Shown here: piece after piece, positions 1 through 64,000 of the stretch | Position numbering within the stretch: position 1 is the stretch's first letter | Layout: every line of letters starts with the position of its first letter | From: an uncultured Gammaproteobacteria bacterium | GTDB taxonomy: Bacteria; Patescibacteriota; Microgenomatia; Levybacterales; GWA1-39-11 | Assembly (NCBI GenBank): GCA_964537315.1 | Contig: CAZIAP010000003.1 | Span: 463-64,462 of the forward strand | Length of the DNA stretch: 64,000 nucleotides | Direction of reading: 5' to 3' | Notes under the pieces: generated by a model | Told to the model about the DNA's origin: nothing | Database searches by the model: none | Seen by the model: only the letters and a program-made list of their open reading frames with translations | Position numbers and translations under genes: made by a program

Positions 1-908
<908 letters not shown>

Positions 909-1096
909 GAATTGAGAAAATCAATCCACGATCTTTTCATTTGATACATTGCTTTGTCAGAATCTATAGTGCTCAACAATGTACTTATATAGTACATTTT
1001 ATTGCGCGCTTCAATTCTTCCTTGCACTGCATTCAACTGCAAAAGCACGTGAAAGTTCAACCGAAGTTGTTGATTAGTTTGCAGATTACTAACTTT

Positions 1097-1233
1097 TACC
1101 CTTAAGCCTTTCGGTCTTCTGAGCGATATGGAACCACCTCTTCCCTTTCCGAACAGAGTAGTGAAACATGTCAGCGCTTACGATACTAGGCAGTAGCCCG
1201 GGAAAATAAGTCAAGGCCGGGGGACTTAAGGGT
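1097..1233 (+). rRNA. rrf: 5S rRNA
   Basis: It lies downstream of the 23S end. 'ccgaacagagtagtgaaacatgtcagcgcttacgatactagg' matches the 5S core 'CCGAAC.CAGAAGTGAAAC...GCGCCGATGGTAG'. The terminal helix pairs 'acccttaag' with 'cttaagggt'. Confidence 0.7.
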
Positions 1234-1369
1234 AAAAAACAGGGAATTTACTAATGTCTAATAACTAATATCTAATTAGGTCAATTAGGATTTAGAATAA
1301 TTAGAAATTTTCATCTTACTTCTCAATTGTTAGTGAACAAATAATAAAATTCTTCTCCAAAATAAAGTT

Positions 1370-1939
1370 TTATCCCTGGTGGTGTGTGCTTAGATACTTC
1401 TCTAGACCATTTTTTATAATCGATTCAACTGTCTCAACTGCGCTATCAATCATTGTACGAACCGCTTTTTCTTCACTTGCGTCAAAAGGTGCAAGAACAA
1501 AGTCTTCTGTTGGCATACTTTGTGCCTCCACACCGATTCCAAGCCTTATTCTCAGAAATTCATCAGTACCCAAAGAGTCAATAATAGACTGTATTCCTTT
1601 ATGTCCGCCAGCACTACCACCAAATCTTACGCGTAACTTTCCTAGAGGAAGATCTTTATCATCGTATATCACCGCAATGTCATTAGGAGATATTTTATAG
1701 TAATCCGTGTAAGACCTAACTGATTTTCCAGAGTTATTCATAAAAGTGTGTGGCTGCATGAAAGTGATTTGCTGACTATTTATCATTACTTCTTGGGTAA
1801 GTGCATGATGCTTCTCATCATTTTTCCACTTAGAGTCAGAATGTTTTTGAAGTAGAGCACCAGTGACAACAAAACCTAAGTTGTGTCTGGTTTGGGCATA
1901 TTTTCTACCTGGATTTCCCAGTCCGACTATTAACCTCAT
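1370..1939 (-). CDS. pth: peptidyl-tRNA hydrolase
   Basis: The N-terminus 'MRLIVGLGNPGRKYAQTRHNLGF' is the Pth signature. Length is 189 aa. Confidence 0.9.
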   Translation of the reverse strand: MRLIVGLGNPGRKYAQTRHNLGFVVTGALLQKHSDSKWKNDEKHHALTQEVMINSQQITFMQPHTFMNNSGKSVRSYTDYYKISPNDIAVIYDDKDLPLGKLRVRFGGSAGGHKGIQSIIDSLGTDEFLRIRLGIGVEAQSMPTEDFVLAPFDASEEKAVRTMIDSAVETVESIIKNGLEKYLSTHHQG

Positions 1940-1940
1940 A

Positions 1941-2576
1941 TTAGTACATATCGTGGTGATCCTCGTGTTTGCTTTTCCGAATTACTTTTCCGGTTACTTT
2001 GCCCTGAGAATCAATTTCATAAACGTAGGCTTCTCCTGTTGCTAGTTCTAAATGTGGGATGTTCTCATCTGATATGTCCTCTAAATATTTTATAAGAGCG
2101 CGTAGGCTATTACCATGAGCAGCAATTAAGACATTTTTATCTTTTATGAGAAGTGGCTCAATCTGTTCTTTAAAGTAAGGAATAACTCTTTCAAATACCT
2201 GCTTAAGCGATTCTCCTTCTGGTATAGGATAATCCCAGCTACGGCGGATTTGGGTAAATACCTCATCCCCGACTTCTTTCTGAACTTCCCATTTGTTTTT
2301 TCCGGTGTAGATACCATAACTACGTTCATTGAGCTCAATAGCCTTGGTCGTCGGAATATCCTGGCCGAGTACTTTTTTGATGACATCAAGTGTTTGTTGC
2401 GCGCGGATCAATTGCGAGGTGAATGCGTGATCGAACTGGATTTCTTTGAGGCCTTCTCCTGCATGGTATGCCTCATCTCTTCCTTTTTCGGTCAATGGCA
2501 CATCAGTCCATCCGGTCCACAAACCTTTGATGTTCCATTCTGATTCACCATGTCTGACTAATGCAAGTTTTGCCAT
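1941..2576 (-). CDS. gpmA: 2,3-bisphosphoglycerate-dependent phosphoglycerate mutase
   Basis: 'LVRHGESEWN' is the histidine phosphatase RHG motif. It also has 'LTEKGRDEA' and 'AHGNSLRAL'. Length is 211 aa. Confidence 0.85.
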   Translation of the reverse strand: MAKLALVRHGESEWNIKGLWTGWTDVPLTEKGRDEAYHAGEGLKEIQFDHAFTSQLIRAQQTLDVIKKVLGQDIPTTKAIELNERSYGIYTGKNKWEVQKEVGDEVFTQIRRSWDYPIPEGESLKQVFERVIPYFKEQIEPLLIKDKNVLIAAHGNSLRALIKYLEDISDENIPHLELATGEAYVYEIDSQGKVTGKVIRKSKHEDHHDMY

Positions 2577-2578
2577 AT

Positions 2579-3208
2579 CTAAAAAACTAAAGGAATTTTC
2601 AATAGTGACATTGAGTACTGAACGACTGAAAACAATAACCGTCCAATACTGAACCCCCCAATTGGAAAGAATAAAAGAAAGACAAGAATTAATATTCCAA
2701 CGCTACCTATAGATTGGAAGCGAGCAGCTGCTTCATCGCTTAGTAATATTGATATGACTTTTGATCCATCAAGCGGAGGAATAGGGATCAAATTTAAGAA
2801 TGCAAGGTATAAGTTCATAAAAATTACACTAATTATAATAGTGGACGGAAGAATTGTATGAAATAAAGCAGCAAAGACTACAGCGATTATGATATTTGTT
2901 AGTGGACCGGATAAAGCGACTATTGCCATGTCTTTTTTCCCATCTTTTAAGTAGAGAGGGTTTACAGGGACAGGTTTTGCCCAGGCAATAAAAAATCCAG
3001 GGGATGAGCCTGAGATAAGCGCTGGTAGAATAAAAAGAGCAGGAAGAAGAATTGTGCCAAGTGGATCAATATGAGGAATAGGGTTTAAAGTGATTCTTCC
3101 TAATAAGCGAGCTGTGGGATCACCAAGTTTTTCTGCAACCCAACCATGCGCAATTTCGTGAAGGATTACAGAGAAAATCAGGATGCCGAAAAATACAATC
3201 GTTTCCAT
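2579..3208 (-). CDS. site-2 protease family (M50) membrane metalloprotease
   Basis: It has the HExxH motif 'HEIAHG', the 'LNPIPHIDPLG' motif and multiple TM helices. It sits 2 nt upstream of gpmA (operon). Confidence 0.75.
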   Translation of the reverse strand: METIVFFGILIFSVILHEIAHGWVAEKLGDPTARLLGRITLNPIPHIDPLGTILLPALFILPALISGSSPGFFIAWAKPVPVNPLYLKDGKKDMAIVALSGPLTNIIIAVVFAALFHTILPSTIIISVIFMNLYLAFLNLIPIPPLDGSKVISILLSDEAAARFQSIGSVGILILVFLLFFPIGGFSIGRLLFSVVQYSMSLLKIPLVF

Positions 3209-3421
3209 TCACTTATGATACCAGATGGGCTTTTAATATCAAAATAGGAAAACAAATACGGTACTCGAGTTTCGTGATTCTTTAGTTAATGGGGTAGATT
3301 TTTAAACAATATAACAACTTAGTTTTAAATCAATTACGATTTGTACTCAATTCTGTTTGCGCTACATTATCTCATGTGGTACAATGAAGCGTATCTATTT
3401 AGAAGCGGAGGCAATTAATGC

Positions 3422-4534
3422 GTGTCAAATACAAAATCTAATTCACATTCACCCGCAAAGTCGGGATCAGGACAAGCCACATCAATGGCCGAGCTTATGG
3501 CTCGTGCAGACAAATTTCAAACTCTGAAAAAAGGACAAGTTGTTACTGGAAAAATAAAAAAATTAACTCCACAGGAAATTTTACTTGATATTGGTGCAAA
3601 GAGTGATGCTTTGGTTATCGAGTACGATAAACAAAATTTGGAAAATCTTCTTAATCTTCTCAAAGAAGGAGATACAGTTGATGCAACAGTTATTTCAGTG
3701 GAGTCTGAAGAAGGATTTCCTGTAGTCTCTTTGCGCAGGACTTTGGATGATAAGATTTTTTCTCAATTTGAGACAGAGTTTACTGAAAATAAAACAGTTT
3801 CAGTCCAAGTAGCTGATTCGACGCGCGGAGGATATTTTGTTGAAAGTGGACATGGTCTAAAAGGATTTTTACCAAACTCTCAGATTATGCCTGAACTACA
3901 GGAAAAAGATAACTCATTGGTAGGAAGTACCATAGATGTGAAAATTATTGAGTTTGACCGTGCTCGCAAACGTATTATATTTTCTCAAAAAGCGACTGTC
4001 TATACTACCGATAGTGCAGAGATTGCAAAGCTAGCTCCTAAAGATGCAACGGTTGAGGGTGTAATAACCTCTGTTACACCGTACGGCATTTATCTTACAA
4101 TTACCCCTAATAAAAATACAAAGATTGAAGGCTTTGTACACATCTCAGAACTTTCCCATGACAGAGTTGAGGATATAAATGCTCTTTACAAAGAAGGGGA
4201 TAAAGTAAAAGCACAGGTGAAAGATATAGACAGCGATAATAGAAGAGTTAATCTATCAGTTAAGAATCTCTCAGTAGACCAGTTTGATAGTGTCAAAGAG
4301 AAATACCCGTTGGAATCAAAAGTAAACGGAACTGTTAGTGATGTAAAATCTCGGGGAATTACGGTTACACTTGAGGATGGTGTCTCCGCTTTTATTCCTG
4401 CTAACAAAGTCCCTACAGGCACAGAGTACACACAAGGTGATGTAGTTGAAGTTGAAGTGGCAGATTATGATCTAAAACGCCGACTGATTTTGGTATCGCC
4501 GGTTCTTAAAGCTAAGTTCATTGGATACAGATAA
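3422..4534 (+). CDS. rpsA: 30S ribosomal protein S1 (short, ~4 S1 domains)
   Basis: S1-domain repeats are present ('GQVVTGKIKKLTPQEILLDIG', 'VEGVITSVTPYGIYLTI', 'VNGTVSDVKSRGITVTLEDGVSAFIP'). The track gives a GTG start at 3422. 'ggagg' at 3405-3409 precedes a 7-codon ATG ORF at 3418. An alternative ATG lies at 3485 (MAELMARADKF). Confidence 0.8.
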   Translation: MSNTKSNSHSPAKSGSGQATSMAELMARADKFQTLKKGQVVTGKIKKLTPQEILLDIGAKSDALVIEYDKQNLENLLNLLKEGDTVDATVISVESEEGFPVVSLRRTLDDKIFSQFETEFTENKTVSVQVADSTRGGYFVESGHGLKGFLPNSQIMPELQEKDNSLVGSTIDVKIIEFDRARKRIIFSQKATVYTTDSAEIAKLAPKDATVEGVITSVTPYGIYLTITPNKNTKIEGFVHISELSHDRVEDINALYKEGDKVKAQVKDIDSDNRRVNLSVKNLSVDQFDSVKEKYPLESKVNGTVSDVKSRGITVTLEDGVSAFIPANKVPTGTEYTQGDVVEVEVADYDLKRRLILVSPVLKAKFIGYR

Positions 4535-4693
4535 ACTGAATTCAAAAGTTAAAAGTCAAAAAGCAAATTTATAATGCGTAAGACGAAATTATCTAAACTT
4601 CTTTACTTTTAAACTGCACTTTTGACTTCTTCCTTTTGATTTTTGACTTTCTTACGTTTCATTTCAATTAGATATTTATAATAATCACAAGAT

Positions 4694-6031
4694 ATGGCAA
4701 AGAATTCATCTTTATACGTATGTAATAACTGCGGGTATGAATCAGGCAAGTGGTATGGGAAATGTCCTGAGTGCAGTGCATGGAACTCATTTACTCAAGT
4801 TGCAGCACCTGATAAAAAAGCTGCTCGTTCTGCTCGTGGTCCGGTAGCTGAGCCTGTAAGCATAGGAACTATTAAAAGTGTAGCAGAAAACAGGACGAGT
4901 ACGGGTTTTGGAGAGTTTGATAGAGTTTTAGGCGGGCGTGATCAAAATATGGGAATTGTACCAGGATCTGTCATGCTGCTTTCAGGTGATCCGGGTGTAG
5001 GAAAGTCAACTATAATGCTACAGTTAGGTATTAATCTGGCGAGAGCTGGTAAAAAAGTAGTGTATATCACTGGTGAGGAGTCTGAGAGTCAGGTCAAGAT
5101 GCGATCAGAACGTGTCGAGACTGAAAAAGCACTTGAAAAGCTACCTTTATATATTCTTTCATCTACAGATATTGATGCTGCTCTGGAATCAGCAGAACAG
5201 ACTGTTCCTGATCTCCTTATAATTGACTCCATACAGACTATGGTGTCTACGGAGCTTACAGGATTCGCAGGTTCGATACCACAAATTCGTTATGCAACTT
5301 CCCGTTTGGTCTCATTTGCGAAAAAAAATAATATACCAGTATTTCTAATTGGTCACGTTACAAAAGAGGGGATGGTGGCAGGTCCAATGATTTTATCTCA
5401 CATGGTAGATACAGTACTATATCTTGAAGGAGAAGCTCTTACAGGTACAAGGATTTTACGTACATTTAAAAATAGGTTTGGTGACACTAGTGAAGTGGGA
5501 ATTTTTCTGATGGAAGAAAAAGGGTTAGTTGAGTTATCTGACGCATCATCATTTTTTGTAGATAAAAAAGATGGGGGAGTTCCGGGTTCATGTGTTGCTG
5601 TCGTGATGGAGGGAAGTAGACCATTATTAGTGGAGATTCAGGCACTTGTTGTTCCAAGCACGCTTGCATATCCAAGAAGAGTTGCGAACGGAATTGCCGA
5701 AAAACGGCTTGAAATGCTACTTGCGGTTCTTCAAAAGCATGCAAGGATTCCTGTTGAGCGAATGGATGTATTTGTAAACGTGGTAGGAGGTTTAAAAGTC
5801 CAAGAACCAGCAGTTGATCTTGCGGTTTGTATGGCAATTATCTCAAGTTTTAAGAGCAAAGCACTGTCATCCACTGTGGCAATTGCAGAAGTTGGACTAC
5901 TTGGAGAGTTAAAACACGTGGTAAACTTAGACAAGAGAGTTAAAGAAGCACAGAAACTTGGGTTTAAAAAAGTGCTGTCAGCAAGGGATGCACAATTCTT
6001 GAACAATGTTATAATAAAGAATATGTCATGA
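4694..6031 (+). CDS. radA: DNA repair protein RadA/Sms
   Basis: It has an N-terminal C4 zinc finger 'CNNCGYESGKWYGKCPECSAW', the Walker A 'GDPGVGKST', and a Lon-like C-terminal domain. Length is 445 aa. Confidence 0.9.
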   Translation: MAKNSSLYVCNNCGYESGKWYGKCPECSAWNSFTQVAAPDKKAARSARGPVAEPVSIGTIKSVAENRTSTGFGEFDRVLGGRDQNMGIVPGSVMLLSGDPGVGKSTIMLQLGINLARAGKKVVYITGEESESQVKMRSERVETEKALEKLPLYILSSTDIDAALESAEQTVPDLLIIDSIQTMVSTELTGFAGSIPQIRYATSRLVSFAKKNNIPVFLIGHVTKEGMVAGPMILSHMVDTVLYLEGEALTGTRILRTFKNRFGDTSEVGIFLMEEKGLVELSDASSFFVDKKDGGVPGSCVAVVMEGSRPLLVEIQALVVPSTLAYPRRVANGIAEKRLEMLLAVLQKHARIPVERMDVFVNVVGGLKVQEPAVDLAVCMAIISSFKSKALSSTVAIAEVGLLGELKHVVNLDKRVKEAQKLGFKKVLSARDAQFLNNVIIKNMS

Positions 6032-6852
6032 GTAAAAAAAGTGAATCAAAAGTTAAAAAAACACCGGTAAAGAAGGTGAAAACAGTATCGCAGGATGCAG
6101 TGAAAGAGGCAGTGGAAAAAAACAATCCATTTATGGAAGGAATTTTGTTGCCTCCACGTGTAGTTATGCAGATTGCTGATGAAGTAGCAAAGGTGGTAAC
6201 TGCGCGAATGGGAAGTACTAAAACTACCAGGAAGAAAAAAAAGACTAGTGGCAAAACTGTCGAAAATGCGGTGTTTCTTGACACGTCAGCTATCATTGAT
6301 GGAAGAGTCTTCGATCTCATGCAAATTGGGGCATTTTACGGCAATTTTATACTAGTTGAGGGAGTAATAGATGAGTTAAAAAATATAGCTGACAGCCGGG
6401 ACGATGTGAAGAAGGAGCGCGGGCGACTGGCGATGCAGATGCTTGATAAAGCTAAAAAGAATCGTATTGCCAAGTTCACTATCGTTGAAGATGAAAAACC
6501 TCAGGCGCCGGTAGACGATCGTATTATTGCAACAGCAAAAAAATACAAAGGTCGGATTATCACCTGTGATTTTAATCTTTCTCAGAAAGCTAAAATCAGT
6601 AACGTTCCCTCGATCGATCTTTACGAGATGGCAAACATCCTCAAAACCACGGCTGTTCCAGGCGAGACGTTTAATATAAAACTGATTCAAAAAGGAAAAG
6701 GTGAAAGCCAGGGAGTGGGTTACCTTGAAGATGGGACAATGATCGTGGTTGAACAAGGTGAGACTATGATCGGAGAAACTGTAGATGTGGAAGTTGTACG
6801 GGTTATTCAGACAGATGCAGGAAAGATTTTCTTCGGTAAATTAACGGAGTAG
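6028..6852 (+). CDS. PIN/TRAM domain protein (YacL-like)
   Basis: A PIN domain ('VFLDTSAIIDGR', 'ITCDFNL') is followed by a C-terminal TRAM-like beta domain ('GETVDVEVVRV'). It overlaps radA by 4 nt (ATGA). By established knowledge, radA-yacL adjacency is known from Firmicutes. Confidence 0.7.
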   Translation: MSKKSESKVKKTPVKKVKTVSQDAVKEAVEKNNPFMEGILLPPRVVMQIADEVAKVVTARMGSTKTTRKKKKTSGKTVENAVFLDTSAIIDGRVFDLMQIGAFYGNFILVEGVIDELKNIADSRDDVKKERGRLAMQMLDKAKKNRIAKFTIVEDEKPQAPVDDRIIATAKKYKGRIITCDFNLSQKAKISNVPSIDLYEMANILKTTAVPGETFNIKLIQKGKGESQGVGYLEDGTMIVVEQGETMIGETVDVEVVRVIQTDAGKIFFGKLTE

Positions 6853-6865
6853 GGAAAAAAGTTTA

Positions 6866-6936
6866 TTGTCAACTCAAAGGGAGTAAGCTTGCCTGCCCAA
6901 CACTCTTACCCCCTTTCAATTGACAAACTGTTTTTA
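6866..6936 (+). terminator. putative intrinsic terminator after radA-PIN/TRAM operon
   Basis: An imperfect 16-bp inverted repeat 'ttgtcaactcaaaggg' ... 'ccctttcaattgacaa' flanks a GC-rich loop. It is followed by 'actgttttta'. Confidence 0.4.
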
Positions 6937-7186
6937 GCTTCAATTGTAAGAAAATATTACAATCGATAAACATTGCAAACTCAATCTAAACAAACTCGTT
7001 TAGCCTGCAATATATTTCTTGACAGGACACTCATCATAATGATATCTTATCTATCATTGCATTAGTTCGATCCTGCCTACGAACTAATTGTAAACCGAAA
7101 GAGCTTTGCTATTCGTGTCCAGACTAAGGATTTATCGTTCGAATCTGAACAGCGTAAGCGAGGCTCTTTCTTTTTTGATTAAGCCT

Positions 7187-7336
7187 TTAGACCGCTCCCA
7201 ATCTTATCGCCAAACCTTTTTTAGCAAGTTCAACTAACTGGTCACGACCGAATTTTTCGATTGAGTTTTGATAAATATCAGGTGTTAAACCTGATTTCTT
7301 CTGTTGTTTTCCGACAATTTTTTTTAATAGCTTCAT
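7187..7336 (-). CDS. small basic hypothetical protein (49 aa, MKLLKKIVGKQQKKSGLTPDIYQNSIEKFGRDQLVELAKKGLAIRLGAV)
   Basis: This ORF is not in the track because it is under 60 aa. A strong SD 'aaaggag' lies 9 nt upstream of the ATG (revcomp of 7346-7352). It ends next to a structured element followed by a T-run. Confidence 0.35.
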   Translation of the reverse strand: MKLLKKIVGKQQKKSGLTPDIYQNSIEKFGRDQLVELAKKGLAIRLGAV

Positions 7337-7581
7337 GTTTTAAATCTCCTTTATCCTTTACTTTTACATCGCAAAAGAAGTATATCACAGATTTTTATCT
7401 CTATCAACCTATAGCAAAATAAGCATCCAAAAGCCATATACCTATAGTAATTATATTTTAAAATAGATTGATTTATCAATATATTTTGAATCGATATAAA
7501 AAATGTGGATAACTGTGTGGATTTAAATTCCCTCTTGACAATACCAGAAAGTGATTTGTTTGTTGTATATAATTGATGGAT

Positions 7582-8739
7582 TTATCTTGCAAGGTACTCG
7601 ATTAACTCACTATAATTTGAGACAATTTTATTCCAGTCATATTTTTCTTTTACTTTACTTCGTAGTGCTTTACTGAGTTTAGAACGAACTTTTGGACTTT
7701 TAGTAAGCAGGGTGATCGCCTCATTTATTGACTTTTTATCTGGGTTAACTAATATTCCTGTTTTGTTGTGCTCAATAATTTCATTTGTTCCGCCTTTATC
7801 GGTTGCAATTACTGCACAGCCTGAGCTTCCAGCTTCAAGTAGTACATTCGGAAAGCCTTCATGGTGTAGTGAAGGGTGAACTAAAATATCTGTGTTAGCC
7901 ATAAGCTGTGCAACATCTTTTCTTTCCAGAGCTCCTGTAAAGTAGATATTTTCTACTGATTTTTTAGATAATTTTACGCACATCTCTCCATCTCCTGCAA
8001 AAATAACGTGAATATCAGAGTTTTTAGCCACAATATCTTTAACCGCGTCAAATAGTATTTGAGGACCTTTGGAAGGTATCATTCTTCCTACAAACGTAAC
8101 TAGTATGTCTCTGTTGTTGAGTTGTTTTTTAGCTTTTGGTAGTTTTCTAACACCTTGTCTTTTTCTTGGAGTGTAGAACTGTGTATCAACTCCTCCGTAC
8201 ATAATCTTGGCTTTAGGTATTCCTAGTGAGCTGAGGAAGGAAAATGTAGCTTGATTTGTAACAGTGACAGTATCGTAGAGTCGAGTGATAAGTGGAACCA
8301 GGTATACATCAACTGTTCTTGCAATTGCATTAACAAACCGTGAATCATGAATAGGGTGATGAGCACAGTGGTCAGTAAGCACTGACTTGCTTTTTGTGAG
8401 TTTAGCCACAATAGGAACCCACCATGAGCTTTCAAAAAAACGTGTATGGCTATTTATAATGTCGTACTTGTTTTTTTTAAATAACTTTCTTAATGTTTTA
8501 AACAATAAAAAGTAATTTGGTATGGCGAACTGACCAGTTAAAGGCTGCCAACATGGAACTCTGTGAATAGTCAATCCACGGTATTTTTCTGTTTTTTTGG
8601 CATTGTCAGTGTTATAGCACAGCACATCAACTGTAATGGATGGATCAGATTTCATTAAATGATAGTGCAGTTCTTCTGCGTACTGCTGACTTCCTCCTTT
8701 GTGAGGATAAAAATAAGGTGTAACTACGAGTATTCGCAT
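7582..8739 (-). CDS. glycosyltransferase family 4 (GT-B)
   Basis: It has the GT4 C-terminal motif 'EGFPNVLLEAGSSGCAVIATDKGGTNEII'. The N-terminus is 'MRILVVTPYFYPHKGG'. Confidence 0.8.
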   Translation of the reverse strand: MRILVVTPYFYPHKGGSQQYAEELHYHLMKSDPSITVDVLCYNTDNAKKTEKYRGLTIHRVPCWQPLTGQFAIPNYFLLFKTLRKLFKKNKYDIINSHTRFFESSWWVPIVAKLTKSKSVLTDHCAHHPIHDSRFVNAIARTVDVYLVPLITRLYDTVTVTNQATFSFLSSLGIPKAKIMYGGVDTQFYTPRKRQGVRKLPKAKKQLNNRDILVTFVGRMIPSKGPQILFDAVKDIVAKNSDIHVIFAGDGEMCVKLSKKSVENIYFTGALERKDVAQLMANTDILVHPSLHHEGFPNVLLEAGSSGCAVIATDKGGTNEIIEHNKTGILVNPDKKSINEAITLLTKSPKVRSKLSKALRSKVKEKYDWNKIVSNYSELIEYLAR

Positions 8740-8746
8740 AGCAGTA

Positions 8747-9556
8747 TTAGAAAAAATAGGTTGTAAAACTTTGAGCGAGGGATGAAATTCTGTCAGCAGC
8801 GTATTTTACTTGCTGCTTGCGGTCAACTTTATCGACTGTAAACCGTCTTTTAATAATGTAAAGCAGATGTTCTGTGCCTGTTTTCCATATATTTTGTTTG
8901 CTCATCCCAAACTGCCTGATAGTGTGTGGGATATGATACTCGGAAAAGTGTATATTGGGATGACATAGAGCGGCAAGTTTTATCTCCGGAGAAAAATTCC
9001 ATTCACCTCTGTGTACAGCTAACTTACCAATACATGATTTTTTCATTACCCACATACCGCTTAAAATGTCTTGAATTTGAATTCCATATAGTAGAGATAC
9101 TTGTAAGTTAAGTACTTTCACACCTAGTTGGCGTGTTCTTGAGATCGCGCGAGGATTATCTAACGGGAAACGTGAGCAGGATACAAAGTCCGCGTTACTT
9201 TTCTCCATATATGTAACTATATCTTTAATTGCTTCAAGAGGGTATGTATCATCACCGTCTAGCGCAACGATGATATCACCAGTTGCGTTCTTCATTCCTG
9301 TCTGGTGTGCGTAGCCGTAACCAACGCCATCAACATTACGTTTTTCGATAAAGACTTTTGCACCAAATGCTTTTGCAACTGCTGCTGTATTATCGCTAGA
9401 GTCATTATCTACCACTATAACTTCATCAATATAGGCTGGAAGTTTTTGCAACATAGAGTAGAGAGCAGTCTCTTCATTTCTGCATGGTATGATGAGTGAT
9501 AGCTTTTTTTTGTTTAACATAGGCGTAATTATAGCAAAACTATAGGTTAAAGTCAA
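8747..9556 (-). CDS. glycosyltransferase family 2 (dolichol-P-sugar/polyprenol-P-sugar transferase-like)
   Basis: 'LSLIIPCRNEE', 'VVDNDSSDNT' and the 'DGDD' (DxD) motif are present. An alternative start lies at 9520 (MLNKKK). Confidence 0.75.
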   Translation of the reverse strand: MTLTYSFAIITPMLNKKKLSLIIPCRNEETALYSMLQKLPAYIDEVIVVDNDSSDNTAAVAKAFGAKVFIEKRNVDGVGYGYAHQTGMKNATGDIIVALDGDDTYPLEAIKDIVTYMEKSNADFVSCSRFPLDNPRAISRTRQLGVKVLNLQVSLLYGIQIQDILSGMWVMKKSCIGKLAVHRGEWNFSPEIKLAALCHPNIHFSEYHIPHTIRQFGMSKQNIWKTGTEHLLYIIKRRFTVDKVDRKQQVKYAADRISSLAQSFTTYFF

Positions 9557-9561
9557 ACCAA

Positions 9562-11424
9562 CTATGGTTGCTTTACTTCAATTATTGCAACTGTCGGATT
9601 CTGATAAACAAGCTCAAAACGATTGGTGTCTTGCAATAAGTATTGAAGCGCTTTATAGTTATCCAGCGTCAGATCTGATGGATACCAGATATTGAAACTG
9701 AGTGATTCCTTATCTTGTGGGGCACTGTACTGCCATAGAAAGTAGCGTCCACTTATCGCAATCAAACGAGTATCGCTTCTACCTGTTAAGGCGTCATCTA
9801 TCTCATGGAGTAGCTGTGCAATCGATTGATGATCTGAGCTTTTTATTGCTTGATCAAGCTGAGTTCTGGTATCTATGCTCATATATGCTCCTCCAGGTGT
9901 ATTTACCATGCTTAAAGGCTCTATGATGTGCTGAGTTGCGGGATCAGAGATTAAAAGCGTATTAGTATCAGCATAATTTTCTTTTAAAAACTGAGCAGCT
10001 TGAACCTCGTTGGGGGAGATATTTGTATAGAAATCTCGATAACGTAGTATCTCTTTCCATCCGGCGGCATTGGTTGTAAATACAATTAACAGTGAGACAA
10101 CCAAAAGTAAGTATGCAGTATATCTTAAAAGAATAGGCTGAATGTAACGAATGAGTGTATAGATACCAACCGCAAGAATTATATGTATAAAAAATTTAGT
10201 TAGTACGTAAAACTTCATAACGTAAGGAATTTGCAGCAGGATGAGTGCAAAAAGACCAAGTGTAATAGTAAGGATAAAAATCTCTACCTCTCCTTTGGCT
10301 CGAAGAGTGGTTACGAGTCCTATCGGTACAAATAACGCTAGGAAAAATCCATACGTGCGAAGCATAACACGCAATTTTTCCTCAAAAGTGGGATTAAATG
10401 AAGCTGCCTCTCCAGCATTTAGAAAATCAAGCGGAAGATAGGCAGACAGAATAACTGCGGCTACCGCGAGTACAGTAATAGCGCCAATTAAAAACGCACG
10501 GTTAATGTGACGTGCAATAAAGAGTCTGAATTTGCTGTACAAATATATTGTCAGATAAACCACGACAGCGACAGTACCGATGATATAGTGATTTAAAACT
10601 AAGAAGAGTATACTGAAAAATACAAATGGAATTGAAGGCAGGCGACCTTTCTTAATCTCACGAAAGAGTTGAGATACCAGAAAAACAAATACAACGGCAG
10701 TAAATGTCTGGGGTATAAAAAATAGAGAAGTGAAACTGACATATGAATCAAAAATACCTGCAGCAAGTAGTATTGCGATATACGCAACGGCTTTGTTTTC
10801 AGTAACTTCTTTGGTAAGTAGGTATGATGCCATAATTACCATGAAAAAATGAATAAAACCTATCGCGCTCCAGTAGACAAACATATTGGTTGGATAAAAA
10901 ATCTGAGAGGCAGCAATTAGAGTATGATAAAACGATGAGTAGCCGTTAAAACCGAAGGTATCAGTTATGCGGGTAGTCATAAAATTAAACCTATTTTCAA
11001 AGATATTATTTACCAATGTTTGATGTTCAAGCATATCCCAGTTAAACGGGTAGGGACTATCAATTCTCCAGATGAAAAATATTACAGCTGCACATACAAG
11101 CGAGATTAGAGCAGGTATATGAAGATTTTGAACGCTGAGGTCTTTTCTTGGTAGAAAAAAGTTTATTATCAAGGACCCTCCTGCCATTATTCCGGTAGCC
11201 CATGAGAAGACGACAGAGAAGGAAAGTGCTGGGAATAAGGTAATCAGAATGTACTGTATTACAAGTGCAATAGCAAATAGTGAAAATCCTCCTGCTAAAA
11301 AGTAAGTTACAAAAGGGTAAGATAGCTCTTTTTTAATTACTTTTTGCACTAAAACTCGTCCGATACTGGTCGGAATAAGGTAGAAAAGTAATGCTTGTAA
11401 AATTGGAATTAAGATTTCGGTCAT
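9562..11424 (-). CDS. polytopic membrane protein, possible GT-C-type glycosyltransferase (ArnT/PMT-like), with C-terminal soluble domain
   Basis: It has about 13 predicted hydrophobic helices and is 620 aa long. It sits in an operon with the GT2 and GT4 genes. The family assignment is inference. Confidence 0.5.
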   Translation of the reverse strand: MTEILIPILQALLFYLIPTSIGRVLVQKVIKKELSYPFVTYFLAGGFSLFAIALVIQYILITLFPALSFSVVFSWATGIMAGGSLIINFFLPRKDLSVQNLHIPALISLVCAAVIFFIWRIDSPYPFNWDMLEHQTLVNNIFENRFNFMTTRITDTFGFNGYSSFYHTLIAASQIFYPTNMFVYWSAIGFIHFFMVIMASYLLTKEVTENKAVAYIAILLAAGIFDSYVSFTSLFFIPQTFTAVVFVFLVSQLFREIKKGRLPSIPFVFFSILFLVLNHYIIGTVAVVVYLTIYLYSKFRLFIARHINRAFLIGAITVLAVAAVILSAYLPLDFLNAGEAASFNPTFEEKLRVMLRTYGFFLALFVPIGLVTTLRAKGEVEIFILTITLGLFALILLQIPYVMKFYVLTKFFIHIILAVGIYTLIRYIQPILLRYTAYLLLVVSLLIVFTTNAAGWKEILRYRDFYTNISPNEVQAAQFLKENYADTNTLLISDPATQHIIEPLSMVNTPGGAYMSIDTRTQLDQAIKSSDHQSIAQLLHEIDDALTGRSDTRLIAISGRYFLWQYSAPQDKESLSFNIWYPSDLTLDNYKALQYLLQDTNRFELVYQNPTVAIIEVKQP

Positions 11425-12221
11425 AGTGCCTCCTCTGGATTATGTAAAATCTCGACTGTTATTGATGTTTCATGAGAGCTTCCCTCAGTAGTGAGTTCTT
11501 CGATCTCAATAAGTTTTGCATCCCTATTTATGCGCAATATCTGATTTGGATTTGCTCGCACAACTATCACAAATGATGCGTTGGGGTTGGTAATATATAC
11601 AGATCTGTCAGGGATAGGTACTACAAGTCTGTCTGTCTTGGGTGAGAGCGTAACGCCATAAGTTTGTGCAAATATATCCAAATCGCTTTGTTCCCAGTAG
11701 CTATATGCGTTAAGAGATTTGTCAAAGACAATATCATCTCCATTATATGAGAGAGTCATGCCCATCCTGCGAATTTTTTGAGGTTGTGCGAAAATAGTGC
11801 GTTGATACACAGTAACTCTATCTTCCTCAATTAAAGCTTTATATCGGGCATTAAGTTTGTCTGTAGTAAAGGTAACCGATGGACTACCTCCTGTGAGATA
11901 TGTTTTTACAGTATGAGCGATGTTTTCAAATTGTGTTTTTTCAAGATTTGTTTCGTACTGTTTGCTCTCAATTTCAGGAACTGAGATAAAACTGCTTCGG
12001 TTGTTTTGGGCATCAACAGTATAATCATTGAACGGTGAGAATCTGTAGTATAGACGTTTATAATCCTGAAATAAGGAGAGTCCGTCAGAGTAAGGTGCAA
12101 TCTGCATTGAACCTACCGCTGAGACCTGAGGATTATTTGGGAGTAATACTCCATAAACTGCTAGTATAAGCAGCACGCAAAAAACTATAAAAGATAATAT
12201 ATTCCTGCCTAATATATTCAT
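11421..12221 (-). CDS. hypothetical membrane-anchored protein
   Basis: It has an N-terminal TM 'ILSFIVFCVLLILAVYGVLL'. There is a 4-nt ATGA overlap with the downstream gene. Confidence 0.5.
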   Translation of the reverse strand: MNILGRNILSFIVFCVLLILAVYGVLLPNNPQVSAVGSMQIAPYSDGLSLFQDYKRLYYRFSPFNDYTVDAQNNRSSFISVPEIESKQYETNLEKTQFENIAHTVKTYLTGGSPSVTFTTDKLNARYKALIEEDRVTVYQRTIFAQPQKIRRMGMTLSYNGDDIVFDKSLNAYSYWEQSDLDIFAQTYGVTLSPKTDRLVVPIPDRSVYITNPNASFVIVVRANPNQILRINRDAKLIEIEELTTEGSSHETSITVEILHNPEEAL

Positions 12222-12223
12222 GG

Positions 12224-12550
12224 TTACTGTTGTGGGAGATCACTCCATACGCCATCCCACGTGCGAACACCTTTTTGCCAAGCACACTCTCTGACTTGCT
12301 GCTCCATAGGCCTGCTTATGGTTTGTCCGGTTGTGGCTGTTGTTGTCTCTTGGCGGTAAGCCATGGCACAGTCTTGTATTGCTTGTAGTTCGAGCGCTCG
12401 TTGATTTTGTGCAAGCATAGTATCAACCCGTTCAAGGGCATTTACTGCACCAAAAATCAGTCCGCCTAAAACGACGGCTATAGCCACAGCAATTAGAATA
12501 TTTTTTATTATTTGCATACTTAAAAAATCGAACATTACAAATCTCACCAC
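12224..12550 (-). CDS. small membrane protein (hypothetical)
   Basis: It has a single TM 'IIKNILIAVAIAVVLGGLIFGAV'. An alternative start lies at 12517 (MQIIKN). It is the first gene of the glycosylation operon. Confidence 0.45.
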   Translation of the reverse strand: MVRFVMFDFLSMQIIKNILIAVAIAVVLGGLIFGAVNALERVDTMLAQNQRALELQAIQDCAMAYRQETTTATTGQTISRPMEQQVRECAWQKGVRTWDGVWSDLPQQ

Positions 12551-12669
12551 CTTTTCTTATCAAAGTACTCAATGTTAATTAGGTGAAGAAAGATTGATGT
12601 AAGAGATTACATCTGATTGAGTATTTAGATAAGACGAGAAACGTAGATTGCAAGCAAAGCTTGTGAGAG

Positions 12670-12710
12670 TTACCCTCTCCGCAAATTGCGGAGAGGGTAA
12701 ATATTGAGGA
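12670..12710 (-). terminator. GC-rich hairpin downstream of paralog P1
   Basis: This is a perfect 12-bp stem 'taccctctccgc' / 'gcggagagggta' with loop 'aaatt'. There is no clear U-tract. Confidence 0.45.
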
Positions 12711-12721
12711 CAATGTCCTCG

Positions 12722-13867
12722 TTACGGATTAAACACTGTACCTTCTAGTTCATCAGCTGACGAAGCGAAGGTAAAGGTGACCTCGTAACCGACCGGACCG
12801 ACGGAACCAATATAAATTGATTCTACGTCATCATCCAGAATTACGAGAGCCTTGCCATCTACACGACAATTGTCACATGTGATAGTTCCATCGTCATGTA
12901 GAGACCATACGCGGATAACCGGGTTCCCGCTGATTTGAACAGCACCGTTGCCATGGATTTCCATGGCAATCGCTGCCTCACCCAGAGGACCTCGTTCATG
13001 CGTAAAGGTAAGGACATTACCATTTACTCGTACGTTACCCTTGGAAGTGGCTGCGCATACAGTGAAGCTCGTGACCTGATACTCAGTGCAGTTTTCTAGG
13101 CTCTTGCCTTGACCATGCTTTGGTGCTTCATTAGAAGGCGGTGGTGGTGGAGTAGTTCCTCCATCATCATCACAACCATCCACATATCGCCACTCAAAGT
13201 AGTGCTGGCCGACATTGCCGAACTGAACCTGGTGCTCAGGCGCGTTGTCTGGAGTATATGTCAAGGCTTGGCGTTCACCAAGCTGTACATATACCTTTTT
13301 CATCACACCATCAACTGGTGCGACTGTTTCCATAACTGGAGAGGAGGCGAGTCCGACCTGTTGTAGTCGTCCAGGCTCACTCATGAACTCAGCGAAGTCT
13401 GATCCCCACGAATATCCCCCATTTCGGAAGACATCCTTGAAGTCTCCATAGGAGAGTGGGTTAACTTGACCCGGGTCACCTGCCACATGAACGTCAGATG
13501 GGGAACATACGACAAAGTCGTTATCCCCAACCTGCATCATGCCGGTAACGAGTTCTGCTACCAGTAGACCGTTCGTTACACGCCAATTAGCGGATTCATC
13601 ATACGAACGATCTTCCATTCTCGTTTTGTCAAAGTACTGGACGGCGCGGACACCGCCTGGTGCTTCAACATAGTCCTCCTGACCAATGAAGCGCGCAGGT
13701 TCATAAACCGGACCCCATCCCAGTTCGTTACTCAACCATTGTTCCCGAAAGTTCGAGTGGTTGAATCTGTCGGGCGTGGGATAGTAGTGATCAGCGAAAG
13801 CAGATGCTGACACGCTGATAACTAGCAAGGCCACGATGGCCAACGCCCCAACAAATTTTGTGCGCAA
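12722..13867 (-). CDS. secreted modular protein, paralog P1 (module A + Pro-rich linker + module B)
   Basis: It has a signal peptide 'RTKFVGALAIVALLVISVSASAFA' and a TTG start with SD 'aaagga'. Module A ('VQYFDKTRMED...VTNGLLVAELVTG...VGLASSP...VQLGERQALTYTPDN...HYFEWRY') is shared with P3. The C-terminal module B ('IYIGSVGPVGY') is shared with P2. Confidence 0.75.
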   Translation of the reverse strand: MRTKFVGALAIVALLVISVSASAFADHYYPTPDRFNHSNFREQWLSNELGWGPVYEPARFIGQEDYVEAPGGVRAVQYFDKTRMEDRSYDESANWRVTNGLLVAELVTGMMQVGDNDFVVCSPSDVHVAGDPGQVNPLSYGDFKDVFRNGGYSWGSDFAEFMSEPGRLQQVGLASSPVMETVAPVDGVMKKVYVQLGERQALTYTPDNAPEHQVQFGNVGQHYFEWRYVDGCDDDGGTTPPPPPSNEAPKHGQGKSLENCTEYQVTSFTVCAATSKGNVRVNGNVLTFTHERGPLGEAAIAMEIHGNGAVQISGNPVIRVWSLHDDGTITCDNCRVDGKALVILDDDVESIYIGSVGPVGYEVTFTFASSADELEGTVFNP

Positions 13868-13902
13868 TTTTTTGTCCTTTCTGCGCTACAAAAAAAATGT
13901 TT

Positions 13903-14102
13903 GGACCAAATGGCCCAAGAGAAAAACAAGTCAATTCACTTATTTTCCTTTCGAGCCTTTCGGTCCTGAATAATTTCTACGTTTCTCGTTTGTTAAGGTA
14001 CCTGAGTAATCAGTAATACATTCATGCAATATGAAGTATTCCTGAAAATCTCATCTTTGATCTCAAACATTTGCTTGAAAGCAAAGATGAAACGAGAAAC
14101 AC
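13903..14102 (-). promoter_or_regulatory. conserved ~200-bp leader/promoter element, copy 1 (upstream of P1)
   Basis: It is near-identical to copies at 14770-14969 and 16515-16656. The terminal inverted repeats are 'acgtttctcgtttg' and 'aaacgagaaacac'. Nested hairpins are 'tcatctttg...caaagatga' and 'ttgcttgaaagcaa'. On the minus strand it reads 'TTAACA-N17-TTATTC'. Confidence 0.55.
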
Positions 14103-14122
14103 AGCTTCACTAGTGTGAGATT

Positions 14123-14153
14123 AGGGTCTCTCCCGAACTGCGGGAGAGACCCT
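14123..14153 (-). terminator. GC-rich hairpin downstream of P2
   Basis: It is a perfect 13-bp stem 'agggtctctcccg' / 'cgggagagaccct' with loop 'aactg'. Confidence 0.45.
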
Positions 14154-14179
14154 ATAAGGTAGCTTACGCTACCAACAGA

Positions 14180-14710
14180 TTAATTCCGTGTCCAGTAATT
14201 CCACGCATATGGAATGGAATCAATGAACTGTGCACCTTCAAAGTCGCTCAGCGACCCAAAGGTGAGAGTGAACTGATGTCCGACCGGACCGACAGACCCA
14301 ATGTAGAATGCACTGGTTCCATGATCCGGCAACTGGATGACGATGTTACCATTTTCGTCTGCTACGTATCGGTCAGCATAGGCATTGTTCAAGTCGGCGT
14401 AAAAGTATACGTCGACTGCTCCGCTGATCCGGATAGCTTCTACGCCACCGGGATATGTCCGTACGATAACAGACATAGACGCTTCACCCATAGGAGCAGG
14501 ATTGTGTGCGAACGTAACGACGTTACCTTCAACACTAACTTCTCCTCTAGAAGGCATAAGACAAACGTTATGACCGCCGATCCACTGAAAGCCTCCACAC
14601 CTGTTCTCCAAAGAAGGAACAGAAGGGGCATTGGCAGATGCAACTGCCGGAATGACGAGCGCCAGGATCACAGCTACGAACGTCACGATGCGAAAATGAA
14701 TCTTGCGCAT
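14180..14710 (-). CDS. secreted protein, paralog P2 (module B only)
   Basis: It has a signal peptide 'IVTFVAVILALVIPAVASA'. 'GNVVTFAHNPAPMGEA' and 'FYIGSVGPVGHQFTLTF' are homologous to the P1 C-terminus. Confidence 0.7.
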   Translation of the reverse strand: MRKIHFRIVTFVAVILALVIPAVASANAPSVPSLENRCGGFQWIGGHNVCLMPSRGEVSVEGNVVTFAHNPAPMGEASMSVIVRTYPGGVEAIRISGAVDVYFYADLNNAYADRYVADENGNIVIQLPDHGTSAFYIGSVGPVGHQFTLTFGSLSDFEGAQFIDSIPYAWNYWTRN

Positions 14711-14769
14711 TGCTTTGTCCTTTCATGCGCTAAGACAATAAATTCATCAGACTAACGTAGTCTGAATAG

Positions 14770-14969
14770 GACCAAGTGGTCCAAGAGAAAAACAAGATTT
14801 TATCCTTATTTCCCTTTCGGACCTCTCGGTCAAAATAAATACTGTGTTTCTCGTTTGTTAATGTACCTGAGTAATCAGGAGTAGTCTTTATTCTATAACA
14901 AAGCACTCCTGAAAATCTCATCTTTGATCTCAAACATTTGCTTGAAAGCAAAGATGAAACGAGAAACGC
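14770..14969 (-). promoter_or_regulatory. conserved leader/promoter element, copy 2 (upstream of P2)
   Basis: It has the same architecture as copy 1. It shares the 'ggaccaagtggtccaagagaaaaacaag' hairpin and the 3' core 'cctgaaaatctcatctttgatctcaaacatttgcttgaaagcaaagatgaaacgagaaacgc'. The minus strand reads 'TTAACA-N17-TTATTT'. Confidence 0.55.
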
Positions 14970-14981
14970 AGGTTATGTATA

Positions 14982-15029
14982 GAGTGGACCCCGCTAAGCG
15001 GGATCCACTCAGTTTGGTAGCTAAGCTAC
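14982..15029 (-). terminator. two tandem hairpins downstream of P3
   Basis: The hairpins are 'gagtggaccccgc taa gcgggatccactc' and 'ggtagc taa gctacc'. Confidence 0.4.
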
Positions 15030-15032
15030 CGA

Positions 15033-16427
15033 TTAGCGAGCATCAATAGTATTGATGTGCTCGCTTCTGTCATACGGTCCCCACCACACAAGAGACTCGT
15101 GAGTGGGAGCAGCAGTGGTGTAATCCACCGCAATTGAGACAACCCCGTCGTTTGGAAGGATGATAGTAATATCACCCATGTCTGATGTTGCCTGACTGAC
15201 AACATTACCGGAGTTAGTCACAACCGTGACCATACTGTTCGGAGCGATCCGAACATTAATGGCTACAGGGCCTGAAGCTCCAGCCAGGAACTGATCGATG
15301 TACTTTGAAGTAGTCAGAACACCCAAGCACCATCTGATGTGGGTATCTGTTCCTCTGTACACGATCTGTCCAGGATTACCATGGTCAGTCCAGTTGCCTC
15401 CCGAATGATTTCCGAGAGCAAGTGTGACAAACCAACTATCTGCGCCTCCCCAGTCAGGAGCCTTGAACAGGTGTTCATTGAACACGCGGTGAGTCCACGT
15501 ATTCTGCTTGAACTCTTCGATTACTTTGCTGTCCATCTTGTCCAACTTTCCTGGTTCAGGAAAGTAGCAAGGCTCTGGAGCAGACTTAACCGGTGGCTCT
15601 GGCTTGGGTTCATGAACCGGCGGTTCAGGTTTTGGCTTGTGAACCGGTGGTGTAGGATCTGGACCGTGTCCAGGATCTTCAAGCTTACCGGCACACCCGT
15701 CTTTCCCATACCTCCATTCAAAGTAGTGGGCACCGACGTTGCCCCACTCAACCTGCCAACCGTGAGGGTTGTCAGGAGTGTATGTAAGAGCACGGCGCTC
15801 ACCCAACTGTACGAGCACCTTCTTTATGGTGCCGTTAACTTTGGCGTCAGTCCACCAGGCGGGAGAAGAGGCAAGGCCAACTTTATATGTGGCGTTGTCT
15901 TTTGACATGAACTTCTGAAACTCAGGAGCCCAGTCATATCCACCTGGTTTGATATCGTTGTAGAACTTCGCGTAGGTCAAGGCATCATGACCTTGATCCA
16001 TATCACCTGCGACAGGCATATCAGACGGTCTGCATTCAATGAACGCATCATCGCCAATTTGCATGCGGCCTGTGACCAGCTCTACAACAAGTAATCCGTT
16101 AGTGACAGCCCAGTCACCCTTAGAGCGGTAACTATTATCCTCCATACGGGACTTGTCGAAGTATTGGACTGTTCGGAAGCCTTTCGGAGCTTCTTTGTAG
16201 GGTTCTGATTTGAAGTCATATGCGACTTTCAGTGCAGGACCCCACGTCCAAGACTTGGCTTCTTTTCCGTCAATGACGGATTGATCATCCTTCTCCCAGG
16301 TATGCTGAAAGTTCTGATGGTGAAAGCTCGGCTTTTGATAATCCGATGAGGCAAGTGCCACCATCGGAATGAGTAGAGCGGCAATCATCGTTACCAGAAC
16401 GATGATTCCCAATCGTTGTCTGCGCAT
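15033..16427 (-). CDS. secreted modular protein, paralog P3 (module A + Pro/Lys-rich linker + module C)
   Basis: It has a signal peptide 'LGIIVLVTMIAALLIPMVALA'. Module A ('VQYFDKSRMED...VTNGLLVVELVTG') is shared with P1. The linker is 'PTPPVHKPKPEPPVHEPKPEPPVKSAPEP'. C-terminal module C ('WTHRVFNEHLFKAPDWGGADSWFVTLALGNHSGG...HESLVWWGPYDRSEHINTIDAR') is shared with P4. Confidence 0.75.
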   Translation of the reverse strand: MRRQRLGIIVLVTMIAALLIPMVALASSDYQKPSFHHQNFQHTWEKDDQSVIDGKEAKSWTWGPALKVAYDFKSEPYKEAPKGFRTVQYFDKSRMEDNSYRSKGDWAVTNGLLVVELVTGRMQIGDDAFIECRPSDMPVAGDMDQGHDALTYAKFYNDIKPGGYDWAPEFQKFMSKDNATYKVGLASSPAWWTDAKVNGTIKKVLVQLGERRALTYTPDNPHGWQVEWGNVGAHYFEWRYGKDGCAGKLEDPGHGPDPTPPVHKPKPEPPVHEPKPEPPVKSAPEPCYFPEPGKLDKMDSKVIEEFKQNTWTHRVFNEHLFKAPDWGGADSWFVTLALGNHSGGNWTDHGNPGQIVYRGTDTHIRWCLGVLTTSKYIDQFLAGASGPVAINVRIAPNSMVTVVTNSGNVVSQATSDMGDITIILPNDGVVSIAVDYTTAAPTHESLVWWGPYDRSEHINTIDAR

Positions 16428-16514
16428 TAAAATTTCCTTTCATTGCGCACAATACGGTTTGGACACATCGTCCGTCAAATAGACAAGCTAATATCTACTT
16501 AACGGACGACATAT

Positions 16515-16656
16515 CTTATTTCCGTATATTTCTACGTTTCTCGTTTGTTAAAGTGCTGAGTAATCAGTAACACATCCATGCAATATGAAGTATTCCTGAA
16601 AATCTCATCTTTGATCTCAAACATTTGCTTGAAAGCAAAGATGAAACGAGAAACGC
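16515..16656 (-). promoter_or_regulatory. conserved leader/promoter element, copy 3 (upstream of P3; lacks the first ~60 bp of the unit)
   Basis: 'tttctacgtttctcgtttgttaaagtgctgagtaatcagtaacacatccatgcaatatgaagtattcctgaaaatctcatctttgatctcaaacatttgcttgaaagcaaagatgaaacgagaaacgc' is ~95% identical to copy 1. Confidence 0.55.
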
Positions 16657-16741
16657 ATATCTCTATTCACTGACCGTGCTTCGTATCAAATGTTGTCGGT
16701 TCAAATACCGACGATTTAATACATGACAATCATGAGTAGAG

Positions 16742-16776
16742 TATCCAAGGAGCCCCACAGAGCGGGACTCCTTGGA
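16742..16776 (-). terminator. GC-rich hairpin downstream of P4
   Basis: It has a 10-bp stem 'atccaaggag' / 'ctccttggat' with a 15-nt loop. Confidence 0.4.
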
Positions 16777-16786
16777 TTAGATGACT

Positions 16787-17833
16787 CTAGCGAGCATCAA
16801 TAGTATTGATGTTCTCGCTTCTGTCATACGGTCCCCACCACACAAGACTTTCGTGAGTGGGAGCAGCAGTGGTGTAATCCACTGTAATTGAGACAACTCC
16901 ATCATCCGGTAGGATAATGGTGATGTCACCTGCATCCGAGGTTACCTGAGAATGAGCTCCTGAAGGTCCATTCACTGTAACCACTGAGTTCGGAGCGATC
17001 CGAACATTAATGGCTACAGGACCTGAAGCTCCAGCCAGGAACTGATCCACATACTGTGAGCTGGTAAGAACCCCCAAGCACCACTGAATGTGAGTGCTTG
17101 TGCCTCTGTATACAATCTGACCAGGATTGCCATGATCAGTCCATGCACCGCCTGAGTGATTGCCCAGGGCAAGTGTCACGAACCAACTATCTGCGCCTCC
17201 CCAATCAGGAGCCTTGAACAGATGAGGATTGAACACTCTGTGGAACCACTGTCCGTAAGATGCCAACTCAATCTCTGTTTTCGGCATGTCGTCAAGATTC
17301 CCCGAAGCAGGGAACTGGCAGCTTTGTCCTGTCTGCTGTACCGGTTCAGGCATCGCTGGTTCTTGATCAGGTTCATCGTCGACGATTGCAACATAAGTGC
17401 AAGCGTCTTCAACGTCTCTGTCAAGCTCGTAACCATCTCTGACTTCGCAGTCATCGTGGTTGAACTCATCAGGTTCGTCGTCGACGATTGCAACATAAGT
17501 GCAAGCGTCTTCAACGTCTCTGTCAAGCTCGTAACCATCTCTGACTTCACAGTCATCGTGGTTGAACTCATCAGGTTCAGGCGTGCGTGTAGGATCATCT
17601 CGTACAGGAGAAGGACTAGGCTCTTCGTCATCATTGACGTCAATGCCTATACATTCTTCTTCCTCTACTGAGCGATCAATGTCAATTACTCCGACACAGT
17701 CGGAGAGATCGAATTCAACATCGTCCTCACCGTCTGCATTGACGCTACAGGCTGAAAGCATGAGCATCATAGCGATGAAAACGGCAAGGAAGGGGAACGT
17801 CTTTTGGTTCATCGTAGATCCCTTCTTGCTCAT
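16787..17833 (-). CDS. lipoprotein, paralog P4 (acidic tandem-repeat linker + module C)
   Basis: It has a lipobox 'MLMLSAC'. Acidic Cys-containing 34-aa units 'DEPDEFNHDDCEVRDGYELDRDVEDACTYVAIVD' occur twice. The C-terminal ~155 aa are ~80% identical to the P3 C-terminus. Confidence 0.75.
   Translation of the reverse strand: MSKKGSTMNQKTFPFLAVFIAMMLMLSACSVNADGEDDVEFDLSDCVGVIDIDRSVEEEECIGIDVNDDEEPSPSPVRDDPTRTPEPDEFNHDDCEVRDGYELDRDVEDACTYVAIVDDEPDEFNHDDCEVRDGYELDRDVEDACTYVAIVDDEPDQEPAMPEPVQQTGQSCQFPASGNLDDMPKTEIELASYGQWFHRVFNPHLFKAPDWGGADSWFVTLALGNHSGGAWTDHGNPGQIVYRGTSTHIQWCLGVLTSSQYVDQFLAGASGPVAINVRIAPNSVVTVNGPSGAHSQVTSDAGDITIILPDDGVVSITVDYTTAAPTHESLVWWGPYDRSENINTIDAR
17371..17574. repeat. 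2 x 102-bp near-perfect tandem direct repeat inside P4
   Basis: 'gttcatcgtcgacgattgcaacataagtgcaagcgtcttcaacgtctctgtcaagctcgtaaccatctctgacttc(g/a)cagtcatcgtggttgaactcatcag' occurs twice. The copies differ by 2 nt. Confidence 0.85.
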
Positions 17834-17850
17834 ATGAGCTAGGCTATGAC

Positions 17851-19182
17851 TTATCGGCGTCGACGTTGTCTGTTGATAGTTCGGACCTGAGACTTTTCTT
17901 CCTCAACCTCTTCGTTCTCTGATACCTCAGTATCTCGACTACGCATGAGGATAAGGATTCCCAGAGTCAAAAGTCCGAATACAACGGCTGCTGCTACAGG
18001 AGGGAACCAAAGGTAAGCTTCGCGACCGAAGTCCATCTCGACGTCCGCTATAAACAAATAGAGTCCGATGAGAAAGAAGACTACGGCTGCGATGACTGCT
18101 GCCGCACCTGCAATACTTAGCAAGTTGCTAGCAATCACACTTTTGGTTGCTTGACGCACCTCCCGAATAGCTGTTGAAGCCATTCGTTTGGCTTCTTTCA
18201 ATCCCTCATCTAGCTGTCCTATATGGACTGTATGCTGATTAAGGGTACGTTGTTGGTCTTCTTGAACTCGATCAGTTTCTTGAAATTTCTCTGCCGTTGT
18301 TTGAAGAAGACTGCGTATGTCGCCGATTTCCCGTTCATGCCGAGTAATCGACGTGTCGTGCTTATCCACTTGTTCGAAGCGAGTTTTGAATTCGTTTCTC
18401 ATAGAGCGGATTTCATCTAACACCGGATCTGTTTCTATAGGTGCTGGAGTGATATACACTTGAACGCCGATTCTAGCCACATCCCCTTGACTGTCTTTTA
18501 CTTCCACGACAAATGCATGCCGTCCAGTTTCTAACCCCTTTGTGGAGCCAGAGATATGACCGTTCTGGTAGAGGTGAAGACCAGGCGGAATTTGTTCCGC
18601 ACTCCAATGGTACGGAGGAGTTCCACCTTCCACCTCAAGAGTTCTATTGAGGAACTCTCCTTGACGAATCTCAACGACATTATCCCCAAATACTCTCAAT
18701 GGTTCGGGTTCTTCAGCAATAACGACAGGAGTAGTTTCTTCTGTCATTTCTTCCCCCTCATCTTCTTCAGGACCACCAACAGTATAGGTAGTGGCCTTAA
18801 TTTCCGGTTCTTCCGCCATTTCTTCCTCCTCTTTAACTTCCTCAGGTTCAGGAAGTGGTATGGGTTCAATGGTTTTCCGTACAGGAATCGGTTGATAATC
18901 CGCTACAGCTTCCTTATCTGGCTTGAGGTTGATGAATATGTTTATTCTATTCCTCAAGATGGACTTTGTACCTTTCGTACTAAGTCCCAGCTTTGCTGCA
19001 GCGGTGCGTATCGGTCGATAAGTGAGATCAGGATCATTGATATAATCCTGAAGTTCAGCCCATGTCATAGGTGGTTGAACGCGTATAGTCGTAGGCTTTC
19101 TTGTTGCCTTTCTACTACGAACTATTGCACTAACGATGCCGATTCCAAGTAGGAGTGAAATGATCTTTTTAGCTTTCTCCAA
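17851..19182 (-). CDS. membrane-anchored surface protein (SAP-like motif, acidic linker, Ig-like module, coiled coil, C-terminal TM hairpin)
   Basis: It has an N-terminal TM 'IISLLLGIGIVSAIV' and a SAP-like motif 'AAKLGLSTKGTKSILRNRI'. An acidic linker 'EPEEVKEEEEMAEEPE' is present. There is a He_PIG/cadherin-like Ig motif 'GGTPPYHWSAEQIPPGLHLYQNGHISGST'. Two C-terminal TM helices are present. Domain names are inference. Confidence 0.6.
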   Translation of the reverse strand: MEKAKKIISLLLGIGIVSAIVRSRKATRKPTTIRVQPPMTWAELQDYINDPDLTYRPIRTAAAKLGLSTKGTKSILRNRINIFINLKPDKEAVADYQPIPVRKTIEPIPLPEPEEVKEEEEMAEEPEIKATTYTVGGPEEDEGEEMTEETTPVVIAEEPEPLRVFGDNVVEIRQGEFLNRTLEVEGGTPPYHWSAEQIPPGLHLYQNGHISGSTKGLETGRHAFVVEVKDSQGDVARIGVQVYITPAPIETDPVLDEIRSMRNEFKTRFEQVDKHDTSITRHEREIGDIRSLLQTTAEKFQETDRVQEDQQRTLNQHTVHIGQLDEGLKEAKRMASTAIREVRQATKSVIASNLLSIAGAAAVIAAVVFFLIGLYLFIADVEMDFGREAYLWFPPVAAAVVFGLLTLGILILMRSRDTEVSENEEVEEEKSQVRTINRQRRRR

Positions 19183-19299
19183 CTGATTTTTCCCTTCGTT
19201 TGGTTAAGGTTAATTCCGACTCTTGGCAGAGTGCATCAGAAGATGCGCTTTTCCAAGTACCGGAGTTGGCAGCCTGAGAGAGTTTTCCGACTGCCAAAT

Positions 19300-19345
19300 C
19301 CGGCACCTGATGCCAAGAATATTTTTGCGTTTCTCGTTTGTTAAG
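19300..19345 (-). promoter_or_regulatory. partial copy of the paralog promoter motif upstream of the 17851-19182 gene
   Basis: The plus-strand 'gcgtttctcgtttgttaagg' on the minus strand reads 'TTAACAAACGAGAAACGC-...-TATTCT'. This is the same -35-like box and spacer as copies 1-3. Confidence 0.4.
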
Positions 19346-19558
19346 GAGCAATTGCGTAGCAAGTTGCGACGCATCCGCCTCTGGCGGAAAAGCTCAATTT
19401 ATGTAATGACTCCCCGTTCTCTGCGCAATGCAGGTACGAGCATCAAACATAAAATTCCAAGACTTTATGAGTCTAGGGAGAGTAGCTTTTGTATTTGCGG
19501 TTGGACGTGCGAGTAGGTATTTTAAGCAACTCTCTCTATACTCATGAGTACGTTTAGG

Positions 19559-20251
19559 TTAGCGGGTAGCCTTACGGTTCAGGAAGAGACCAAGCGCTCC
19601 TGCCGGAATGAGTGCTGCAAGTGAAAGAATACCAGCTCCTGTCTGAGGAGTTTGTTTTAGTGGTGGAGTTTGCTGAACAACTGGTCCTCCATCTTTTTGT
19701 GGCTGATTTTTTTCAATACATAGCTGTGTAGAGTCTGTAGCAGAGTGACCGTTCTGAGTAGCACGCACGTTATTAACAACACAAGTTACTGATCTGTCAG
19801 TAGGCAGATTATTACTTTCTGCAGCTTTAACAGTGATTGTTCCTGTATGTGACTGTCCTGGATTAAGTCTTTCAAGAGAGTAGGTAACTTCTTTTCCATT
19901 ATTTCTTCCTCCACTTACCCATGTAAGGTGGTCTGGAAGAGTATCGACTACATTGATATTTTCAATAGTGGTATCTCCGGTATTTTTGATGATAATACGA
20001 AAAGCAATTGTGGCACCCGGAGCAAATTTTTCGTCATTTGCACCAAGGTTATTTACAAATTCTCCGCCTTTAGTAGGTTTTTGAACCTGTTTATCAATAT
20101 TGAAAGAGATTCTCTCATCGCAGATTTCTCCACCGTAGTATCCTCCACCGTAAATAACTTCACATTTAGATCCTCCTGCATTTACCACAGAAGCGGCTCC
20201 TGCGAAGAGTGCAGTTGTTACAAAAAAGAGTGATGTACGTTTAAAATTCAT
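19559..20251 (-). CDS. cell-surface protein with C-terminal LPXTG-like sorting signal
   Basis: It has a signal peptide 'MNFKRTSLFFVTTALFAGAASVVNA' and a DUF11-like beta domain. The C-terminus 'TPQTG' is followed by the hydrophobic 'AGILSLAALIPAGALGLFL' and a basic tail 'NRKATR'. The track ORF starts at 20308. Confidence 0.6.
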   Translation of the reverse strand: MNFKRTSLFFVTTALFAGAASVVNAGGSKCEVIYGGGYYGGEICDERISFNIDKQVQKPTKGGEFVNNLGANDEKFAPGATIAFRIIIKNTGDTTIENINVVDTLPDHLTWVSGGRNNGKEVTYSLERLNPGQSHTGTITVKAAESNNLPTDRSVTCVVNNVRATQNGHSATDSTQLCIEKNQPQKDGGPVVQQTPPLKQTPQTGAGILSLAALIPAGALGLFLNRKATR

Positions 20252-20561
20252 ATTATTTGATTGTTTATCGACTTGTACACTGCCCAGTGCAAGATATAAA
20301 TATAACAATGTAATAGGACAGTAAGATTACTTAATTGACTGCTTGGCAGTATAACATAGGCATTTGCTCGGTGTCAAGTACTATAAGCCATTTTAATGTA
20401 GCGATATTATATTTACTATAAGACGCCGAGTTGACGATTAATACTCAATACTATGAGGTTTTAAGTCTAATATGGTAAATTTGCTTTACTGAGTAAGCTA
20501 ATAAACACGAAATATTAACTAGCATTTCTTACCAAATGCTCATTTAATAATAGAAGAGGTC

Positions 20562-20591
20562 TTGACAAATGTATTATGAGGTAGTTACAAT
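20562..20591 (+). promoter_or_regulatory. sigma70-like promoter upstream of rho (TTGACA-N18-TACAAT)
   Basis: 'cTTGACAaatgtattatgaggtagtTACAATtagg' is present. It would give a ~115-nt leader. Confidence 0.4.
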
Positions 20592-20711
20592 TAGGAAAGC
20601 TCGGATGAGCAAACCTCATCTATAGCACAAACTACTTCCCAAATGGAAAATCACACTTGTTCCCTGAAAGAGTAAGTTCTGTTTCAAAATAATCAATACT
20701 ACTGCAATTTT

Positions 20712-21941
20712 ATGCCTAGAATAGTAAAAGAAAAAGAAGAAAAACCAGAAGATAAAGTATCTGAGGTTTCTGATGTGGCTGTCGAAGAGACTCCAACCGG
20801 TAATGGTAAAGGGTACGAATCTCGCATGGAAGACAAAGCATCCGAAGTGGTATCAGGTATTTTAGATATTCAGCGCGAAGGTCATGGTTTCTTGCGCCCC
20901 AAATTCCGTCCTTCTGATAAAGATATCTATATTTCCTCATCTCAAATTCGTCGTTTCTGGCTTCGCCCAGGAGATAATGTAAAAGGAGTGGGACGGCCAC
21001 CAAAGGATAATGAGAGGTACTATGGTCTACTCAAGATCGAAGAAGTAAATGGAAAACAGCCTGAAGTTTCGACTAAAAGACCTTATTTTGAAGACTTAAC
21101 TCCTATTTATCCGATAGAGCAGATTAAGCTCTCAACAAAGAAATTCCCAATCTCAACAAGAGTGATAGATATCGCGGCTCCAATTGGCTTTGGTCAGCGT
21201 GGTATGATTGTTTCCCCTCCAAAAGCTGGAAAAACGACTATCCTAAAAGATCTTGCTCATGGTGTATCTGAAAATTTTCCTAAGGCACATCTTATGGCTG
21301 TTTTGATTGGAGAGCGACCTGAAGAGGTTACAGATATCTCTCGCAGTGTTAAAGGAGAGGTAGTTGCTTCAAATTTTGATGAATCTCCAGAAACACAGAC
21401 CCGTATTGCAGAAATTGCTCTAGATAGAGCAAAGAGATTGGTTGAGATGGGAGAAGATGTTGTAATCTTGCTCGATTCAATTACCAGGCTAGCTCGTGCA
21501 TATAACTTATCTATTGATCCGTCAGGACGTACGCTCACAGGAGGTTTTGACCCTGCAGCACTTTATCCTGCTAAGCGCATTTTTGGTGCAGCAAGAAAAT
21601 GTGAAGAGGGTGGATCTTTGACCATTATTGGAACAGCATTGGTAGATACCGGATCACGCATGGATGATCTTATTTACGAAGAATTCAAAGGTACCGGAAA
21701 CATGGAGTTGCACCTAGACAGAAGACTTGCTGAGAGACGAATCTTCCCAGCAATCAATGTAGAACGATCAGGCACGCGCCAAGAGCACTTGCTCATTCCA
21801 GAAAAAGATCTGCAGAAAGTAATGACTATGCGTCGTATGATGGACATCTTGGGTCCGGATGAGCGTACTGATGTCCTAATTGAACGTCTATCCAAAACTG
21901 AGTCTAACCGTGAGTTCCTCGATAATCTTGGTAAGGATTAG
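20712..21941 (+). CDS. rho: transcription termination factor Rho (with low-complexity K/E-rich N-terminus)
   Basis: It has the RNA-binding CSD 'GFLRPKFRPSDKDIYISSSQIRRFWLRPGDNVKG' and the Walker A 'PPKAGKTTILKDLAHG'. 'DSITRLARAYN' is also present. Confidence 0.9.
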   Translation: MPRIVKEKEEKPEDKVSEVSDVAVEETPTGNGKGYESRMEDKASEVVSGILDIQREGHGFLRPKFRPSDKDIYISSSQIRRFWLRPGDNVKGVGRPPKDNERYYGLLKIEEVNGKQPEVSTKRPYFEDLTPIYPIEQIKLSTKKFPISTRVIDIAAPIGFGQRGMIVSPPKAGKTTILKDLAHGVSENFPKAHLMAVLIGERPEEVTDISRSVKGEVVASNFDESPETQTRIAEIALDRAKRLVEMGEDVVILLDSITRLARAYNLSIDPSGRTLTGGFDPAALYPAKRIFGAARKCEEGGSLTIIGTALVDTGSRMDDLIYEEFKGTGNMELHLDRRLAERRIFPAINVERSGTRQEHLLIPEKDLQKVMTMRRMMDILGPDERTDVLIERLSKTESNREFLDNLGKD

Positions 21942-22348
21942 AATTGACACTATTGCTTCGTAAATTGACCTAAATTTCATTTTTTATTTATTGGTGCTTA
22001 TTTAGATTAGGATAATTAGTAATTAGAAATTTCAACTTTGCAAGCAGAGTTGTGCTAGCTTCGATTGACTTTAAAGTAAGACTTTGGTAAGCTTGAAACT
22101 GATCGACCCGAATGATCAAGAAAGTCCCTGTTTCAAAGCTTGCCCGTAATTTGTCCAGGCTCTCTACTGAGTCTATCTTTGCGCAGACTATTATCCAAGT
22201 TTCCCGATTTACACACGATTTCTCAGATTTCACCCGGTTTTTTTATGGGTATAATACTTCAAAAGTAGTCGCATTTTCACGGCTATTCGAAGGTAATAAA
22301 AACAGAGTAGTTAAAAATGTACTTATTAAACGAGGAAAGCGTAATCGT

Positions 22349-23284
22349 ATGTTTCTCCATGTTTCAGCCATGGGAGTACTATCCGTAGGGATTACAATAT
22401 CTCCATTCATCTCAGATTCTGACTTACTTTCTAAAGGTGCTGCCGATCTTACTTACGCGCAAGAGGAAGCAGAATCAGTTCTAGCCTCAGAAGACGTTTT
22501 TCATACCCAAGCTTCAGAAAAGCCACGTGACGAGATATTGGATTATACAGTGCAAAAAGGAGACACTGTGTCGACAATCGCCAAACGTTTCGGGTTGGAC
22601 TCAGATACTTTGCGATGGGCAAATGATATCAAAAACGACAATATTACAGTAGGAGATACAATAAAAATTCTACCTGTGCCAGGAATTGCACATAAAGTAG
22701 AGCGGGGAGACACAGTATACTCAATCGCGGAGACTTATTCTTCTAACCCTCAAGCTATTGTTGACTTTCCATTTAATGACTTTGCAAATCCACAAACATT
22801 TTCGCTGGTAGAGGGTCAAATGGTGATCGTACCTGACGGAATAAAGCCTGAAGAGAAAAACAATTACACACCACGTCAACCTAGGTACGTAGCACGATCA
22901 GGTAACGAGGCTGTAGTTGGAGGCTTCGCTTGGCCTGTACGCGGTACGATGAATCAATATTATTCATGGTATCATCGTGGACTTGATCTTGGTGCTTCGG
23001 TGGGTACACCAGTACTGGCTGCAACTAACGGCACTGTTTCTCAGGTTTACACTAGCGGGTGGAACGGAGGATACGGAGTTCACGTAATTGTCTCTGGATC
23101 AAATGGATACTCATCACTTTACGCACATTTATCTTCTGTTAACGTCTCTCCTGGAGATCCTGTAACTGCAGGTAGCTCAGTGCTGGGTTGGGTGGGAATG
23201 ACCGGAAGAACAACAGGACCTCATCTTCACTTTGAGCTTATGGGTGCAGGAGGAGCAGTAGACCCACTGGCATTCCTGAGATAA
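22349..23284 (+). CDS. LysM-LysM-M23 family peptidoglycan peptidase
   Basis: It has two LysM repeats ('YTVQKGDTVSTIAKRFGL', 'HKVERGDTVYSIAETYS'). M23 motifs 'HRGLDLGASVGTPVLA' and 'GPHLHFEL' are present. The start is chosen at the ATG at 22349 with SD 'aggaaag'. The track ORF starts at 22112. Confidence 0.75.
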   Translation: MFLHVSAMGVLSVGITISPFISDSDLLSKGAADLTYAQEEAESVLASEDVFHTQASEKPRDEILDYTVQKGDTVSTIAKRFGLDSDTLRWANDIKNDNITVGDTIKILPVPGIAHKVERGDTVYSIAETYSSNPQAIVDFPFNDFANPQTFSLVEGQMVIVPDGIKPEEKNNYTPRQPRYVARSGNEAVVGGFAWPVRGTMNQYYSWYHRGLDLGASVGTPVLAATNGTVSQVYTSGWNGGYGVHVIVSGSNGYSSLYAHLSSVNVSPGDPVTAGSSVLGWVGMTGRTTGPHLHFELMGAGGAVDPLAFLR

Positions 23285-23320
23285 GAAAAGCGCTGAACAA
23301 CGCAGAACAAAACGCTGAAA

Positions 23321-23716
23321 TTACGCAGAATCTTTCTGACGGGCAGTGTCATAAACCTTTCTGATAATTTTTACTCCATCTGTCTCTCCGAAGTTAATGA
23401 GAAAACCTAACTTATAAGAAGAATTCTTTAGATAATACCAAAACTGAGAGATGTCTTCTTTGTGAATAAATGGTTTTGCTTTAAGTTCGAGTATGATAGA
23501 GTTGTTTACCACTATGTCGGGAGTATACACTCCTACTTTAACTCCTAAATGGTATATTGCAAGTTGCTTCTCTCTTTCAATAGATAATTTTTGACGTTTT
23601 AGCTCTTCAGCCAATGCTCTCTGATATATGGACTCTTTTTGAGTATTGTGAAATTTCTTGTAAATGATAAAGCATGAACCTCTAATACTATATGACTCAT
23701 GAGGATATAGGAGCAT
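23321..23716 (-). CDS. GxxExxY family protein
   Basis: 'IRGSCFIIYKKFHNTQKESIYQRALAEEL' and 'NFGETDGVKIIRKV' are typical of the GxxExxY (PD-(D/E)xK-like) family. Length is 131 aa. Confidence 0.6.
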   Translation of the reverse strand: MLLYPHESYSIRGSCFIIYKKFHNTQKESIYQRALAEELKRQKLSIEREKQLAIYHLGVKVGVYTPDIVVNNSIILELKAKPFIHKEDISQFWYYLKNSSYKLGFLINFGETDGVKIIRKVYDTARQKDSA

Positions 23717-23797
23717 ATAATGTCATAGTATCAGAAATAATGAGTGTATTCAGCACTAATTCTGCGTTTCATTCCGCGTTGTTCTGCGAAACTTATT

Positions 23798-25999
23798 TTA
23801 CCTCGCGCTTCCTGTAGCTTCATTTGGACGTTCAGCTGCCGGTCCCTGTGGAGGAGGAGAGACCTCTATTGGGTTATCTGATGGTGGGAACTGCTGGCTT
23901 GGTTGGTTTACTTCCAGTGGATCCTGATTGTCTGATGGTTCTACGTCTGTCGGAGCCTCAGGTTGAGTTTGCGCACGAGCTTGAAGAGCTTCAATTTCCT
24001 CGTCAATCTGTTTTACGCTTTCAGGATCGTTTGCTATCAGTTGTCGTACAATTTGGTAATTTGTGAGAGCATTCTGATAATCTTGTTTAGCTTCATATGC
24101 GTGTCCAAGGTTGTAGTAAGCATTTGCATAATCATTTTTTAGTGAGACTGCGATCTGGAACTGATTGATAGCCTGATCGTATGCTTGTAGCTGATAGAAG
24201 ATGCCTCCAAGAGCAATATATAGACGAGGGTTATATGGATAAAGTCTTATAGCTTGCTGTAATGAAGCAACTGCGAATTGCTCTGCGTTCTGTCCTACAC
24301 CGATAAGGGATCTATATACCTGAGATAAATTCTCCCAGTTTGCCGGTGTCATAGGTGAGAGGGTTGCAGCAGCTCGTGCACTGTTAATTGATTGCTGCAG
24401 TAGAGCTAAAATAGTTTGCTGCTGTTGTGCGCTAGGAGATGCACCTTGTAAATTAGTTACCAGTGAGTTTGCCAATGCTAAGTTTACTTGTGAGAACACT
24501 CTATAATAGTCTGCTTTGTATGGGAATCCGTTCAAACTGTTTGGATCCATAGCGGCTCTTTGCAGGTCATATGTTTGTTGGCCTGAGGTAAGCGCATCTT
24601 GCTGCAGTGACTTTGCAAAAGTAATGTCTGACAAAAGCAATCTTGTTCCAAAGAAGCCAACAAATCCAGTGATAGCAAGGGCAAGTACCACTGCAATCAC
24701 TGGGAAAGCAAGACCTTCTGTACGTGCACGATGTCGAGAAGCTTCTGCTTCAGATTCAAAAGCAAAGAGTCCTTGTTTGAAAGCAACTAGGGAGATAACA
24801 ACATCGTCAACTCTTTTATCACCCTCTAAGAATAGGTAGACACAATAGAATGCTAAGAGTACAAATAGTAGAGTTACTAATGTGAATGAGTAAGGGATTA
24901 ATGCTGATAGTACGAAAGCGGTTACTACTGCGATAAATAGTGGGCTGATTGGGTTTGTTCTGGTCTTGATGGTTCGCAAAAAGATGAATAAGAATGAGAT
25001 GATACCGAGTACGCCGACTGTTGAAACTAGCTCAAGCAGGTATGATGATGAGAATGAGAAGGAAAGATTCCAAAGATTTTGCTCCAGGTTGAAGGCAAGT
25101 GGTTGAAAACGGGTAAAGTCAACAAGGTAAGTACCGTATCCTGATCCGAAAAGGAAGGATAGTAGCATACGTCCCGTATCCTGTGCAATAGAAGCAAGAG
25201 CGATCTGGAAACCATAATTAAATGGTAGTACAATCGGCTTTTCAGGAAGAGCAGCAACTTTATATATAGTAAGTGCAATACCAAGGATAATAAGTACAGA
25301 AGAAACTACGTGGATCAAAAGATTATAGTCACGACCAAACTCTTTTAAGCTGCCTGCTTTGTAGCGTTTCCACACATAAATACCTGACAGAAGTACTATA
25401 GGTAGTAAGTATGCAATGTGTTGTACGGGTGAACCAAATGTTGTGAAATACTGAGATTGAATTGCAGGAAACGGAAATACGAATAGGTTGAAAAAGTAGA
25501 GCAATGAAATTATGGACGATGCAACAGCTCCTAACATTAACGCAGAAAGTGCAACATTAAAGGCATTACGGTTATCTATAGTATTAATAGTTGCAAAGTA
25601 GAATAGAAGAGCGAGCAGAAGCGGTACCGCCTGAATAAGCGAGTCATAAGTGTTTGGAGAGATTAGAGATGAAACGAGTACAACTGCGCCAAACAAGAAA
25701 ATCGGTAGATTAAAAGGTGAAGTTCTAATAATAATTTTTCTTTCAAAATATGATCGTACTGCCCATAATATAAGTAGTGCAAGAGTGGCAAACATCATCA
25801 ATACCTGCTTGGGATAGATGAAAAAATCAGTAGTATTAACCATGAAGAACAAAGGAAGTAAAAAGAGAGAAGCTGCAATAATTAAAAGAGAAATCGACTT
25901 AGTGTACTGGATCGCTTCGGTATTTTTCATGATGTATATCAACAGTAGCACACTTTTGAAATGCTTGTCAAGAACAAGATTAAGGCTAAAAACGAGCAA
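23798..25999 (-). CDS. polytopic membrane protein with C-terminal TPR repeats (O-antigen ligase/polymerase-like)
   Basis: It has about 12 TM helices in the N-terminal ~430 aa. A TPR region carries 'YYNLGHAYEAKQDYQNALTNYQ'. The C-terminus is a Pro/Gln-rich tail. An alternative start lies at 25930 (MKNTEAIQ). Confidence 0.55.
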   Translation of the reverse strand: MLVFSLNLVLDKHFKSVLLLIYIMKNTEAIQYTKSISLLIIAASLFLLPLFFMVNTTDFFIYPKQVLMMFATLALLILWAVRSYFERKIIIRTSPFNLPIFLFGAVVLVSSLISPNTYDSLIQAVPLLLALLFYFATINTIDNRNAFNVALSALMLGAVASSIISLLYFFNLFVFPFPAIQSQYFTTFGSPVQHIAYLLPIVLLSGIYVWKRYKAGSLKEFGRDYNLLIHVVSSVLIILGIALTIYKVAALPEKPIVLPFNYGFQIALASIAQDTGRMLLSFLFGSGYGTYLVDFTRFQPLAFNLEQNLWNLSFSFSSSYLLELVSTVGVLGIISFLFIFLRTIKTRTNPISPLFIAVVTAFVLSALIPYSFTLVTLLFVLLAFYCVYLFLEGDKRVDDVVISLVAFKQGLFAFESEAEASRHRARTEGLAFPVIAVVLALAITGFVGFFGTRLLLSDITFAKSLQQDALTSGQQTYDLQRAAMDPNSLNGFPYKADYYRVFSQVNLALANSLVTNLQGASPSAQQQQTILALLQQSINSARAAATLSPMTPANWENLSQVYRSLIGVGQNAEQFAVASLQQAIRLYPYNPRLYIALGGIFYQLQAYDQAINQFQIAVSLKNDYANAYYNLGHAYEAKQDYQNALTNYQIVRQLIANDPESVKQIDEEIEALQARAQTQPEAPTDVEPSDNQDPLEVNQPSQQFPPSDNPIEVSPPPQGPAAERPNEATGSAR

Positions 26000-26001
26000 A
26001 T

Positions 26002-26037
26002 AGGGGTTGACCCCCTTTTAGGGGTTTCAACCCCTAA
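26002..26037. repeat. two tandem REP-like GC hairpins adjacent to the Y1 transposase gene
   Basis: The hairpins are 'aggggttgaccccct' and 'ttaggggtttcaacccctaa'. They share an 'agggg...cccct' stem. Confidence 0.6.
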
Positions 26038-26686
26038 ATATGTCTTTCTCAATAATTTGAGGCTTAACTTTAAGAAAAGATTCTTTGTGTGATTGGGTAT
26101 CAGCAACAAAATCCTTATACTGACTTGGAGAAGAGAAAAAGGAAAGTATTAATCTTTTGTTACAAAAGCTATCCTGTGAGCGATCCAGGTACTCACGAAA
26201 GCTTGACCATTGATAGTTTTCTGCCACAATGCCCTGTGTAAACTCAGGGTGGTAATGAATAAAGCGTGAAAGCTCAAGAATCTGATTGTCGTTATCAAGT
26301 GCAGCGGCTCGATATCTACCATGCATGAGTCGTCCGAAACGCTTATACTTTTTATTGTAATACTCTGTGTAGGCATTATTTACTTGTTTCATAAAGCGTG
26401 GGATTGAGTCTTTGTCACTTTGGCGTAGTAAGAGATGAAAATGATCTGGAAGCAAACAATAACCGAATGCATCAATTTCCTCAGACATATTTTTAATTTG
26501 GAGCCTGAATGGTAAGGTCGGATAGGCATTTAAAACTTGCTTGAGCGGTTTAAGGTATATATAAATATAAAATAGAAAAGTCCTATAATCGTCTTCATCC
26601 TGAAACATGTGAGTATCAACACTTTTATTATATATATGGTAAGTTACTCCTTCAGAAAAATTTCTAACGATGTATTTAGAGGGCAT
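26027..26686 (-). mobile_element. IS200/IS605-family Y1 (HuH) transposase, REP-associated (RAYT)-like
   Basis: It has the HuH motif 'DHFHLLL' and a downstream 'YHP...Y' region. Its ~220-aa length is typical of Y1 transposases. It is next to REP-like hairpins. Confidence 0.55.
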
Positions 26687-26761
26687 GAGGTTAGTATAGA
26701 TAATCTATGATTCAGGATTCAAGCTTATTAAGCTGTTCTTGCAAATCCTCTTATGAAGGTA

Positions 26762-28342
26762 TTAATATACGTCTACACCTTCCATATCAATCCCTTCAAA
26801 GTGTACTTCTTGTAAAAGTGGGGGTGTGGAAGTTGGTGTCTCAGTTGTGTATGTGATCGATATTTTTGCAGCAAGACTTGCATTTAAAGAGTAATCTTGC
26901 CAAGAAACTGTCAGTGAAGGGCCTACTGTACTATCATTCCATACTGCAAATCTCATAGAGTTGCCAGATACCCACCCTGGACGGTCGACGATTTCTTGAA
27001 CAATTGGTGAGATATCAGGGCTTGTTACCCAAGCAGGAGCTCCCCAATTAGGCCAGGTTGCAGGATCCCAATCAACTCCTGCAGTTGTTTGGGTAATCTC
27101 ATGAGGCCTATTTCCTCCTGAACTTGACCATGCAGCAGGGTTATCAGCATCGTCACCCCAAATTTTTAAATGAACATTACTAACAGAGCCAGGATCATCA
27201 ATTCCCTCACCGTATACTTGTATAGTTGATGAAGTTACTGTAGCTCCAGAAGGTATCGTCACATTGGTAAAACGTAAGCCCACATGTTCGCCTAGATTAT
27301 CCCAGGTACCTGCATATAAATATCCGTCGTATCCATTATTAGAGTAGTGGTCAAAGGATTGACCGTAGTAAACATCGTTATTGGTATCATTTACCTGAAG
27401 GTCAATTGTAGGGTCAATCATCACAGGATATTGAGCTTGTTTGAGCCATGTATATGGCGTGGCTACCGAAGCAGTAGTTTTCCCATTCTCATGCTCAAGA
27501 GTGAATTTAAGCTTTGAGTCTGTAGATCCTGATGATGAAATCAACAACTTTTCTCTGCCGCGGTTAGAGTCGCGTGCGACTGCCGGAGGAAAAGCATAAA
27601 GAGGGTCATTATTTTTATCAGCGAATAGTACTCCATTTTTAATGTCTGTTTTACCCTTTGAAAGGATCAACTCAGTGACTCCTTCTTCTGTTGGTAGCAT
27701 AACCATTGTTCCTTCAGCCATGTCAATTGCCAGTTTGAGTTCAAGATATGCATTAGAAATTTTAGGCTCAGGTAACGAATCGTGCGTATTAATTATAAGT
27801 TCTTTAATTACTTGGGTGCTTGTTGTGGTAAAACGCATATCAATTCCGTCTCCATAGATGTTTTTGTAAGTAATTGTATTGTCTTTTGCTACAGCTGAAG
27901 CGGTTTTGTCAGGATGTGCAATGAGCTGTTTTTGTCCTTGATCATTGACAAAGTAGAGTGCTTGTGGAGTCATCTGAAGCGGTTTTTGATCTTTTTCTAC
28001 TCGTACAATTGATTTGTCTCCTACCGTATCTCTAAAATATGCCTGATGATCTGATGCAGACAGTTGGTACTGATATGTTCCGTTCGCTTTGACTATATTT
28101 GTATCATATGATTTCCAGATATTATCTCCATCTTTAAACCATCTTGGTGCAAGAGTCGTTTCAATTGTGTAGGTATCTTTCCCATCTATCTTTCCTTTAT
28201 ACTTTTTTACAGAGTAGGCAGTCTGTTCTACAATTTTTTCAGTTTGAGAAGAGGGTGGCTTATTACCTCTAAAAATGACATAGGCTATTGCGCTAAGTAT
28301 GAGTATGCCAATAATACATACTATGATATGTTTGCGTTGCAT
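26762..28342 (-). CDS. N-terminally anchored exported protein (hypothetical), downstream of giant protein 1
   Basis: It has an N-terminal TM 'IIVCIIGILILSAIAYVIF'. It is 526 aa long and lies 88 nt after the giant gene, on the same strand. Confidence 0.55.
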   Translation of the reverse strand: MQRKHIIVCIIGILILSAIAYVIFRGNKPPSSQTEKIVEQTAYSVKKYKGKIDGKDTYTIETTLAPRWFKDGDNIWKSYDTNIVKANGTYQYQLSASDHQAYFRDTVGDKSIVRVEKDQKPLQMTPQALYFVNDQGQKQLIAHPDKTASAVAKDNTITYKNIYGDGIDMRFTTTSTQVIKELIINTHDSLPEPKISNAYLELKLAIDMAEGTMVMLPTEEGVTELILSKGKTDIKNGVLFADKNNDPLYAFPPAVARDSNRGREKLLISSSGSTDSKLKFTLEHENGKTTASVATPYTWLKQAQYPVMIDPTIDLQVNDTNNDVYYGQSFDHYSNNGYDGYLYAGTWDNLGEHVGLRFTNVTIPSGATVTSSTIQVYGEGIDDPGSVSNVHLKIWGDDADNPAAWSSSGGNRPHEITQTTAGVDWDPATWPNWGAPAWVTSPDISPIVQEIVDRPGWVSGNSMRFAVWNDSTVGPSLTVSWQDYSLNASLAAKISITYTTETPTSTPPLLQEVHFEGIDMEGVDVY

Positions 28343-28430
28343 ACATTTAAGTATAGAGGATTGAAGATTTATGATTCAATACATTTAGCGTGACTTGGCT
28401 AGGCACTTGGGGTGAATTGTAAATAATTTC

Positions 28431-31400
28431 TTAGTTGATAATTAAGAAATTAAATCTTATATCTTCTTCGACTGTCTTCTTTATCTTCACAGTGAATGAC
28501 GCGCTTTGTGATGATGCCTCACTTCGCTGCTCGAATATGAAAGGAGATTCTCCAAAAGTGTCACTAACAGGTGTTACATAAATTAATGAATTTTCAGTAA
28601 CATGAGGGTTCTCAATGGTTCTAATTGTTTCTCCTGCAGTAATAGTTGCTACGCCTGCTGATGCAGATGCTTGAGATAAGGTTGGAGATATATCAATGAT
28701 GTCATCAGTTGTGACATTAAGCGTTTTGGTTGTTAGTACTCCCGCCACCGCCACATTCTTTTCGAACTCCACGTTTTCAGTGAATCTAACAGTACCGTCA
28801 GTGTTGAAAGTAACAGCCCCAGCCATGATTGAGACAGGTTGTTGCTTAAGCGGTTGGATCTCAAGAGTGTCTGAGAGAGTATTGATAGAGTTTGAGTTAA
28901 TGACAAGTTCACCTGCACCGATAGCAAGGGTTTCTGTAATGGCCGCTTCTCGAAGGGTAGTGGTACCCAGAACTGTTAAGTCTGCATTAATGGTTGCAAA
29001 ATCAAAGTCTGCAAAATCAGCCTCAATACCTGCACCTAGGTCAAAGAAAGCACTACTTGAGGCAGTCAGACCAGAGATATTCTCAACGATAAGGTTTTTA
29101 ACTGTCAAGGTTTCTATACTTCCTTCATCAGCAATAATCTCAGGAGTGGTTACCGAACCTGCAAACTTTGCATTACCTGACAAGTCTACCGAGAAGAGAG
29201 CTCCTTGAGTTGATGTTTTATCCATGATTGAGAGCTTAGAATCACCAGTAATTACCTTAAAGTCAGACATGGCAATTTCATCAGTCGTAATTTTACCTGC
29301 AGCAAGCGTATTGTTGATAGTTAGACTATCGCTAGACAAGAATGAAGCATTAATATTTTCAAATAGTCCTGATGTGGCTACCAGGTTTGTAGCAAAGATA
29401 TCTTCACTCTCTATCTTGCCTGATTTGAGGTTGGCGATTGTGGCAGTGGAATAAACTCCAGTTTTATCAATAATATCTCCTGAATCATCTAAAGCCAGCC
29501 AATTTCCGTTATCCTCAACTATTTGTATATTTCCATCTGAGGCTATTTGTACAGCAGGGTCGTACCAAATTCCTTTGACAAAAATCATGACTGTACCAAC
29601 TTGATTAGGATCTGTATTGCTGTAGCTCTCAAGTGCTTGACCTACAATGAATCCTGCACGAGTTGCTTTCATACCTATACCTTCTTTTGAGGAGGAAGTA
29701 ATGTAGTCTCCAGGTTGGATTGCCCCATTTTCAGAAGTAACTTTAACCGGAACACGTCCTGCAAGAGCAATAGGTTGAGGATTATCAACAGAATTAATAT
29801 TATGTCCTATGCTGTTGAAATCTCCAGCTTTTGATTTATCGGACACGACACCTATGATTGATGATTGATATGGTTTTGTCGTCTTGACTAGCTGTTTGAT
29901 ATTGTCGCCATCTTTGGTTGTAACTGTATTAGAACCGATTGTAACCAAATCACCTAACCCTGTACCTGCTGCAACTGGATACATTTCCATGTAATCTGCG
30001 ACTGGGTCTGCATCACAGTCGTATATCAGCGATGCACCGCTATTGTCCCAGCAAAGAGCTGATCCTCCTCCGGAGCTTGCTGGAGTCAAATAGACATTAC
30101 CAGCTCCGCTTGGGCCTAAGACTAGTTCTGCTTCCGTTGGGGTACTGTCACCAATTCCGATATTTCCATTTACACTAACTACAGATAATGGGGTACCCGA
30201 AGAATTACGCCACTCCTGTAGATTTCCTGTTTGGCTAGTAATAGCCTGTACTGATAGAGTCGTGGCAGTTGTTCCACCGCTGAACATGTGGGCGGCTCCT
30301 CCTGATTCGGAATAGTGTATAGTGGTTTCACCAGAGCCGCCTTCTCTATATACTCCCCCCGTAGGTCTAATGGTTCCATTGATACGAAGATGAGTACTAA
30401 TATATGCAATATCCGTAAATGGTGCAAATCCCAGGGTGAAAAATCCACTTGATCCTACTTCTTCAAACGTAATCTTAGGAGAATTTGTGGTGTCTGATGC
30501 AAGGTGTAAAATTGATGCAGGTTGAAAAATGTTACCTCCGATACCATTGATACCCACATATCCAACATTATCTATTATAAATTTTGTTTGACCTGATGCA
30601 CTGGCAGTCAATATATCCTGATCTCCTGTTTCATTAAGTATCGTCAAGGCTTTTCCTACTGTAGAACCTTGAACATTAAATCCACCGAGAGCAGTTGCAA
30701 CTTGGTTTACTCCAATTGCTGTATTTCCGGTATCTACAACGAGAAGTCTATTGACATCTGCCCCGTTGCGGACTGCAAAACCAGTTGTACCATTTGATGC
30801 TCCTAGTTCTGCGACTAGATTCGAGCCAGAATTTAAATAAAGTCCTCCGATTGCAGTACCAATAGTTGCAAAGTTTGATGACCCGTCGTTAAAGTCAAGA
30901 CTACCTGCAAGATATAGGCTATCCCACCTAGAACCAGTTGATCCAAGATTATAGGCATCATTAGTTGTGGGTCCAATATCTCCAGCGACCTGAAGCTTGA
31001 AAGAAGGAGTAGTAGTTCCTATGCCCAAATTACCTGTACCTAAGTTAAACCATGCGTGTTGATTAGTGGTGCCTGGTAATCTAATTAATGCGCTTGAAGT
31101 AGAAGTCGCGCCTAGGGTTACATCCATAAAAGGGTGTACTAAGTGCACAGCTCCATTTGTCATGTCCCAATGATTCGTAGTAGTTCCATCACCGCCACAG
31201 TCTCCCCATTTATATGTGCCATCACCATTTGACTGTAGACATTTATTCAGAGTCCCCACACTAGCAAGCTGAGTAAGTACTCCGGAGCCATCAGTGTAGA
31301 GTAGACCCCCATCGGTAGTAAAGTCAGGAAGAGTAATAGATGAGCCATGGATTGTGACGGCATCTGCACCATCACCTAAATTGAGCACACCATTTGCAGT

Positions 31401-34400
31401 CAACGTACCATTAAAGGTTGAAGTACCACTAGTAGTAAGATTTCCCCCATCTGCAATTACAAATACATCATCTACATCAAACCCACCATTTGCATTTATA
31501 TTTGCAGCAAATGTTGAGATCCCTGCCACAGATAAGGTTGAATCGAGTGATGTCGCGCCAGTTGCATTAACTGTACCGACTACCGATAAGTTATGTGAAG
31601 GGTTGGCAATACCGATTCCTACATTTCCATCGTTTTGTATTACAAACCGTGTAGTCCCTGAAGCGCTGGCTGTAAATATCGCCTGATCTCCAGTTTCATT
31701 AAATATTGCAAGAGCCTTGCCTGTATCTTTTCCGTGTATCATGAGTTTTCCTGTATCTGGGGCAGTGAACCCTAAACGAAGATTACCGGACTCATCGAAG
31801 TGAGTAAGTACTTCATTTGTGCTACTTAAGAAGTCCAATAACCTTCCTGATTGGCCGAATGATCCCTTGATAGCGGTTAAGTTAGTAGCAGTATTATAGC
31901 CTTGAACCAGAAGTGAGTAGTCAGACGCGCCAGTACCGTTTACAAAACTAGGCGGTATTGTTTCACCTCGTGCTCCTAATATCTCGATACCATGGTACGA
32001 GTAGAGCTGCAGCTTACCGCCATTTGATGTCTGCAAAGCGTTTGCCTGATCACCCAACTGAACTCTTGCTGCCTCACCACTTGAGTATTCATTGCCTCCC
32101 ACACTAATAGTTCGAGGGCTTGTAGTGTTAGATCCGTCGATATTTAGATAGAGATTGCCACTATTTTGAACGACAAGTCGCGTAGTGCCCGAAGCACTAG
32201 CAACTAATAGGTTTTGTCCACTTGTTTCATCAAAGATAGCAAGTGCTCTACCGGTGGAGCCTTGTACAACGAGTCCTCCTAAATTTGTTGTCCCTGTAAC
32301 ATTTGCGTTACCCGCAACTGAAAGTTTGTGAAACGGATTTGTTAATCCTATTCCTACATTACCTGTACCTGAAAAAGCGAAGTTGTTGCTGTTAAGTGCA
32401 ATATTTGTTGCCCCTGTAAGTGTCCCTCCAAGGGTGATGGTGTTACTAGTTCTTGTAAGTCCGTTACTGAATGTGAGTGGAGCTTCATACAGAGAAGATA
32501 TATCAGACCAAACAGGGGAGCTTCCATTTGAAGTTAGGACAAAGCCATTACTTCCAATACCCAGAGTGTTCATAACACCAGTTCCACTTCCGTAGAGTAG
32601 AGAGCCTGAGATAAGAGATGTTACTCCTGTACCCCCGTTACCAACTGGTAAAGTACCTGTTACCTCGCTAGTCAAGTCTACAGATGTACCAAGAGTCGTT
32701 GATAACGTATTTCCAGATACTTGTAACCCTGAGCCTGCGAAATCGGAAATTGTGTCTCCACTGATTATCAATGAAGTTAGCGCAAGCGTATTAAATGTTG
32801 GAGATGAGGAAATAGTAAGGGCTTGACCAGTATCAAATTCTAGCTCATTGTCTCCGATTGAGTTTGCAGTGACTGACAAGGTGTGTGCAATACCTTCACC
32901 TGTGGTCGCGCCTGTTGAAGTAATGGTAGAGCTGCCTGTAATCGTTGCTACATAATTTCCTGTGGTGTGTGTTGTAAGCGCGATTAGGTTGTTAAGTGAA
33001 CTTGCGCCTGTTCCACCATTTGCAACAGGGAGTATCCCTGAAATATCTGTAGTTAGATCGATTTGATTTAATGTAATTACTTGGTCTGCAAGAGTGAGAT
33101 AATTATACGACCCTGCAAGAGAGACAGGATCATGAGCTGCACCTGAAATAGAGGAGTCAAGGTCAGCAAGAACGCCTTGGACAGTTGTAGCAGAAGAGTT
33201 TGTAAATTCGTCAAACACGCCTACGAGTGAAGCACCTGAAGTTAAATTATTAGACCCTGTGTCTGCTAAGCCAATTGAACCCACAGTGACTGATCCGAAC
33301 GTAGCGTTTCCTACAGTAGAAAGAGTAGAGCCTAATGTAACTGCCCCTGTTATGTTAGTGGTTCCAGTTACGGATAGTTTATGTAGCGGGTTTGTAGTTC
33401 CTATGCCTACATTTCCGTTATCAAATATGCTGGAATCATTTACTGCGAACTGTCCTGAAAACTTGGCAATAAAGTTAGTGGTTCCGGAACCTCCTAGGCC
33501 AGCACCAGTCCCTGAACAGTTACCTGATGTAAGACAGAATGTTCCACTACTATCTGGTAGAGTATATGTTTGATCACTTGTTAAGGTTGCAACTGTAAGT
33601 TCTCCTTCAAAACCTGAATTGTGCCAGAATAATGATGATCCAGAGCCTCCTGTTGTAAACGCGTTTCCAGATGGCACATCTCCTACAGCGCTGATGTCAC
33701 CAGCACCCGCTATGCCTGAGACTTCTTGCCACGATAACGTGCCTGCACTGTTTGAGGTTAGTACATAACCAGAACTTGCTGCATCCGTACCCGGCCATGT
33801 GTAGGTGACTCCGTTTAACTGTGTAGTACCTATATTTACTAAGTTACCAGATGAGTTTATGCGTACAGTACCGGCACCTGCGCCGGTATTGAGACCAGTA
33901 GTTGCGTTTAGCGTTGTTCCAGTTATGGTGTTAGTGGTTGAGATAATTCCAAAGCCTGATGCTATCGATCCAGAGGACAATGCTCCAGTAGAAGTAAGAG
34001 ATGAATTCGTAACTCCTGAACCAAGAGTTGATGCGCTAAGCACAGCAGTTCCGTTAATTAGATACGAGTTACTAGTAGAAATATTGATACTACCGGCAAC
34101 GTCTAGTTTTGCAGTACTTGGAGTCATCGTGCCAATTCCGAAGTTTCCGCCTGAAGCAAACCAACCGTGTTCATTAGACACACCAGGTAATCTAATAAGT
34201 GCACTACTTGTCGCATTACTTCCTATTAAGAGATCGTCTGATATATTTAGTGGAGCAATGCTACCCGTGTTTCTTTGCCAGTAGTTCAGTCCTGCTCCTG
34301 CTGCGGATTGCCATGTAGGTACTCCAGATGATATAGAAAGAACTGTCCCCTCAGCACCCGCTGAGAGTGCAGAAAGCACGTCGGCAGCTGACGCGTAAAG

Positions 34401-36782
34401 TATTGATCCTTGAGCAATTGTTGTAAGCCCTGTTCCACCTCTGGTAGGTGAGAGAGTTCCGGTAGTACCTGATCCTATCGGTAGACTAGTTGCATCAGTC
34501 AAATTAAAAGCAGGAGTCGTATCAGATTGTCCTAGCTGCAAGGTAATACCACCGTAATTTACGGTACTGCTTACTAAGGCAGATAGAGAAATTGACCCTG
34601 CAGGGAGTGTAATTGTTCCTCCACTTACCGTTAATCCATTTGAAATATATGCATTTCCCGTAACATCCAATGTTGCGTTTGATGCTGTAGTGTTACCAAT
34701 ACCAAGATTTCCGGTGTTAATAAATGAGTTTTGTCCTGCAGTTCCTGTAAACTTTATGAGTGCGCTACTTGTCGCATTACTTCCTATTAAGAGATCGTCT
34801 GATATATTTAAGGGGGCAACCGTACCTGCGTTGCGCTGCCAAAATGTTAAGCCTGCTCCAGATACGCTTGCCCAGGTTGGAACTCCCCCTGAAACAACCA
34901 ATACTTCATTTACAGAACCTATCGGAAGTTTAGTAAGTGTATTTGATCCAGATGCAAAAAGAATATCTCCGGTGGAGTATGTGGACTGACCTGTTCCACC
35001 TCTTGTTTCATCAACAACACTTTCAACAGCCCATGTTCCGCTTGTAATATATGGCACTCCGTTTGATCCTGATGTATTTAGTCCAGTTCCTCCGTAGGCT
35101 GTTCCAATAGCAGTTGCATTCCATGTGCCTGAGGTAATATTTCCTGACGTGTTAATCTGGAAAGCGTTTGCAGTGCCTGAGGTAAATGTTCCCGAGGTAT
35201 CAAGATTACCAGTAATCCCCACGGTTGAACCGTCATCCGTAATCGATGAATCTCCAATCGATGAACTACCTGTAAATTTTGCAAGCGTATTGGTAGTACC
35301 TGAACCTGAAAGAGCTCCTACTCCAGAAACTGATTGCCATGATAGTACTCCAAGTCCATTAGTAGTCAATACGTAGTTATTGCTTCCGTCATCTAGGGGG
35401 AGAGTATAAGTTGTGCTCTGAGCAAGTGCAGCAGGAGACTGAAATGACACATAATGTGAAGAATCACCATCTGCAAATAATAAGCTGCTTTGGTTCTTTA
35501 GTTGTATGGGAGATGTAAACTCCCAAGTTCCAGAAATAACTTCGTTTTGGTTACTTCGGGTAATTAGCGAGTTGGTATAGTCGATTACAATATTTACCTC
35601 GCCGCTTGGTAGTTCACTGAGGTCAAAATCAGTTCCGCTAAAATCAAGTGTATCAGCAGCATTCGTTAAAAGTAGACCTCCTTCTTTAACGTTTACAACA
35701 CCAGCACTCATACCTCCTACATCAGGCGCACATTCCCATACTTGAGATATATTATCCCATTTCAAAACATCGCCATCGTCACATCCTTGCAAGAGAGATA
35801 GTTGATTAGAACCAGTTCCGGCAAACTCTAAACCTGAATTTGAAGACATACTTCCGATGCCGTCAGAAGAACTTAAAAGATCTATTACGAGCGAGTTTGA
35901 TGCAATATTTAACCCATTTCCGGTTAGGCTAGTAAAAGAATTTCCATCTCCACCTATTTGCAAAGAACCTGAAGCAAGGATATTACCTGATACGACTAAT
36001 TTTTCAGTCGGTGTGCTCGTGCCAATCCCTACATTACCTGTGCTGTTTGTGAGATAAACAGAGTTTGCAGACTCTGTCCAGGGTGAAGAAGTTGCAGTTC
36101 CAGTTATGGTGATTGTTTTTGTACTTGTATTAGTCGAGAGGATAATTCCGTTTCCTGCCGCAAAGGTTATAGTATCTCCTGTACTACCTGCAGAAAAAGA
36201 AGATCCTCCTGCTGTAATAGTAGAAAATATGTTTTGATCGTCTGTGTCAGTTATGGTTGAGGAGATGGTTAAGCCGTCAATTTCGATACCGTCTCCTGCA
36301 CTTAGCGTAATTGCTCCAGTCTGTCCTGCGAGTGACAGAACACCTGTATTCGAAAGAGTAGGAGACTGTCCACCCGTTGAAGCTAGTCCAGCTCCAACTG
36401 ATACAGCATTAATAATATTAGGACCTGTTATCCCAGCTTCAAACACTGCGTCACCTCGTACTACCAGAGCGTCACGATAAAGCGTAGGGAGATTAATTGC
36501 TAATGTTCCTTTAACCTCACTACCATCTGGATTTAGTTCAGGTAAATCAGCAAGGTTTTCTGTAGGCACCTCAGGTTGCTGTCGAGAATTAAGACTTAAA
36601 TACGAAAAGCTAATGAAAACTATGATTAGTATAGCGGTCAAGGGAGCGGCGTATGCCAACATATATTTTCGTATATTGCCTGAGGATTTATTATCGTAAA
36701 CCTTTAGAGGGTTAACTTTTGGCGCAGGAATAGGTATTTCATGTGAAAGCTGATCCTTAATTTGTCCTAAGTTCTTATCCAT
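28431..36782 (-). CDS. giant repetitive cell-surface protein 1 (2783 aa)
   Basis: It has an N-terminal TM anchor 'LAYAAPLTAILIIVFISFSYL'. It is rich in G/T/S/N beta-type repeats ('GNVGIGTTNP..KLSV.G..NITG'; 'LPVANGGTGASSLNNLI'). The C-terminal ~215 aa are identical to giant protein 2. Confidence 0.85.
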   Translation of the reverse strand: MDKNLGQIKDQLSHEIPIPAPKVNPLKVYDNKSSGNIRKYMLAYAAPLTAILIIVFISFSYLSLNSRQQPEVPTENLADLPELNPDGSEVKGTLAINLPTLYRDALVVRGDAVFEAGITGPNIINAVSVGAGLASTGGQSPTLSNTGVLSLAGQTGAITLSAGDGIEIDGLTISSTITDTDDQNIFSTITAGGSSFSAGSTGDTITFAAGNGIILSTNTSTKTITITGTATSSPWTESANSVYLTNSTGNVGIGTSTPTEKLVVSGNILASGSLQIGGDGNSFTSLTGNGLNIASNSLVIDLLSSSDGIGSMSSNSGLEFAGTGSNQLSLLQGCDDGDVLKWDNISQVWECAPDVGGMSAGVVNVKEGGLLLTNAADTLDFSGTDFDLSELPSGEVNIVIDYTNSLITRSNQNEVISGTWEFTSPIQLKNQSSLLFADGDSSHYVSFQSPAALAQSTTYTLPLDDGSNNYVLTTNGLGVLSWQSVSGVGALSGSGTTNTLAKFTGSSSIGDSSITDDGSTVGITGNLDTSGTFTSGTANAFQINTSGNITSGTWNATAIGTAYGGTGLNTSGSNGVPYITSGTWAVESVVDETRGGTGQSTYSTGDILFASGSNTLTKLPIGSVNEVLVVSGGVPTWASVSGAGLTFWQRNAGTVAPLNISDDLLIGSNATSSALIKFTGTAGQNSFINTGNLGIGNTTASNATLDVTGNAYISNGLTVSGGTITLPAGSISLSALVSSTVNYGGITLQLGQSDTTPAFNLTDATSLPIGSGTTGTLSPTRGGTGLTTIAQGSILYASAADVLSALSAGAEGTVLSISSGVPTWQSAAGAGLNYWQRNTGSIAPLNISDDLLIGSNATSSALIRLPGVSNEHGWFASGGNFGIGTMTPSTAKLDVAGSINISTSNSYLINGTAVLSASTLGSGVTNSSLTSTGALSSGSIASGFGIISTTNTITGTTLNATTGLNTGAGAGTVRINSSGNLVNIGTTQLNGVTYTWPGTDAASSGYVLTSNSAGTLSWQEVSGIAGAGDISAVGDVPSGNAFTTGGSGSSLFWHNSGFEGELTVATLTSDQTYTLPDSSGTFCLTSGNCSGTGAGLGGSGTTNFIAKFSGQFAVNDSSIFDNGNVGIGTTNPLHKLSVTGTTNITGAVTLGSTLSTVGNATFGSVTVGSIGLADTGSNNLTSGASLVGVFDEFTNSSATTVQGVLADLDSSISGAAHDPVSLAGSYNYLTLADQVITLNQIDLTTDISGILPVANGGTGASSLNNLIALTTHTTGNYVATITGSSTITSTGATTGEGIAHTLSVTANSIGDNELEFDTGQALTISSSPTFNTLALTSLIISGDTISDFAGSGLQVSGNTLSTTLGTSVDLTSEVTGTLPVGNGGTGVTSLISGSLLYGSGTGVMNTLGIGSNGFVLTSNGSSPVWSDISSLYEAPLTFSNGLTRTSNTITLGGTLTGATNIALNSNNFAFSGTGNVGIGLTNPFHKLSVAGNANVTGTTNLGGLVVQGSTGRALAIFDETSGQNLLVASASGTTRLVVQNSGNLYLNIDGSNTTSPRTISVGGNEYSSGEAARVQLGDQANALQTSNGGKLQLYSYHGIEILGARGETIPPSFVNGTGASDYSLLVQGYNTATNLTAIKGSFGQSGRLLDFLSSTNEVLTHFDESGNLRLGFTAPDTGKLMIHGKDTGKALAIFNETGDQAIFTASASGTTRFVIQNDGNVGIGIANPSHNLSVVGTVNATGATSLDSTLSVAGISTFAANINANGGFDVDDVFVIADGGNLTTSGTSTFNGTLTANGVLNLGDGADAVTIHGSSITLPDFTTDGGLLYTDGSGVLTQLASVGTLNKCLQSNGDGTYKWGDCGGDGTTTNHWDMTNGAVHLVHPFMDVTLGATSTSSALIRLPGTTNQHAWFNLGTGNLGIGTTTPSFKLQVAGDIGPTTNDAYNLGSTGSRWDSLYLAGSLDFNDGSSNFATIGTAIGGLYLNSGSNLVAELGASNGTTGFAVRNGADVNRLLVVDTGNTAIGVNQVATALGGFNVQGSTVGKALTILNETGDQDILTASASGQTKFIIDNVGYVGINGIGGNIFQPASILHLASDTTNSPKITFEEVGSSGFFTLGFAPFTDIAYISTHLRINGTIRPTGGVYREGGSGETTIHYSESGGAAHMFSGGTTATTLSVQAITSQTGNLQEWRNSSGTPLSVVSVNGNIGIGDSTPTEAELVLGPSGAGNVYLTPASSGGGSALCWDNSGASLIYDCDADPVADYMEMYPVAAGTGLGDLVTIGSNTVTTKDGDNIKQLVKTTKPYQSSIIGVVSDKSKAGDFNSIGHNINSVDNPQPIALAGRVPVKVTSENGAIQPGDYITSSSKEGIGMKATRAGFIVGQALESYSNTDPNQVGTVMIFVKGIWYDPAVQIASDGNIQIVEDNGNWLALDDSGDIIDKTGVYSTATIANLKSGKIESEDIFATNLVATSGLFENINASFLSSDSLTINNTLAAGKITTDEIAMSDFKVITGDSKLSIMDKTSTQGALFSVDLSGNAKFAGSVTTPEIIADEGSIETLTVKNLIVENISGLTASSSAFFDLGAGIEADFADFDFATINADLTVLGTTTLREAAITETLAIGAGELVINSNSINTLSDTLEIQPLKQQPVSIMAGAVTFNTDGTVRFTENVEFEKNVAVAGVLTTKTLNVTTDDIIDISPTLSQASASAGVATITAGETIRTIENPHVTENSLIYVTPVSDTFGESPFIFEQRSEASSQSASFTVKIKKTVEEDIRFNFLIIN
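28775..29428. repeat. ~655-bp near-identical segment shared with 37757-38411
   Basis: About 570 bp are identical ('gtgaatctaacagtaccgtcagtgttgaaagtaacagccccagccat...cttgcctgatttga'). A few mismatches occur near the 5' edge. Confidence 0.85.
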
Positions 36783-37374
36783 ATTAACAGCTAAAAATAC
36801 TATGAGATTAATTATCTATATAAAAAATCAATTGTTTTAGCTACAATTTTAAGTTCATGAAAAGCATAGTATATATAGTGTAGGGAAGGTTTGAAAAATA
36901 TGTCAATAGTTTTGTGAAAAGTTGACCTATTACGAAACAGTTAAGTAATAGTTGTTCTTTTACTATAAGGTTTGTATTTTAATTTCTGATTAATACAGCT
37001 GTTTTATTTGTAACAAATCAGGCACTATATGAGATTAATAACTTATTGTCAAAACATCAATTGTAAGAATAGATAAATAGCACTTAATTTTAGGGTCTAA
37101 TTACCAATTAGATTGTTAAATCAGTCTAAACAGTGATCAAAAAGAGTATACGAAAAGGGGTATATTAAATATTTTTCTTCAAATAGATAATGTGCGTGAA
37201 AAATTATCGTTTTAGCGTGAAACAGCCGTAAGGATTTATGATAATATGTAAAATTTATCAAATAGTATTTTATTATTTACAAATATGAGAGTAAAGGAAA
37301 TATTATTTTCACGAGTGATAAGTGTTTATACTCAGAGTAATTTACATACAATTTAGGTATTATTCTACTCTTAT

Positions 37375-40300
37375 TTAGTTGACTATTAGGAAGTTAAATC
37401 TAATATCTTGGTTTACAACATTTTCTATTTCAACTGTAAAGTGCTGTCCTGCTACTTGATTCTTGAGATATACTTGCTGGCCACCTGTTGATCCTACAGG
37501 TGTAATAAAGATTAATGAGTCTTCGGTTACATTATCGTTATTTACCCGTACCTGTGTTTGATAAGCTTTGAGTGTGACAAGTCCTGCTGATCCTGAGGCA
37601 TTCACAGTCGTATTATTAACTACTTCTGGTGCTGTGGCTTCAACTCCAATTCTTTCAAAGTTAGCTGACCCTGATACGTTCAGTACATCATTTACACCTT
37701 TGATTACACTGGTTACGAGTTCTCCTTCAACAGAGACATTTTTTTCAAAGGCGACATTTTCAGTGAATCTAACAGTACCGTCAGTGTTGAAAGTAACAGC
37801 CCCAGCCATAATTGAGACAGGTTGTTGCTTGAGAGGTTGAATCTCAAGCGTATCTGACAGAGTATTGATAGAGTTTGAGTTAATGACAAGTTCACCTGCA
37901 CCGATAGCAAGGGTTTCTGTAATGGCCGCTTCTCGAAGGGTAGTGGTACCCAGAACTGTTAAGTCTGCATTAATGGTTGCAAAATCAAAGTCTGCAAAAT
38001 CAGCCTCAATACCTGCACCTAGGTCAAAGAAAGCACTACTTGAGGCAGTCAGACCAGAGATATTCTCAACGATAAGGTTTTTAACTGTCAAGGTTTCTAT
38101 ACTTCCTTCATCAGCAATAATCTCAGGAGTGGTTACCGAACCTGCAAACTTTGCATTACCTGACAAGTCTACCGAGAAGAGAGCTCCTTGAGTTGATGTT
38201 TTATCCATGATTGAGAGCTTAGAATCACCAGTAATTACCTTAAAGTCAGACATGGCAATTTCATCAGTCGTAATTTTACCTGCAGCAAGCGTATTGTTGA
38301 TAGTTAGACTATCGCTAGACAAGAATGAAGCATTAATATTTTCAAATAGTCCTGATGTGGCTACCAGGTTTGTAGCAAAGATATCTTCACTCTCTATCTT
38401 GCCTGATTTGATATTTGCAGCAAATAGATCAGCATATGCTTTGCTGTCTTGCGCTATATCTCCGTTGTCGTTTATGACTAGCCAGTCATTTCCATTCTGA
38501 GCAATCTGAAGTTCGCCATTTGCGGCAAACTGAATATTAGGATCATGCCAACCAGGGTTCAAATAAACTTTAATTGTTCCGCAAACAGCATCAGTAGATT
38601 CACTTGCTGGACAGACGTGAGTATTTCCAATGCCGGTTGATGGATTAAAGTCAGATAATGCACGACCTACTATTTCACCTGCATTTATTGCTTTGGCCCC
38701 ATATCCTCGTATTTGTGATGCAGTAATTGGATCCCCAGCTTTAATTGGTCCATTTATATTACTTACTTTTACCGGTAATTGTCCGGTAAGACCAACTAGT
38801 ACGTTGGTTAGTTCATAATTCGAGTCACAATTGAGGTCCTCTGAATCGCAGACAGGTCCATTTCCAACGAACCCAGGAGTATCAGATACAATACCTACAA
38901 TTGCGTTTGAACCATTTGCGCTTCTAACTGTATTGCTTTTGGTTGAGTCAACCATGACAATTTCACCAACTGTTGGTTTTGGTTCAAGTTGGTTAAATAG
39001 GAAGTACTCTGCATAATCTCCACCTGAAGTCGAGTAAACAACCGCGTTAGTTGCTCCTTGAATTTTTCCGGTTATGGTTGTTCCACCTGAGCTTCCTCCG
39101 AATGAGATTAAGTAATTATTAGCTCCCCATCCAGCAGTGCCTCTTCCATTAGAAACGAGTATTCCTCTACTAGTGGTGCCTGTGTTTGTATTATGAAATT
39201 GCGCAACATATTGAGTGGTTGTAGAAAATGATGCCTCAACGTGCAGCTGTCTTCCTGTCGGTAGAATAGAAGCTCCTATTGCGACAGGTTCAAGAAGGAA
39301 AATGCTGCTTGAATTTACTGTCATTCTCGTCGCTCCTGCTGCAGAAAAGACCATGCCGTTTCCGGAAGATCGAGAAATTCCGGTGTTTGATCCAGATGAA
39401 AAGCTGAGACCTGGTAGAGAAGATGTTCCATCTGCAGCGAATATTCGCCTATTTGAATCAATTACTGTGGTTCCTCCAGATTGGAGGCTGCCTGATACAA
39501 TGTTGAATGAATCGCCTGACGCAAGCGCCAGTGTATTTACGCCTGATCTGTAAAGTTCAACATCGGTGCCAAATCCTATACCGCCTGCGGCAGTTGTGTG
39601 ACTAGCAAGCTCAAGTATATGCCCAGGTGCTGTTGTGCCGATTCCAAGGTTGCCAACTCCGGTAAGTCTCATATTCTCTACAGCACCACCGGACTCAAAA
39701 ATAAGATCGTTTGCTGAGTTACTGCCAAATCCTGCACGAGTTCCTTTACTATCAGGTTCAAAAAATCCTATCATAAAATCACGATTTATACGCATATCGC
39801 CTTCGACGTGTAGTTTATACTGCGGAACATTGGTTCCAATTCCGATATTCCCTCCACTATTAATAAAGAGTGAATTCGTTGAGGCTCCTTCTTCAATACT
39901 GAATGGACCAGTAGCGTTGCTGATATCCCAAAAGCCGATAGTTCCGTTTGTATTGGTAAAGAGCGACCATTGATTTGTGCTACTTCCGTCTTCTAACCAT
40001 AGCTCAGTATTTCCTGATCCAGATTTCAGGTGTAGTTTTCCTCCAGGGGAAGTTGTGCCAATACCAACGTTACCTGATGTGGGGTTGAGAATAAGGTTAG
40101 CAGCTGCGTTGATGGTTAAGTCACCTGATGAGTTACCAATTGTTGAGTTTGTTCCACCAACCGAAAGTCTAGCAGTAGGGTTGGTTGTGCCGATACCAAG
40201 ATTACCGCTTGTTGTGAGAGATAGTAATGGGTTAAGAGATCCAGCATGTCCATTGAGGCCGATAAAGAAGTTATCGTTTGCTGTGTTGATTCCCAGTGCA

Positions 40301-43300
40301 TAATCAAGGTTTGTGCTACATCCATCGCCGGAAGTACATTGTACGTGTAATGAGTCAGGACCAAGATATAGATTCCTCCATCGGGCAGATCCCGAAGCAC
40401 CCAAATCGTAGGTATCGTCTGCTCCAGGCAGGAAGTGACCACCAACATTAAAGAATGCTCTTTGAACCCCTGCAGTAGCAAAATTTAAAGTATCTGACCC
40501 GTCTCCATAGATACCGGTATTAGTGTCAGATGAGAATGAAAATGCCGGTGTTGCGGCGCTACCATTTGCGGCAGTAAATAATCTGTCTGATGTTATAGTG
40601 TTGACTCCACCCATTTGAAGAGAACCGGAGACAATATTTAATGAATCACCTGATGCAAGCGCCAGTGTATTAGAGCCTGATCTATACAGTTCAACATCAG
40701 TACCAAATGCTATACCGCCTGCAGCAGTTGTGTGATCAGCCAATTCAAGTCTGTGGGTAGCAGCAGTTGTACCGATTCCAATATTTCCAGTAGATCCGTT
40801 AACAAAGAAATTGCCTGACCCAAAGTTAATATTATTGCTCCCCATTGATACATTCCAGTCAGCATCTAATGTCATGGTATCTGCAAGTTCTGAAAAATCC
40901 AGACAGTCTGTACAGCTGAAATCGCTTGCAGTTAGTGTGCCTCCTGTCAACTCAAGTCCTGCTTGAGTGCCAATTGTAAGTTTTCCATCACTATCAACGG
41001 TAAATGACGCGTATTTACTTGCATCTGTGTGAGTTAGTCGAAGCTGTTCTGATGTTGATAATATTTCAGTCTTTGCATCAGGAGTGGTCGTACCCATACC
41101 GATATTACCTGCTGAGTTAATAAGTAGCCTTACGCTGCCATTACCGAACGGATCAGCGTCATCAGAAGCAGATGTGTAGAAGAAGAGATCAGTTGGTACG
41201 TTATTTGAAGATACGGCACCGTTTACCAAAGCACCAAAGCCTGCATTATGTCTATACACTCCACCTTCGTAGTTCTTAAAGAAGAATATTCCGTTATAGT
41301 CGCCGTTTTGGACACTTGCAGGAGAGGTAAGTGTACCTCTGCTTTTTCTGAAATTGAATTGAGCAGCATGAGCAGCATTGCTGTGCTGGTCTAAACTGAT
41401 ACCTCTATTCCCGGAAGTACCGTCTGTAGTGACATGCAGCTGAGCGACAGGAGCTGTTGTGCCAATACCTACTTGACCGAGTGAGGTATCTACGTATAGT
41501 TGGTTAGTGTTGATAGCAAAATCTCCGGCACCTGATAAGTTAATATTTAGGTTATTGCCTGCGTTTGGAGTAATTGAAAGAGCTCCGGACGAAGTAAGCG
41601 CATTGCCTGAAAGATTAAGTGTTCCTGCAATATCATTTGACGTACCATTAAAGTCAATATTTCCTCCTACAGTTAATGTACTATCAAAACTTACTGATCC
41701 GTTTACACCAAGAGTAGAGCCAAGTGTTGTTGCACCTGTTATATTTGTTGTTCCAGCGACCGAAAGTTTGTGTGATGGGTTAGTAATTCCAATACCAAGA
41801 TTTCCTGTTCCAAGGTTAAAGAAGGCATCTTGATTAGTAACGCCCGGTAGTTTGATAGTTGCACTTGATGTAGCTGTGCTCCCTATAAGTACATCAAGTG
41901 TAGTATTAGTCAAGTGCAGTGCGCCATTTGACTGATCCCACCAATTCGTAAATGTTCCTTCACCGCCGCAGTCTCCCCAGGTGTATGTGCCATCACCATT
42001 TGATCGAAGACACTCATCAACACCGCCTGTTGTAGCAAGCTGAGTAAGTACTCCGGAGCCATCAGTGTAGAGTAGACCCCCATTGGTAGTAAAGTCAGGA
42101 AGAGTAATAGATGAGCCATGGATTGTGATGGCATCTGCACCATCACCTAAATTGAGTGCACCATTTGCAGTCAACGTACCATTAAAGGTTGAAGTACCAC
42201 TAGTAGTAAGATTTCCCCCATCTGCAATTACAAATACATCATCTACATCAAACCCACCATTTGCATTGATGTTGGCTGCAAATGTAGAAATTCCGTCTAC
42301 TTGAAGGGTAGACCCTAGTGTAGCTGCACCTGAGATGTTGGTTGCGCCGTTAACATTGAGTTTATATGATCCTGGAGAAGTTGTGCCGATTCCAAAGTTG
42401 CCAGCAGCGTCAACAACCGACAACGCATTGCCTGAAGCATCTTGCCACTCTTGTAAGTTGTGAGTTTGAGATGTGTGACCTTGTAAGGCAAGAATTAATG
42501 AGCTGTTTTGATCATTTCGTACTCTGAGGGATGCATCTGAAGCTCCACTTCCGGAAACAAATGTAGGGCTATTTGTGTTGCCTCTTGCTCCGATAATTTC
42601 AATTCCATGGTAACCGTAGATTTGTGTACTTCCTCCGTATAGGCTTTGGAATCCATTGTAAGGATCCCCGAACTGTACTCTAACTGCTTCACCGGATGAC
42701 AAGTTGTAAAATCCTATTGCACGTGGCGCACTAGTTGTGCTTCCATCCGTATTAATTCCCATGTCACCTGCCACGGTAAGCGTACTTCCAATTGTTGTTA
42801 ATCCTGTTATATTTGTTGTTCCATCTACTGAAAGTTTGTGAGACGGATTGGTAATTCCGATACCTACGTTGCCAGCAAAATAACCGCTACCATCGTAGCC
42901 TACATTAAAGACCTCAGTTCCGTCACTTTGTACGCCGCTGAATAAGTCTGCACCTGCACCCCCACCTTTTGCGCGAAGTACAGCTTCAAATGCAGCCGAA
43001 GCACCTGCGTCGGTGGTAAATTCATGCGCACCAAATGCACCCCCTCCAAGGCCTCCCCGCACACTATATCCAAGTCTTTTATTCGCTATATCATATTTTA
43101 TTAAACTGCCTGAGTTATCTCCTATATTTAAATCTCCAATTTGGATTCCGGTGGTACCAGGCCCAGTATTAGAAATTACAAGTGACTTTTTATTTGTAAC
43201 GTTACCTTGGTCTATAGTTACACTTCCTGCTACGTGGAGCTTGTTGCTTGGAGCAGTTGTCCCAATTCCTACATTTCCTGTTCCACTTATATTGAAATCA

Positions 43301-46300
43301 AACCCACCATTTGCAATAGTAGTGTTTTCGGTTAAGGTACCACCGAGTCCAATGGTATTAGTTGATCTAGTTAGTCCGTTATTGAAGGTAAGAGGAACTT
43401 CGTAATCTGTTCCAGCTTCAAGAGGTAATTGATAGTCAGTACCGGCAACAGCGTTTGAAAGAACACCGCTTGCATCAGACATCACCAATCCAGAACCAAG
43501 TCCTGAGACAGTAAGTCCAGCAAAGGTTGGAGTAGAAGCTGTAGTTAAGTGTTGTCCAGTGTTGAATGCAAGTTGAGCATCACCAATAGAGTCTGCGTTG
43601 ATAGCAAGGGTAATTCCAGCATTTTCGCTTCCAGAACCAGTTACACTGATTTGGGTGTTACCTGTAATGGTAGCCACATAGTTACCTGTGGTGTGTTGTC
43701 CAAGAGCGATCAGATCGTTTAGAGTAGTAGCTCCGGTACCACCATTAGCTATAGGCAAGATTCCGCTCACATCAGCTGCAAGGTCAATTGCAGTTAATGT
43801 GATCTCCTGATCGGAGAGGGTTAGATAATCATAACTCCCTGCTAAAGTAACTGGATTATGAGAAGCTACTGTGATAGCTGTATCAAGATCTGCTAATACT
43901 CCTTGGACAGTTGTTGCGGAGCTGTTAGTAAATTCGTCAAACACACCCACCAATGATGCACCGCTGGTTATATTTGATACCCCCACATCTTCAAGGCCAA
44001 TTGTACCTAATGTTAGAGATCCGAATGTCACACCAGAAGCTGTAGTTAAGTGTTGTCCGGTATTATATTCAAGTTGAGCATCACCAATAGAGTTTGCGTT
44101 GATTGCAAGCGTGATTCCTGCGTTTTCACTTCCTGAGCCTGATACACTGATTTGAGTATTACCTGTAATGGTAGCCACATAGTTACCTGTGGTGTGTTGT
44201 CCAAGGGTAATTAGATCATTAAGCGTGTTGGCTCCGGTACCGCCATTGGCAACAGGAAGAATTCCTGTGACTTCAGATGTAAGGTCAATATCTGTTCCTA
44301 AGGTTGTAGAAAGAGATGATCCTGAAAGGGTAAGTCCCGTACCTGTGAAGTCAGTTATTGTATCTCCTCCTACATTGATTCCATTGCTAAATGTTGCAAG
44401 ACCAGTAACGCCAAGTGTTGATCCAAGTGATGTTGCACCAGTTGCATTAACTGTTCCAACTACTGATAAATTATGTGCAGGGTTGGTAATACCAATTCCT
44501 ACATTTCCGTCATTTTGTATTACAAAACGAGTAGTGCCTGATGCGCTTGCGGTGAGAATGGCTTGATCTCCTGTTTCATTAAATATCGCCAGTGCTTTAC
44601 CTGGAACATAGCCATTCACGTTAAACGCACCAAGATTTGTCATCGGAGCGGCTTGATTTACTCCAAGAGAAAAATGTCCCATGTCTCCGACTATTAAACG
44701 ATTGGTTGACGAGCTATTTCTGACAAAGAAGCCAGTTGTGCCTGATGCTCCTCCTAAATGGTTTATGATACTAGTATTTGCATTTAATATTAGTCCGGAA
44801 AGCGTCATTTCCATGTGTCCTGAAGATACTCCGTCATGAAAGTCTATTCTATCTGTAAGATATAGGGAATTCCATCGTCCTCCTGTACTGCCTAAATCAT
44901 ATACAGCGTCAGTTGCAGGACCAATATCTCCTTCTACTTGCAATCTAAATGCAGTTGGAGTAGAAATTCCGATACCCACATTGCCAGTACCAGAGAAGGT
45001 AAAGTTGTTACCGTCGAGATCAAGGTCTGTACTGCTTGTGAGTGTACCACCGAGTCCGATTGAGTTAGTTGATCGAGTTAGTCCATTACCGAAAGTAAGA
45101 GGAACTTCGTAATCTGTTCCAGCCTCAAGTGGTAACTGGTAGTCAGTACCGGCAACAGCATTAGAAAGAACTCCATTTGCATCAGACTTAACAAGACCTG
45201 TGGAGAGACCTGATACAGTAAGTCCAGCAAAGGTTGGAGTAGAAGCTGTAGTTAAGTGTTGTCCAGTGTTGAATGCAAGTTGAGCATCACCAATAGAGTC
45301 TGCGTTGATAGCAAGGGTAATTCCAGCATTTTCGCTTCCAGAACCAGTTACACTGATTTGGGTGTTACCTGTAATGGTAGCCACATAATTACCAGTGGTA
45401 TGAGTACCAAGAGTAATCAGATCGTTTAGAGTAGTAGCTCCCGTACCGCCATTGGCAACAGGAAGAATTCCTGATACGTCAGTTGCAAGATCAATTGCGT
45501 TTAAAGTAATTTGTTGACCAGATAGCGTAAGGTAATCATAGCTACCTGCAAGCGTTACGGGGTCATGACTTGCACCTGAAATCGCTGAGTCTAAATCAGC
45601 TAGAGCTTGTTGAACAGTGGTAGCATCTGAATTGGTAAACTCATCATATACACCGATTAGTGACGCACCTGAGGTGATATTTGAAGCACCTGCATCTTCT
45701 AATCCAACACTACCAAGAGTAAGTGATCCGAAAGTTACGTCTGAGGAGGTTGCAATACTCTGAGGAAGAGAAAGAGTAATATTACCGGTTGCGCCAGAAA
45801 CAGAGACCTGGTTTGCAGTGCCTGCAAGAGAGAGTACTCCTGAGTTAGCAATAGTAGTACCTGTGATAGTAATACCTGCACCTTCTGCAAGGGTAATGTT
45901 GCCTGTTGCACCTTGGAAGGAGAGAACACCTGTGTTTGTAATCGTGTTTCCTGTTCGGTTTAATCCGGTTGAGAAAGTAAGCGGCACTTCATAGTCTGTA
46001 CCAGCCTCAAGTGGTAACTGGTAGTCAGTACCAGCAACAGCAACTGCCAGTTCACCTGTAGGAGAGATAGCTTTCACTAGTCCTCCAGCGTTTAGACCAG
46101 AGAGAGTCATACCTGAAAAAGTAGGAGTAGATGTAGTTGCAATACTTTGTGGTAGAGACAGGGTAATATCTCCACCTATAACTCTACCAGTACCACCAGT
46201 AACCGATATCTGATCAGCAGTACCGATTACATCTGAGAGCGATGTGACGCCTGTTCCACCGCTTGCAACAGGTAGAGTTCCTTCAACTTCAGATTCCAGG

Positions 46301-49300
46301 TCAACCGTTGTACCAAGAGTGGTAGAAATAACTCCACCTGTGATTTTTAGACCATTACCCACAAAGTCAGTAATGGTATCACCGTTAATGGAGAGAGTGG
46401 TTAAGGTAAGACCACTAAATGTTGGAGATGATACTGTAGTTAAGTGTTGACCTGTATCAAAAGTAAGTTGATCATTACCTATTGAGTTGGCAGCGATTGA
46501 TAATGTAACCAATGCATTTTCAGTACCGGAGTTTCCAACAGTAATTTGATCATTTCCAGTGATAGTTGCGACATAGTTACCTGTAGTGTGAGTTGCGAGT
46601 TGGATTAGATCATTTAGAGTATTTGCACCAGTTCCACCATTAGCAACAGGCAGAATACCCGTAACATCAGTAGTTAGGTCGATTGCATTCAATGTGATCT
46701 GTTGATCAGATAATGTTAGGTAGTCATAGCTTCCTGCCAAGGTGACTGGACTGTGTTCTGCTCCAGTGATCGCAGCATCAAAGTCAGCAAGCACATCTTG
46801 GACGTTAGTAGAGGATGAATGAGTGAACTCATCATATACACCAATGAGTGAAGCTCCGCTTGTGATATTTGAAGTACCAATATCTTCTAATCCAATACTA
46901 CCAAGAGTAAGTGATCCAAATGTTACATCTGCAGCTGAATCAATATTCTGAGGTAGAGAAAGAGTGATGCTGCCAGTTGCACCAGAGACAGACACTTGGT
47001 TTGCAGTTCCTGCAAGGGATAGTACTCCTGAGTTGGCAATGGTGGTACCGGTAATAGTGATTCCTGCACCTTCTGCAAGCGTAACGTTACCTGTTGCACC
47101 TTGGAAGGAGAGAACACCTGTGTTTGTAATCGTGTTTCCTGTTCGGTTTAATCCGGTTGAGAAGGTAAGCGGGACTTCGTAATCGGTTCCAGCAACAGCG
47201 TTTGAGAGAACACCATTTGCATCAGACTTAACAAGACCTGTAGACAGACCTGAAATAGTTAGTCCTGCAAAAGTAGGGGAAGAGATAGTGGTTAAGTGTT
47301 GACCCGTATCGAAGGCAAGCTGGTCGTTACCAATAGAGTTTGCATTGATTGCAAGAGTGATTCCTGCGTTTTCACTACCTGAACCAGTCACACTGATCTG
47401 AGTATTACCTGTAATGGTAGCCACATAGTTACCTGTAGTGTGAGTTGCGAGTTGGATTAGATCATTTAGAGTATTTGCACCAGTTCCACCATTAGCAACA
47501 GGCAGAATACCCGTAACATCAGTAGTTAGGTCGATTGCATTCAATGTGATCTGTTGATCAGATAATGTTAGGTAGTCATAGCTTCCTGCCAAGGTGACTG
47601 GACTGTGTTCTGCTCCAGTGATCGCAGCATCAAAGTCAGCAAGCACGCTTTGGATTGTGGTTGCATTAGAATGGGTAAATTCGTCAAATATACCTACTAA
47701 TGATGCACCGCTGGTGATGTTTGACACACCTACGTCTTCAAGGCCGATACTTCCAATAGACAACGAGGAAACAGATAGGTTAGCAAAGGTGACATCTGAC
47801 GTTGTAGTCAAATGTTGACCTGTATCAAAGGCAAGCTGGTCGTTACCAATAGAGTTTGCATTGATTGCAAGCGTGATTCCTGCGTTTTCACTTCCTGAGC
47901 CTGTCACACTGATCTGAGTATTACCTGTAATGGTTGCCACATAGTTACCTGTGGTGTGTTGTCCAAGGGTAATCAAGTTATCAAGAGTATTTGCTCCGGT
48001 ACCACCATTTGCAACAGGAAGGATCCCGGTTACTTCAGATGTAAGGTCAACATCTGTTCCCAGGGTTGTTGAAAGAACACCGATATTTAATTGTAATCCA
48101 GTTCCAACAAAGTCAGTAATAGAATCATCGTTTATTGTTATACCTGCGAATGTTGGAGTGGCTGCAGTATGAATATCTTGAGGCAGGGAAAGAGTAACAT
48201 TGCCAGTTGCACCAGATACATTTACCTGATTCACTGTGCCAGTGAGGGATGTTACGCCTGTATTACTGATAGTTGTGCCGGTAATATCGATTCCTGTTCC
48301 AGCAGTTAGCGTCACATCTCCGGTTTGACCTTGGAAAGAGAGAACGCCATCATTATTAATAGATATTGTTGAGCCAAGGGTAACTGTACCTCCGCCAGAT
48401 AGACCTGTTCCAGCAGATATGGTAACTGAGTCGTTAGCAAGCTCAAGATTATCGATTTGACCTGCTGGTAGTGAAATAGTTCCAGTTGTTATGGTAAGTC
48501 CGTCTGTGCCTCGAATTCCACCCGAAACGTCAAGTTTGAATCCATTTGTTGGAGTAGTTGTTCCGATTCCGACATTACCGTTATCAAAGATACTGGAGCT
48601 GCCAATTGCGCCAGTATCGGTAAACTTAGCAACAAAATTTGTTGTGCCAGCACCTGTAATTCCTCCACCTACACCTGCACAGTTGCCGCTGGTATCACAA
48701 ATTGTGCGGTCACCCCAGTAGAGGAATCCGCTTGGTGCGCCTGAAGCCTGAGAGGTATTCAAAATATTATTTGCATTACTGTCTGTGCCAAGTCTTATCC
48801 CACCCGCGACATCTAAAGCACTTACAGGATTTGAAGTGCCGATTCCTACGTTCCCTGCATTATTAAAGAGAATATCACCTGTTTCGTTCGTTCCGAAATT
48901 TAGGTTTTGCATAGCGGTTGTGGCAAGTGTGCCATCAGCAGTGAGATATGATGCCCCCGCAAGTCCAGCTGAGACACTAGCTGTTGGCGTACCACTGTTT
49001 GAGTTAATAAATGCAAAATTTGCTGACTCAGTTGATGACCCTCCAATGAAGAAATCAAGTGTGGTATTGATAGGATAAATTGCTCCATTTTTGAGACTCC
49101 AGAACTGAGTTGTAGCGGTTCCGATGTCAATCCATGAAAGACCACCTGATCCGTTTGACGATAAGACATATCCGCTTACACCGGCATCAGCGCCTGGCCA
49201 GGTATATGATACTCCACCAAATGTAGTAGTGCCATCAACAGTAAGATCTCCATTTGCCTGGATGTCTCCTGATGTATTGATGGTTACGCCTGTTGACCCA

Positions 49301-52300
49301 TATCCTCCGGCAAGGTTAATTGTAGCTGTTCCACCTAGATTTAGAGTGGTAACATCACTGTTCAAGAGATTAAATGTGGATGCAGTTGAAGTGAGATTTC
49401 CTCCATTAATAGCTGCGTTTCCTGAAAGAGTTAGACCGGTAAATTCAGGTGATGAAGTTGTTGCTATATCTTGGATGGTATTGATAACTCCAGATGCAGC
49501 AGAGAAATTGGTGCTATTGAATGCTGCTATACCTTTTGTTGTACCGTCTGCAGTAGCATCTGCAATAGTGATTGTTCCTCCTGCCTCACTTGCATTGGCC
49601 AAAGTAAGTACGCCTGTTGCACCATTAAGTGATAGTAGACCTGTGTTTGTTATAGTTGTTCCAGTAATATCTATACCATCACCTGGAGTTAGAGTGACAT
49701 CTCCTGTTAATGATTGGAACGATGTAACACCCGTATTGTTAAGTGTTATTGTTCCGCCAAGTGCTACTGTTCCTCCACCTGATAGACCTGTTCCAGCTGT
49801 CACAGTGATGGAATCATTTTCAAGTTCAGAATTTCCGATTGTTTGTCCGAGTAGAGATACTTCACCAGAGCGGTCAGGGAAGGTAATGGTACGGGTAGCA
49901 GTAGGATCAGTAATGGCAAAGACAGTTTGGAATCCATTCGCAGTAGTACCTTCAAATACAAGTGGAGAGGCACTTGCAAGGACTGTGCCAGTCAAATCCA
50001 TAGTGCCTGTAAAGACATAGTTACCATTTCCTGTATCTCCCGTATTAAGTAAATATATATCGTCAATCGATACTGCCCCTGCAGCTACAGAGAAGTACGC
50101 GTCATTAAATGAAGCAATACCTTTATTCGTAGTACTTGCGTCTTCACCAGCAATAGTGATAGAACCATCACCATTTGTGATGCTAATTCCTTCGCCTGGA
50201 GTGAGATTTGCAAGATCAAAATTTCCATTTGTACCATTACCAATGAGTAATTGACCTGCAGTAACAGTTGAGGCATTGAGTCCTGTACCGCCATGGGTAG
50301 CAGGAAGAATTCCTGTAACCTCAGATGCCAAATCTATATCTGTGCCTAAAGTGGTTGAGATAACACCACCTGAGATCTGTAATCCAGTACCTACAAAGTC
50401 TGTTATAGTATCTCCATTAACTGCTATACCGCTGCTAAATGTTGCAAGTCCAGAAACCGCAAGAGTGGAGCCAAGTGTGGCGTCACCCGTTATATTCGTT
50501 GTTCCTGCAACTTCCAGGAGGTAATTTGGAGTTGTTGTTCCAATACCAATATTACCGTTATCAAAGATAGATGAGTCACCCACTGATCCAGAGCTGCTGA
50601 ATTTAGCAATATAATTTTGAGTTCCTGATCCGGTTAAACCGCCGCCTGTGCCTGCGCAGTTACCAGTTGTATCACAGATTTGGCGGTTTCCCCAATAGAG
50701 GTACCCGCTTGGAGCAGTAGCTGTAGCAGTTGTATTTAATATATTGTCAGGGTCGTTATCGTCGCCTAAGCGGATTCCGCCCTGAACATCCAGTTTGCTG
50801 CCAGGTGCTGTTGTTCCTATTCCTAGATTGCCTCCGGTATTAAAGAATGAATCAGTATTTGCAGTTCCACCAAACCGAATAAGTGCTGAGTTTGTTGCAC
50901 TTCCGCCAATGAGCAGATCATCACTCACATTTATGGAAGATAGAGCGCCTTGTGCATATTGCCAGTAGTTAGTTCCAACAGCAGATGAATTTATCCAAGA
51001 TGGGGCGCCTGCGCCGCCTGAGATTAGTACTTGTCCTGCAATACCTGCAGCTGATGCACCGATCGGACTGGTTCCGGTACCATACAGTATTCCACCTGCA
51101 GTAAATGAGGTAGCGCCAGTTCCACCGCTTGCAACAGGTAGAGTTCCTTCAACTTCAGATTCCAGATCAACCGTTGTGCCAAGAGTGGTAGAGATAACTC
51201 CACCTGAGATTTGAAGACCTGTACCCACAAAGTCAGAGATAGTATCACCGTTAATGGAGAGGGTAGTTAGGGTAAGTCCACTAAAGGTTGGAGAAGACAC
51301 TGAAGTCAATGCCTGACCTGTATCAAACTCTAATTGATCATTACCAATAGAGTTTGCATTGATTGCAAGAGTGATAGCTGCGTTTTCACTACCTGAACCA
51401 GTCACACTGATCTGAGTATTACCTGTAATGGTAGCCACATAGTTACCTGTAGTGTGAGTTGCGAGTTGGATTAGATCATTTAGAGTATTTGCACCAGTTC
51501 CACCGCTTGCTATAGGTAGGATTCCTGTCACCTCGGTTGTAAGATCAATTGTTTGTCCGAGAAGAGATACTTCACCAGAGCGGTCAGGGAAGGTAATGGT
51601 ACGGGTAGCAGTAGGATCAGTAATGGTAAAAGCAGTTTGGAACCCATCTGCCGTAGTACCTTCAAATATGAGTGGAGATGCGCCAGTAAGAATTGTTCCT
51701 GTCAAATCCATAGTGCCTGTAAAGACATAGTTACCATTTCCTGTATCTCCCGTGTTAAGCAGGAAGACGTCATCAACACTCAATGTATCGTCAGTTAAAG
51801 TTAGGTTTGTACCTGCAGTAAGGTTTGTATCGTCAGAAATATCGACTTGGCCAAGTGTAATTACTTGGTTGTTCAGCGTGAGGTAATTATAGCTACCAGC
51901 AAGGGTAACAGGGTCATGAGTAACACTTGTAAGGGTAGCATCCAAGTCTGCAAGGACTTGTTGTACAGTTACTCCAGATGAATTAGAGAACTCATCATAC
52001 ACACCAACAAGAGACGCACCTGAGGTGATATTTGAAGTACCTACATCTTCAAGGCCAATCGTGCCTAATGTTAAAGATCCGAATGTTACGTTAGATGTTG
52101 TTGCAATATCTTGTGGTAGGGAAATAGTAATGTTTCCGGTTGCACCAGAGACACTCACCTGATTTGCAGTGCCTGCAAGAGAGAGTACTCCTGAGTTAGC
52201 AATAGTAGTACCTGTGATAGTAATACCTGCACCTTCTGCAAGGGTAATGTTGCCTGTTGCACCTTGGAAGGAGAGAACACCTGTGTTTGTAATCGTGTTT

Positions 52301-55300
52301 CCTGTTCGGTTTAATCCGGTTGAGAAAGTAAGCGGCACTTCATAGTCTGTACCAGCCTCAAGTGGTAACTGGTAGTCAGTACCAGCAACAGCAACTGCCA
52401 GTTCACCGGTAGGAGCTATAGCTTTAACTAGCCCCCCAGCGTTTAGACCAGAGAGAGTTATACCTGAAAAAGTAGGAGTAGATGTAATCGCAATATTTTG
52501 TGGTAGAGACAGGGTAATATCTCCGCCTATAACTCTACCAGTACCACCAGTAACCGATATCTGATCAGCAGTACCGATTACGTCTGAGAGCGATGTGACA
52601 CCCGTACCACCACTTGCAACAGGTAGAGTACCTTCAACTTCAGATTCCAGGTCAACCGTTGTACCAAGAGTGGTAGAGATAACTCCACCTGAGATTTGAA
52701 GACCTGTACCCACAAAGTCAGAGATTGTGTCGCCATTCACCGTAAGTGTTGTGAGTGTTAAGGCACTAAATGTTGGACTAGAGGTAGTGGTTAGGTGTTG
52801 TCCAGTATCAAACTCTAACTGATCGTTACCAATTGAGTTAGCATTTATTGCAAGAGTAATACCTGCATTTTCACTCCCTGATCCTGTCACACCAATCTGA
52901 GTGTTGCCTGTAATGGTTGCCACATAGTTACCGGTGGTGTGAGTAGCGAGTTGGATCAGATCATTTAGAGTATTTGCACCAGTTCCACCGCTTGCTATAG
53001 GTAGGATTCCGGTTACGTCTGTAGTCAGATCAATAGCATTCAAAGTTATCTCTTGATCAGATAATGTTAGGTAATCATATGCTCCTGCTAATGTTACTGG
53101 ATCGTGTGAGGCTCCTGTGATGGATGCATCAAGATCTTTCAAAACTCCCTGAACAGTGGTTGCAGAGCTATTGGCAAACTCATCATACACACCAACAAGA
53201 GACGCACCTGAGGTGATATTTGAAGTACCTACATCTTCAAGGCCAATCGTGCCTAATGTTAAAGATCCGAATGTTACATCTGCAGCTGTATCTATATTTT
53301 GAGGTAGAGAAAGAGTAATATTACCAGTTGCGCCAGAAACAGAGACCTGGTTTGCAGTTCCTGCAAGGGAAAGTACTCCTGAGTTAGCAATGGTGGTACC
53401 TGTGATAGTAATTCCTGCACCTTCTGCAAGGGTAATGTTGCCTGTTGCACCTTGGAAGGAGAGAACACCTGTGTTTGTAATCGTGTTTCCTGTTCGGTTT
53501 AATCCGGTTGAGAAAGTAAGCGGCACTTCATAGTCTGTACCAGCCTCAAGTGGTAACTGGTAGTCAGTACCAGCAACAGCAACTGCCAGTTCACCTGTAG
53601 GAGAGATAGCTTTCACTAGTCCTCCAGCGTTTAGACCAGAGAGAGTCATACCTGAAAAAGTAGGAGTAGATGTAGTTGCAATACTTTGTGGTAGAGACAG
53701 GGTAATATCTCCGCCAATAACACGTCCAGTACCACCACTTACTGAGATTTGATTTGCTGTACCAACTACATCAGACAGGGAAGTAACTCCAGTACCACCG
53801 CTACCAACAGGAAGTATTCCTTCAACTTCAGATTCCAGATCAACCGTTGTGCCAAGAGTGGTAGAGATAACTCCACCTGTAATTTGAAGACCTGTACCCA
53901 CAAAATCTGTAATAGTATCACCATTGATACTAAGAGTAGAAAGAGTTAGAGCTGAGAAAGTAGGAGTAGAGGTGGTGGTCAAGTGCTGACCCGTATCAAA
54001 CTCTAATTGATCGTTGCCAATTGAGTTGGCATTAATAGATAAGGTAACTAACGCATTCTCTGTACCTGAGTTTCCAACAGTGATTTGGTCACTGCCTGTA
54101 ATGGTTGCCACATAATTACCTGTGGTGTGAGTTGCAAGCTGGATCAGATCATTTAGAGTATTTGCGCCAGTTCCACCATTAGCTACTGGTAAGATTCCGG
54201 TCACGTCAGTGGCAAGATCAATTGCGTTAAGGGTAATTTGTTGATCTGATAAACTAAGATAGTTGTATGCTCCTGCTAATGTTACTGGATCGTGTGAAGC
54301 ACCTGTTATAGAAGCATCAAGATCTTTCAAAACTCCCTGAACAGTGGTTGCAGAGCTATTGGCAAACTCATCATATACACCAATGAGTGAAGCTCCTGAA
54401 TTAAGGTTTGAAGTACCTGCATCTGCAAGACCGATACTTCCAATAGATAATGAGGAAACAGATAGATTAGCAAAGGTCACATCTGACGTTGTAGTCAAAT
54501 GTTGTCCTGTATCAAAAGCAAGTTGGTCGTTACCAATAGAGTTTGCGTTGATGGCAAGAGTAACAAGTGCATTTTCAGAACCTGAGTTTCCAACTGTAAT
54601 CTGATCGTTTCCGGTGATTGTGGCAACATAATTACCGGTTGTGTGTTGCCCAAGAGCTATTAAGTTATCAAGAGTTATTGAACCGGTACCACCACTTGAA
54701 ACAGGGAGAACTCCCGTGACTTCAGAGGTTAAGTCTATGGATTGTCCTAGTAGAGATACCTCTCCACTTACATCAGGAAAGGTGTATGTTCTGTCAGATG
54801 AAAGATCGTCAACATCAAATATACCAAAATATGTATCTCCAACAGACTCAAGAATTCGTAGAGTTGAAGCTGAGTTATTTAATACGATGTCAAAGGCTCC
54901 TGTTTGGTTCCAGTCTTCGGTGAGTGAGCCTAAAGCAATAGTACCATCTTCTGTGATTGGTCCGCCTGTAAGTCCGCTTCCAGTATTGATTTGAGTAACT
55001 GTACCGCCTGAATTAGTGTCAACGGAGGAAATGGTTATTGTGTTGTTAGCGCCAAAGGAGACTGAGGTTCCACCACTTCCTGCAAACCGTATCGAGTCAC
55101 TATTGGAAGTTGCTGAAAACTGAGTAGTACCTGATGCGTTTGCAATATCTTTGAAAATGTTCTGACTTGAACCTTTATCAGTATTTACAACTGAGTCATC
55201 AATTCTACTCAGTCCATCACTGAAAGTAAGAGGAACTTCATAGTCAGTGCCTGCAGTAGCAATAGACAGCTGTCCCGTTGAGTCTATTGCCTTAACTAGA

Positions 55301-58239
55301 CCTCCTGCTGAGAGACCTGCAAATGTAATTGTGCCTCCGACAGAGAGGTTTCCTGATGTTCCACCATCAGTTAAAGAAAGTAGAGTGTTGCTACCGTCTG
55401 TTATAGTAAGTGACCCTGTGTTAGCAATTGATATAGCTGTTGCAGGGTTATTGAAAGCAAGTGGAGTAGCAGAAGTAAATGTCCAGTTTCCACTTACTGT
55501 CTCATTTAGATTTTTTCGTGCAATTGAGGAATTTATATAATCAATAGCAATATTTATTTCACCTGCTGGAGATTCAGTAAGAGTAAAGTCAGTGCCATTA
55601 AAATCTAAAGTGTCAGCGCTATCGCTGACTGTAACATCTCCTTCTTGTACGGTTACTACCGCGCTGCTCAGTCCACCAACATCTGGAGAACACTCCCAGA
55701 GCTGAGAAACCGCATTCCATTTAAGAATATACTCGTTATCACATCCTCGTAGTAGAGAGAGTCCGGCAGCAGTAAGTTCGAGTCCGGAGTTAGATGACTG
55801 TGTAGAGGTACTTCCTGATGTAGTAAGTTCTATGCCAAGTGTCAGATTAGAACCTTCTGAACCACCATCCGCACCTGTTAAACCTAGTCCACTGGTAATT
55901 GATGCAACGTAGTTTCCATTCGTATGCGTTCCAAGTGTAATTAAGTCATTCAGTGTGTTTGCACCCGTACCGCCGCTTGCAACAGGTAATATTCCCGTTA
56001 TCTCAGTTGGTCCTCCCGCAAGATTTAGCGCGCTTGAGGTAAGAACACCATTGCTATCTGTATGAACGATGCCTGATGTAAATCCGTTGAGTTTAATATT
56101 TCCTGTTGTTACGGATCCTAACGTAAGGTCTATAGAATTTGTCGTAGCCAATATACCATCTGCAGTAATATACATAGACCCTGATCCATCAGAAATAGTT
56201 GCTCGCGGAGTTCCGCTTGATACGTTTGTTATAGCAAATGCTGCACTGGCAGTAGAGGAACCTCCTATTGCAAAGTCAACAGAAGTATCTTTAGGACTGA
56301 TAAGACCTGTACTCTGATCCCAGAAATTACTTCCTCCTACCGCTCCTGCAACATCTGTCCATGAAAGCTGTCCAGCGCCATTTGTTGTTAACACATATCC
56401 AGTTGATCCATCAGCGGATGGCCATGTGTAAGGCACATCATTTACTCCGAAAGATGTTGTTCCGGTAATTCGGACATTTCCACCGACTGTTAGTGTCTGT
56501 GAAGGGTTGGATGTACCGATGCCTACACGATTGTTTGCTGTGTCAACAAAAAAGGTAGAACCATCGATACTGACTGAATAGTTTGAGGAAGACGGTGATA
56601 TAGAAAGGTTCGCGTCGAGAGTAAGAGTATCTCTTAAATCAGAAAAATCTAAACAATCTATACAGGAAAACGATGCTGCTGTTAGAGAAAGACCAGGAAA
56701 GTTAATCTGAGATCCTGTTGCTGTAACATTTAAATCTCCGGTTGATGTAGTCTGAAAAGTAACATATGCGCTTCCATCATAAGCAAGTCTCAACTGGGGG
56801 ACAGCTGTAGACTGTGACTCAATCTTTGCTCCGGGGGTGGTTGTCCCAATTCCAACAAGATCACTACCCGTTTCAAGTCGTACCACAGATCCATCATCTA
56901 CCCAACCTGGAACTGCTCCGGTACTTGTAATAGTAACTGTTTTTGTACTTGTGTTGGTTGAAAGTCCTATTCCAGAACCAGCTACAAATCTTAGGATATC
57001 TGTGTTTGATGAGGCATTTAACTCAGTTCCATTAACAGTGATTGTTTTGAAAATATTCTGAGCCGATCCAGTGTCTGAGTTTGATATAGTAAGGCCATCG
57101 ATTGATATACCTGAACCTGCTGAGAGTGTAACTGCTCCAGTTTGTCCTTGGAGAGTTAATACACTGTCGGGAACTGTAACAGAGATGACTGGATTCTGTC
57201 CTCCAGTTACAGATACGTTGTCTCCGGCGGTGATAGAATATATCAAGTTTGAAGCTGTAACCGTACCTGCTCCGACATCAATATTTCCTCCCTCAACCAA
57301 TAAGTCTGCATCCTGTAGAGTGACAGTGTTTGTAAATAAGGATGCACCTTCTACATTTATGTCTCCTCTGAAAGTGGTTGCTCCTTTGAATATTGCATCG
57401 ATGTTGAATGCAAGAGATGCTTTTAGGTTTGTTGTTTGTTCAGCAAGTACTTCCTGGGGAGAGTTGACAGTCTCAGAAGTATAAAGGTTACTAGAGGAGT
57501 TGCTATTTTTCGAGTACGTTATATACGTAGCAGCTGAAGCTGTGATTACAAATAGCAATAATGCAGATATAACAGCCGGTTTCTGAGCTCTCTTAAAGTT
57601 TGGTAAAGAAAATAAGTTAATAGAAAAAGATGGGGACTTTAGGTGTGAAAAGTTAGATTTTTGTTCTGGTATTTGAGCCTCCCTATATGCATATTGCTCG
57701 ATTTGACTCTGCTGGGAAGTATCTGGGGTAAGTGGAGTAATATGGAGTTTTCTAACTTTATCAGGATTGTTGACAAAGTCCATTGGGGTCAAAATTTGGC
57801 TGTGATTCTCGCTAGTTGGTGTATTAGGTTGTAGAATTGATGAGGACGAGCTTTTCTGATTGCTTACTGTAGGACTCTGTGTACGTAGTTTTTTTTTAGC
57901 TTCCAATGTTTTAATATACTTTTGAACTACTTGAGGATCGTACATTCTCTCACCACGTGAGTTCCGTGTAGAAGGAAGAATATTTTTCTGCTCTAATCTT
58001 CTTAGAGTCGAGGGTGAAATGCCTAGCTTGGATGCAGTTTGTGAAATGGTTAAAGGAAACGAAGCTTTTAAAGCTTTTAACTGCTCAACGTCAAAATGTC
58101 TGTTTTTCCCATCAATTCTGATGGCTTGGATTTTTCCAGCTTTATCCCATCTACGAATTGTGTCAATTGATACACCAAGAAACTTTGCAGCTTCTCCAAT
58201 ACTCATGTATTTTTTATGTTCGGGCAGGTGTCTTGGCAT
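37375..58239 (-). CDS. giant repetitive cell-surface protein 2 (6954 aa) with N-terminal 2x MerR/excisionase-type HTH and single TM anchor
   Basis: It is a continuous ORF. The HTH motifs are 'MSIGEAAKFLGVSIDTIRRWDKAGKIQAIRIDGKNRHF' and 'LTISQTASKLGISPSTLRRLEQKNIL'. The TM is 'AVISALLLFVITASAATYI' at ~aa 225-245. About 6700 aa of repeats follow ('ILPVANGGTGANTLNDLIQLATHTTGNYVATITG' occurs more than 12 times). Confidence 0.85.
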   Translation of the reverse strand: MPRHLPEHKKYMSIGEAAKFLGVSIDTIRRWDKAGKIQAIRIDGKNRHFDVEQLKALKASFPLTISQTASKLGISPSTLRRLEQKNILPSTRNSRGERMYDPQVVQKYIKTLEAKKKLRTQSPTVSNQKSSSSSILQPNTPTSENHSQILTPMDFVNNPDKVRKLHITPLTPDTSQQSQIEQYAYREAQIPEQKSNFSHLKSPSFSINLFSLPNFKRAQKPAVISALLLFVITASAATYITYSKNSNSSSNLYTSETVNSPQEVLAEQTTNLKASLAFNIDAIFKGATTFRGDINVEGASLFTNTVTLQDADLLVEGGNIDVGAGTVTASNLIYSITAGDNVSVTGGQNPVISVTVPDSVLTLQGQTGAVTLSAGSGISIDGLTISNSDTGSAQNIFKTITVNGTELNASSNTDILRFVAGSGIGLSTNTSTKTVTITSTGAVPGWVDDGSVVRLETGSDLVGIGTTTPGAKIESQSTAVPQLRLAYDGSAYVTFQTTSTGDLNVTATGSQINFPGLSLTAASFSCIDCLDFSDLRDTLTLDANLSISPSSSNYSVSIDGSTFFVDTANNRVGIGTSNPSQTLTVGGNVRITGTTSFGVNDVPYTWPSADGSTGYVLTTNGAGQLSWTDVAGAVGGSNFWDQSTGLISPKDTSVDFAIGGSSTASAAFAITNVSSGTPRATISDGSGSMYITADGILATTNSIDLTLGSVTTGNIKLNGFTSGIVHTDSNGVLTSSALNLAGGPTEITGILPVASGGTGANTLNDLITLGTHTNGNYVASITSGLGLTGADGGSEGSNLTLGIELTTSGSTSTQSSNSGLELTAAGLSLLRGCDNEYILKWNAVSQLWECSPDVGGLSSAVVTVQEGDVTVSDSADTLDFNGTDFTLTESPAGEINIAIDYINSSIARKNLNETVSGNWTFTSATPLAFNNPATAISIANTGSLTITDGSNTLLSLTDGGTSGNLSVGGTITFAGLSAGGLVKAIDSTGQLSIATAGTDYEVPLTFSDGLSRIDDSVVNTDKGSSQNIFKDIANASGTTQFSATSNSDSIRFAGSGGTSVSFGANNTITISSVDTNSGGTVTQINTGSGLTGGPITEDGTIALGSLTEDWNQTGAFDIVLNNSASTLRILESVGDTYFGIFDVDDLSSDRTYTFPDVSGEVSLLGQSIDLTSEVTGVLPVSSGGTGSITLDNLIALGQHTTGNYVATITGNDQITVGNSGSENALVTLAINANSIGNDQLAFDTGQHLTTTSDVTFANLSVSSLSIGSIGLADAGTSNLNSGASLIGVYDEFANSSATTVQGVLKDLDASITGASHDPVTLAGAYNYLSLSDQQITLNAIDLATDVTGILPVANGGTGANTLNDLIQLATHTTGNYVATITGSDQITVGNSGTENALVTLSINANSIGNDQLEFDTGQHLTTTSTPTFSALTLSTLSINGDTITDFVGTGLQITGGVISTTLGTTVDLESEVEGILPVGSGGTGVTSLSDVVGTANQISVSGGTGRVIGGDITLSLPQSIATTSTPTFSGMTLSGLNAGGLVKAISPTGELAVAVAGTDYQLPLEAGTDYEVPLTFSTGLNRTGNTITNTGVLSFQGATGNITLAEGAGITITGTTIANSGVLSLAGTANQVSVSGATGNITLSLPQNIDTAADVTFGSLTLGTIGLEDVGTSNITSGASLVGVYDEFANSSATTVQGVLKDLDASITGASHDPVTLAGAYDYLTLSDQEITLNAIDLTTDVTGILPIASGGTGANTLNDLIQLATHTTGNYVATITGNTQIGVTGSGSENAGITLAINANSIGNDQLEFDTGQHLTTTSSPTFSALTLTTLTVNGDTISDFVGTGLQISGGVISTTLGTTVDLESEVEGTLPVASGGTGVTSLSDVIGTADQISVTGGTGRVIGGDITLSLPQNIAITSTPTFSGITLSGLNAGGLVKAIAPTGELAVAVAGTDYQLPLEAGTDYEVPLTFSTGLNRTGNTITNTGVLSFQGATGNITLAEGAGITITGTTIANSGVLSLAGTANQVSVSGATGNITISLPQDIATTSNVTFGSLTLGTIGLEDVGTSNITSGASLVGVYDEFSNSSGVTVQQVLADLDATLTSVTHDPVTLAGSYNYLTLNNQVITLGQVDISDDTNLTAGTNLTLTDDTLSVDDVFLLNTGDTGNGNYVFTGTMDLTGTILTGASPLIFEGTTADGFQTAFTITDPTATRTITFPDRSGEVSLLGQTIDLTTEVTGILPIASGGTGANTLNDLIQLATHTTGNYVATITGNTQISVTGSGSENAAITLAINANSIGNDQLEFDTGQALTSVSSPTFSGLTLTTLSINGDTISDFVGTGLQISGGVISTTLGTTVDLESEVEGTLPVASGGTGATSFTAGGILYGTGTSPIGASAAGIAGQVLISGGAGAPSWINSSAVGTNYWQYAQGALSSINVSDDLLIGGSATNSALIRFGGTANTDSFFNTGGNLGIGTTAPGSKLDVQGGIRLGDDNDPDNILNTTATATAPSGYLYWGNRQICDTTGNCAGTGGGLTGSGTQNYIAKFSSSGSVGDSSIFDNGNIGIGTTTPNYLLEVAGTTNITGDATLGSTLAVSGLATFSSGIAVNGDTITDFVGTGLQISGGVISTTLGTDIDLASEVTGILPATHGGTGLNASTVTAGQLLIGNGTNGNFDLANLTPGEGISITNGDGSITIAGEDASTTNKGIASFNDAYFSVAAGAVSIDDIYLLNTGDTGNGNYVFTGTMDLTGTVLASASPLVFEGTTANGFQTVFAITDPTATRTITFPDRSGEVSLLGQTIGNSELENDSITVTAGTGLSGGGTVALGGTITLNNTGVTSFQSLTGDVTLTPGDGIDITGTTITNTGLLSLNGATGVLTLANASEAGGTITIADATADGTTKGIAAFNSTNFSAASGVINTIQDIATTSSPEFTGLTLSGNAAINGGNLTSTASTFNLLNSDVTTLNLGGTATINLAGGYGSTGVTINTSGDIQANGDLTVDGTTTFGGVSYTWPGADAGVSGYVLSSNGSGGLSWIDIGTATTQFWSLKNGAIYPINTTLDFFIGGSSTESANFAFINSNSGTPTASVSAGLAGASYLTADGTLATTAMQNLNFGTNETGDILFNNAGNVGIGTSNPVSALDVAGGIRLGTDSNANNILNTSQASGAPSGFLYWGDRTICDTSGNCAGVGGGITGAGTTNFVAKFTDTGAIGSSSIFDNGNVGIGTTTPTNGFKLDVSGGIRGTDGLTITTGTISLPAGQIDNLELANDSVTISAGTGLSGGGTVTLGSTISINNDGVLSFQGQTGDVTLTAGTGIDITGTTISNTGVTSLTGTVNQVNVSGATGNVTLSLPQDIHTAATPTFAGITINDDSITDFVGTGLQLNIGVLSTTLGTDVDLTSEVTGILPVANGGTGANTLDNLITLGQHTTGNYVATITGNTQISVTGSGSENAGITLAINANSIGNDQLAFDTGQHLTTTSDVTFANLSVSSLSIGSIGLEDVGVSNITSGASLVGIFDEFTHSNATTIQSVLADFDAAITGAEHSPVTLAGSYDYLTLSDQQITLNAIDLTTDVTGILPVANGGTGANTLNDLIQLATHTTGNYVATITGNTQISVTGSGSENAGITLAINANSIGNDQLAFDTGQHLTTISSPTFAGLTISGLSTGLVKSDANGVLSNAVAGTDYEVPLTFSTGLNRTGNTITNTGVLSFQGATGNVTLAEGAGITITGTTIANSGVLSLAGTANQVSVSGATGSITLSLPQNIDSAADVTFGSLTLGSIGLEDIGTSNITSGASLIGVYDEFTHSSSTNVQDVLADFDAAITGAEHSPVTLAGSYDYLTLSDQQITLNAIDLTTDVTGILPVANGGTGANTLNDLIQLATHTTGNYVATITGNDQITVGNSGTENALVTLSIAANSIGNDQLTFDTGQHLTTVSSPTFSGLTLTTLSINGDTITDFVGNGLKITGGVISTTLGTTVDLESEVEGTLPVASGGTGVTSLSDVIGTADQISVTGGTGRVIGGDITLSLPQSIATTSTPTFSGMTLSGLNAGGLVKAISPTGELAVAVAGTDYQLPLEAGTDYEVPLTFSTGLNRTGNTITNTGVLSFQGATGNITLAEGAGITITGTTIANSGVLSLAGTANQVSVSGATGNITLSLPQSIATSSDVTFGSLTLGSVGLEDAGASNITSGASLIGVYDEFTNSDATTVQQALADLDSAISGASHDPVTLAGSYDYLTLSGQQITLNAIDLATDVSGILPVANGGTGATTLNDLITLGTHTTGNYVATITGNTQISVTGSGSENAGITLAINADSIGDAQLAFNTGQHLTTASTPTFAGLTVSGLSTGLVKSDANGVLSNAVAGTDYQLPLEAGTDYEVPLTFGNGLTRSTNSIGLGGTLTSSTDLDLDGNNFTFSGTGNVGIGISTPTAFRLQVEGDIGPATDAVYDLGSTGGRWNSLYLTDRIDFHDGVSSGHMEMTLSGLILNANTSIINHLGGASGTTGFFVRNSSSTNRLIVGDMGHFSLGVNQAAPMTNLGAFNVNGYVPGKALAIFNETGDQAILTASASGTTRFVIQNDGNVGIGITNPAHNLSVVGTVNATGATSLGSTLGVTGLATFSNGINVGGDTITDFTGTGLTLSGSSLSTTLGTDIDLTSEVTGILPVANGGTGANTLNDLITLGQHTTGNYVATITGNTQISVSGSGSENAGITLAINANSIGDAQLEYNTGQHLTTASGVTFGSLTLGTIGLEDVGVSNITSGASLVGVFDEFTNSSATTVQGVLADLDTAITVASHNPVTLAGSYDYLTLSDQEITLTAIDLAADVSGILPIANGGTGATTLNDLIALGQHTTGNYVATITGNTQISVTGSGSENAGITLAINADSIGDAQLAFNTGQHLTTASTPTFAGLTVSGLGSGLVMSDASGVLSNAVAGTDYQLPLEAGTDYEVPLTFNNGLTRSTNTIGLGGTLTENTTIANGGFDFNISGTGNVGIGTTAPSNKLHVAGSVTIDQGNVTNKKSLVISNTGPGTTGIQIGDLNIGDNSGSLIKYDIANKRLGYSVRGGLGGGAFGAHEFTTDAGASAAFEAVLRAKGGGAGADLFSGVQSDGTEVFNVGYDGSGYFAGNVGIGITNPSHKLSVDGTTNITGLTTIGSTLTVAGDMGINTDGSTTSAPRAIGFYNLSSGEAVRVQFGDPYNGFQSLYGGSTQIYGYHGIEIIGARGNTNSPTFVSGSGASDASLRVRNDQNSSLILALQGHTSQTHNLQEWQDASGNALSVVDAAGNFGIGTTSPGSYKLNVNGATNISGAATLGSTLQVDGISTFAANINANGGFDVDDVFVIADGGNLTTSGTSTFNGTLTANGALNLGDGADAITIHGSSITLPDFTTNGGLLYTDGSGVLTQLATTGGVDECLRSNGDGTYTWGDCGGEGTFTNWWDQSNGALHLTNTTLDVLIGSTATSSATIKLPGVTNQDAFFNLGTGNLGIGITNPSHKLSVAGTTNITGATTLGSTLGVNGSVSFDSTLTVGGNIDFNGTSNDIAGTLNLSGNALTSSGALSITPNAGNNLNINLSGAGDFAINTNQLYVDTSLGQVGIGTTAPVAQLHVTTDGTSGNRGISLDQHSNAAHAAQFNFRKSRGTLTSPASVQNGDYNGIFFFKNYEGGVYRHNAGFGALVNGAVSSNNVPTDLFFYTSASDDADPFGNGSVRLLINSAGNIGMGTTTPDAKTEILSTSEQLRLTHTDASKYASFTVDSDGKLTIGTQAGLELTGGTLTASDFSCTDCLDFSELADTMTLDADWNVSMGSNNINFGSGNFFVNGSTGNIGIGTTAATHRLELADHTTAAGGIAFGTDVELYRSGSNTLALASGDSLNIVSGSLQMGGVNTITSDRLFTAANGSAATPAFSFSSDTNTGIYGDGSDTLNFATAGVQRAFFNVGGHFLPGADDTYDLGASGSARWRNLYLGPDSLHVQCTSGDGCSTNLDYALGINTANDNFFIGLNGHAGSLNPLLSLTTSGNLGIGTTNPTARLSVGGTNSTIGNSSGDLTINAAANLILNPTSGNVGIGTTSPGGKLHLKSGSGNTELWLEDGSSTNQWSLFTNTNGTIGFWDISNATGPFSIEEGASTNSLFINSGGNIGIGTNVPQYKLHVEGDMRINRDFMIGFFEPDSKGTRAGFGSNSANDLIFESGGAVENMRLTGVGNLGIGTTAPGHILELASHTTAAGGIGFGTDVELYRSGVNTLALASGDSFNIVSGSLQSGGTTVIDSNRRIFAADGTSSLPGLSFSSGSNTGISRSSGNGMVFSAAGATRMTVNSSSIFLLEPVAIGASILPTGRQLHVEASFSTTTQYVAQFHNTNTGTTSRGILVSNGRGTAGWGANNYLISFGGSSGGTTITGKIQGATNAVVYSTSGGDYAEYFLFNQLEPKPTVGEIVMVDSTKSNTVRSANGSNAIVGIVSDTPGFVGNGPVCDSEDLNCDSNYELTNVLVGLTGQLPVKVSNINGPIKAGDPITASQIRGYGAKAINAGEIVGRALSDFNPSTGIGNTHVCPASESTDAVCGTIKVYLNPGWHDPNIQFAANGELQIAQNGNDWLVINDNGDIAQDSKAYADLFAANIKSGKIESEDIFATNLVATSGLFENINASFLSSDSLTINNTLAAGKITTDEIAMSDFKVITGDSKLSIMDKTSTQGALFSVDLSGNAKFAGSVTTPEIIADEGSIETLTVKNLIVENISGLTASSSAFFDLGAGIEADFADFDFATINADLTVLGTTTLREAAITETLAIGAGELVINSNSINTLSDTLEIQPLKQQPVSIMAGAVTFNTDGTVRFTENVAFEKNVSVEGELVTSVIKGVNDVLNVSGSANFERIGVEATAPEVVNNTTVNASGSAGLVTLKAYQTQVRVNNDNVTEDSLIFITPVGSTGGQQVYLKNQVAGQHFTVEIENVVNQDIRFNFLIVN
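37757..38411. repeat. ~655-bp near-identical segment shared with 28775-29428
   Basis: See the paired repeat at 28775-29428. It encodes an identical ~215-aa C-terminal module in both giant proteins. Confidence 0.85.
43300..54700. repeat. in-frame near-identical super-repeats (~1.2 kb units) inside giant gene 2
   Basis: 'gcggcacttcatagtctgtaccagcctcaagtggtaactggtagtcagtaccagcaacagcaactgccagttcacc' recurs at ~45981, ~52332 and ~53520. The spacing is 1188 bp. Related copies lie at ~43390, ~45090 and ~47130. Boundaries are approximate. Confidence 0.7.
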
Positions 58240-58512
58240 GATAAAAGGTATTGATGATCTTTTAGTGCATTTCTGCTTTAAATATCTATGCTTTGATCAA
58301 CCAATACCTATATATTTATTGAACCATTGTTTTCACAAAAGTGTCAAGTATACAAATAGATGAATGAGCATGTTTTGTACACACTTCGAGGCTGAGGAGG
58401 AATGTAAGAAAACTGATCTGGTGACAATTGTTGCATAGATCAACAAAAAAATAAAAATGTGTATTTTAAATCACTAAATTTTAGCGTGAAAATCAACCAA
58501 AATATTGTATGA

Positions 58513-59439
<927 letters not shown>

Positions 59440-59451
59440 AGACTGTTATTT

Positions 59452-60342
59452 ATGGATACATATTTACTTATTAGTCTAATTGCAAACCTCGTATTGATGG
59501 TATTCCTTTTAGTGTTTATGTATTCGGTCTACATGCACGATAAACAGTTCGATAAAGATAGAAAGGCACTTCATCTTGATGCGTCCAGATCTATAGAGGA
59601 TTCACATAAACGGGCTAAAGAGATTGTAGAACAGGCAGTGAGTCGTGCTCAGGATATCCTACTTAAGACCCAGTATATTAGAGACGATATTATCAAAAAT
59701 CTTGAACATAATCTCTCTGACGTATCTGATGCAACTGTCAAAATGGTTCGCGAGGAAGCTTTGTCATTTAACCAAGAGTACAAAACGCTTTTGGAATCTA
59801 TCCAGGTAGAGCACGCAAAAATGCTTGAGGAAGCTCGTTCAGCTTTGCAGGATGTGGAGTACTTAAAAAAAGAGTTTCATACAGATCTAATGTCAGAAGT
59901 GAAGCTTGTGCTTGAAGAGGCACATAAGAGCGTGGCTGCTGAGACTGATAAGTTTGATGCAGAGTACGCTCAGTTACTAAGTCAGACAAAGCAGGAATAT
60001 ATGGCAAAAGCTGAAGAAGCACTAAAGATATTAGAGAGAATTCCTGAGCAAGAGATGAAGGAGTTCAAAGAAGTACTGCAGAAAGAATCGCTTTCCGCAC
60101 AGAAATTATTAGGAAATCGTATAAACGAACTTTTTTCAGCAGCAGAAAAGGAAGTAGATGCATATAAACAGCAGCGGATAAGCGAAGTAAAGACGCAGCT
60201 AGAGTCTGCAACAGAGACGATATTAGAGGAGGTTATAGGAAAAAAATTAAGTCGTCAGGATCATGAGGTTCTGGTTATGAAAGCCTTAGACAAGGTTAAA
60301 TTGGAAGGTTCACTTCCAAAAAAAGAAGATCAATTAACTTAA
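59452..60342 (+). CDS. atpF: F-type ATP synthase subunit b-like (extended, 296 aa)
   Basis: It has an N-terminal TM 'LLISLIANLVLMVFLLVFMY' followed by a long charged coiled coil. It sits immediately upstream of atpH. Confidence 0.6.
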   Translation: MDTYLLISLIANLVLMVFLLVFMYSVYMHDKQFDKDRKALHLDASRSIEDSHKRAKEIVEQAVSRAQDILLKTQYIRDDIIKNLEHNLSDVSDATVKMVREEALSFNQEYKTLLESIQVEHAKMLEEARSALQDVEYLKKEFHTDLMSEVKLVLEEAHKSVAAETDKFDAEYAQLLSQTKQEYMAKAEEALKILERIPEQEMKEFKEVLQKESLSAQKLLGNRINELFSAAEKEVDAYKQQRISEVKTQLESATETILEEVIGKKLSRQDHEVLVMKALDKVKLEGSLPKKEDQLT

Positions 60343-60374
60343 TTGTTTTACTAAATTGAAAGAAAAACATTACT

Positions 60375-60866
60375 ATGAATCTGCCCATATTAACTCACAT
60401 TTATACGCAAGAAGACAAAGTGTATATTTTGGATAAGCTGGATAAGCTAGGTCAGGCGACATATTCTGTGAAAACATCATTTGAGTCTGAGGTTTATAAT
60501 GCTTTTTCATTTTTTTTGGCTGAATCTCTCTTAGAGTCAGCTAAATCACAAAATGTTTCCCTAACTGATCCTCAAGCGGTTCAAGGATTTTTACAGGAAG
60601 TTCAGGCAGCTATTAACGCTTTACCTAAAGCGACAGTTCGGTTGGCATTTACCCCTAGTAATGACTTGTTAAGAGATATTGCGAAACGTTTTGATATATT
60701 AATTGGCGGCAAAATAATAGTTGACTATGTTGTTGATCCAGACCTAATAGGAGGGGTGATAGTTGAAGTAAATGGAAAACATCTTGACTATTCATTGAAG
60801 AAGCTTATTCGTGAAAAGCTAAGTTTCGAGATAGGGAAGGAAAAGGAAGCAGGGGTATCAATATAA
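60375..60866 (+). CDS. atpH: F-type ATP synthase subunit delta (OSCP)
   Basis: The C-terminal motif 'VDPDLIGGVIVEVNGKHLDYSLKKLIREKL' is typical of delta. Length is 163 aa. Confidence 0.8.
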   Translation: MNLPILTHIYTQEDKVYILDKLDKLGQATYSVKTSFESEVYNAFSFFLAESLLESAKSQNVSLTDPQAVQGFLQEVQAAINALPKATVRLAFTPSNDLLRDIAKRFDILIGGKIIVDYVVDPDLIGGVIVEVNGKHLDYSLKKLIREKLSFEIGKEKEAGVSI

Positions 60867-60896
60867 TATCTTGTCCTTACCTATTACAAAATTTAT

Positions 60897-62471
60897 ATGT
60901 ACAATTTTGAACAGTTATTATCAGAAACAGGTGAGTACGGGGTAGCTACAGAGGTTAGGCCTCCACTTGTAGTACTTTCTGGTCTCTCAAATAGTAGTGT
61001 AGGTGAAATTATTGTATTTGAGAGTGGAGAGGTAGGAGAAGTTTTTATTCTGGAACGTGATCAAGTACAGGTTCAGGTCTTTTCATCTACTACTGTAAAA
61101 GTAGGTACTCGTGCGACTCGCACCGACAAGACTGTGAACGTGCCTGTGGGAGAGGAATTATTGGGAAAGATAATTACGCCTTTAGGCCAGCAAAAATCGG
61201 GAGAACAAAGCTATATAGCTCCACAAACTGAGCATGCAATAGACACCCCCGCTCGTGGGATCTCTGAAAGATCAAAAATTGATAAACCTTTTTTTACCGG
61301 TACAGCAGTAATTGATATGATGATACCTCTTGGATGTGGGCAAAAAGAGCTTATTATTGGGGATAGAAAGACAGGAAAAACATCATTCTTACTCTCTACC
61401 ATAAAAAACCAAGTACAGCAGTACGGAACTATCGCCATATACGCTGCTATTTCTAAGCAAAAGAGTGATATTAAAAAGATTCAAGATTTTTTTGTCAAAG
61501 AAAACTTGGTAGATAACACTGTAATTGTTGCGACAGAAGCAGACGACTCTCCCAGCCTTATCTATCTCACTCCTTATAGTGCCATGACCATAGGGGAGTA
61601 CTTTCTGAATCAAGGTCACAATGTACTTGTTGTGCTTGACGACCTTTCTACCCACGCAAAGTTTTATCGGGAGGTCTCATTATTGGCAAATAGATTTCCC
61701 GGTCGTGATTCATATCCAGGAGATATTTTTTATACTCACGCAAGGCTTCTTGAGAGGGCAGGGAATTTTAAGTACAAGGAAGGCAATAGGTCACTTACCG
61801 TACTGCCGGTTGCAGAGATTGTAGAGGGAGATTTTACTGGGTATATTGCAACTAATCTTATGGGTATGACTGACGGACATATCTATTTTGACAGCAACGT
61901 ATATTACAAAGGTATCAGACCAGCAGTTAATATATCATTGTCTGTTACTCGTGTGGGTCGTCAAGCACAGAACGAGCTTACCCGCAGTATTAATCGTGAG
62001 CTTACAGCATTTCTGGCTTTATATGATAAGATGCAAAATCTTTCCCACTTTGGCGCAGAGCTTAGCGATACAGTGAAGCAAGTGCTTTCAACAGGAGAGA
62101 TTGTATATTCCTTCTTTGAGCAACCATATAAGGTTGTAATCTCTTTGGAGGTTCAGATAATTCTTTTCTCAATGCTCTGGCTTAAATTTTTTGAGAAGTC
62201 AGGAAAAGAGGATATTGCTGCATATCGTGAAGCGTTAAGTAAGTCTTATCAAAATCCGTCAAATAAACAGCTTATAGATAATTTCCTTCAGACCTCAAAG
62301 ACATTTAATGAACTTCTTGGAAAAATATCTCAGTATAAGGATCAATTACTCGCTATGTGTAATGTTGTACCGTCACAAAATACCGGAAAAGTGATTGGTA
62401 AGGTTGATGAGATGATTCAAAGCTCAGTGCAGGAGACTGACGGAGAAGAAGAGAAGGTTAAAGCAAGTTAA
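60897..62471 (+). CDS. atpA: F-type ATP synthase subunit alpha
   Basis: It has the P-loop 'GDRKTGKTSFLLSTIKNQ' and 'VVLDDLSTHAKFYREVSLLANRFPGRDSYPGDIFYTHARLLERA'. Length is 524 aa. Confidence 0.9.
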   Translation: MYNFEQLLSETGEYGVATEVRPPLVVLSGLSNSSVGEIIVFESGEVGEVFILERDQVQVQVFSSTTVKVGTRATRTDKTVNVPVGEELLGKIITPLGQQKSGEQSYIAPQTEHAIDTPARGISERSKIDKPFFTGTAVIDMMIPLGCGQKELIIGDRKTGKTSFLLSTIKNQVQQYGTIAIYAAISKQKSDIKKIQDFFVKENLVDNTVIVATEADDSPSLIYLTPYSAMTIGEYFLNQGHNVLVVLDDLSTHAKFYREVSLLANRFPGRDSYPGDIFYTHARLLERAGNFKYKEGNRSLTVLPVAEIVEGDFTGYIATNLMGMTDGHIYFDSNVYYKGIRPAVNISLSVTRVGRQAQNELTRSINRELTAFLALYDKMQNLSHFGAELSDTVKQVLSTGEIVYSFFEQPYKVVISLEVQIILFSMLWLKFFEKSGKEDIAAYREALSKSYQNPSNKQLIDNFLQTSKTFNELLGKISQYKDQLLAMCNVVPSQNTGKVIGKVDEMIQSSVQETDGEEEKVKAS

Positions 62472-62474
62472 ACT

Positions 62475-63359
62475 ATGCAAAACAAACATAAAACAGCTTC
62501 AGATTTAGAGTTGGTGGGGACACTTAAAATGCTTGCCCAAGCCTATGAGGAAGTATCAGTACTAAAAATGCAAAAAGTACGTACTTCAGTACTTACCACT
62601 CGTGAATTTTTAGATGGACTGTCAACTGTGTTTGTAGATGTGAAACGTAACTATGGGAATAAAATTCAAAAGCTAATTGAGAAGAAGAAATATTCACCGC
62701 AGACTACTTTTTCTACTCGTTCACATAACGGCAAGGTTCTATCGGTGTTTCTCTCTGCGAACAGCAAGTTTTATGGTGATATCGTGAAAAGAATTTTTGA
62801 TGTTTTTATTTCTGATATTCAGAAGAAGAACTCAGATATCTTGATTATCGGCAAAATGGGTAAAGAGTTAATGGAAAACTCAAAATATAAAAAGAATTAT
62901 TTCTATCTTGATCTGCCGGATTCTGAGGTTGAGATGGATAATCTTCAACCTATCGTTGATACTTTGTCCCAGTATGAGAAAGTTGATGTTTATTATGGTA
63001 GGTTTTCAAACATGGTTAACCAGGTTCCAACGATGTCAAACGTATCTGGACAGGAGATATTGGATACTCAGGATACATCTAAAGACAAAATCGTGCAGTA
63101 TGCATTTGAACCAAGTATGGAGATGATACTAGACTTTTTTGAAAACCAGGTTTTTATTTCATTATTCAAGCAAACAGTAAACGAAACAGAGCTGGCGCGA
63201 CTTGCTTCGCGTATCAGGGCAATGGAAGAGGCGTTGGGAAATATTGAGAAGCTAGAGCCGCGGATAAAACGAGAAAGTAAGATTTATCAGCGTGCAATAC
63301 AGAACAAAAAACAACTTGAGATTATGACAAGTGTATACTTTTTAAGTCAGAATAGGTAG
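62475..63359 (+). CDS. atpG: F-type ATP synthase subunit gamma
   Basis: It lies between alpha and beta. The N-terminal helix is 'LVGTLKMLAQAYEEVSVLKMQKVRTSVLTTREF'. Length is 294 aa. Confidence 0.8.
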   Translation: MQNKHKTASDLELVGTLKMLAQAYEEVSVLKMQKVRTSVLTTREFLDGLSTVFVDVKRNYGNKIQKLIEKKKYSPQTTFSTRSHNGKVLSVFLSANSKFYGDIVKRIFDVFISDIQKKNSDILIIGKMGKELMENSKYKKNYFYLDLPDSEVEMDNLQPIVDTLSQYEKVDVYYGRFSNMVNQVPTMSNVSGQEILDTQDTSKDKIVQYAFEPSMEMILDFFENQVFISLFKQTVNETELARLASRIRAMEEALGNIEKLEPRIKRESKIYQRAIQNKKQLEIMTSVYFLSQNR

Positions 63360-63395
63360 GTTAGAGGGAGAGAATACTTGAACCTTTATTATTAA

Positions 63396-64000
<605 letters not shown>

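Follow-up and report, generated by a model that had tools for sequence, protein, structure and literature searches.

In the 64-kb window (the whole stretch of 64,000 nucleotides that was analysed) we find a 6954-codon gene in which two DNA-binding domains, a linker, a single transmembrane (TM) helix and a giant fibre are encoded in one frame (Table 1). On balance, we consider the product to be a membrane-tethered, probably self-regulating DNA-binding protein: its tandem helix-turn-helix (HTH) pair would bind a 28-bp palindrome found in front of most genes of its family, and its ectodomain would form a surface fibre. The family is large, is found in the ultra-small Patescibacteria (candidate phyla radiation), and is apparently undescribed.

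Table 1. Features of the giant gene, its upstream region and its paralogue (window coordinates)
Feature	Residues	Position	Strand	Remarks
Giant gene, coding sequence	1-6954	37375..58239	(-)	6954 codons; HTH pair, linker, TM helix, giant fibre; single terminal stop
HTH domain 1	11-58	58066..58209	(-)	MerR/HTH_17/excisionase type; recognition helix VSIDTIRRW
HTH domain 2	63-110	57910..58053	(-)	same fold; recognition helix ISPSTLRRL
Linker	121-219	57583..57879	(-)	predicted cytoplasmic; low-complexity, S/Q/P-rich
TM helix, single	220-242	57514..57582	(-)	Kyte-Doolittle mean 2.15
Fibre	243-6954	37378..57513	(-)	predicted extracellular; G/T/S/N-rich; PHROG tail-fibre matches; modules common to other family members
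High-identity repeat zone	~1100-5010	43210..54942	(-)	units of ~396 aa (1188 nt)
Intramolecular (auto)chaperone-like domain	~6396-6560	38560..39054	(-)	phage-type
Putative promoter		58318..58347	(-)	-35 TTGACA (58342-58347), 18-nt spacer, TG-extended -10 TTCAAT (58318-58323)
Degenerate palindrome copy		58285..58312	(-)	TATAGGTATTGGTTGATCAAAGCATAGA; 8 mismatches; directly downstream of the -10 hexamer
Inverted partial copy		58246..58259	(-)	GATCATCAATACCT; can pair with 58297-58312; ends 6 nt before the start codon
Isolated half-site		58432..58438	(-)	CTATGCA, at -199
HTH-less paralogue		28431..36782	(-)	2783 aa; 38-aa tail and TM helix, no HTH

The fusion of HTH pair and fibre is a single gene

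The uninterrupted 20.9-kb open reading frame (ORF) reported in the earlier note is borne out, and so is its layout of a linker of about 100 residues, one TM helix and some 6700 residues of repeats. The protein starts with MPRHLPEHKKY, which fits the family consensus MxxxLPxxKKLVSISEAAK; there is no signal peptide ahead of the HTHs, and no further TM segments were found in the 6954 residues beyond aa 220-242. Since a basic flank precedes the TM helix (K and R residues in NFKRAQKP), an N-in topology is predicted.

The earlier note had entertained the possibility that a frameshift or false fusion had created this combination. We reject it: the Logan contig L001 is 100% identical to window positions 54367-64000, the HTH-linker-TM-fibre junction included; the orthologue on contig L002 is colinear with the giant over aa 1-939 at 64% identity; and among 32 GTDB loci with a tandem HTH, all 31 that extend far enough carry the TM helix in the same frame with no stop between, so that the HTH region is not a separate gene in these relatives. 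The giant ORF is one genuine gene, and the HTH-fibre fusion is no artefact.

Its exact length of 6954 aa is uncertain, as is the copy number of the 1.2-kb internal repeats on which it depends: the ~396-aa units are up to 94% identical as protein and 87-91% as DNA, with exact common DNA runs of at most 299 nt, and the Logan contig ends at position 54367, where the repeat zone starts. The exact sequence is absent from the protein collection, and the paralogue has no gene record (both by exact-sequence look-ups). The description of the protein as one of the largest in bacteria was overstated, as far longer ones have been described (bioRxiv 10.1101/2023.11.21.568195).

The neighbouring paralogous giant does indeed lack the HTH region: alignment of its N-terminus with the giant starts at aa 179 of the latter, and the C-termini of the two proteins are 44-56% identical. 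The palindrome is absent in front of this HTH-less gene.

Two MerR/excisionase-type HTH domains

The two HTH motifs that the earlier note had recognised in the first ~110 residues are well supported by profile searches. Pfam MerR matches two stretches in the first 110 aa (E=9.6e-22; 77 bits against a cut-off of 28.2), MerR_1 (2.5e-18) and HTH_17 (2.4e-15) likewise exceed their curated Pfam cut-offs in this region, and the NCBIfam profile TIGR01764, 'excisionase family DNA-binding', scores 54.1 bits against a cut-off of 28.8. Profile matches of the pair in the PDB are to MerR, RacA, BldC and Xis. Trans_reg_C has no match in the giant, the DNA-binding domain being MerR/HTH_17, and the Pfam search found no effector domain after the HTHs.

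An AlphaFold2 (AF2) model of aa 1-125 (pLDDT 82) agrees with this assignment: each half superposes on the DNA-binding domains of BldC, Xis, RacA and MerR (target-normalised TM-score up to 0.82), with further profile and fold matches to those of NmlR, BmrR and CueR. For BldC (6amk/6ama) and Xis (4j2n) against a single HTH unit, the TM-score is 0.79-0.83 at an rmsd of 1.5-2.7 Å. HTH1 is followed by a 10-residue helix and then HTH2, which leads through a helix of ~19 residues (aa 102-120) into the disordered linker; the relative placement of the two HTHs is modelled with low confidence (pTM 0.53). Arginines 29, 30, 80 and 81, as well as the wing arginines, are invariant in 85 diverse family members.

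A tail-fibre-like ectodomain

The ectodomain consists of 14% G, 14.5% T and 10% S. While the earlier note had spoken of a giant adhesin-like protein, the Peptidase_G2 and PHROG matches fit a tail-fibre-like protein with a phage autochaperone domain better than a generic repeat adhesin, and a tail-fibre-like adhesin with such a phage-type domain is our best reading of the ectodomain. Pfam Peptidase_G2 (PF11962) matches aa 6375-6460 with 30 bits against a cut-off of 25. Profile matches of this region to PDB entries 28nb (2.7e-6) and 3gqh (4.3e-5) start at chain residues 1-5, and the DYAEYF motif from aa 6408 (39001-39018) marks the position where phi29 gp12-type domains begin. About 390 aa lie beyond the domain, which is hence not at the extreme C-terminus. 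Its AF2 monomer model is mediocre (pLDDT 64), Foldseek returned weak matches only, to capsid decoration proteins, and a sequence comparison of the last 954 aa with the PDB gave nothing significant. A phi29-gp12-type domain near the C-terminus suggests that the fibre probably trimerises, and the fibre may serve adhesion to a host cell. Cellular giant proteins also make use of phage-type fibre assembly modules.

A widespread family in Patescibacteria

The architecture had been called highly unusual. This holds with respect to described biology, our literature search having found no description of a tandem HTH, a TM helix and a giant ectodomain in one protein, but not within Patescibacteria, where we count 193 representative clusters (50% identity) with E<=1e-30. 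The order HTH pair, linker, TM helix and variable ectodomain is common to 32 species-level genomes (20 titled Patescibacteria lineages) and ~190 protein clusters; it is both common and ancient within the group. The GTDB set was picked by the peptide VSIDT[IA]RRW, and the invariance of HTH1 in that set therefore reflects the selection.

At the GTDB loci, complete ORFs run from 284 to 2920 aa, while the longest of the truncated ones has at least 3447 aa. Of the 112 family members with 300 aa or more, 104 have the TM helix at aa 120-320; 42 of the 112 have at least 1000 aa, the longest 4863. In some relatives (P0028, L033, L077, P0029) three, eight or more HTHs follow one another ahead of the TM helix, or there is none after it. 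Judged by its domain types (SH3_3 in 23/85, collagen in two, LytR_C in one), the ectodomain is interchangeable behind the HTH-TM module, which carries SH3 domains, collagen or fibres of several thousand residues. Database labels of the kind 'MerR family transcriptional regulator' conceal multi-thousand-residue surface proteins.

Synteny with the ATP synthase operon is kept in five genomes. In seven loci, six of which have the gene complete, a small TM protein is encoded 3' of the family gene, and in an eighth it is encoded nearby on the opposite strand; with no counterpart in the window, it was rejected as a conserved partner.

A palindrome between promoter and start codon

Most family genes have, between promoter and start codon, the 28-bp palindrome CCTATGCATTGGTTAACCAATGCATAGG, with outer sub-sites CCTATGCA and inner sub-sites TTGGTT. 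In the window, the putative promoter elements of the giant are invariant blocks in an alignment of five orthologous upstream regions; a consensus scan had missed them because the -10 hexamer is non-canonical. The degenerate palindrome copy that follows is the only one with at most 8 mismatches in the 64 kb, and its distance to the start codon is 45 nt instead of 6; the copy of the L002 orthologue has 10 mismatches, whereas family members such as L077 and L018 have a perfect palindrome.

Copies with at most 8 mismatches occur at ~20 loci in the 521 kb scanned, all of them intergenic; of 1170 shuffles, a single one came as close as 9 mismatches. When 241 million metagenome records were scanned blind with the palindrome, eight loci came up, and in six of these a tandem-HTH gene begins 6-106 nt downstream; four of the ten palindromes are not beside family genes. 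Some other loci have 1-3 copies per 10-20 kb, and some copies lie by tRNA genes or elsewhere between genes. The half-site CTATGCA is present in 26/33 family upstream regions (1.95 expected) and ahead of other genes of the same loci in 15/290 cases, about half of which share the intergenic region of the family gene. In the window it is under-represented (three copies, ~9 expected), one copy being upstream of the giant.

This association makes the palindrome look like the (putative) binding site of the family protein itself, and provides a searchable DNA motif with which a regulon could be defined in uncultured genomes. Saccharimonadales members are without the full palindrome and have another conserved 5' element; their recognition helix reads STVRRL, which is a lineage-confounded hint only that helix and element type go together. 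The palindrome could also be bound by some other regulator. One candidate, a divergent pair of small HTH_17 and PIN-like genes (found in six GTDB loci; the metagenome loci L078 and L079 have small HTH_17 genes related to it), was rejected, as it is absent from the window.

Alternative explanations

The palindrome might instead act as RNA, a 5'-UTR hairpin hiding the ribosome-binding AGG and the start region and keeping translation of these costly membrane proteins low, while the HTH pair would have some unrelated target or partner. We regard this as doubtful. Perfect copies do fold to -22 kcal/mol (z=-6.6), and in many loci the 3' arm, which contains AGG, stops 5-8 nt short of the ATG. Two-sided pair changes are slightly above shuffles (the observed values were reached by 16-18 of 500), and in the window a long-range stem persists, ending 6 nt away from the start codon, although the compact palindrome has decayed (z=-3.4). 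However, the sequence itself, beyond mere pairing, is conserved across deep lineages, copies of the L013 type fold no better than shuffles (z=-0.5), no Rfam match was found in the 5' region, and a hairpin over the ribosome-binding site would be senseless for the copies by tRNA genes and in other intergenic places. Moreover, 20% of cells in the alignment are unpaired, and C.A mismatches are commoner than G.U (nine C.A against four U.G at pair 7-22), which, together with pairing not clearly above shuffled controls, speaks for a DNA site rather than an RNA hairpin. With covariation and pairing marginal at best, we rejected the idea that the palindrome works chiefly as a hairpin and keep it as a rival only. 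The half-sites in the window do allow a reading as an RNA stem whose loop is enlarged, an arrangement less suited to a dimer operator than to an RNA element. Somewhat less doubtful, yet still improbable in our view, is that the protein is not primarily a regulator and uses the HTH pair to anchor DNA, whether its locus or the nucleoid, to the membrane where the fibre is based, be it in a RacA/Noc-like manner or by keeping the gene near the translocon so that a very long protein can be exported as it is translated. By sequence as well as by fold, RacA ranks with the best matches, rows of three, eight or more HTHs are more typical of DNA-organising proteins, and an HTH-TM module that serves very different ectodomains resembles a generic anchor; but RacA and Noc use many dispersed sites, whereas we recognise one in 64 kb, and its position at the promoter and 5'UTR of its own gene is the pattern of an autoregulator.

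That a small HTH gene was falsely joined to a fibre gene, or that the locus is a prophage remnant made of an excisionase and a tail fibre, is the least probable by far. The HTHs are excisionase-like, the fibre has phage-type modules, an IS200-like ORF lies 11 kb away, and the exact sequence is missing from the protein collection; against this stand the identical second assembly and an architecture kept across species and clusters. Neither end of the protein has a close match among phage records (one match of 42 aa to the HTH region, none for the C-terminal domain), and with the conserved ATP synthase synteny this led us to reject a prophage origin.

Proposed mechanism

The reading we favour remains that of a tethered, probably self-regulating DNA-binding protein. 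The earlier note's suggestion of a membrane-tethered transcription factor gains from the architecture and from the palindrome ahead of family genes; we infer DNA binding and regulation, and any coupling to contact at the surface. As an N-in single-pass protein, the giant would hold its covalently linked HTH pair in the cytoplasm and its ectodomain outside. The HTH pair would most likely bind the palindrome, which overlaps the likely ribosome-binding AGG, and self-regulation would follow a ToxR/CadC-like logic with a different DNA-binding fold. The HTHs are first to leave the ribosome and for that reason could conceivably act in cis, repressing or tethering their locus before translation and export of the other 20 kb are complete.

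Patescibacteria account for a large part of bacterial diversity; they spend their lives attached to other cells, and very few regulators can be recognised in them. Little is known about how they perceive a host and react to it, and a widespread family in which a surface fibre or a cell-wall-binding domain is joined directly to a DNA-binding module, with a recognisable cis-element besides, is a testable candidate for such a link. It is an unlikely extension that fibre and HTH pair form a contact-to-chromosome signalling device of episymbionts, switching a small, palindrome-marked regulon. Binding to, or tension on, the host-directed fibre (or the SH3 ectodomain of small paralogues) would alter the state of the HTH pair through clustering, release from the operator or proteolytic liberation as in CadC or Notch, and the regulon would comprise the gene itself and possibly growth-related genes, given the copies beside tRNA genes. 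If true, genome-reduced Patescibacteria with few classical signalling systems would gain a direct read-out of host attachment.

Comparison with known systems

The closest parallel in layout is with ToxR, CadC, TcpP and PsaE, in which, too, the DNA-binding domain is at the N-terminus in the cytoplasm and one TM helix leads to a C-terminal domain outside it (a topology predicted for the giant). ToxR-like membrane-bound one-component regulators combine input and output in one protein (PMC5430869), and CadC can be activated by proteolytic cleavage (PMC11484849). They differ in using an OmpR/PhoB-type winged helix, as opposed to the tandem MerR/excisionase winged HTH (wHTH) found here, and in having a small sensor in place of what can be a fibre of 2000-7000 aa; our host is a monoderm-like Patescibacterium, with the putative site downstream of the -10 hexamer.

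With canonical MerR proteins the giant shares the N-terminal MerR-type winged HTH, but neither the long antiparallel coiled-coil dimerisation helix nor the C-terminal effector-binding domain. Nor is there an operator in a 19-20 bp spacer: the spacer here has 18 nt, and the palindrome comes only after the -10 hexamer. For each HTH unit the nearest structural matches are BldC and Xis, likewise minimal wHTHs of ~50 aa with no dimerisation helix or effector domain. BldC and Xis multimerise head-to-tail on direct repeats. In contrast, the DNA element associated with the giant is an inverted repeat, and where those proteins are small and soluble, with a part in recombination directionality or development, two units are here covalently linked and membrane-anchored in a 6954-aa protein. 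No integrase or attachment-site context was seen at its locus, which is syntenic with the ATP synthase operon.

In TraN of the Enterococcus plasmid pIP501, two MerR/excisionase-like HTH units form an internal dimer. A single TraN chain matches across both HTH units of the modelled pair, a weak likeness (TM-score 0.34; PDB 4pm3/4p0z, dsDNA-binding by their titles), and TraN is a soluble cytoplasmic conjugation component without TM helix or ectodomain. RacA reaches the membrane through DivIVA, and has a coiled coil and many binding sites. A top sequence and fold match, it uses a MerR-like wHTH to fix DNA to the cell envelope, whereas the giant is anchored by a TM helix of its own chain, and one site per ~64 kb was seen. 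Finally, the fibre resembles the phi29 gp12 preneck appendage and Dpo31, which have an intramolecular chaperone at the C-terminus, in its conserved SGG|DYAEYF...VGIVS...GN domain (PF11962; PDB 3gqh, 28nb), and phage tail fibres and tailspikes in its G/T/S/N-rich repeats and PHROG tail-fibre matches; unlike phage fibres, the giant is cellular, membrane-anchored and 5-10 times longer, and continues for ~390 aa after the chaperone-like domain.

A giant fibre protein begins with two MerR-type winged helix-turn-helix domains

The giant protein is encoded by a single ORF of 6954 codons containing only one stop codon, the terminal one, and its translation starts MPRHLPEHKKYMSIGEAAKFLGVSIDTIRRW...ISQTASKLGISPSTLRRL. 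Against Pfam the protein matches MerR (E=9.6e-22, two stretches), MerR_1 and HTH_17, each above the curated cut-off, and against NCBIfam the excisionase-family DNA-binding domain TIGR01764 (54 bits, cut-off 28.8). An S/Q/P-rich stretch of ~100 aa separates the second HTH from the single hydrophobic helix found by a Kyte-Doolittle scan (aa 220-242); since NFKRAQKP precedes this TM helix, the N-terminus is predicted to be cytoplasmic. Beyond it lie ~6700 aa high in G, T, S and N, in which the Pfam search returned no match apart from Peptidase_G2 (IMC autoproteolytic domain) at aa 6375-6460. The giant is a single-pass membrane protein of predicted N-in topology, in which a huge fibre outside the cell follows two minimal MerR-type wHTHs in the cytoplasm. 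The layout given in the earlier note (tandem HTH, linker, one TM helix, repeat exterior) is thus correct, as is its statement that the 2783-aa paralogue lacks the HTH region: this protein begins with a 38-aa tail followed by a TM helix.

The fusion is conserved

The alternative raised alongside that layout, an assembly, fusion or frameshift artefact, is excluded by the following evidence. The 13-kb Logan contig L001 (run SRR7082976) is 100% identical to window 54367-64000, a stretch that takes in both HTHs, the linker, the TM helix and ~1050 aa at the start of the fibre, with no break across 57480-58239. Scanning GTDB (one genome per species) with a tandem-HTH profile and keeping loci in which both HTHs matched yielded 32 loci, in 31 of which the HTH pair leads in an uninterrupted frame to one TM helix at aa ~150-290; in the exception the frame reaches the contig edge after 290 aa. 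The orthologue in locus L002 is 64% identical to the giant and colinear across aa 1-939. Finally, when 1.84 billion cluster representatives were searched with a profile, 193 proteins scored E<=1e-30, and almost every one of the 150 best matches listed has the tandem HTH at residues ~1-116. As judged by these sequences, the HTH-TM-fibre fusion is an old, conserved architecture, and none of the loci examined carries the HTH pair as a stand-alone gene.

Complete family ORFs in the GTDB loci span 284-355, 1077 and 2491-2920 aa, and many others, of up to 3447 aa, overrun the contig end. Of the 112 members of at least 300 aa that were retrieved, 104 carry a TM helix at aa 120-320; 42 reach at least 1000 aa and 18 at least 2000 aa, with a maximum of 4863 aa. 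Twenty of the 32 record titles are those of Patescibacteria (Levyi-, Davies-, Woese- and Andersenbacteria, Microgenomates, Saccharibacteria) and one reads 'Eisenbacteria'. The other 11 (L002, L007, L008, L016, L019, L020, L023, L024, L025, L028 and L031, GenBank TPA metagenome-assembled genomes) are titled 'uncultured Gammaproteobacteria bacterium'. These last titles look wrong, because at least L002 and L020 share synteny with Levyibacteriota loci and because the set carries family genes otherwise found in Patescibacteria-titled records.

MerR-type domains in a protein that is no MerR-type regulator

An AF2 model of aa 1-125, built from a 14-sequence alignment (mean pLDDT 82), contains two helix-turn-helix-wing units and, after them, a helix at aa 102-120; the orientation of the units to each other is unreliable (pTM 0.53). 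With TMt ~0.8, each unit aligns structurally with BldC (6amk, 6ama) and mycobacteriophage Xis (4j2n), and it further matches the DNA-binding domains of RacA, NmlR, BmrR and CueR, while TraN of pIP501 is a weak full-length match to the two-HTH model. The sequence profile, searched against the PDB, likewise matches MerR, RacA, BldC and Xis. Canonical MerR regulators have a long dimerisation coiled-coil, an effector domain and an operator that lies within a promoter spacer of 19-20 bp. The giant has neither the coiled-coil nor the effector domain, and its gene has no such operator; because these features are missing, it carries MerR-type domains yet is no MerR-type regulator.

Arginines R29, R30, R47, R80, R81 and R98 of the HTH module are invariant in 85 diverse members. 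The GTDB loci were retrieved via the peptide VSIDT[IA]RRW, so that HTH1 identity within that set is built in by selection. Saccharimonadales members have a slightly different HTH2 recognition helix, STVRRL. HTH number also differs among relatives: some have three or eight HTHs ahead of the TM helix, and some are soluble arrays of up to ~20 units that have no TM helix.

A constant module carries a variable exterior, in the giant resembling a tail fibre

When the ectodomains of 85 members of 280-1300 aa were compared with Pfam, SH3_3 was found in 23, collagen repeats in two and LytR_C in one, and the rest had no Pfam domain. The fibre modules of the giant recur in long members, and the Peptidase_G2 region is also present in complete proteins of loci L003, L018 and L026. 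Judging from this survey, the ectodomain is interchangeable and the HTH-linker-TM module is the constant part.

From aa ~1100 to 5010 the giant consists of ~396-aa (1188-nt) repeats with up to 94% protein identity, 87-91% DNA identity and exact runs of up to 299 nt. Their third codon positions are far more diverged than the protein, which shows the copies to be under purifying selection and not the product of recent assembly duplication. The repeat number, and hence the length of 6954 aa, rests on one assembly, the Logan contig ending where the repeat zone begins. A profile of the conserved domain near the C-terminus was made from sequences of the giant, the paralogue and eight homologues. It matches 28nb (E=2.7e-6), the D4 chaperone domain of tailspike Dpo31, and 3gqh (4.3e-5), the autochaperone of the phi29 preneck appendage; in each case the alignment opens with the chain's first residues, at DYAEYF (giant aa 6408). 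PHROG tail-fibre families also match the giant. The AF2 model of the autochaperone-like domain is mediocre (pLDDT 64), and Foldseek returned only weak matches, to decoration proteins of phage capsids. That the giant assembles as a trimer in the manner of a tail fibre is a reasonable inference. Unlike in phages, ~390 aa follow the autochaperone-like domain.

A 28-bp palindrome precedes most family genes

When the region upstream of the window gene was aligned with those of four syntenic loci, an invariant ACTTGACA and a -10-like block emerged, with a palindromic block just downstream. In a k-mer census of the 300 nt upstream of 33 family genes, CTATGCA or its complement was present in 26 against 1.95 expected (binomial p~3e-26). 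It occurs in 15 of 290 upstream regions of other genes of the same loci, about half of these being divergent neighbours that have their intergenic region in common with the family gene. The consensus, CCTATGCATTGGTTAACCAATGCATAGG, is a perfect 28-bp palindrome. Copies with <=8 mismatches are present in ~20 of 32 genome loci, and all are intergenic (521 kb scanned); of 1170 shuffled controls, one reached 9 mismatches and none did better. The palindrome usually ends 5-8 nt 5' of the ATG, its terminal AGG at the Shine-Dalgarno position. In a reverse scan of 241 million metagenome records, the palindrome alone retrieved eight loci, six of which have a tandem-HTH gene 6-10 nt (once 106 nt) downstream. 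The other two (L078, L080) have two copies apiece, none next to a family gene; nearby are a small HTH_17/PIN operon, a tRNA gene and an operon for an M16 peptidase and a prepilin peptidase. Such distant copies may constitute a small regulon. By these counts, the family is large and its genes are usually preceded by a specific palindrome; its architecture and cis-element are solid.

The window copy lies right behind the putative promoter and at a distance of 45 nt from the start codon, in a window where CTATGCA is otherwise scarce (3 copies against ~9 expected). The palindrome is absent ahead of the HTH-less paralogue gene. The full palindrome is also missing from the Saccharimonadales members L012, L022, L027 and L030, which have a different conserved 5' element, CTA(T/G)GCATAAGCTTTCTTAACAG, at about -60 to -110 nt relative to the family gene start. 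In several loci a two-gene cassette is divergent from the family gene, with the palindrome-bearing intergenic region common to both; its products, a ~95-aa excisionase-type HTH protein and a ~142-aa PIN-like protein, look like a toxin-antitoxin pair. The window has no such cassette.

The palindrome could in principle act as an RNA hairpin: as RNA, the consensus forms a 12-bp stem that hides the AGG, and perfect copies fold at -22 kcal/mol (z=-6.6). L013-type copies, however, fold no better than shuffles (z=-0.5). Counted over 25 sense-oriented copies, the share of paired cells is 79.7%, column shuffles giving 77.6% (the observed value is reached by 26 of 500). Enrichment of both-side changes is only marginal, and the commonest mismatch is C.A (9) and not G.U (4). 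In the window and L002 the half-sites are ~37 nt apart and a long-range RNA stem is possible, with z=-3.4 in the window but no significance in L002; because of these two awkward cases we keep the hairpin as a rival, albeit an improbable one. A protein-bound DNA site is favoured, since half-site sequence is conserved through deep lineages, copies also adjoin tRNA genes and wobble pairs are not preferred.

Genomic setting

An F-type ATP synthase operon (delta, alpha, gamma) is transcribed divergently from the giant gene, an arrangement kept in L002, L013, L014 and L020. By synteny and best matches, the source organism most probably belongs to Levyibacteriota or to another Microgenomates lineage. 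We saw no integrase or phage context around the gene, and neither end of the giant has a close match in phage records. The first ORF of the operon, kept in five genomes, has three parts: an N-terminal hydrophobic segment, a middle with homology to the autochaperone-like region of the giant fibres (aa ~6490-6531 of the giant, aa 2305-2398 of the paralogue; E=0.07 against Peptidase_G2) and a C-terminal two-helix hairpin with a GRNPLAGR loop. The hairpin bears a weak resemblance to the F-type c subunit (E=0.026 for PF00137, below cut-off); its helix 2 has no acidic residue.

At seven loci (six complete genes) a gene for a small single-pass membrane protein, with the motif LPxxExPTxATVxD...QPFFxNAQNGDKVLxF...AILYRP, lies directly 3' of the family gene; in L025 it is nearby on the opposite strand, and the window has no counterpart. 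In window 12722-20308 G+C rises to 0.45-0.48 (flanks ~0.38), and there are several large reverse-strand ORFs overlapped by opposite-strand ORFs; with weak matches, only to He_PIG Ig-like and DUF11, they are probably further surface proteins.

Coordinates of features in the window and in retrieved loci (L) and proteins (P)
Feature	Position	Remark
Giant protein gene	window 37375..58239 (-)	
Paralogue gene	window 28431..36782 (-)	
First ORF of ATP synthase operon	window 58570-59439 (+)	289 aa by ORF, 266 aa as called
Same ORF, other loci	L002 8743-9528; L013 5793-6578; L014 8882-9667; L020 8881-9666	
219-aa ORF	window 26027-26686 (-)	partial IS200-like Y1 transposase match, E=1.7e-6
526-aa ORF	window 26762-28342 (-)	no significant domain; directly downstream of paralogue
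23S rRNA 3' end; 5S rRNA gene	window 1-911; 1110-1222	
23S; 5S genes	L008 1-2920; 4154-4270	few kb upstream of family gene
Palindrome copy TATAGGTATTGGTTGATCAAAGCATAGA	window 58285-58312	degenerate, 8 mismatches
Inverted partial palindrome copy	window 58246-58259	
Isolated half-site	window 58432-58438	
Palindrome copies	L078 2619-2646; 4391-4418	
Palindrome copies	L080 4921-4948; 2679-2706	tRNA at 5083-5153 (first copy)
Extra palindrome copies	L004 8500-8527; 8858-8885	beside tRNAs 8394-8465, 8997-9069 (-)
HTH/PIN-like cassette (-)	L008 6306-7027; L009 9025-9836; L015 9174-9876; L016 9094-9863; L018 9153-9870; L028 9139-9838	
Related small HTH genes	L078 2794-3111; L079	
Small membrane protein gene	L003 8173-8703; L012 13296-13964; L018 17775-18452; L022 9882-10562; L026 9232-9678; L030 8133-8897; L033 8968-9678; L025 8291-8746	
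Relatives with variant HTH numbers	P0028; L033 from 10000; L077 from 5385; P0029; P0140; P0163	P0028, 623 aa; P0029, 1015 aa

Proposed function

As to function, we infer that the HTH pair binds the palindrome, whose 14-bp half-site could seat HTH1 and HTH2 in neighbouring major grooves; each palindrome would take two chains. From its place in the membrane, the giant would then repress its own gene or tether it. Cells of this kind are ~0.2-0.3 um wide, and the nucleoid is always within reach of the membrane. Because the HTHs leave the ribosome first, cis feedback could start minutes ahead of full translation of the 20.9-kb message. That membrane-anchored DNA binding works is known from ToxR and CadC (PMC5430869). 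Inward signalling by the fibre, through contact sensing or through proteolytic release as in CadC (PMC11484849), seems to us doubtful.

Databases name the relatives 'MerR family DNA-binding transcriptional regulator' or 'helix-turn-helix domain-containing protein', and full-text searches of the literature found no description of the HTH-TM-fibre family or of the palindrome; the palindrome ahead of family genes is new. Set against known systems, the family varies the idea of the membrane-bound one-component regulator by joining it to a giant fibre of phage-like kind, and it is common throughout a radiation that is little understood.

Follow-up and report, generated by a model that had tools for sequence, protein, structure and literature searches.

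Introduction

Giant proteins of Vampirococcus lugosii, a bacterium of the CPR, range from 1,392 to 4,163 aa, are described as containing WD40, PKD, integrin, fibronectin, and DUF11 domains, and have been proposed to form a fibrous surface for host contact (PMC8080830). Other giant repetitive adhesins or genes are those of Omnitrophota (10.1101/2023.11.21.568195) and the Giant1–5 set of Apilactobacillus (PMC12863079).

Here, we analyse a repeat region inside a giant open reading frame, g2 (‘giant protein 2’; 37375..58239, minus strand, as for all features of g2 and its paralogue below), in a 64,000-nucleotide stretch of DNA (the window). In our judgement, this region is likely to be the shaft at the centre of a cell-surface fibre of 6,954 aa that is encoded on the chromosome, probably of an ultra-small organism of the Patescibacteria/CPR. 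Like the Vampirococcus giants, g2 is very large, membrane-anchored, and predicted to be extracellular, and it comes from a probable CPR genome; unlike them, it has no WD40, PKD, integrin, fibronectin, or DUF11 domains and is instead composed of uncurated tail-fibre-like modules, a phage-type C-terminal chaperone, and a head of predicted DNA-binding type. With the Omnitrophota and Apilactobacillus giants, it shares a multi-kilobase gene, internal super-repeats, a predicted extracellular location, a presumed role in cell–cell interaction, and fragmented assemblies; those proteins, however, use dockerin, thrombospondin, TPR, and enzymatic domains, and no sequence relationship between them and g2 was detected.

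Domain order and genomic setting of g2

The frame of g2 is open without interruption over 20,865 nt, and the stretch originally flagged as repetitive (43300–54700) does fall within it, at about aa 1180–4980 of the minus-strand product. Two tandem MerR/HTH_17 helix-turn-helix (HTH) domains (57910..58209; aa ~11–58 and ~63–110), predicted to be cytoplasmic, open the protein; three Pfam families match there, in two stretches each (MerR, 75 bits; MerR_1, 62.5 bits; HTH_17, 53.1 bits), and the NCBIfam match for the same region is an excisionase domain. A single hydrophobic transmembrane (TM) segment, PAVISALLLFVITASAATYITY, can be read from the sequence at 57514..57579 (aa ~221–242). As K/R residues precede it, the positive-inside rule would place the N-terminus in the cytoplasm and the shaft outside. 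Past this helix lie about 6,700 predicted extracellular residues, rich in G, T, S, N, and A, with hardly any K, R, or C (over g2, G+T+S+N+A = 56%, K+R = 1.1%, and C = 0.1%).

The HTH and TM anchor is conserved in g2 homologues, and nothing else in g2 is as unusual as this recurrent combination of N-terminal tandem HTHs and a TM helix. It resembles the membrane-tethered one-component regulators of the ToxR/CadC type in having a cytoplasmic HTH, of predicted DNA-binding type, joined by one TM helix to an extracytoplasmic part, and the MerR family in how its HTHs score (MerR/HTH_17). It differs from the former in that the HTHs are tandem and of MerR/excisionase type rather than winged and OmpR-type, and in that the outer part would be a 6.7-kaa fibre rather than a sensor domain; it differs from the latter in having neither the MerR dimerisation coil nor an effector domain.

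At the other end, the core of a Peptidase_G2 domain (Pfam PF11962; intramolecular chaperone, autoproteolytic cleavage) is located at 38860..39117 (aa ~6375–6460), with 31.4 bits against a Pfam cut-off of 25; a 3,454-aa piece of g2 gave 22.9 bits, which is under the threshold. This core contains the motif GGDYAEYF, aligned with a conserved ADYAEY in homologues, and the (A/G)DYAEY motif and C-terminal position of the domain liken g2 to appendages of the phi29 gp12 pre-neck/Peptidase_G2 type. The AlphaFold2 (AF2) model of the C-terminal region has a low overall quality (pLDDT 48) and matched no PDB entry at E<=1e-3; a Foldseek search of BFVD returned matches with E from 1.8e-8 to 1e-5, the best to a ‘Preneck appendage protein’ (E 1.8e-8) and others to K1-lyase_C-domain proteins, suggesting a likeness to phage appendages at the fold level. 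The last ~70 aa (37378..37590, ending ...DIRFNFLIVN) are modelled as a beta-sandwich tip domain (pLDDT 75–91), for which the K1-lyase_C match is weak and below the cut-off (21.7 bits); the C-terminal end of g2 is conserved in homologues.

A paralogous giant, g1 (28431..36782; 2,783 aa; N-terminal TM helix), contains one delta–alpha module of the kind described below, at 32526–33341. The g1 sequence also occurs in an NCBI contig of 154,264 bp. An IS200-like transposase is encoded near g1. The probable Patescibacteria/CPR origin is judged from gene context and from relatives, which occur in MAGs of Patescibacteria, there with giant ORFs, and of Paceibacterota, Kaiserbacteria, and Moraniibacteriota.

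Could g2 instead encode a virion component, as the tail-fibre gene of a prophage or of some particle derived from a phage, and not a surface protein of the cell? Tail-fibre PHROG matches, the Peptidase_G2 domain, and the phage-like C-terminal folds would suit such an origin, as would the transposase close to g1. The neighbours scanned, however, included no capsid, portal, terminase, or tail genes; the flanks carry Rho, ATP synthase, rRNA, glycosyltransferase, and other surface-protein genes, with 23S/5S rRNA, Rho, and ATP synthase all within 20 kb. Furthermore, the N-terminus is a conserved HTH and TM anchor, and the repeat unit searched (U2) had no relative in IMG/VR. We therefore regard a virion component as highly improbable. 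The chromosomal location and lack of phage neighbours also distinguish g2 from phage fibres, including those of the endosialidase/Peptidase_S74 type, as do its HTH–HTH–TM anchor in place of a virion-attachment domain, a length several times that typical of such fibres, and about 490 residues beyond the G2 core, a conserved terminal domain among them.

The 396-residue super-repeat

The originally noted period of ~1.2 kb (≈396 aa) is real: self-comparison of both DNA and protein gives diagonals at 1,188 nt and 396 aa. On the DNA, they join 51989–53241 to 53177–54429 (85.6%) in array I and 45365–46005 to 46553–47193 (79%) in array II; on the protein, they cover aa 1241–2143 and aa 3653–4354. Tandem Repeats Finder, which is limited to periods of up to 500 nt, reported nothing in the repeat region.

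Three full and three partial copies make up the two arrays, with tandem runs of only about 2.3 and 1.8 units. Array I (51811–54501) comprises the full units U1 (53314..54501; aa 1247–1642) and U2 (52126..53313; aa 1643–2038), the latter with the module order delta–alpha–beta–gamma, and ends in a delta module alone (U3p, 51811..52125; aa 2039–2143). Array II (45160–47283) starts with a gamma end that lacks 10 aa (U0p, 46963..47283; aa 3653–3759), continues with the full unit U4 (45775..46962; aa 3760–4155), and ends in a delta–alpha partial unit (U5p, 45160..45774; aa 4156–4360). Outside U1, U2, and U4, the flagged range is a mosaic of sub-modules, which extend beyond the arrays to about 43195 and 55011: searches with phmmer (U2 against g2) and module HMMs located alpha–delta–alpha–gamma at 43195..44292 (aa 4650–5015) and alpha–delta–alpha directly upstream of array II at 47203..48054 (aa 3396–3679), and phmmer of U2 located an alpha sub-module upstream of array I at 54442..55011 (aa 1077–1266).

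The shaft is hierarchical, with basal repeats of about 60–95 aa combined into the 396-aa super-repeat in the order delta–alpha–beta–gamma. The alpha repeat is of the LPxxNGGTG...TGNYVATITG type, and beta is its divergent homologue (local alignment z = 8.8); gamma is of the GTANQVSV...ITLSLPQ type and delta of the SGASLVGVYDEF...VQxVLxDLD type. Motifs that had been assigned to every unit all occur in g2, but not each in every unit: LPVANGGTGANTLNDLIQLATHTTGNYVATITG is found three times and EFDTGQHLTTTS.PTFS twice; GVLSFQG...SLPQ, of 57 aa, has two exact copies, or four when three positions are wildcarded.

Relatives of the repeat modules and proposed role

The repeats had been called reminiscent of phage tail-fibre-type repeats, a likeness that is supported by homology through intermediates, though neither by any direct match of the unit nor by the structure prediction originally suggested as a check. 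The 396-aa unit itself matched nothing in Pfam, NCBIfam, PHROG, or PDB, and had one weak match among 50,697 GenBank phages; its tail-fibre link is therefore transitive. A word-indexed search found 192 homologues, and 1,011 cluster representatives were found at E<=1e-3, many of them of 2–6 kaa. Short homologues match the tail-fibre families phrog_5481, 11393, 1591, and 31660 within the region aligned to the unit, and Mtd_N, Peptidase_S74, and DUF5907 are also present in them. Additionally, at least 53 viral contigs of IMG/VR contain the alpha module; of eight carrier ORFs that were checked, five match PHROG tail or tail-fibre families. Elsewhere in the shaft, which is repetitive and G/T/S/N-rich as in phage tail fibres, the link is direct: four families labelled ‘tail fiber protein’ (phrog_31660, 38058, 9942, 18345) match g2 outside the unit, for example phrog_31660 at 50059..50301 (aa 2647–2727; E 1.2e-6).

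A beads-on-a-string plan is found in many giant surface proteins of bacteria, and the neighbourhood of g2 contains genes for He_PIG Ig and DUF11 surface proteins; g2 might accordingly be a monomeric adhesin (RTX/Bap/Ig-repeat-like) of independent beta-sandwich modules, its likeness to fibres being compositional only. Against this, no Ig, cadherin, BIg, RTX, or other adhesin-repeat family matched anywhere in the 6,954 aa, and homologues carry the chaperone domains Peptidase_S74 and Peptidase_G2 of trimeric phage fibres. The AF2 monomer of one unit, from a 60-sequence alignment, was of low confidence, nearly structureless (pLDDT 58, pTM 0.29), and had no Foldseek match, and so speaks neither for nor against a fibrous fold; compact beta-sandwich repeats usually model well, and the absence of a compact domain counts, by inference, against such modules. 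We give this adhesin architecture a low probability.

Most likely, if phage fibres and spikes are a guide, the repeat units serve as the length-setting shaft of a trimeric attachment fibre. The predicted order is cytoplasmic HTHs, TM helix, extracellular shaft, Peptidase_G2-type domain, and beta-sandwich tip. Three g2 chains may trimerise starting at the C-terminus, as in phage fibres and spikes with the same C-terminal chaperone, and the repeat units may build an extended rod, each adding roughly 20 nm (an estimate scaled from the long tail fibre of phage T4). If so, the super-repeats would determine how far a host- or prey-attachment fibre extends, with specificity residing in the divergent tip. 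On this reading, g2 would trimerise, be cleaved, lie exposed at the cell surface, and perhaps bind a host.

Divergence and homogenisation of the copies

The units had been described as near-identical, but U1, U2, and U4 share only 81–84% of nucleotides and 87–90% of amino acids. The 76-mer on which that description drew, and its 22-mer, do occur exactly at 45981, 52332, and 53520 (none expected from shuffles); of its supposed close variants, those at 43392 (78%) and 45099 (82%) exist, whereas all that lies near ~47130 is a copy that is gapped or adjacent. Over the first 270 codons of the units, dS is 0.84–1.38, near saturation, and dN/dS 0.11–0.15; over the last ~126 codons, dS is 0.07–0.20. 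Tandem copies at dS about 1 and dN/dS about 0.15 are old, selected duplicates: the units are ancient duplications maintained by purifying selection.

The low divergence of the last ~126 codons coincides with exact tracts of 182–299 nt, which indicate intragenic gene conversion. The longest, of 299 nt, joins 53414..53712 to 45875–46173 (the gamma/late-beta part of U1 and U4); a second, of 245 nt, joins 52163..52407 to 45812–46056 (U2 and U4) and includes the 76-mer; a third, of 182 nt, joins 52226–52407 to 53414–53595. No tract of these lengths was reached in 20,000 shuffles (0/20,000 for the 299-nt run; longest shuffled run, 74), and the nearest-neighbour unit switches along the unit length. 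Gene conversion thus homogenises the copies locally, and it also acts between the giant genes: the C-terminal 676 bp of g1 (28753–29428) are 98% identical to 37736–38411 of g2 and include an exact tract of 553 nt.

Such tracts show ongoing recombination between copies and are compatible with a contingency locus, in which units are rapidly gained and lost through slippage or unequal recombination, yielding hypervariable copy numbers and antigenic or length variation within populations. Related giants also have super-repeat periods of their own (P0148, 272 and 180 aa; P0224, 151 aa; P0200/P0222, ~330 aa), so that repeat architecture turns over on evolutionary time scales. Recent expansion is, however, contradicted by a dS of about 1.0 between the adjacent units U1 and U2 outside the converted tract; the tandem runs are short, and two metagenome scans returned nothing. 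The hypervariability originally predicted is not supported by these values, and we consider a contingency locus improbable.

That the locus is prone to assembly error is plausible in general. Short reads mis-joined across repeats could have produced the number or order of units, or the entire 21-kb ORF: the exact repeats (182–299 nt within g2, 553 nt shared by g1 and g2) are longer than the k-mers normally used, and the exact g2 protein is missing from a collection of 15 billion proteins in which g1 and neighbouring genes are present. The closest relatives in public MAGs lie on contigs of 1.4–3.6 kb that end in the repeats. An independent Logan contig (SRR7082976), 100% identical to 54367–64000, likewise ends at 54367 in a 62-nt exact repeat; graphs built with small k are expected to break wherever an exact repeat occurs, and the present contig is not contradicted by this end. 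An artefact nevertheless appears unlikely, since collapsed or duplicated repeats would be identical, whereas the units differ at 16–19% of sites, mostly synonymous; the frame stays open throughout, and the Logan contig and the present one agree fully wherever they overlap.

Repeat architecture of g2

The interval 43300–54700 lies wholly within g2, a giant minus-strand ORF (37375–58239) that encodes 6,954 aa in an uninterrupted frame. Its repeats have a period of 1,188 nt (396 aa), as determined by self-BLAST and diagonal scans of the protein. These were used in place of Tandem Repeats Finder, which returned nothing for the g2 repeats because their period is above its 500-nt limit; a blastp self-comparison gave the identity match only. 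The units form two arrays. Array I consists of the full units U1 (aa 1247–1642; window positions 53314–54501) and U2 (aa 1643–2038; 52126–53313) and the partial unit U3p (aa 2039–2143; 51811–52125). Array II consists of the partial unit U0p (aa 3653–3759; 46963–47283), the full unit U4 (aa 3760–4155; 45775–46962), and a further partial unit, U5p (aa 4156–4360; 45160–45774). The original prediction described these units as near-identical, which they are not: the full units share 81–84% DNA identity and 87–90% protein identity in pairwise comparison. The 22-mer and 76-mer cited in that prediction do recur exactly at 45981, 52332, and 53520, where shuffled sequences are expected to yield none. 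The supposed close variants of the 76-mer are 78% (43392) and 82% (45099) identical, and the motifs quoted for each unit are present but missing from some units.

Each full unit is composed of four modules in the order delta–alpha–beta–gamma. The delta module reads ‘...SGASLVGVYDEF..TVQxVLxDLD..HDPVTLAG..YLTLSDQxITLNAIDL’, the alpha module ‘TDVTGILPxAxGGTGANTLNDLI..THTTGNYVATITG...DTGQHLTTTSxPTFS’, the beta module ‘..TDFVGTGL...LPVxSGGTGVTSLSDV.GTAxQISV.GGTGRVIGGDITLSLPQ..TSTPTFS’, and the gamma module ‘AGTDY...GVLSFQGATGNITL...GVLSLAGTANQVSVSGATGNITLSLPQ’. Because the alpha and beta modules are divergent homologues of each other (z = 8.8) and the gamma module is duplicated internally, the architecture of g2 is a hierarchy in which basal repeats of 60–95 aa make up the 396-aa super-repeat and super-repeats make up the arrays. 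Sub-modules of the unit also occur around the arrays, from aa ~645 to ~5015, and the paralogous giant protein g1 (2,783 aa; 28431–36782, just downstream of g2) has one delta–alpha module. The repeat region of g2 is rich in G, T, S, N, and A (56% together) and contains 1.1% K+R and 0.1% C. Long ORFs of 159–298 aa are found on the opposite (plus) strand of the giant genes, at 49124–50020, 33805–34284, and 28696–29208; most likely, these are not genes but a side effect of the biased composition of the repeats.

Divergence of the units and integrity of the assembly

Over the first 270 codons, unit pairs have a dS of 0.84–1.38 and a dN/dS of 0.11–0.15; dS drops to 0.07–0.20 in the final 126 codons. 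The units share exact tracts of 182, 245, and 299 nt (within 45812–46173, 52163–52407, and 53414–53712); when the differences were shuffled 20,000 times, by site or by codon, no identical run was longer than 100 nt. The closest pair also changes along the unit, being U2–U4 over nt 1–99, U1–U2 over nt 100–198, and U1–U4 over nt 397–495 and 793–990. Since early dS is high, dN/dS is low, exact tracts are present, and the closest pair shifts, the units are, as judged from their sequences, old duplicates that have been kept under purifying selection and patched by gene conversion. The hypervariable copy number that had been anticipated is not supported by these values: outside the converted tracts, a dS of 0.84–1.38 does not describe a recent expansion.

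Exact tracts also join dispersed alpha modules (224 nt, 46571–46794 = 47423–47646; 173 nt, 43508–43680 = 45215–45387; and 127 nt) and extend to the paralogue. Near their C-termini, g1 and g2 share 676 bp at 98% identity (28753–29428 versus 37736–38411), including a 553-nt exact tract, which has the Peptidase_G2 region on one side and the terminal domain on the other. The last ~110 aa of the two proteins—the putative tip—are ~45% identical. This pattern suggests gene conversion between the paralogues with the tip spared. The divergence pattern as a whole offers a concrete picture of how such a shaft may evolve: old duplicates are retained by purifying selection and patched by conversion, within the gene as well as from one paralogue to the other. 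It also tempers the idea that long internal repeats mean instability.

Proteins identical to g1, Rho, and ATP synthase alpha are encoded on an NCBI contig of 154,264 bp; the exact 6,954-aa g2 protein is absent from a collection of 15 billion proteins in which its neighbours are present. In the only independent assembly, a public one of the same organism (sample SRR7082976), the Logan contig L064 (SRR7082976_24905; 13,015 bp) matches window positions 54367–64000 at 100% identity and breaks off at 54367, within an exact repeat of 62 nt (54314–54375 = 53126–53187) at the edge of array I. A break at this point is as expected for a small-k graph; it indicates that the locus is hard to assemble and does not show this contig to be wrong. 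The divergence of the units and the intact reading frame argue against repeat collapse during the assembly of this contig; the contig may, on the other hand, have been mis-joined through the exact tracts of 182–299 nt. Metagenome scans revealed no second copy of the locus, and no full-length orthologous locus was found by U2 scans of genome, viral, and metagenome contigs or by an exact 34-mer scan; alignment A1 was too diverse for finding loci.

Homologues and the relationship to tail fibres

A word-indexed protein search with one unit length (aa 1350–1745) gave 192 matches, and an exhaustive comparison of U2 with 1.84 billion representatives gave 1,011 at E ≤ 1e-3, 228 at E ≤ 1e-10, and 29 at E ≤ 1e-30. 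Many of the homologues are proteins of 2,000–6,147 aa, one of them (P0147) being g1. Together with g2 they belong to a large family of giant proteins that has not been curated. Several members have super-repeats with periods of their own, made of the same modules as those of g2: 272 aa repeated ~10 times and then 180 aa repeated ~10 times in P0148, 151 aa repeated 5 times in P0224, ~330 aa repeated 3 times in P0200 and P0222, and ~390–400 aa in P0146. The formation of super-repeats seems to be common to the family in general; the delta–alpha–beta–gamma arrangement of 396 aa was found in g2 only among the homologues examined.

Relatives in genome collections are of two kinds. The first consists of short contig fragments in a single metagenome-assembled genome (MAG), CAYVAJ01, labelled as uncultured Gammaproteobacteria. 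These fragments (L001–L003; 1.4–3.6 kb) are the closest relatives of the unit in the collections (43–79% amino acid and ~70–77% nucleotide identity), and two of the three end inside the matched repeats; they may be mis-binned pieces of a patescibacterial giant gene. The second kind consists of giant ORFs of 2,444–3,528 aa in MAGs of the Patescibacteria group, Paceibacterota, and related lineages, some of which end in a Peptidase_S74-type chaperone sequence.

The original prediction also likened the repeats to those of phage tail fibres. For the unit itself, direct support is lacking: with U1 or U2 (plus U3p) as the sole query, no PHROG or Pfam family was matched at E ≤ 0.05, and the unit has neither a family in Pfam, NCBIfam, or PHROGs nor a sequence or profile match in the PDB. 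(The best PDB profile match, the PRD1 P5 spike, was rejected as insignificant at E of about 2.) The likeness holds by transitive homology and for other parts of g2. Short homologues align chiefly to U2 positions ~50–160 and ~210–300, as tandem repeats of 65–95 aa, and in these aligned regions they are matched by PHROG tail-fibre families (phrog_5481, 11393, 1591, 12321, and 31660); some also have Mtd_N, Peptidase_S74, DUF5907, or the Ig domain of tip-attachment protein J. Direct matches to tail-fibre PHROGs (phrog_31660, 38058, 9942, and 18345) occur in g2 at aa 2647–2826 and 5619–6310, in parts of the shaft outside the super-repeats. The unit is linked to tail-fibre families by transitivity, and other parts of g2 directly.

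Among viruses, the alpha-module profile matched 53 IMG/VR contigs; eight carrier ORFs were checked, and five of these had a PHROG tail or tail-fibre match. For the complete unit, IMG/VR yielded no relative, and 50,697 GenBank phages yielded only one weak match. Nor does g2 show the hallmarks of giant adhesins of the Ig-like or RTX type: no Pfam or NCBIfam family of Ig-like, cadherin, or BIg repeats, or of a C-terminal RTX/T1SS signal, was detected anywhere in g2 or g1.

The original prediction called for a structure prediction of one unit. An AlphaFold2 (AF2) monomer model of U2, computed from 60 aligned sequences (internal copies and homologues), had low confidence (pLDDT 58; pTM 0.29) and almost no secondary structure, with two short helices only, both in the delta module; Foldseek searches with it gave no matches. 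Low-confidence monomer models are often obtained for chains whose folding requires an intertwined oligomer. We regard this model as uninformative and count it neither for nor against a fibre.

The C-terminal domain and the N-terminal head

A Peptidase_G2 domain (PF11962), a family of intramolecular chaperones with autoproteolytic cleavage, was recognized at aa ~6375–6460; it scored 31.4 bits, above the Pfam gathering score of 25 taken as the criterion, when a 1,154-aa C-terminal piece was scanned; the score falls to 22.9 bits with a 3,454-aa piece. The homologue P0285 carries the same family, and the motifs (A/G)DYAEY and G..PV.VS.ENG.I..GD.IT.S are kept in homologues of this C-terminus; in g2 the first of these reads GGDYAEYF (aa ~6405–6412), a putative site of autocleavage. 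An AF2 model of aa 6330–6954 (625 aa) had a mean pLDDT of 48, with moderate confidence in two domains only: the G2-like domain (70–80) and the last ~70 aa (75–91). Compared with BFVD by Foldseek, this low-confidence model matched a ‘Preneck appendage protein’ (E 1.8e-8; TM-score on the target 0.58) among 25 matches at E ≤ 1e-3 that include Campylobacter phage tail fibres and K1-lyase_C-domain proteins. The PDB yielded nothing at E ≤ 1e-3; the sub-threshold matches (E 0.003–0.3) to a pyocin fibre tip, Helix pomatia agglutinin, CBM3, and capsid decoration proteins are hints only. In sequence, the last 70 aa have a below-threshold K1-lyase_C match, and H_lectin matches in homologues were not significant. 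A polymorphic-toxin reading was rejected: the C-terminus lacks a toxin domain and is conserved both between the paralogues and among homologues.

The N-terminus (aa 1–242; 57514–58209) consists of tandem MerR/HTH_17 domains, a low-complexity linker, and one transmembrane (TM) helix. The helix-turn-helix (HTH) domains are of the MerR type (PF00376, 75 bits; PF13411, 62.5 bits; two copies each) and match the first ~47 of the 69 positions of the MerR_1 profile. The C-terminal dimerization coiled coil and effector-binding region of MerR are absent from g2, the linker and the TM helix following instead. K/R residues precede the hydrophobic helix (aa ~221–242), which would anchor the protein N-in/C-out. 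In several giant homologues the N-terminus is likewise a MerR or HTH_17 domain with a TM helix after it, and the head occurs in two HTH flavours on unrelated-looking giant fibre homologues (P0135, P0142, P0179, and P0243; P0155, P0159, and P0173). Small proteins with two HTH domains, a TM helix, and an SH3_3 domain predicted to be extracellular were found as well, as were fragments with two HTH domains, a TM helix, and fibre modules. The head is conserved and could be a membrane-tethered regulator. P0124, P0126, and P0177 are also listed as homologues with this head.

Proposed role

In the phi29 gp12 appendage and in fibres of the endosialidase type, a C-terminal chaperone nucleates trimerization. 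By analogy, g2 chains would trimerize from their C-terminal chaperone, the shaft would form a rod to which each super-repeat adds length, and the divergent tip would attach the fibre to a host or prey cell. Ultra-small episymbiotic bacteria need to find and hold host cells and, type IV pili aside, their attachment machinery is to our knowledge poorly known. In the CPR bacterium Vampirococcus, giant membrane proteins have been proposed to make up a fibrous surface for contact (PMC8080830), with which an attachment role of g2 would be consistent. The locus would then show ~29 kb given to two paralogous fibres built of phage-tail-fibre blocks with a phage-type C-terminal folding domain.

A further reading is that the fibre is a contact sensor rather than a passive adhesin. 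The DNA-binding activity or release of the tethered HTH head would be tied to the engagement of a host cell by the 6.7-kaa fibre, following a ToxR- or Notch-like logic, with the super-repeats setting the sensing distance. We consider this improbable in its full form; some coupling of head and fibre is mildly favoured because the head recurs on giant homologues and on the SH3 paralogues. A DNA-binding head on an extracellular fibre is the feature most deserving of further study.

Precedents exist for giant surface proteins made of repeats, for bacterial proteins with phage-fibre-like modules, and for gene conversion between repeat copies. What is new is a module set without a curated family, the 396-aa arrangement, and the joining, in one protein, of a DNA-binding head and a TM helix to a tail-fibre-like shaft and a G2 chaperone; our literature search found no paper on this module set or on HTH–TM–fibre proteins. 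The alpha, beta, gamma, and delta vocabulary, common to ~1,000 protein clusters and covered by no curated family, could become profile models that annotate many ‘hypothetical’ giant proteins.

Genomic context

The window is cellular: it contains rRNA genes (23S, 3′ end only, and 5S) and encodes Rho, a LysM–M23 peptidase, ATP synthase delta, alpha, and gamma subunits, glycosyltransferases, and Ig/DUF11 surface proteins, at a GC content of 36–48%. No tRNA genes were found in the window, and no phage structural genes among the neighbours scanned. The tail-fibre matches might suggest a virion component of a phage or prophage; the chromosomal context and the predicted N-terminal TM anchor argue against this assignment. 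A diversity-generating retroelement target was also considered: Mtd_N has no match in g2 and was found only in the short homologue P0022, and no reverse transcriptase was found among the window ORFs scanned, which are part of all ORFs.

Some further features of the window were recorded. The 23S rRNA match covers positions 1–911 (911 nt) but only model positions 2407–2925 (519), which implies a putative insertion of ~390 nt in the 3′ domain; no intron family was matched in this stretch at the gathering threshold. Insertions of this kind in rRNA have been reported for CPR bacteria. The region 12000–20000, with a GC fraction of 0.45–0.48 against ~0.38 in its flanks, contains minus-strand ORFs without a Pfam match, a He_PIG Ig-domain protein, and a DUF11 protein. 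Its repeats include 15034–15485 versus 16788–17236 (81%), 13973–14100 versus 16528–16654 (96%), 13903–14104 versus 14769–14971 (83%), and a 102-nt tandem repeat at 17366–17578; the region is possibly a cluster of surface-protein paralogues. An IS200-like Y1 transposase ORF (26027–26686; Pfam Y1_Tnp, 28.6 bits) lies ~1.7 kb past the 3′ end of g1, adjoining a 526-aa ORF without a family and a 733-aa TPR protein.
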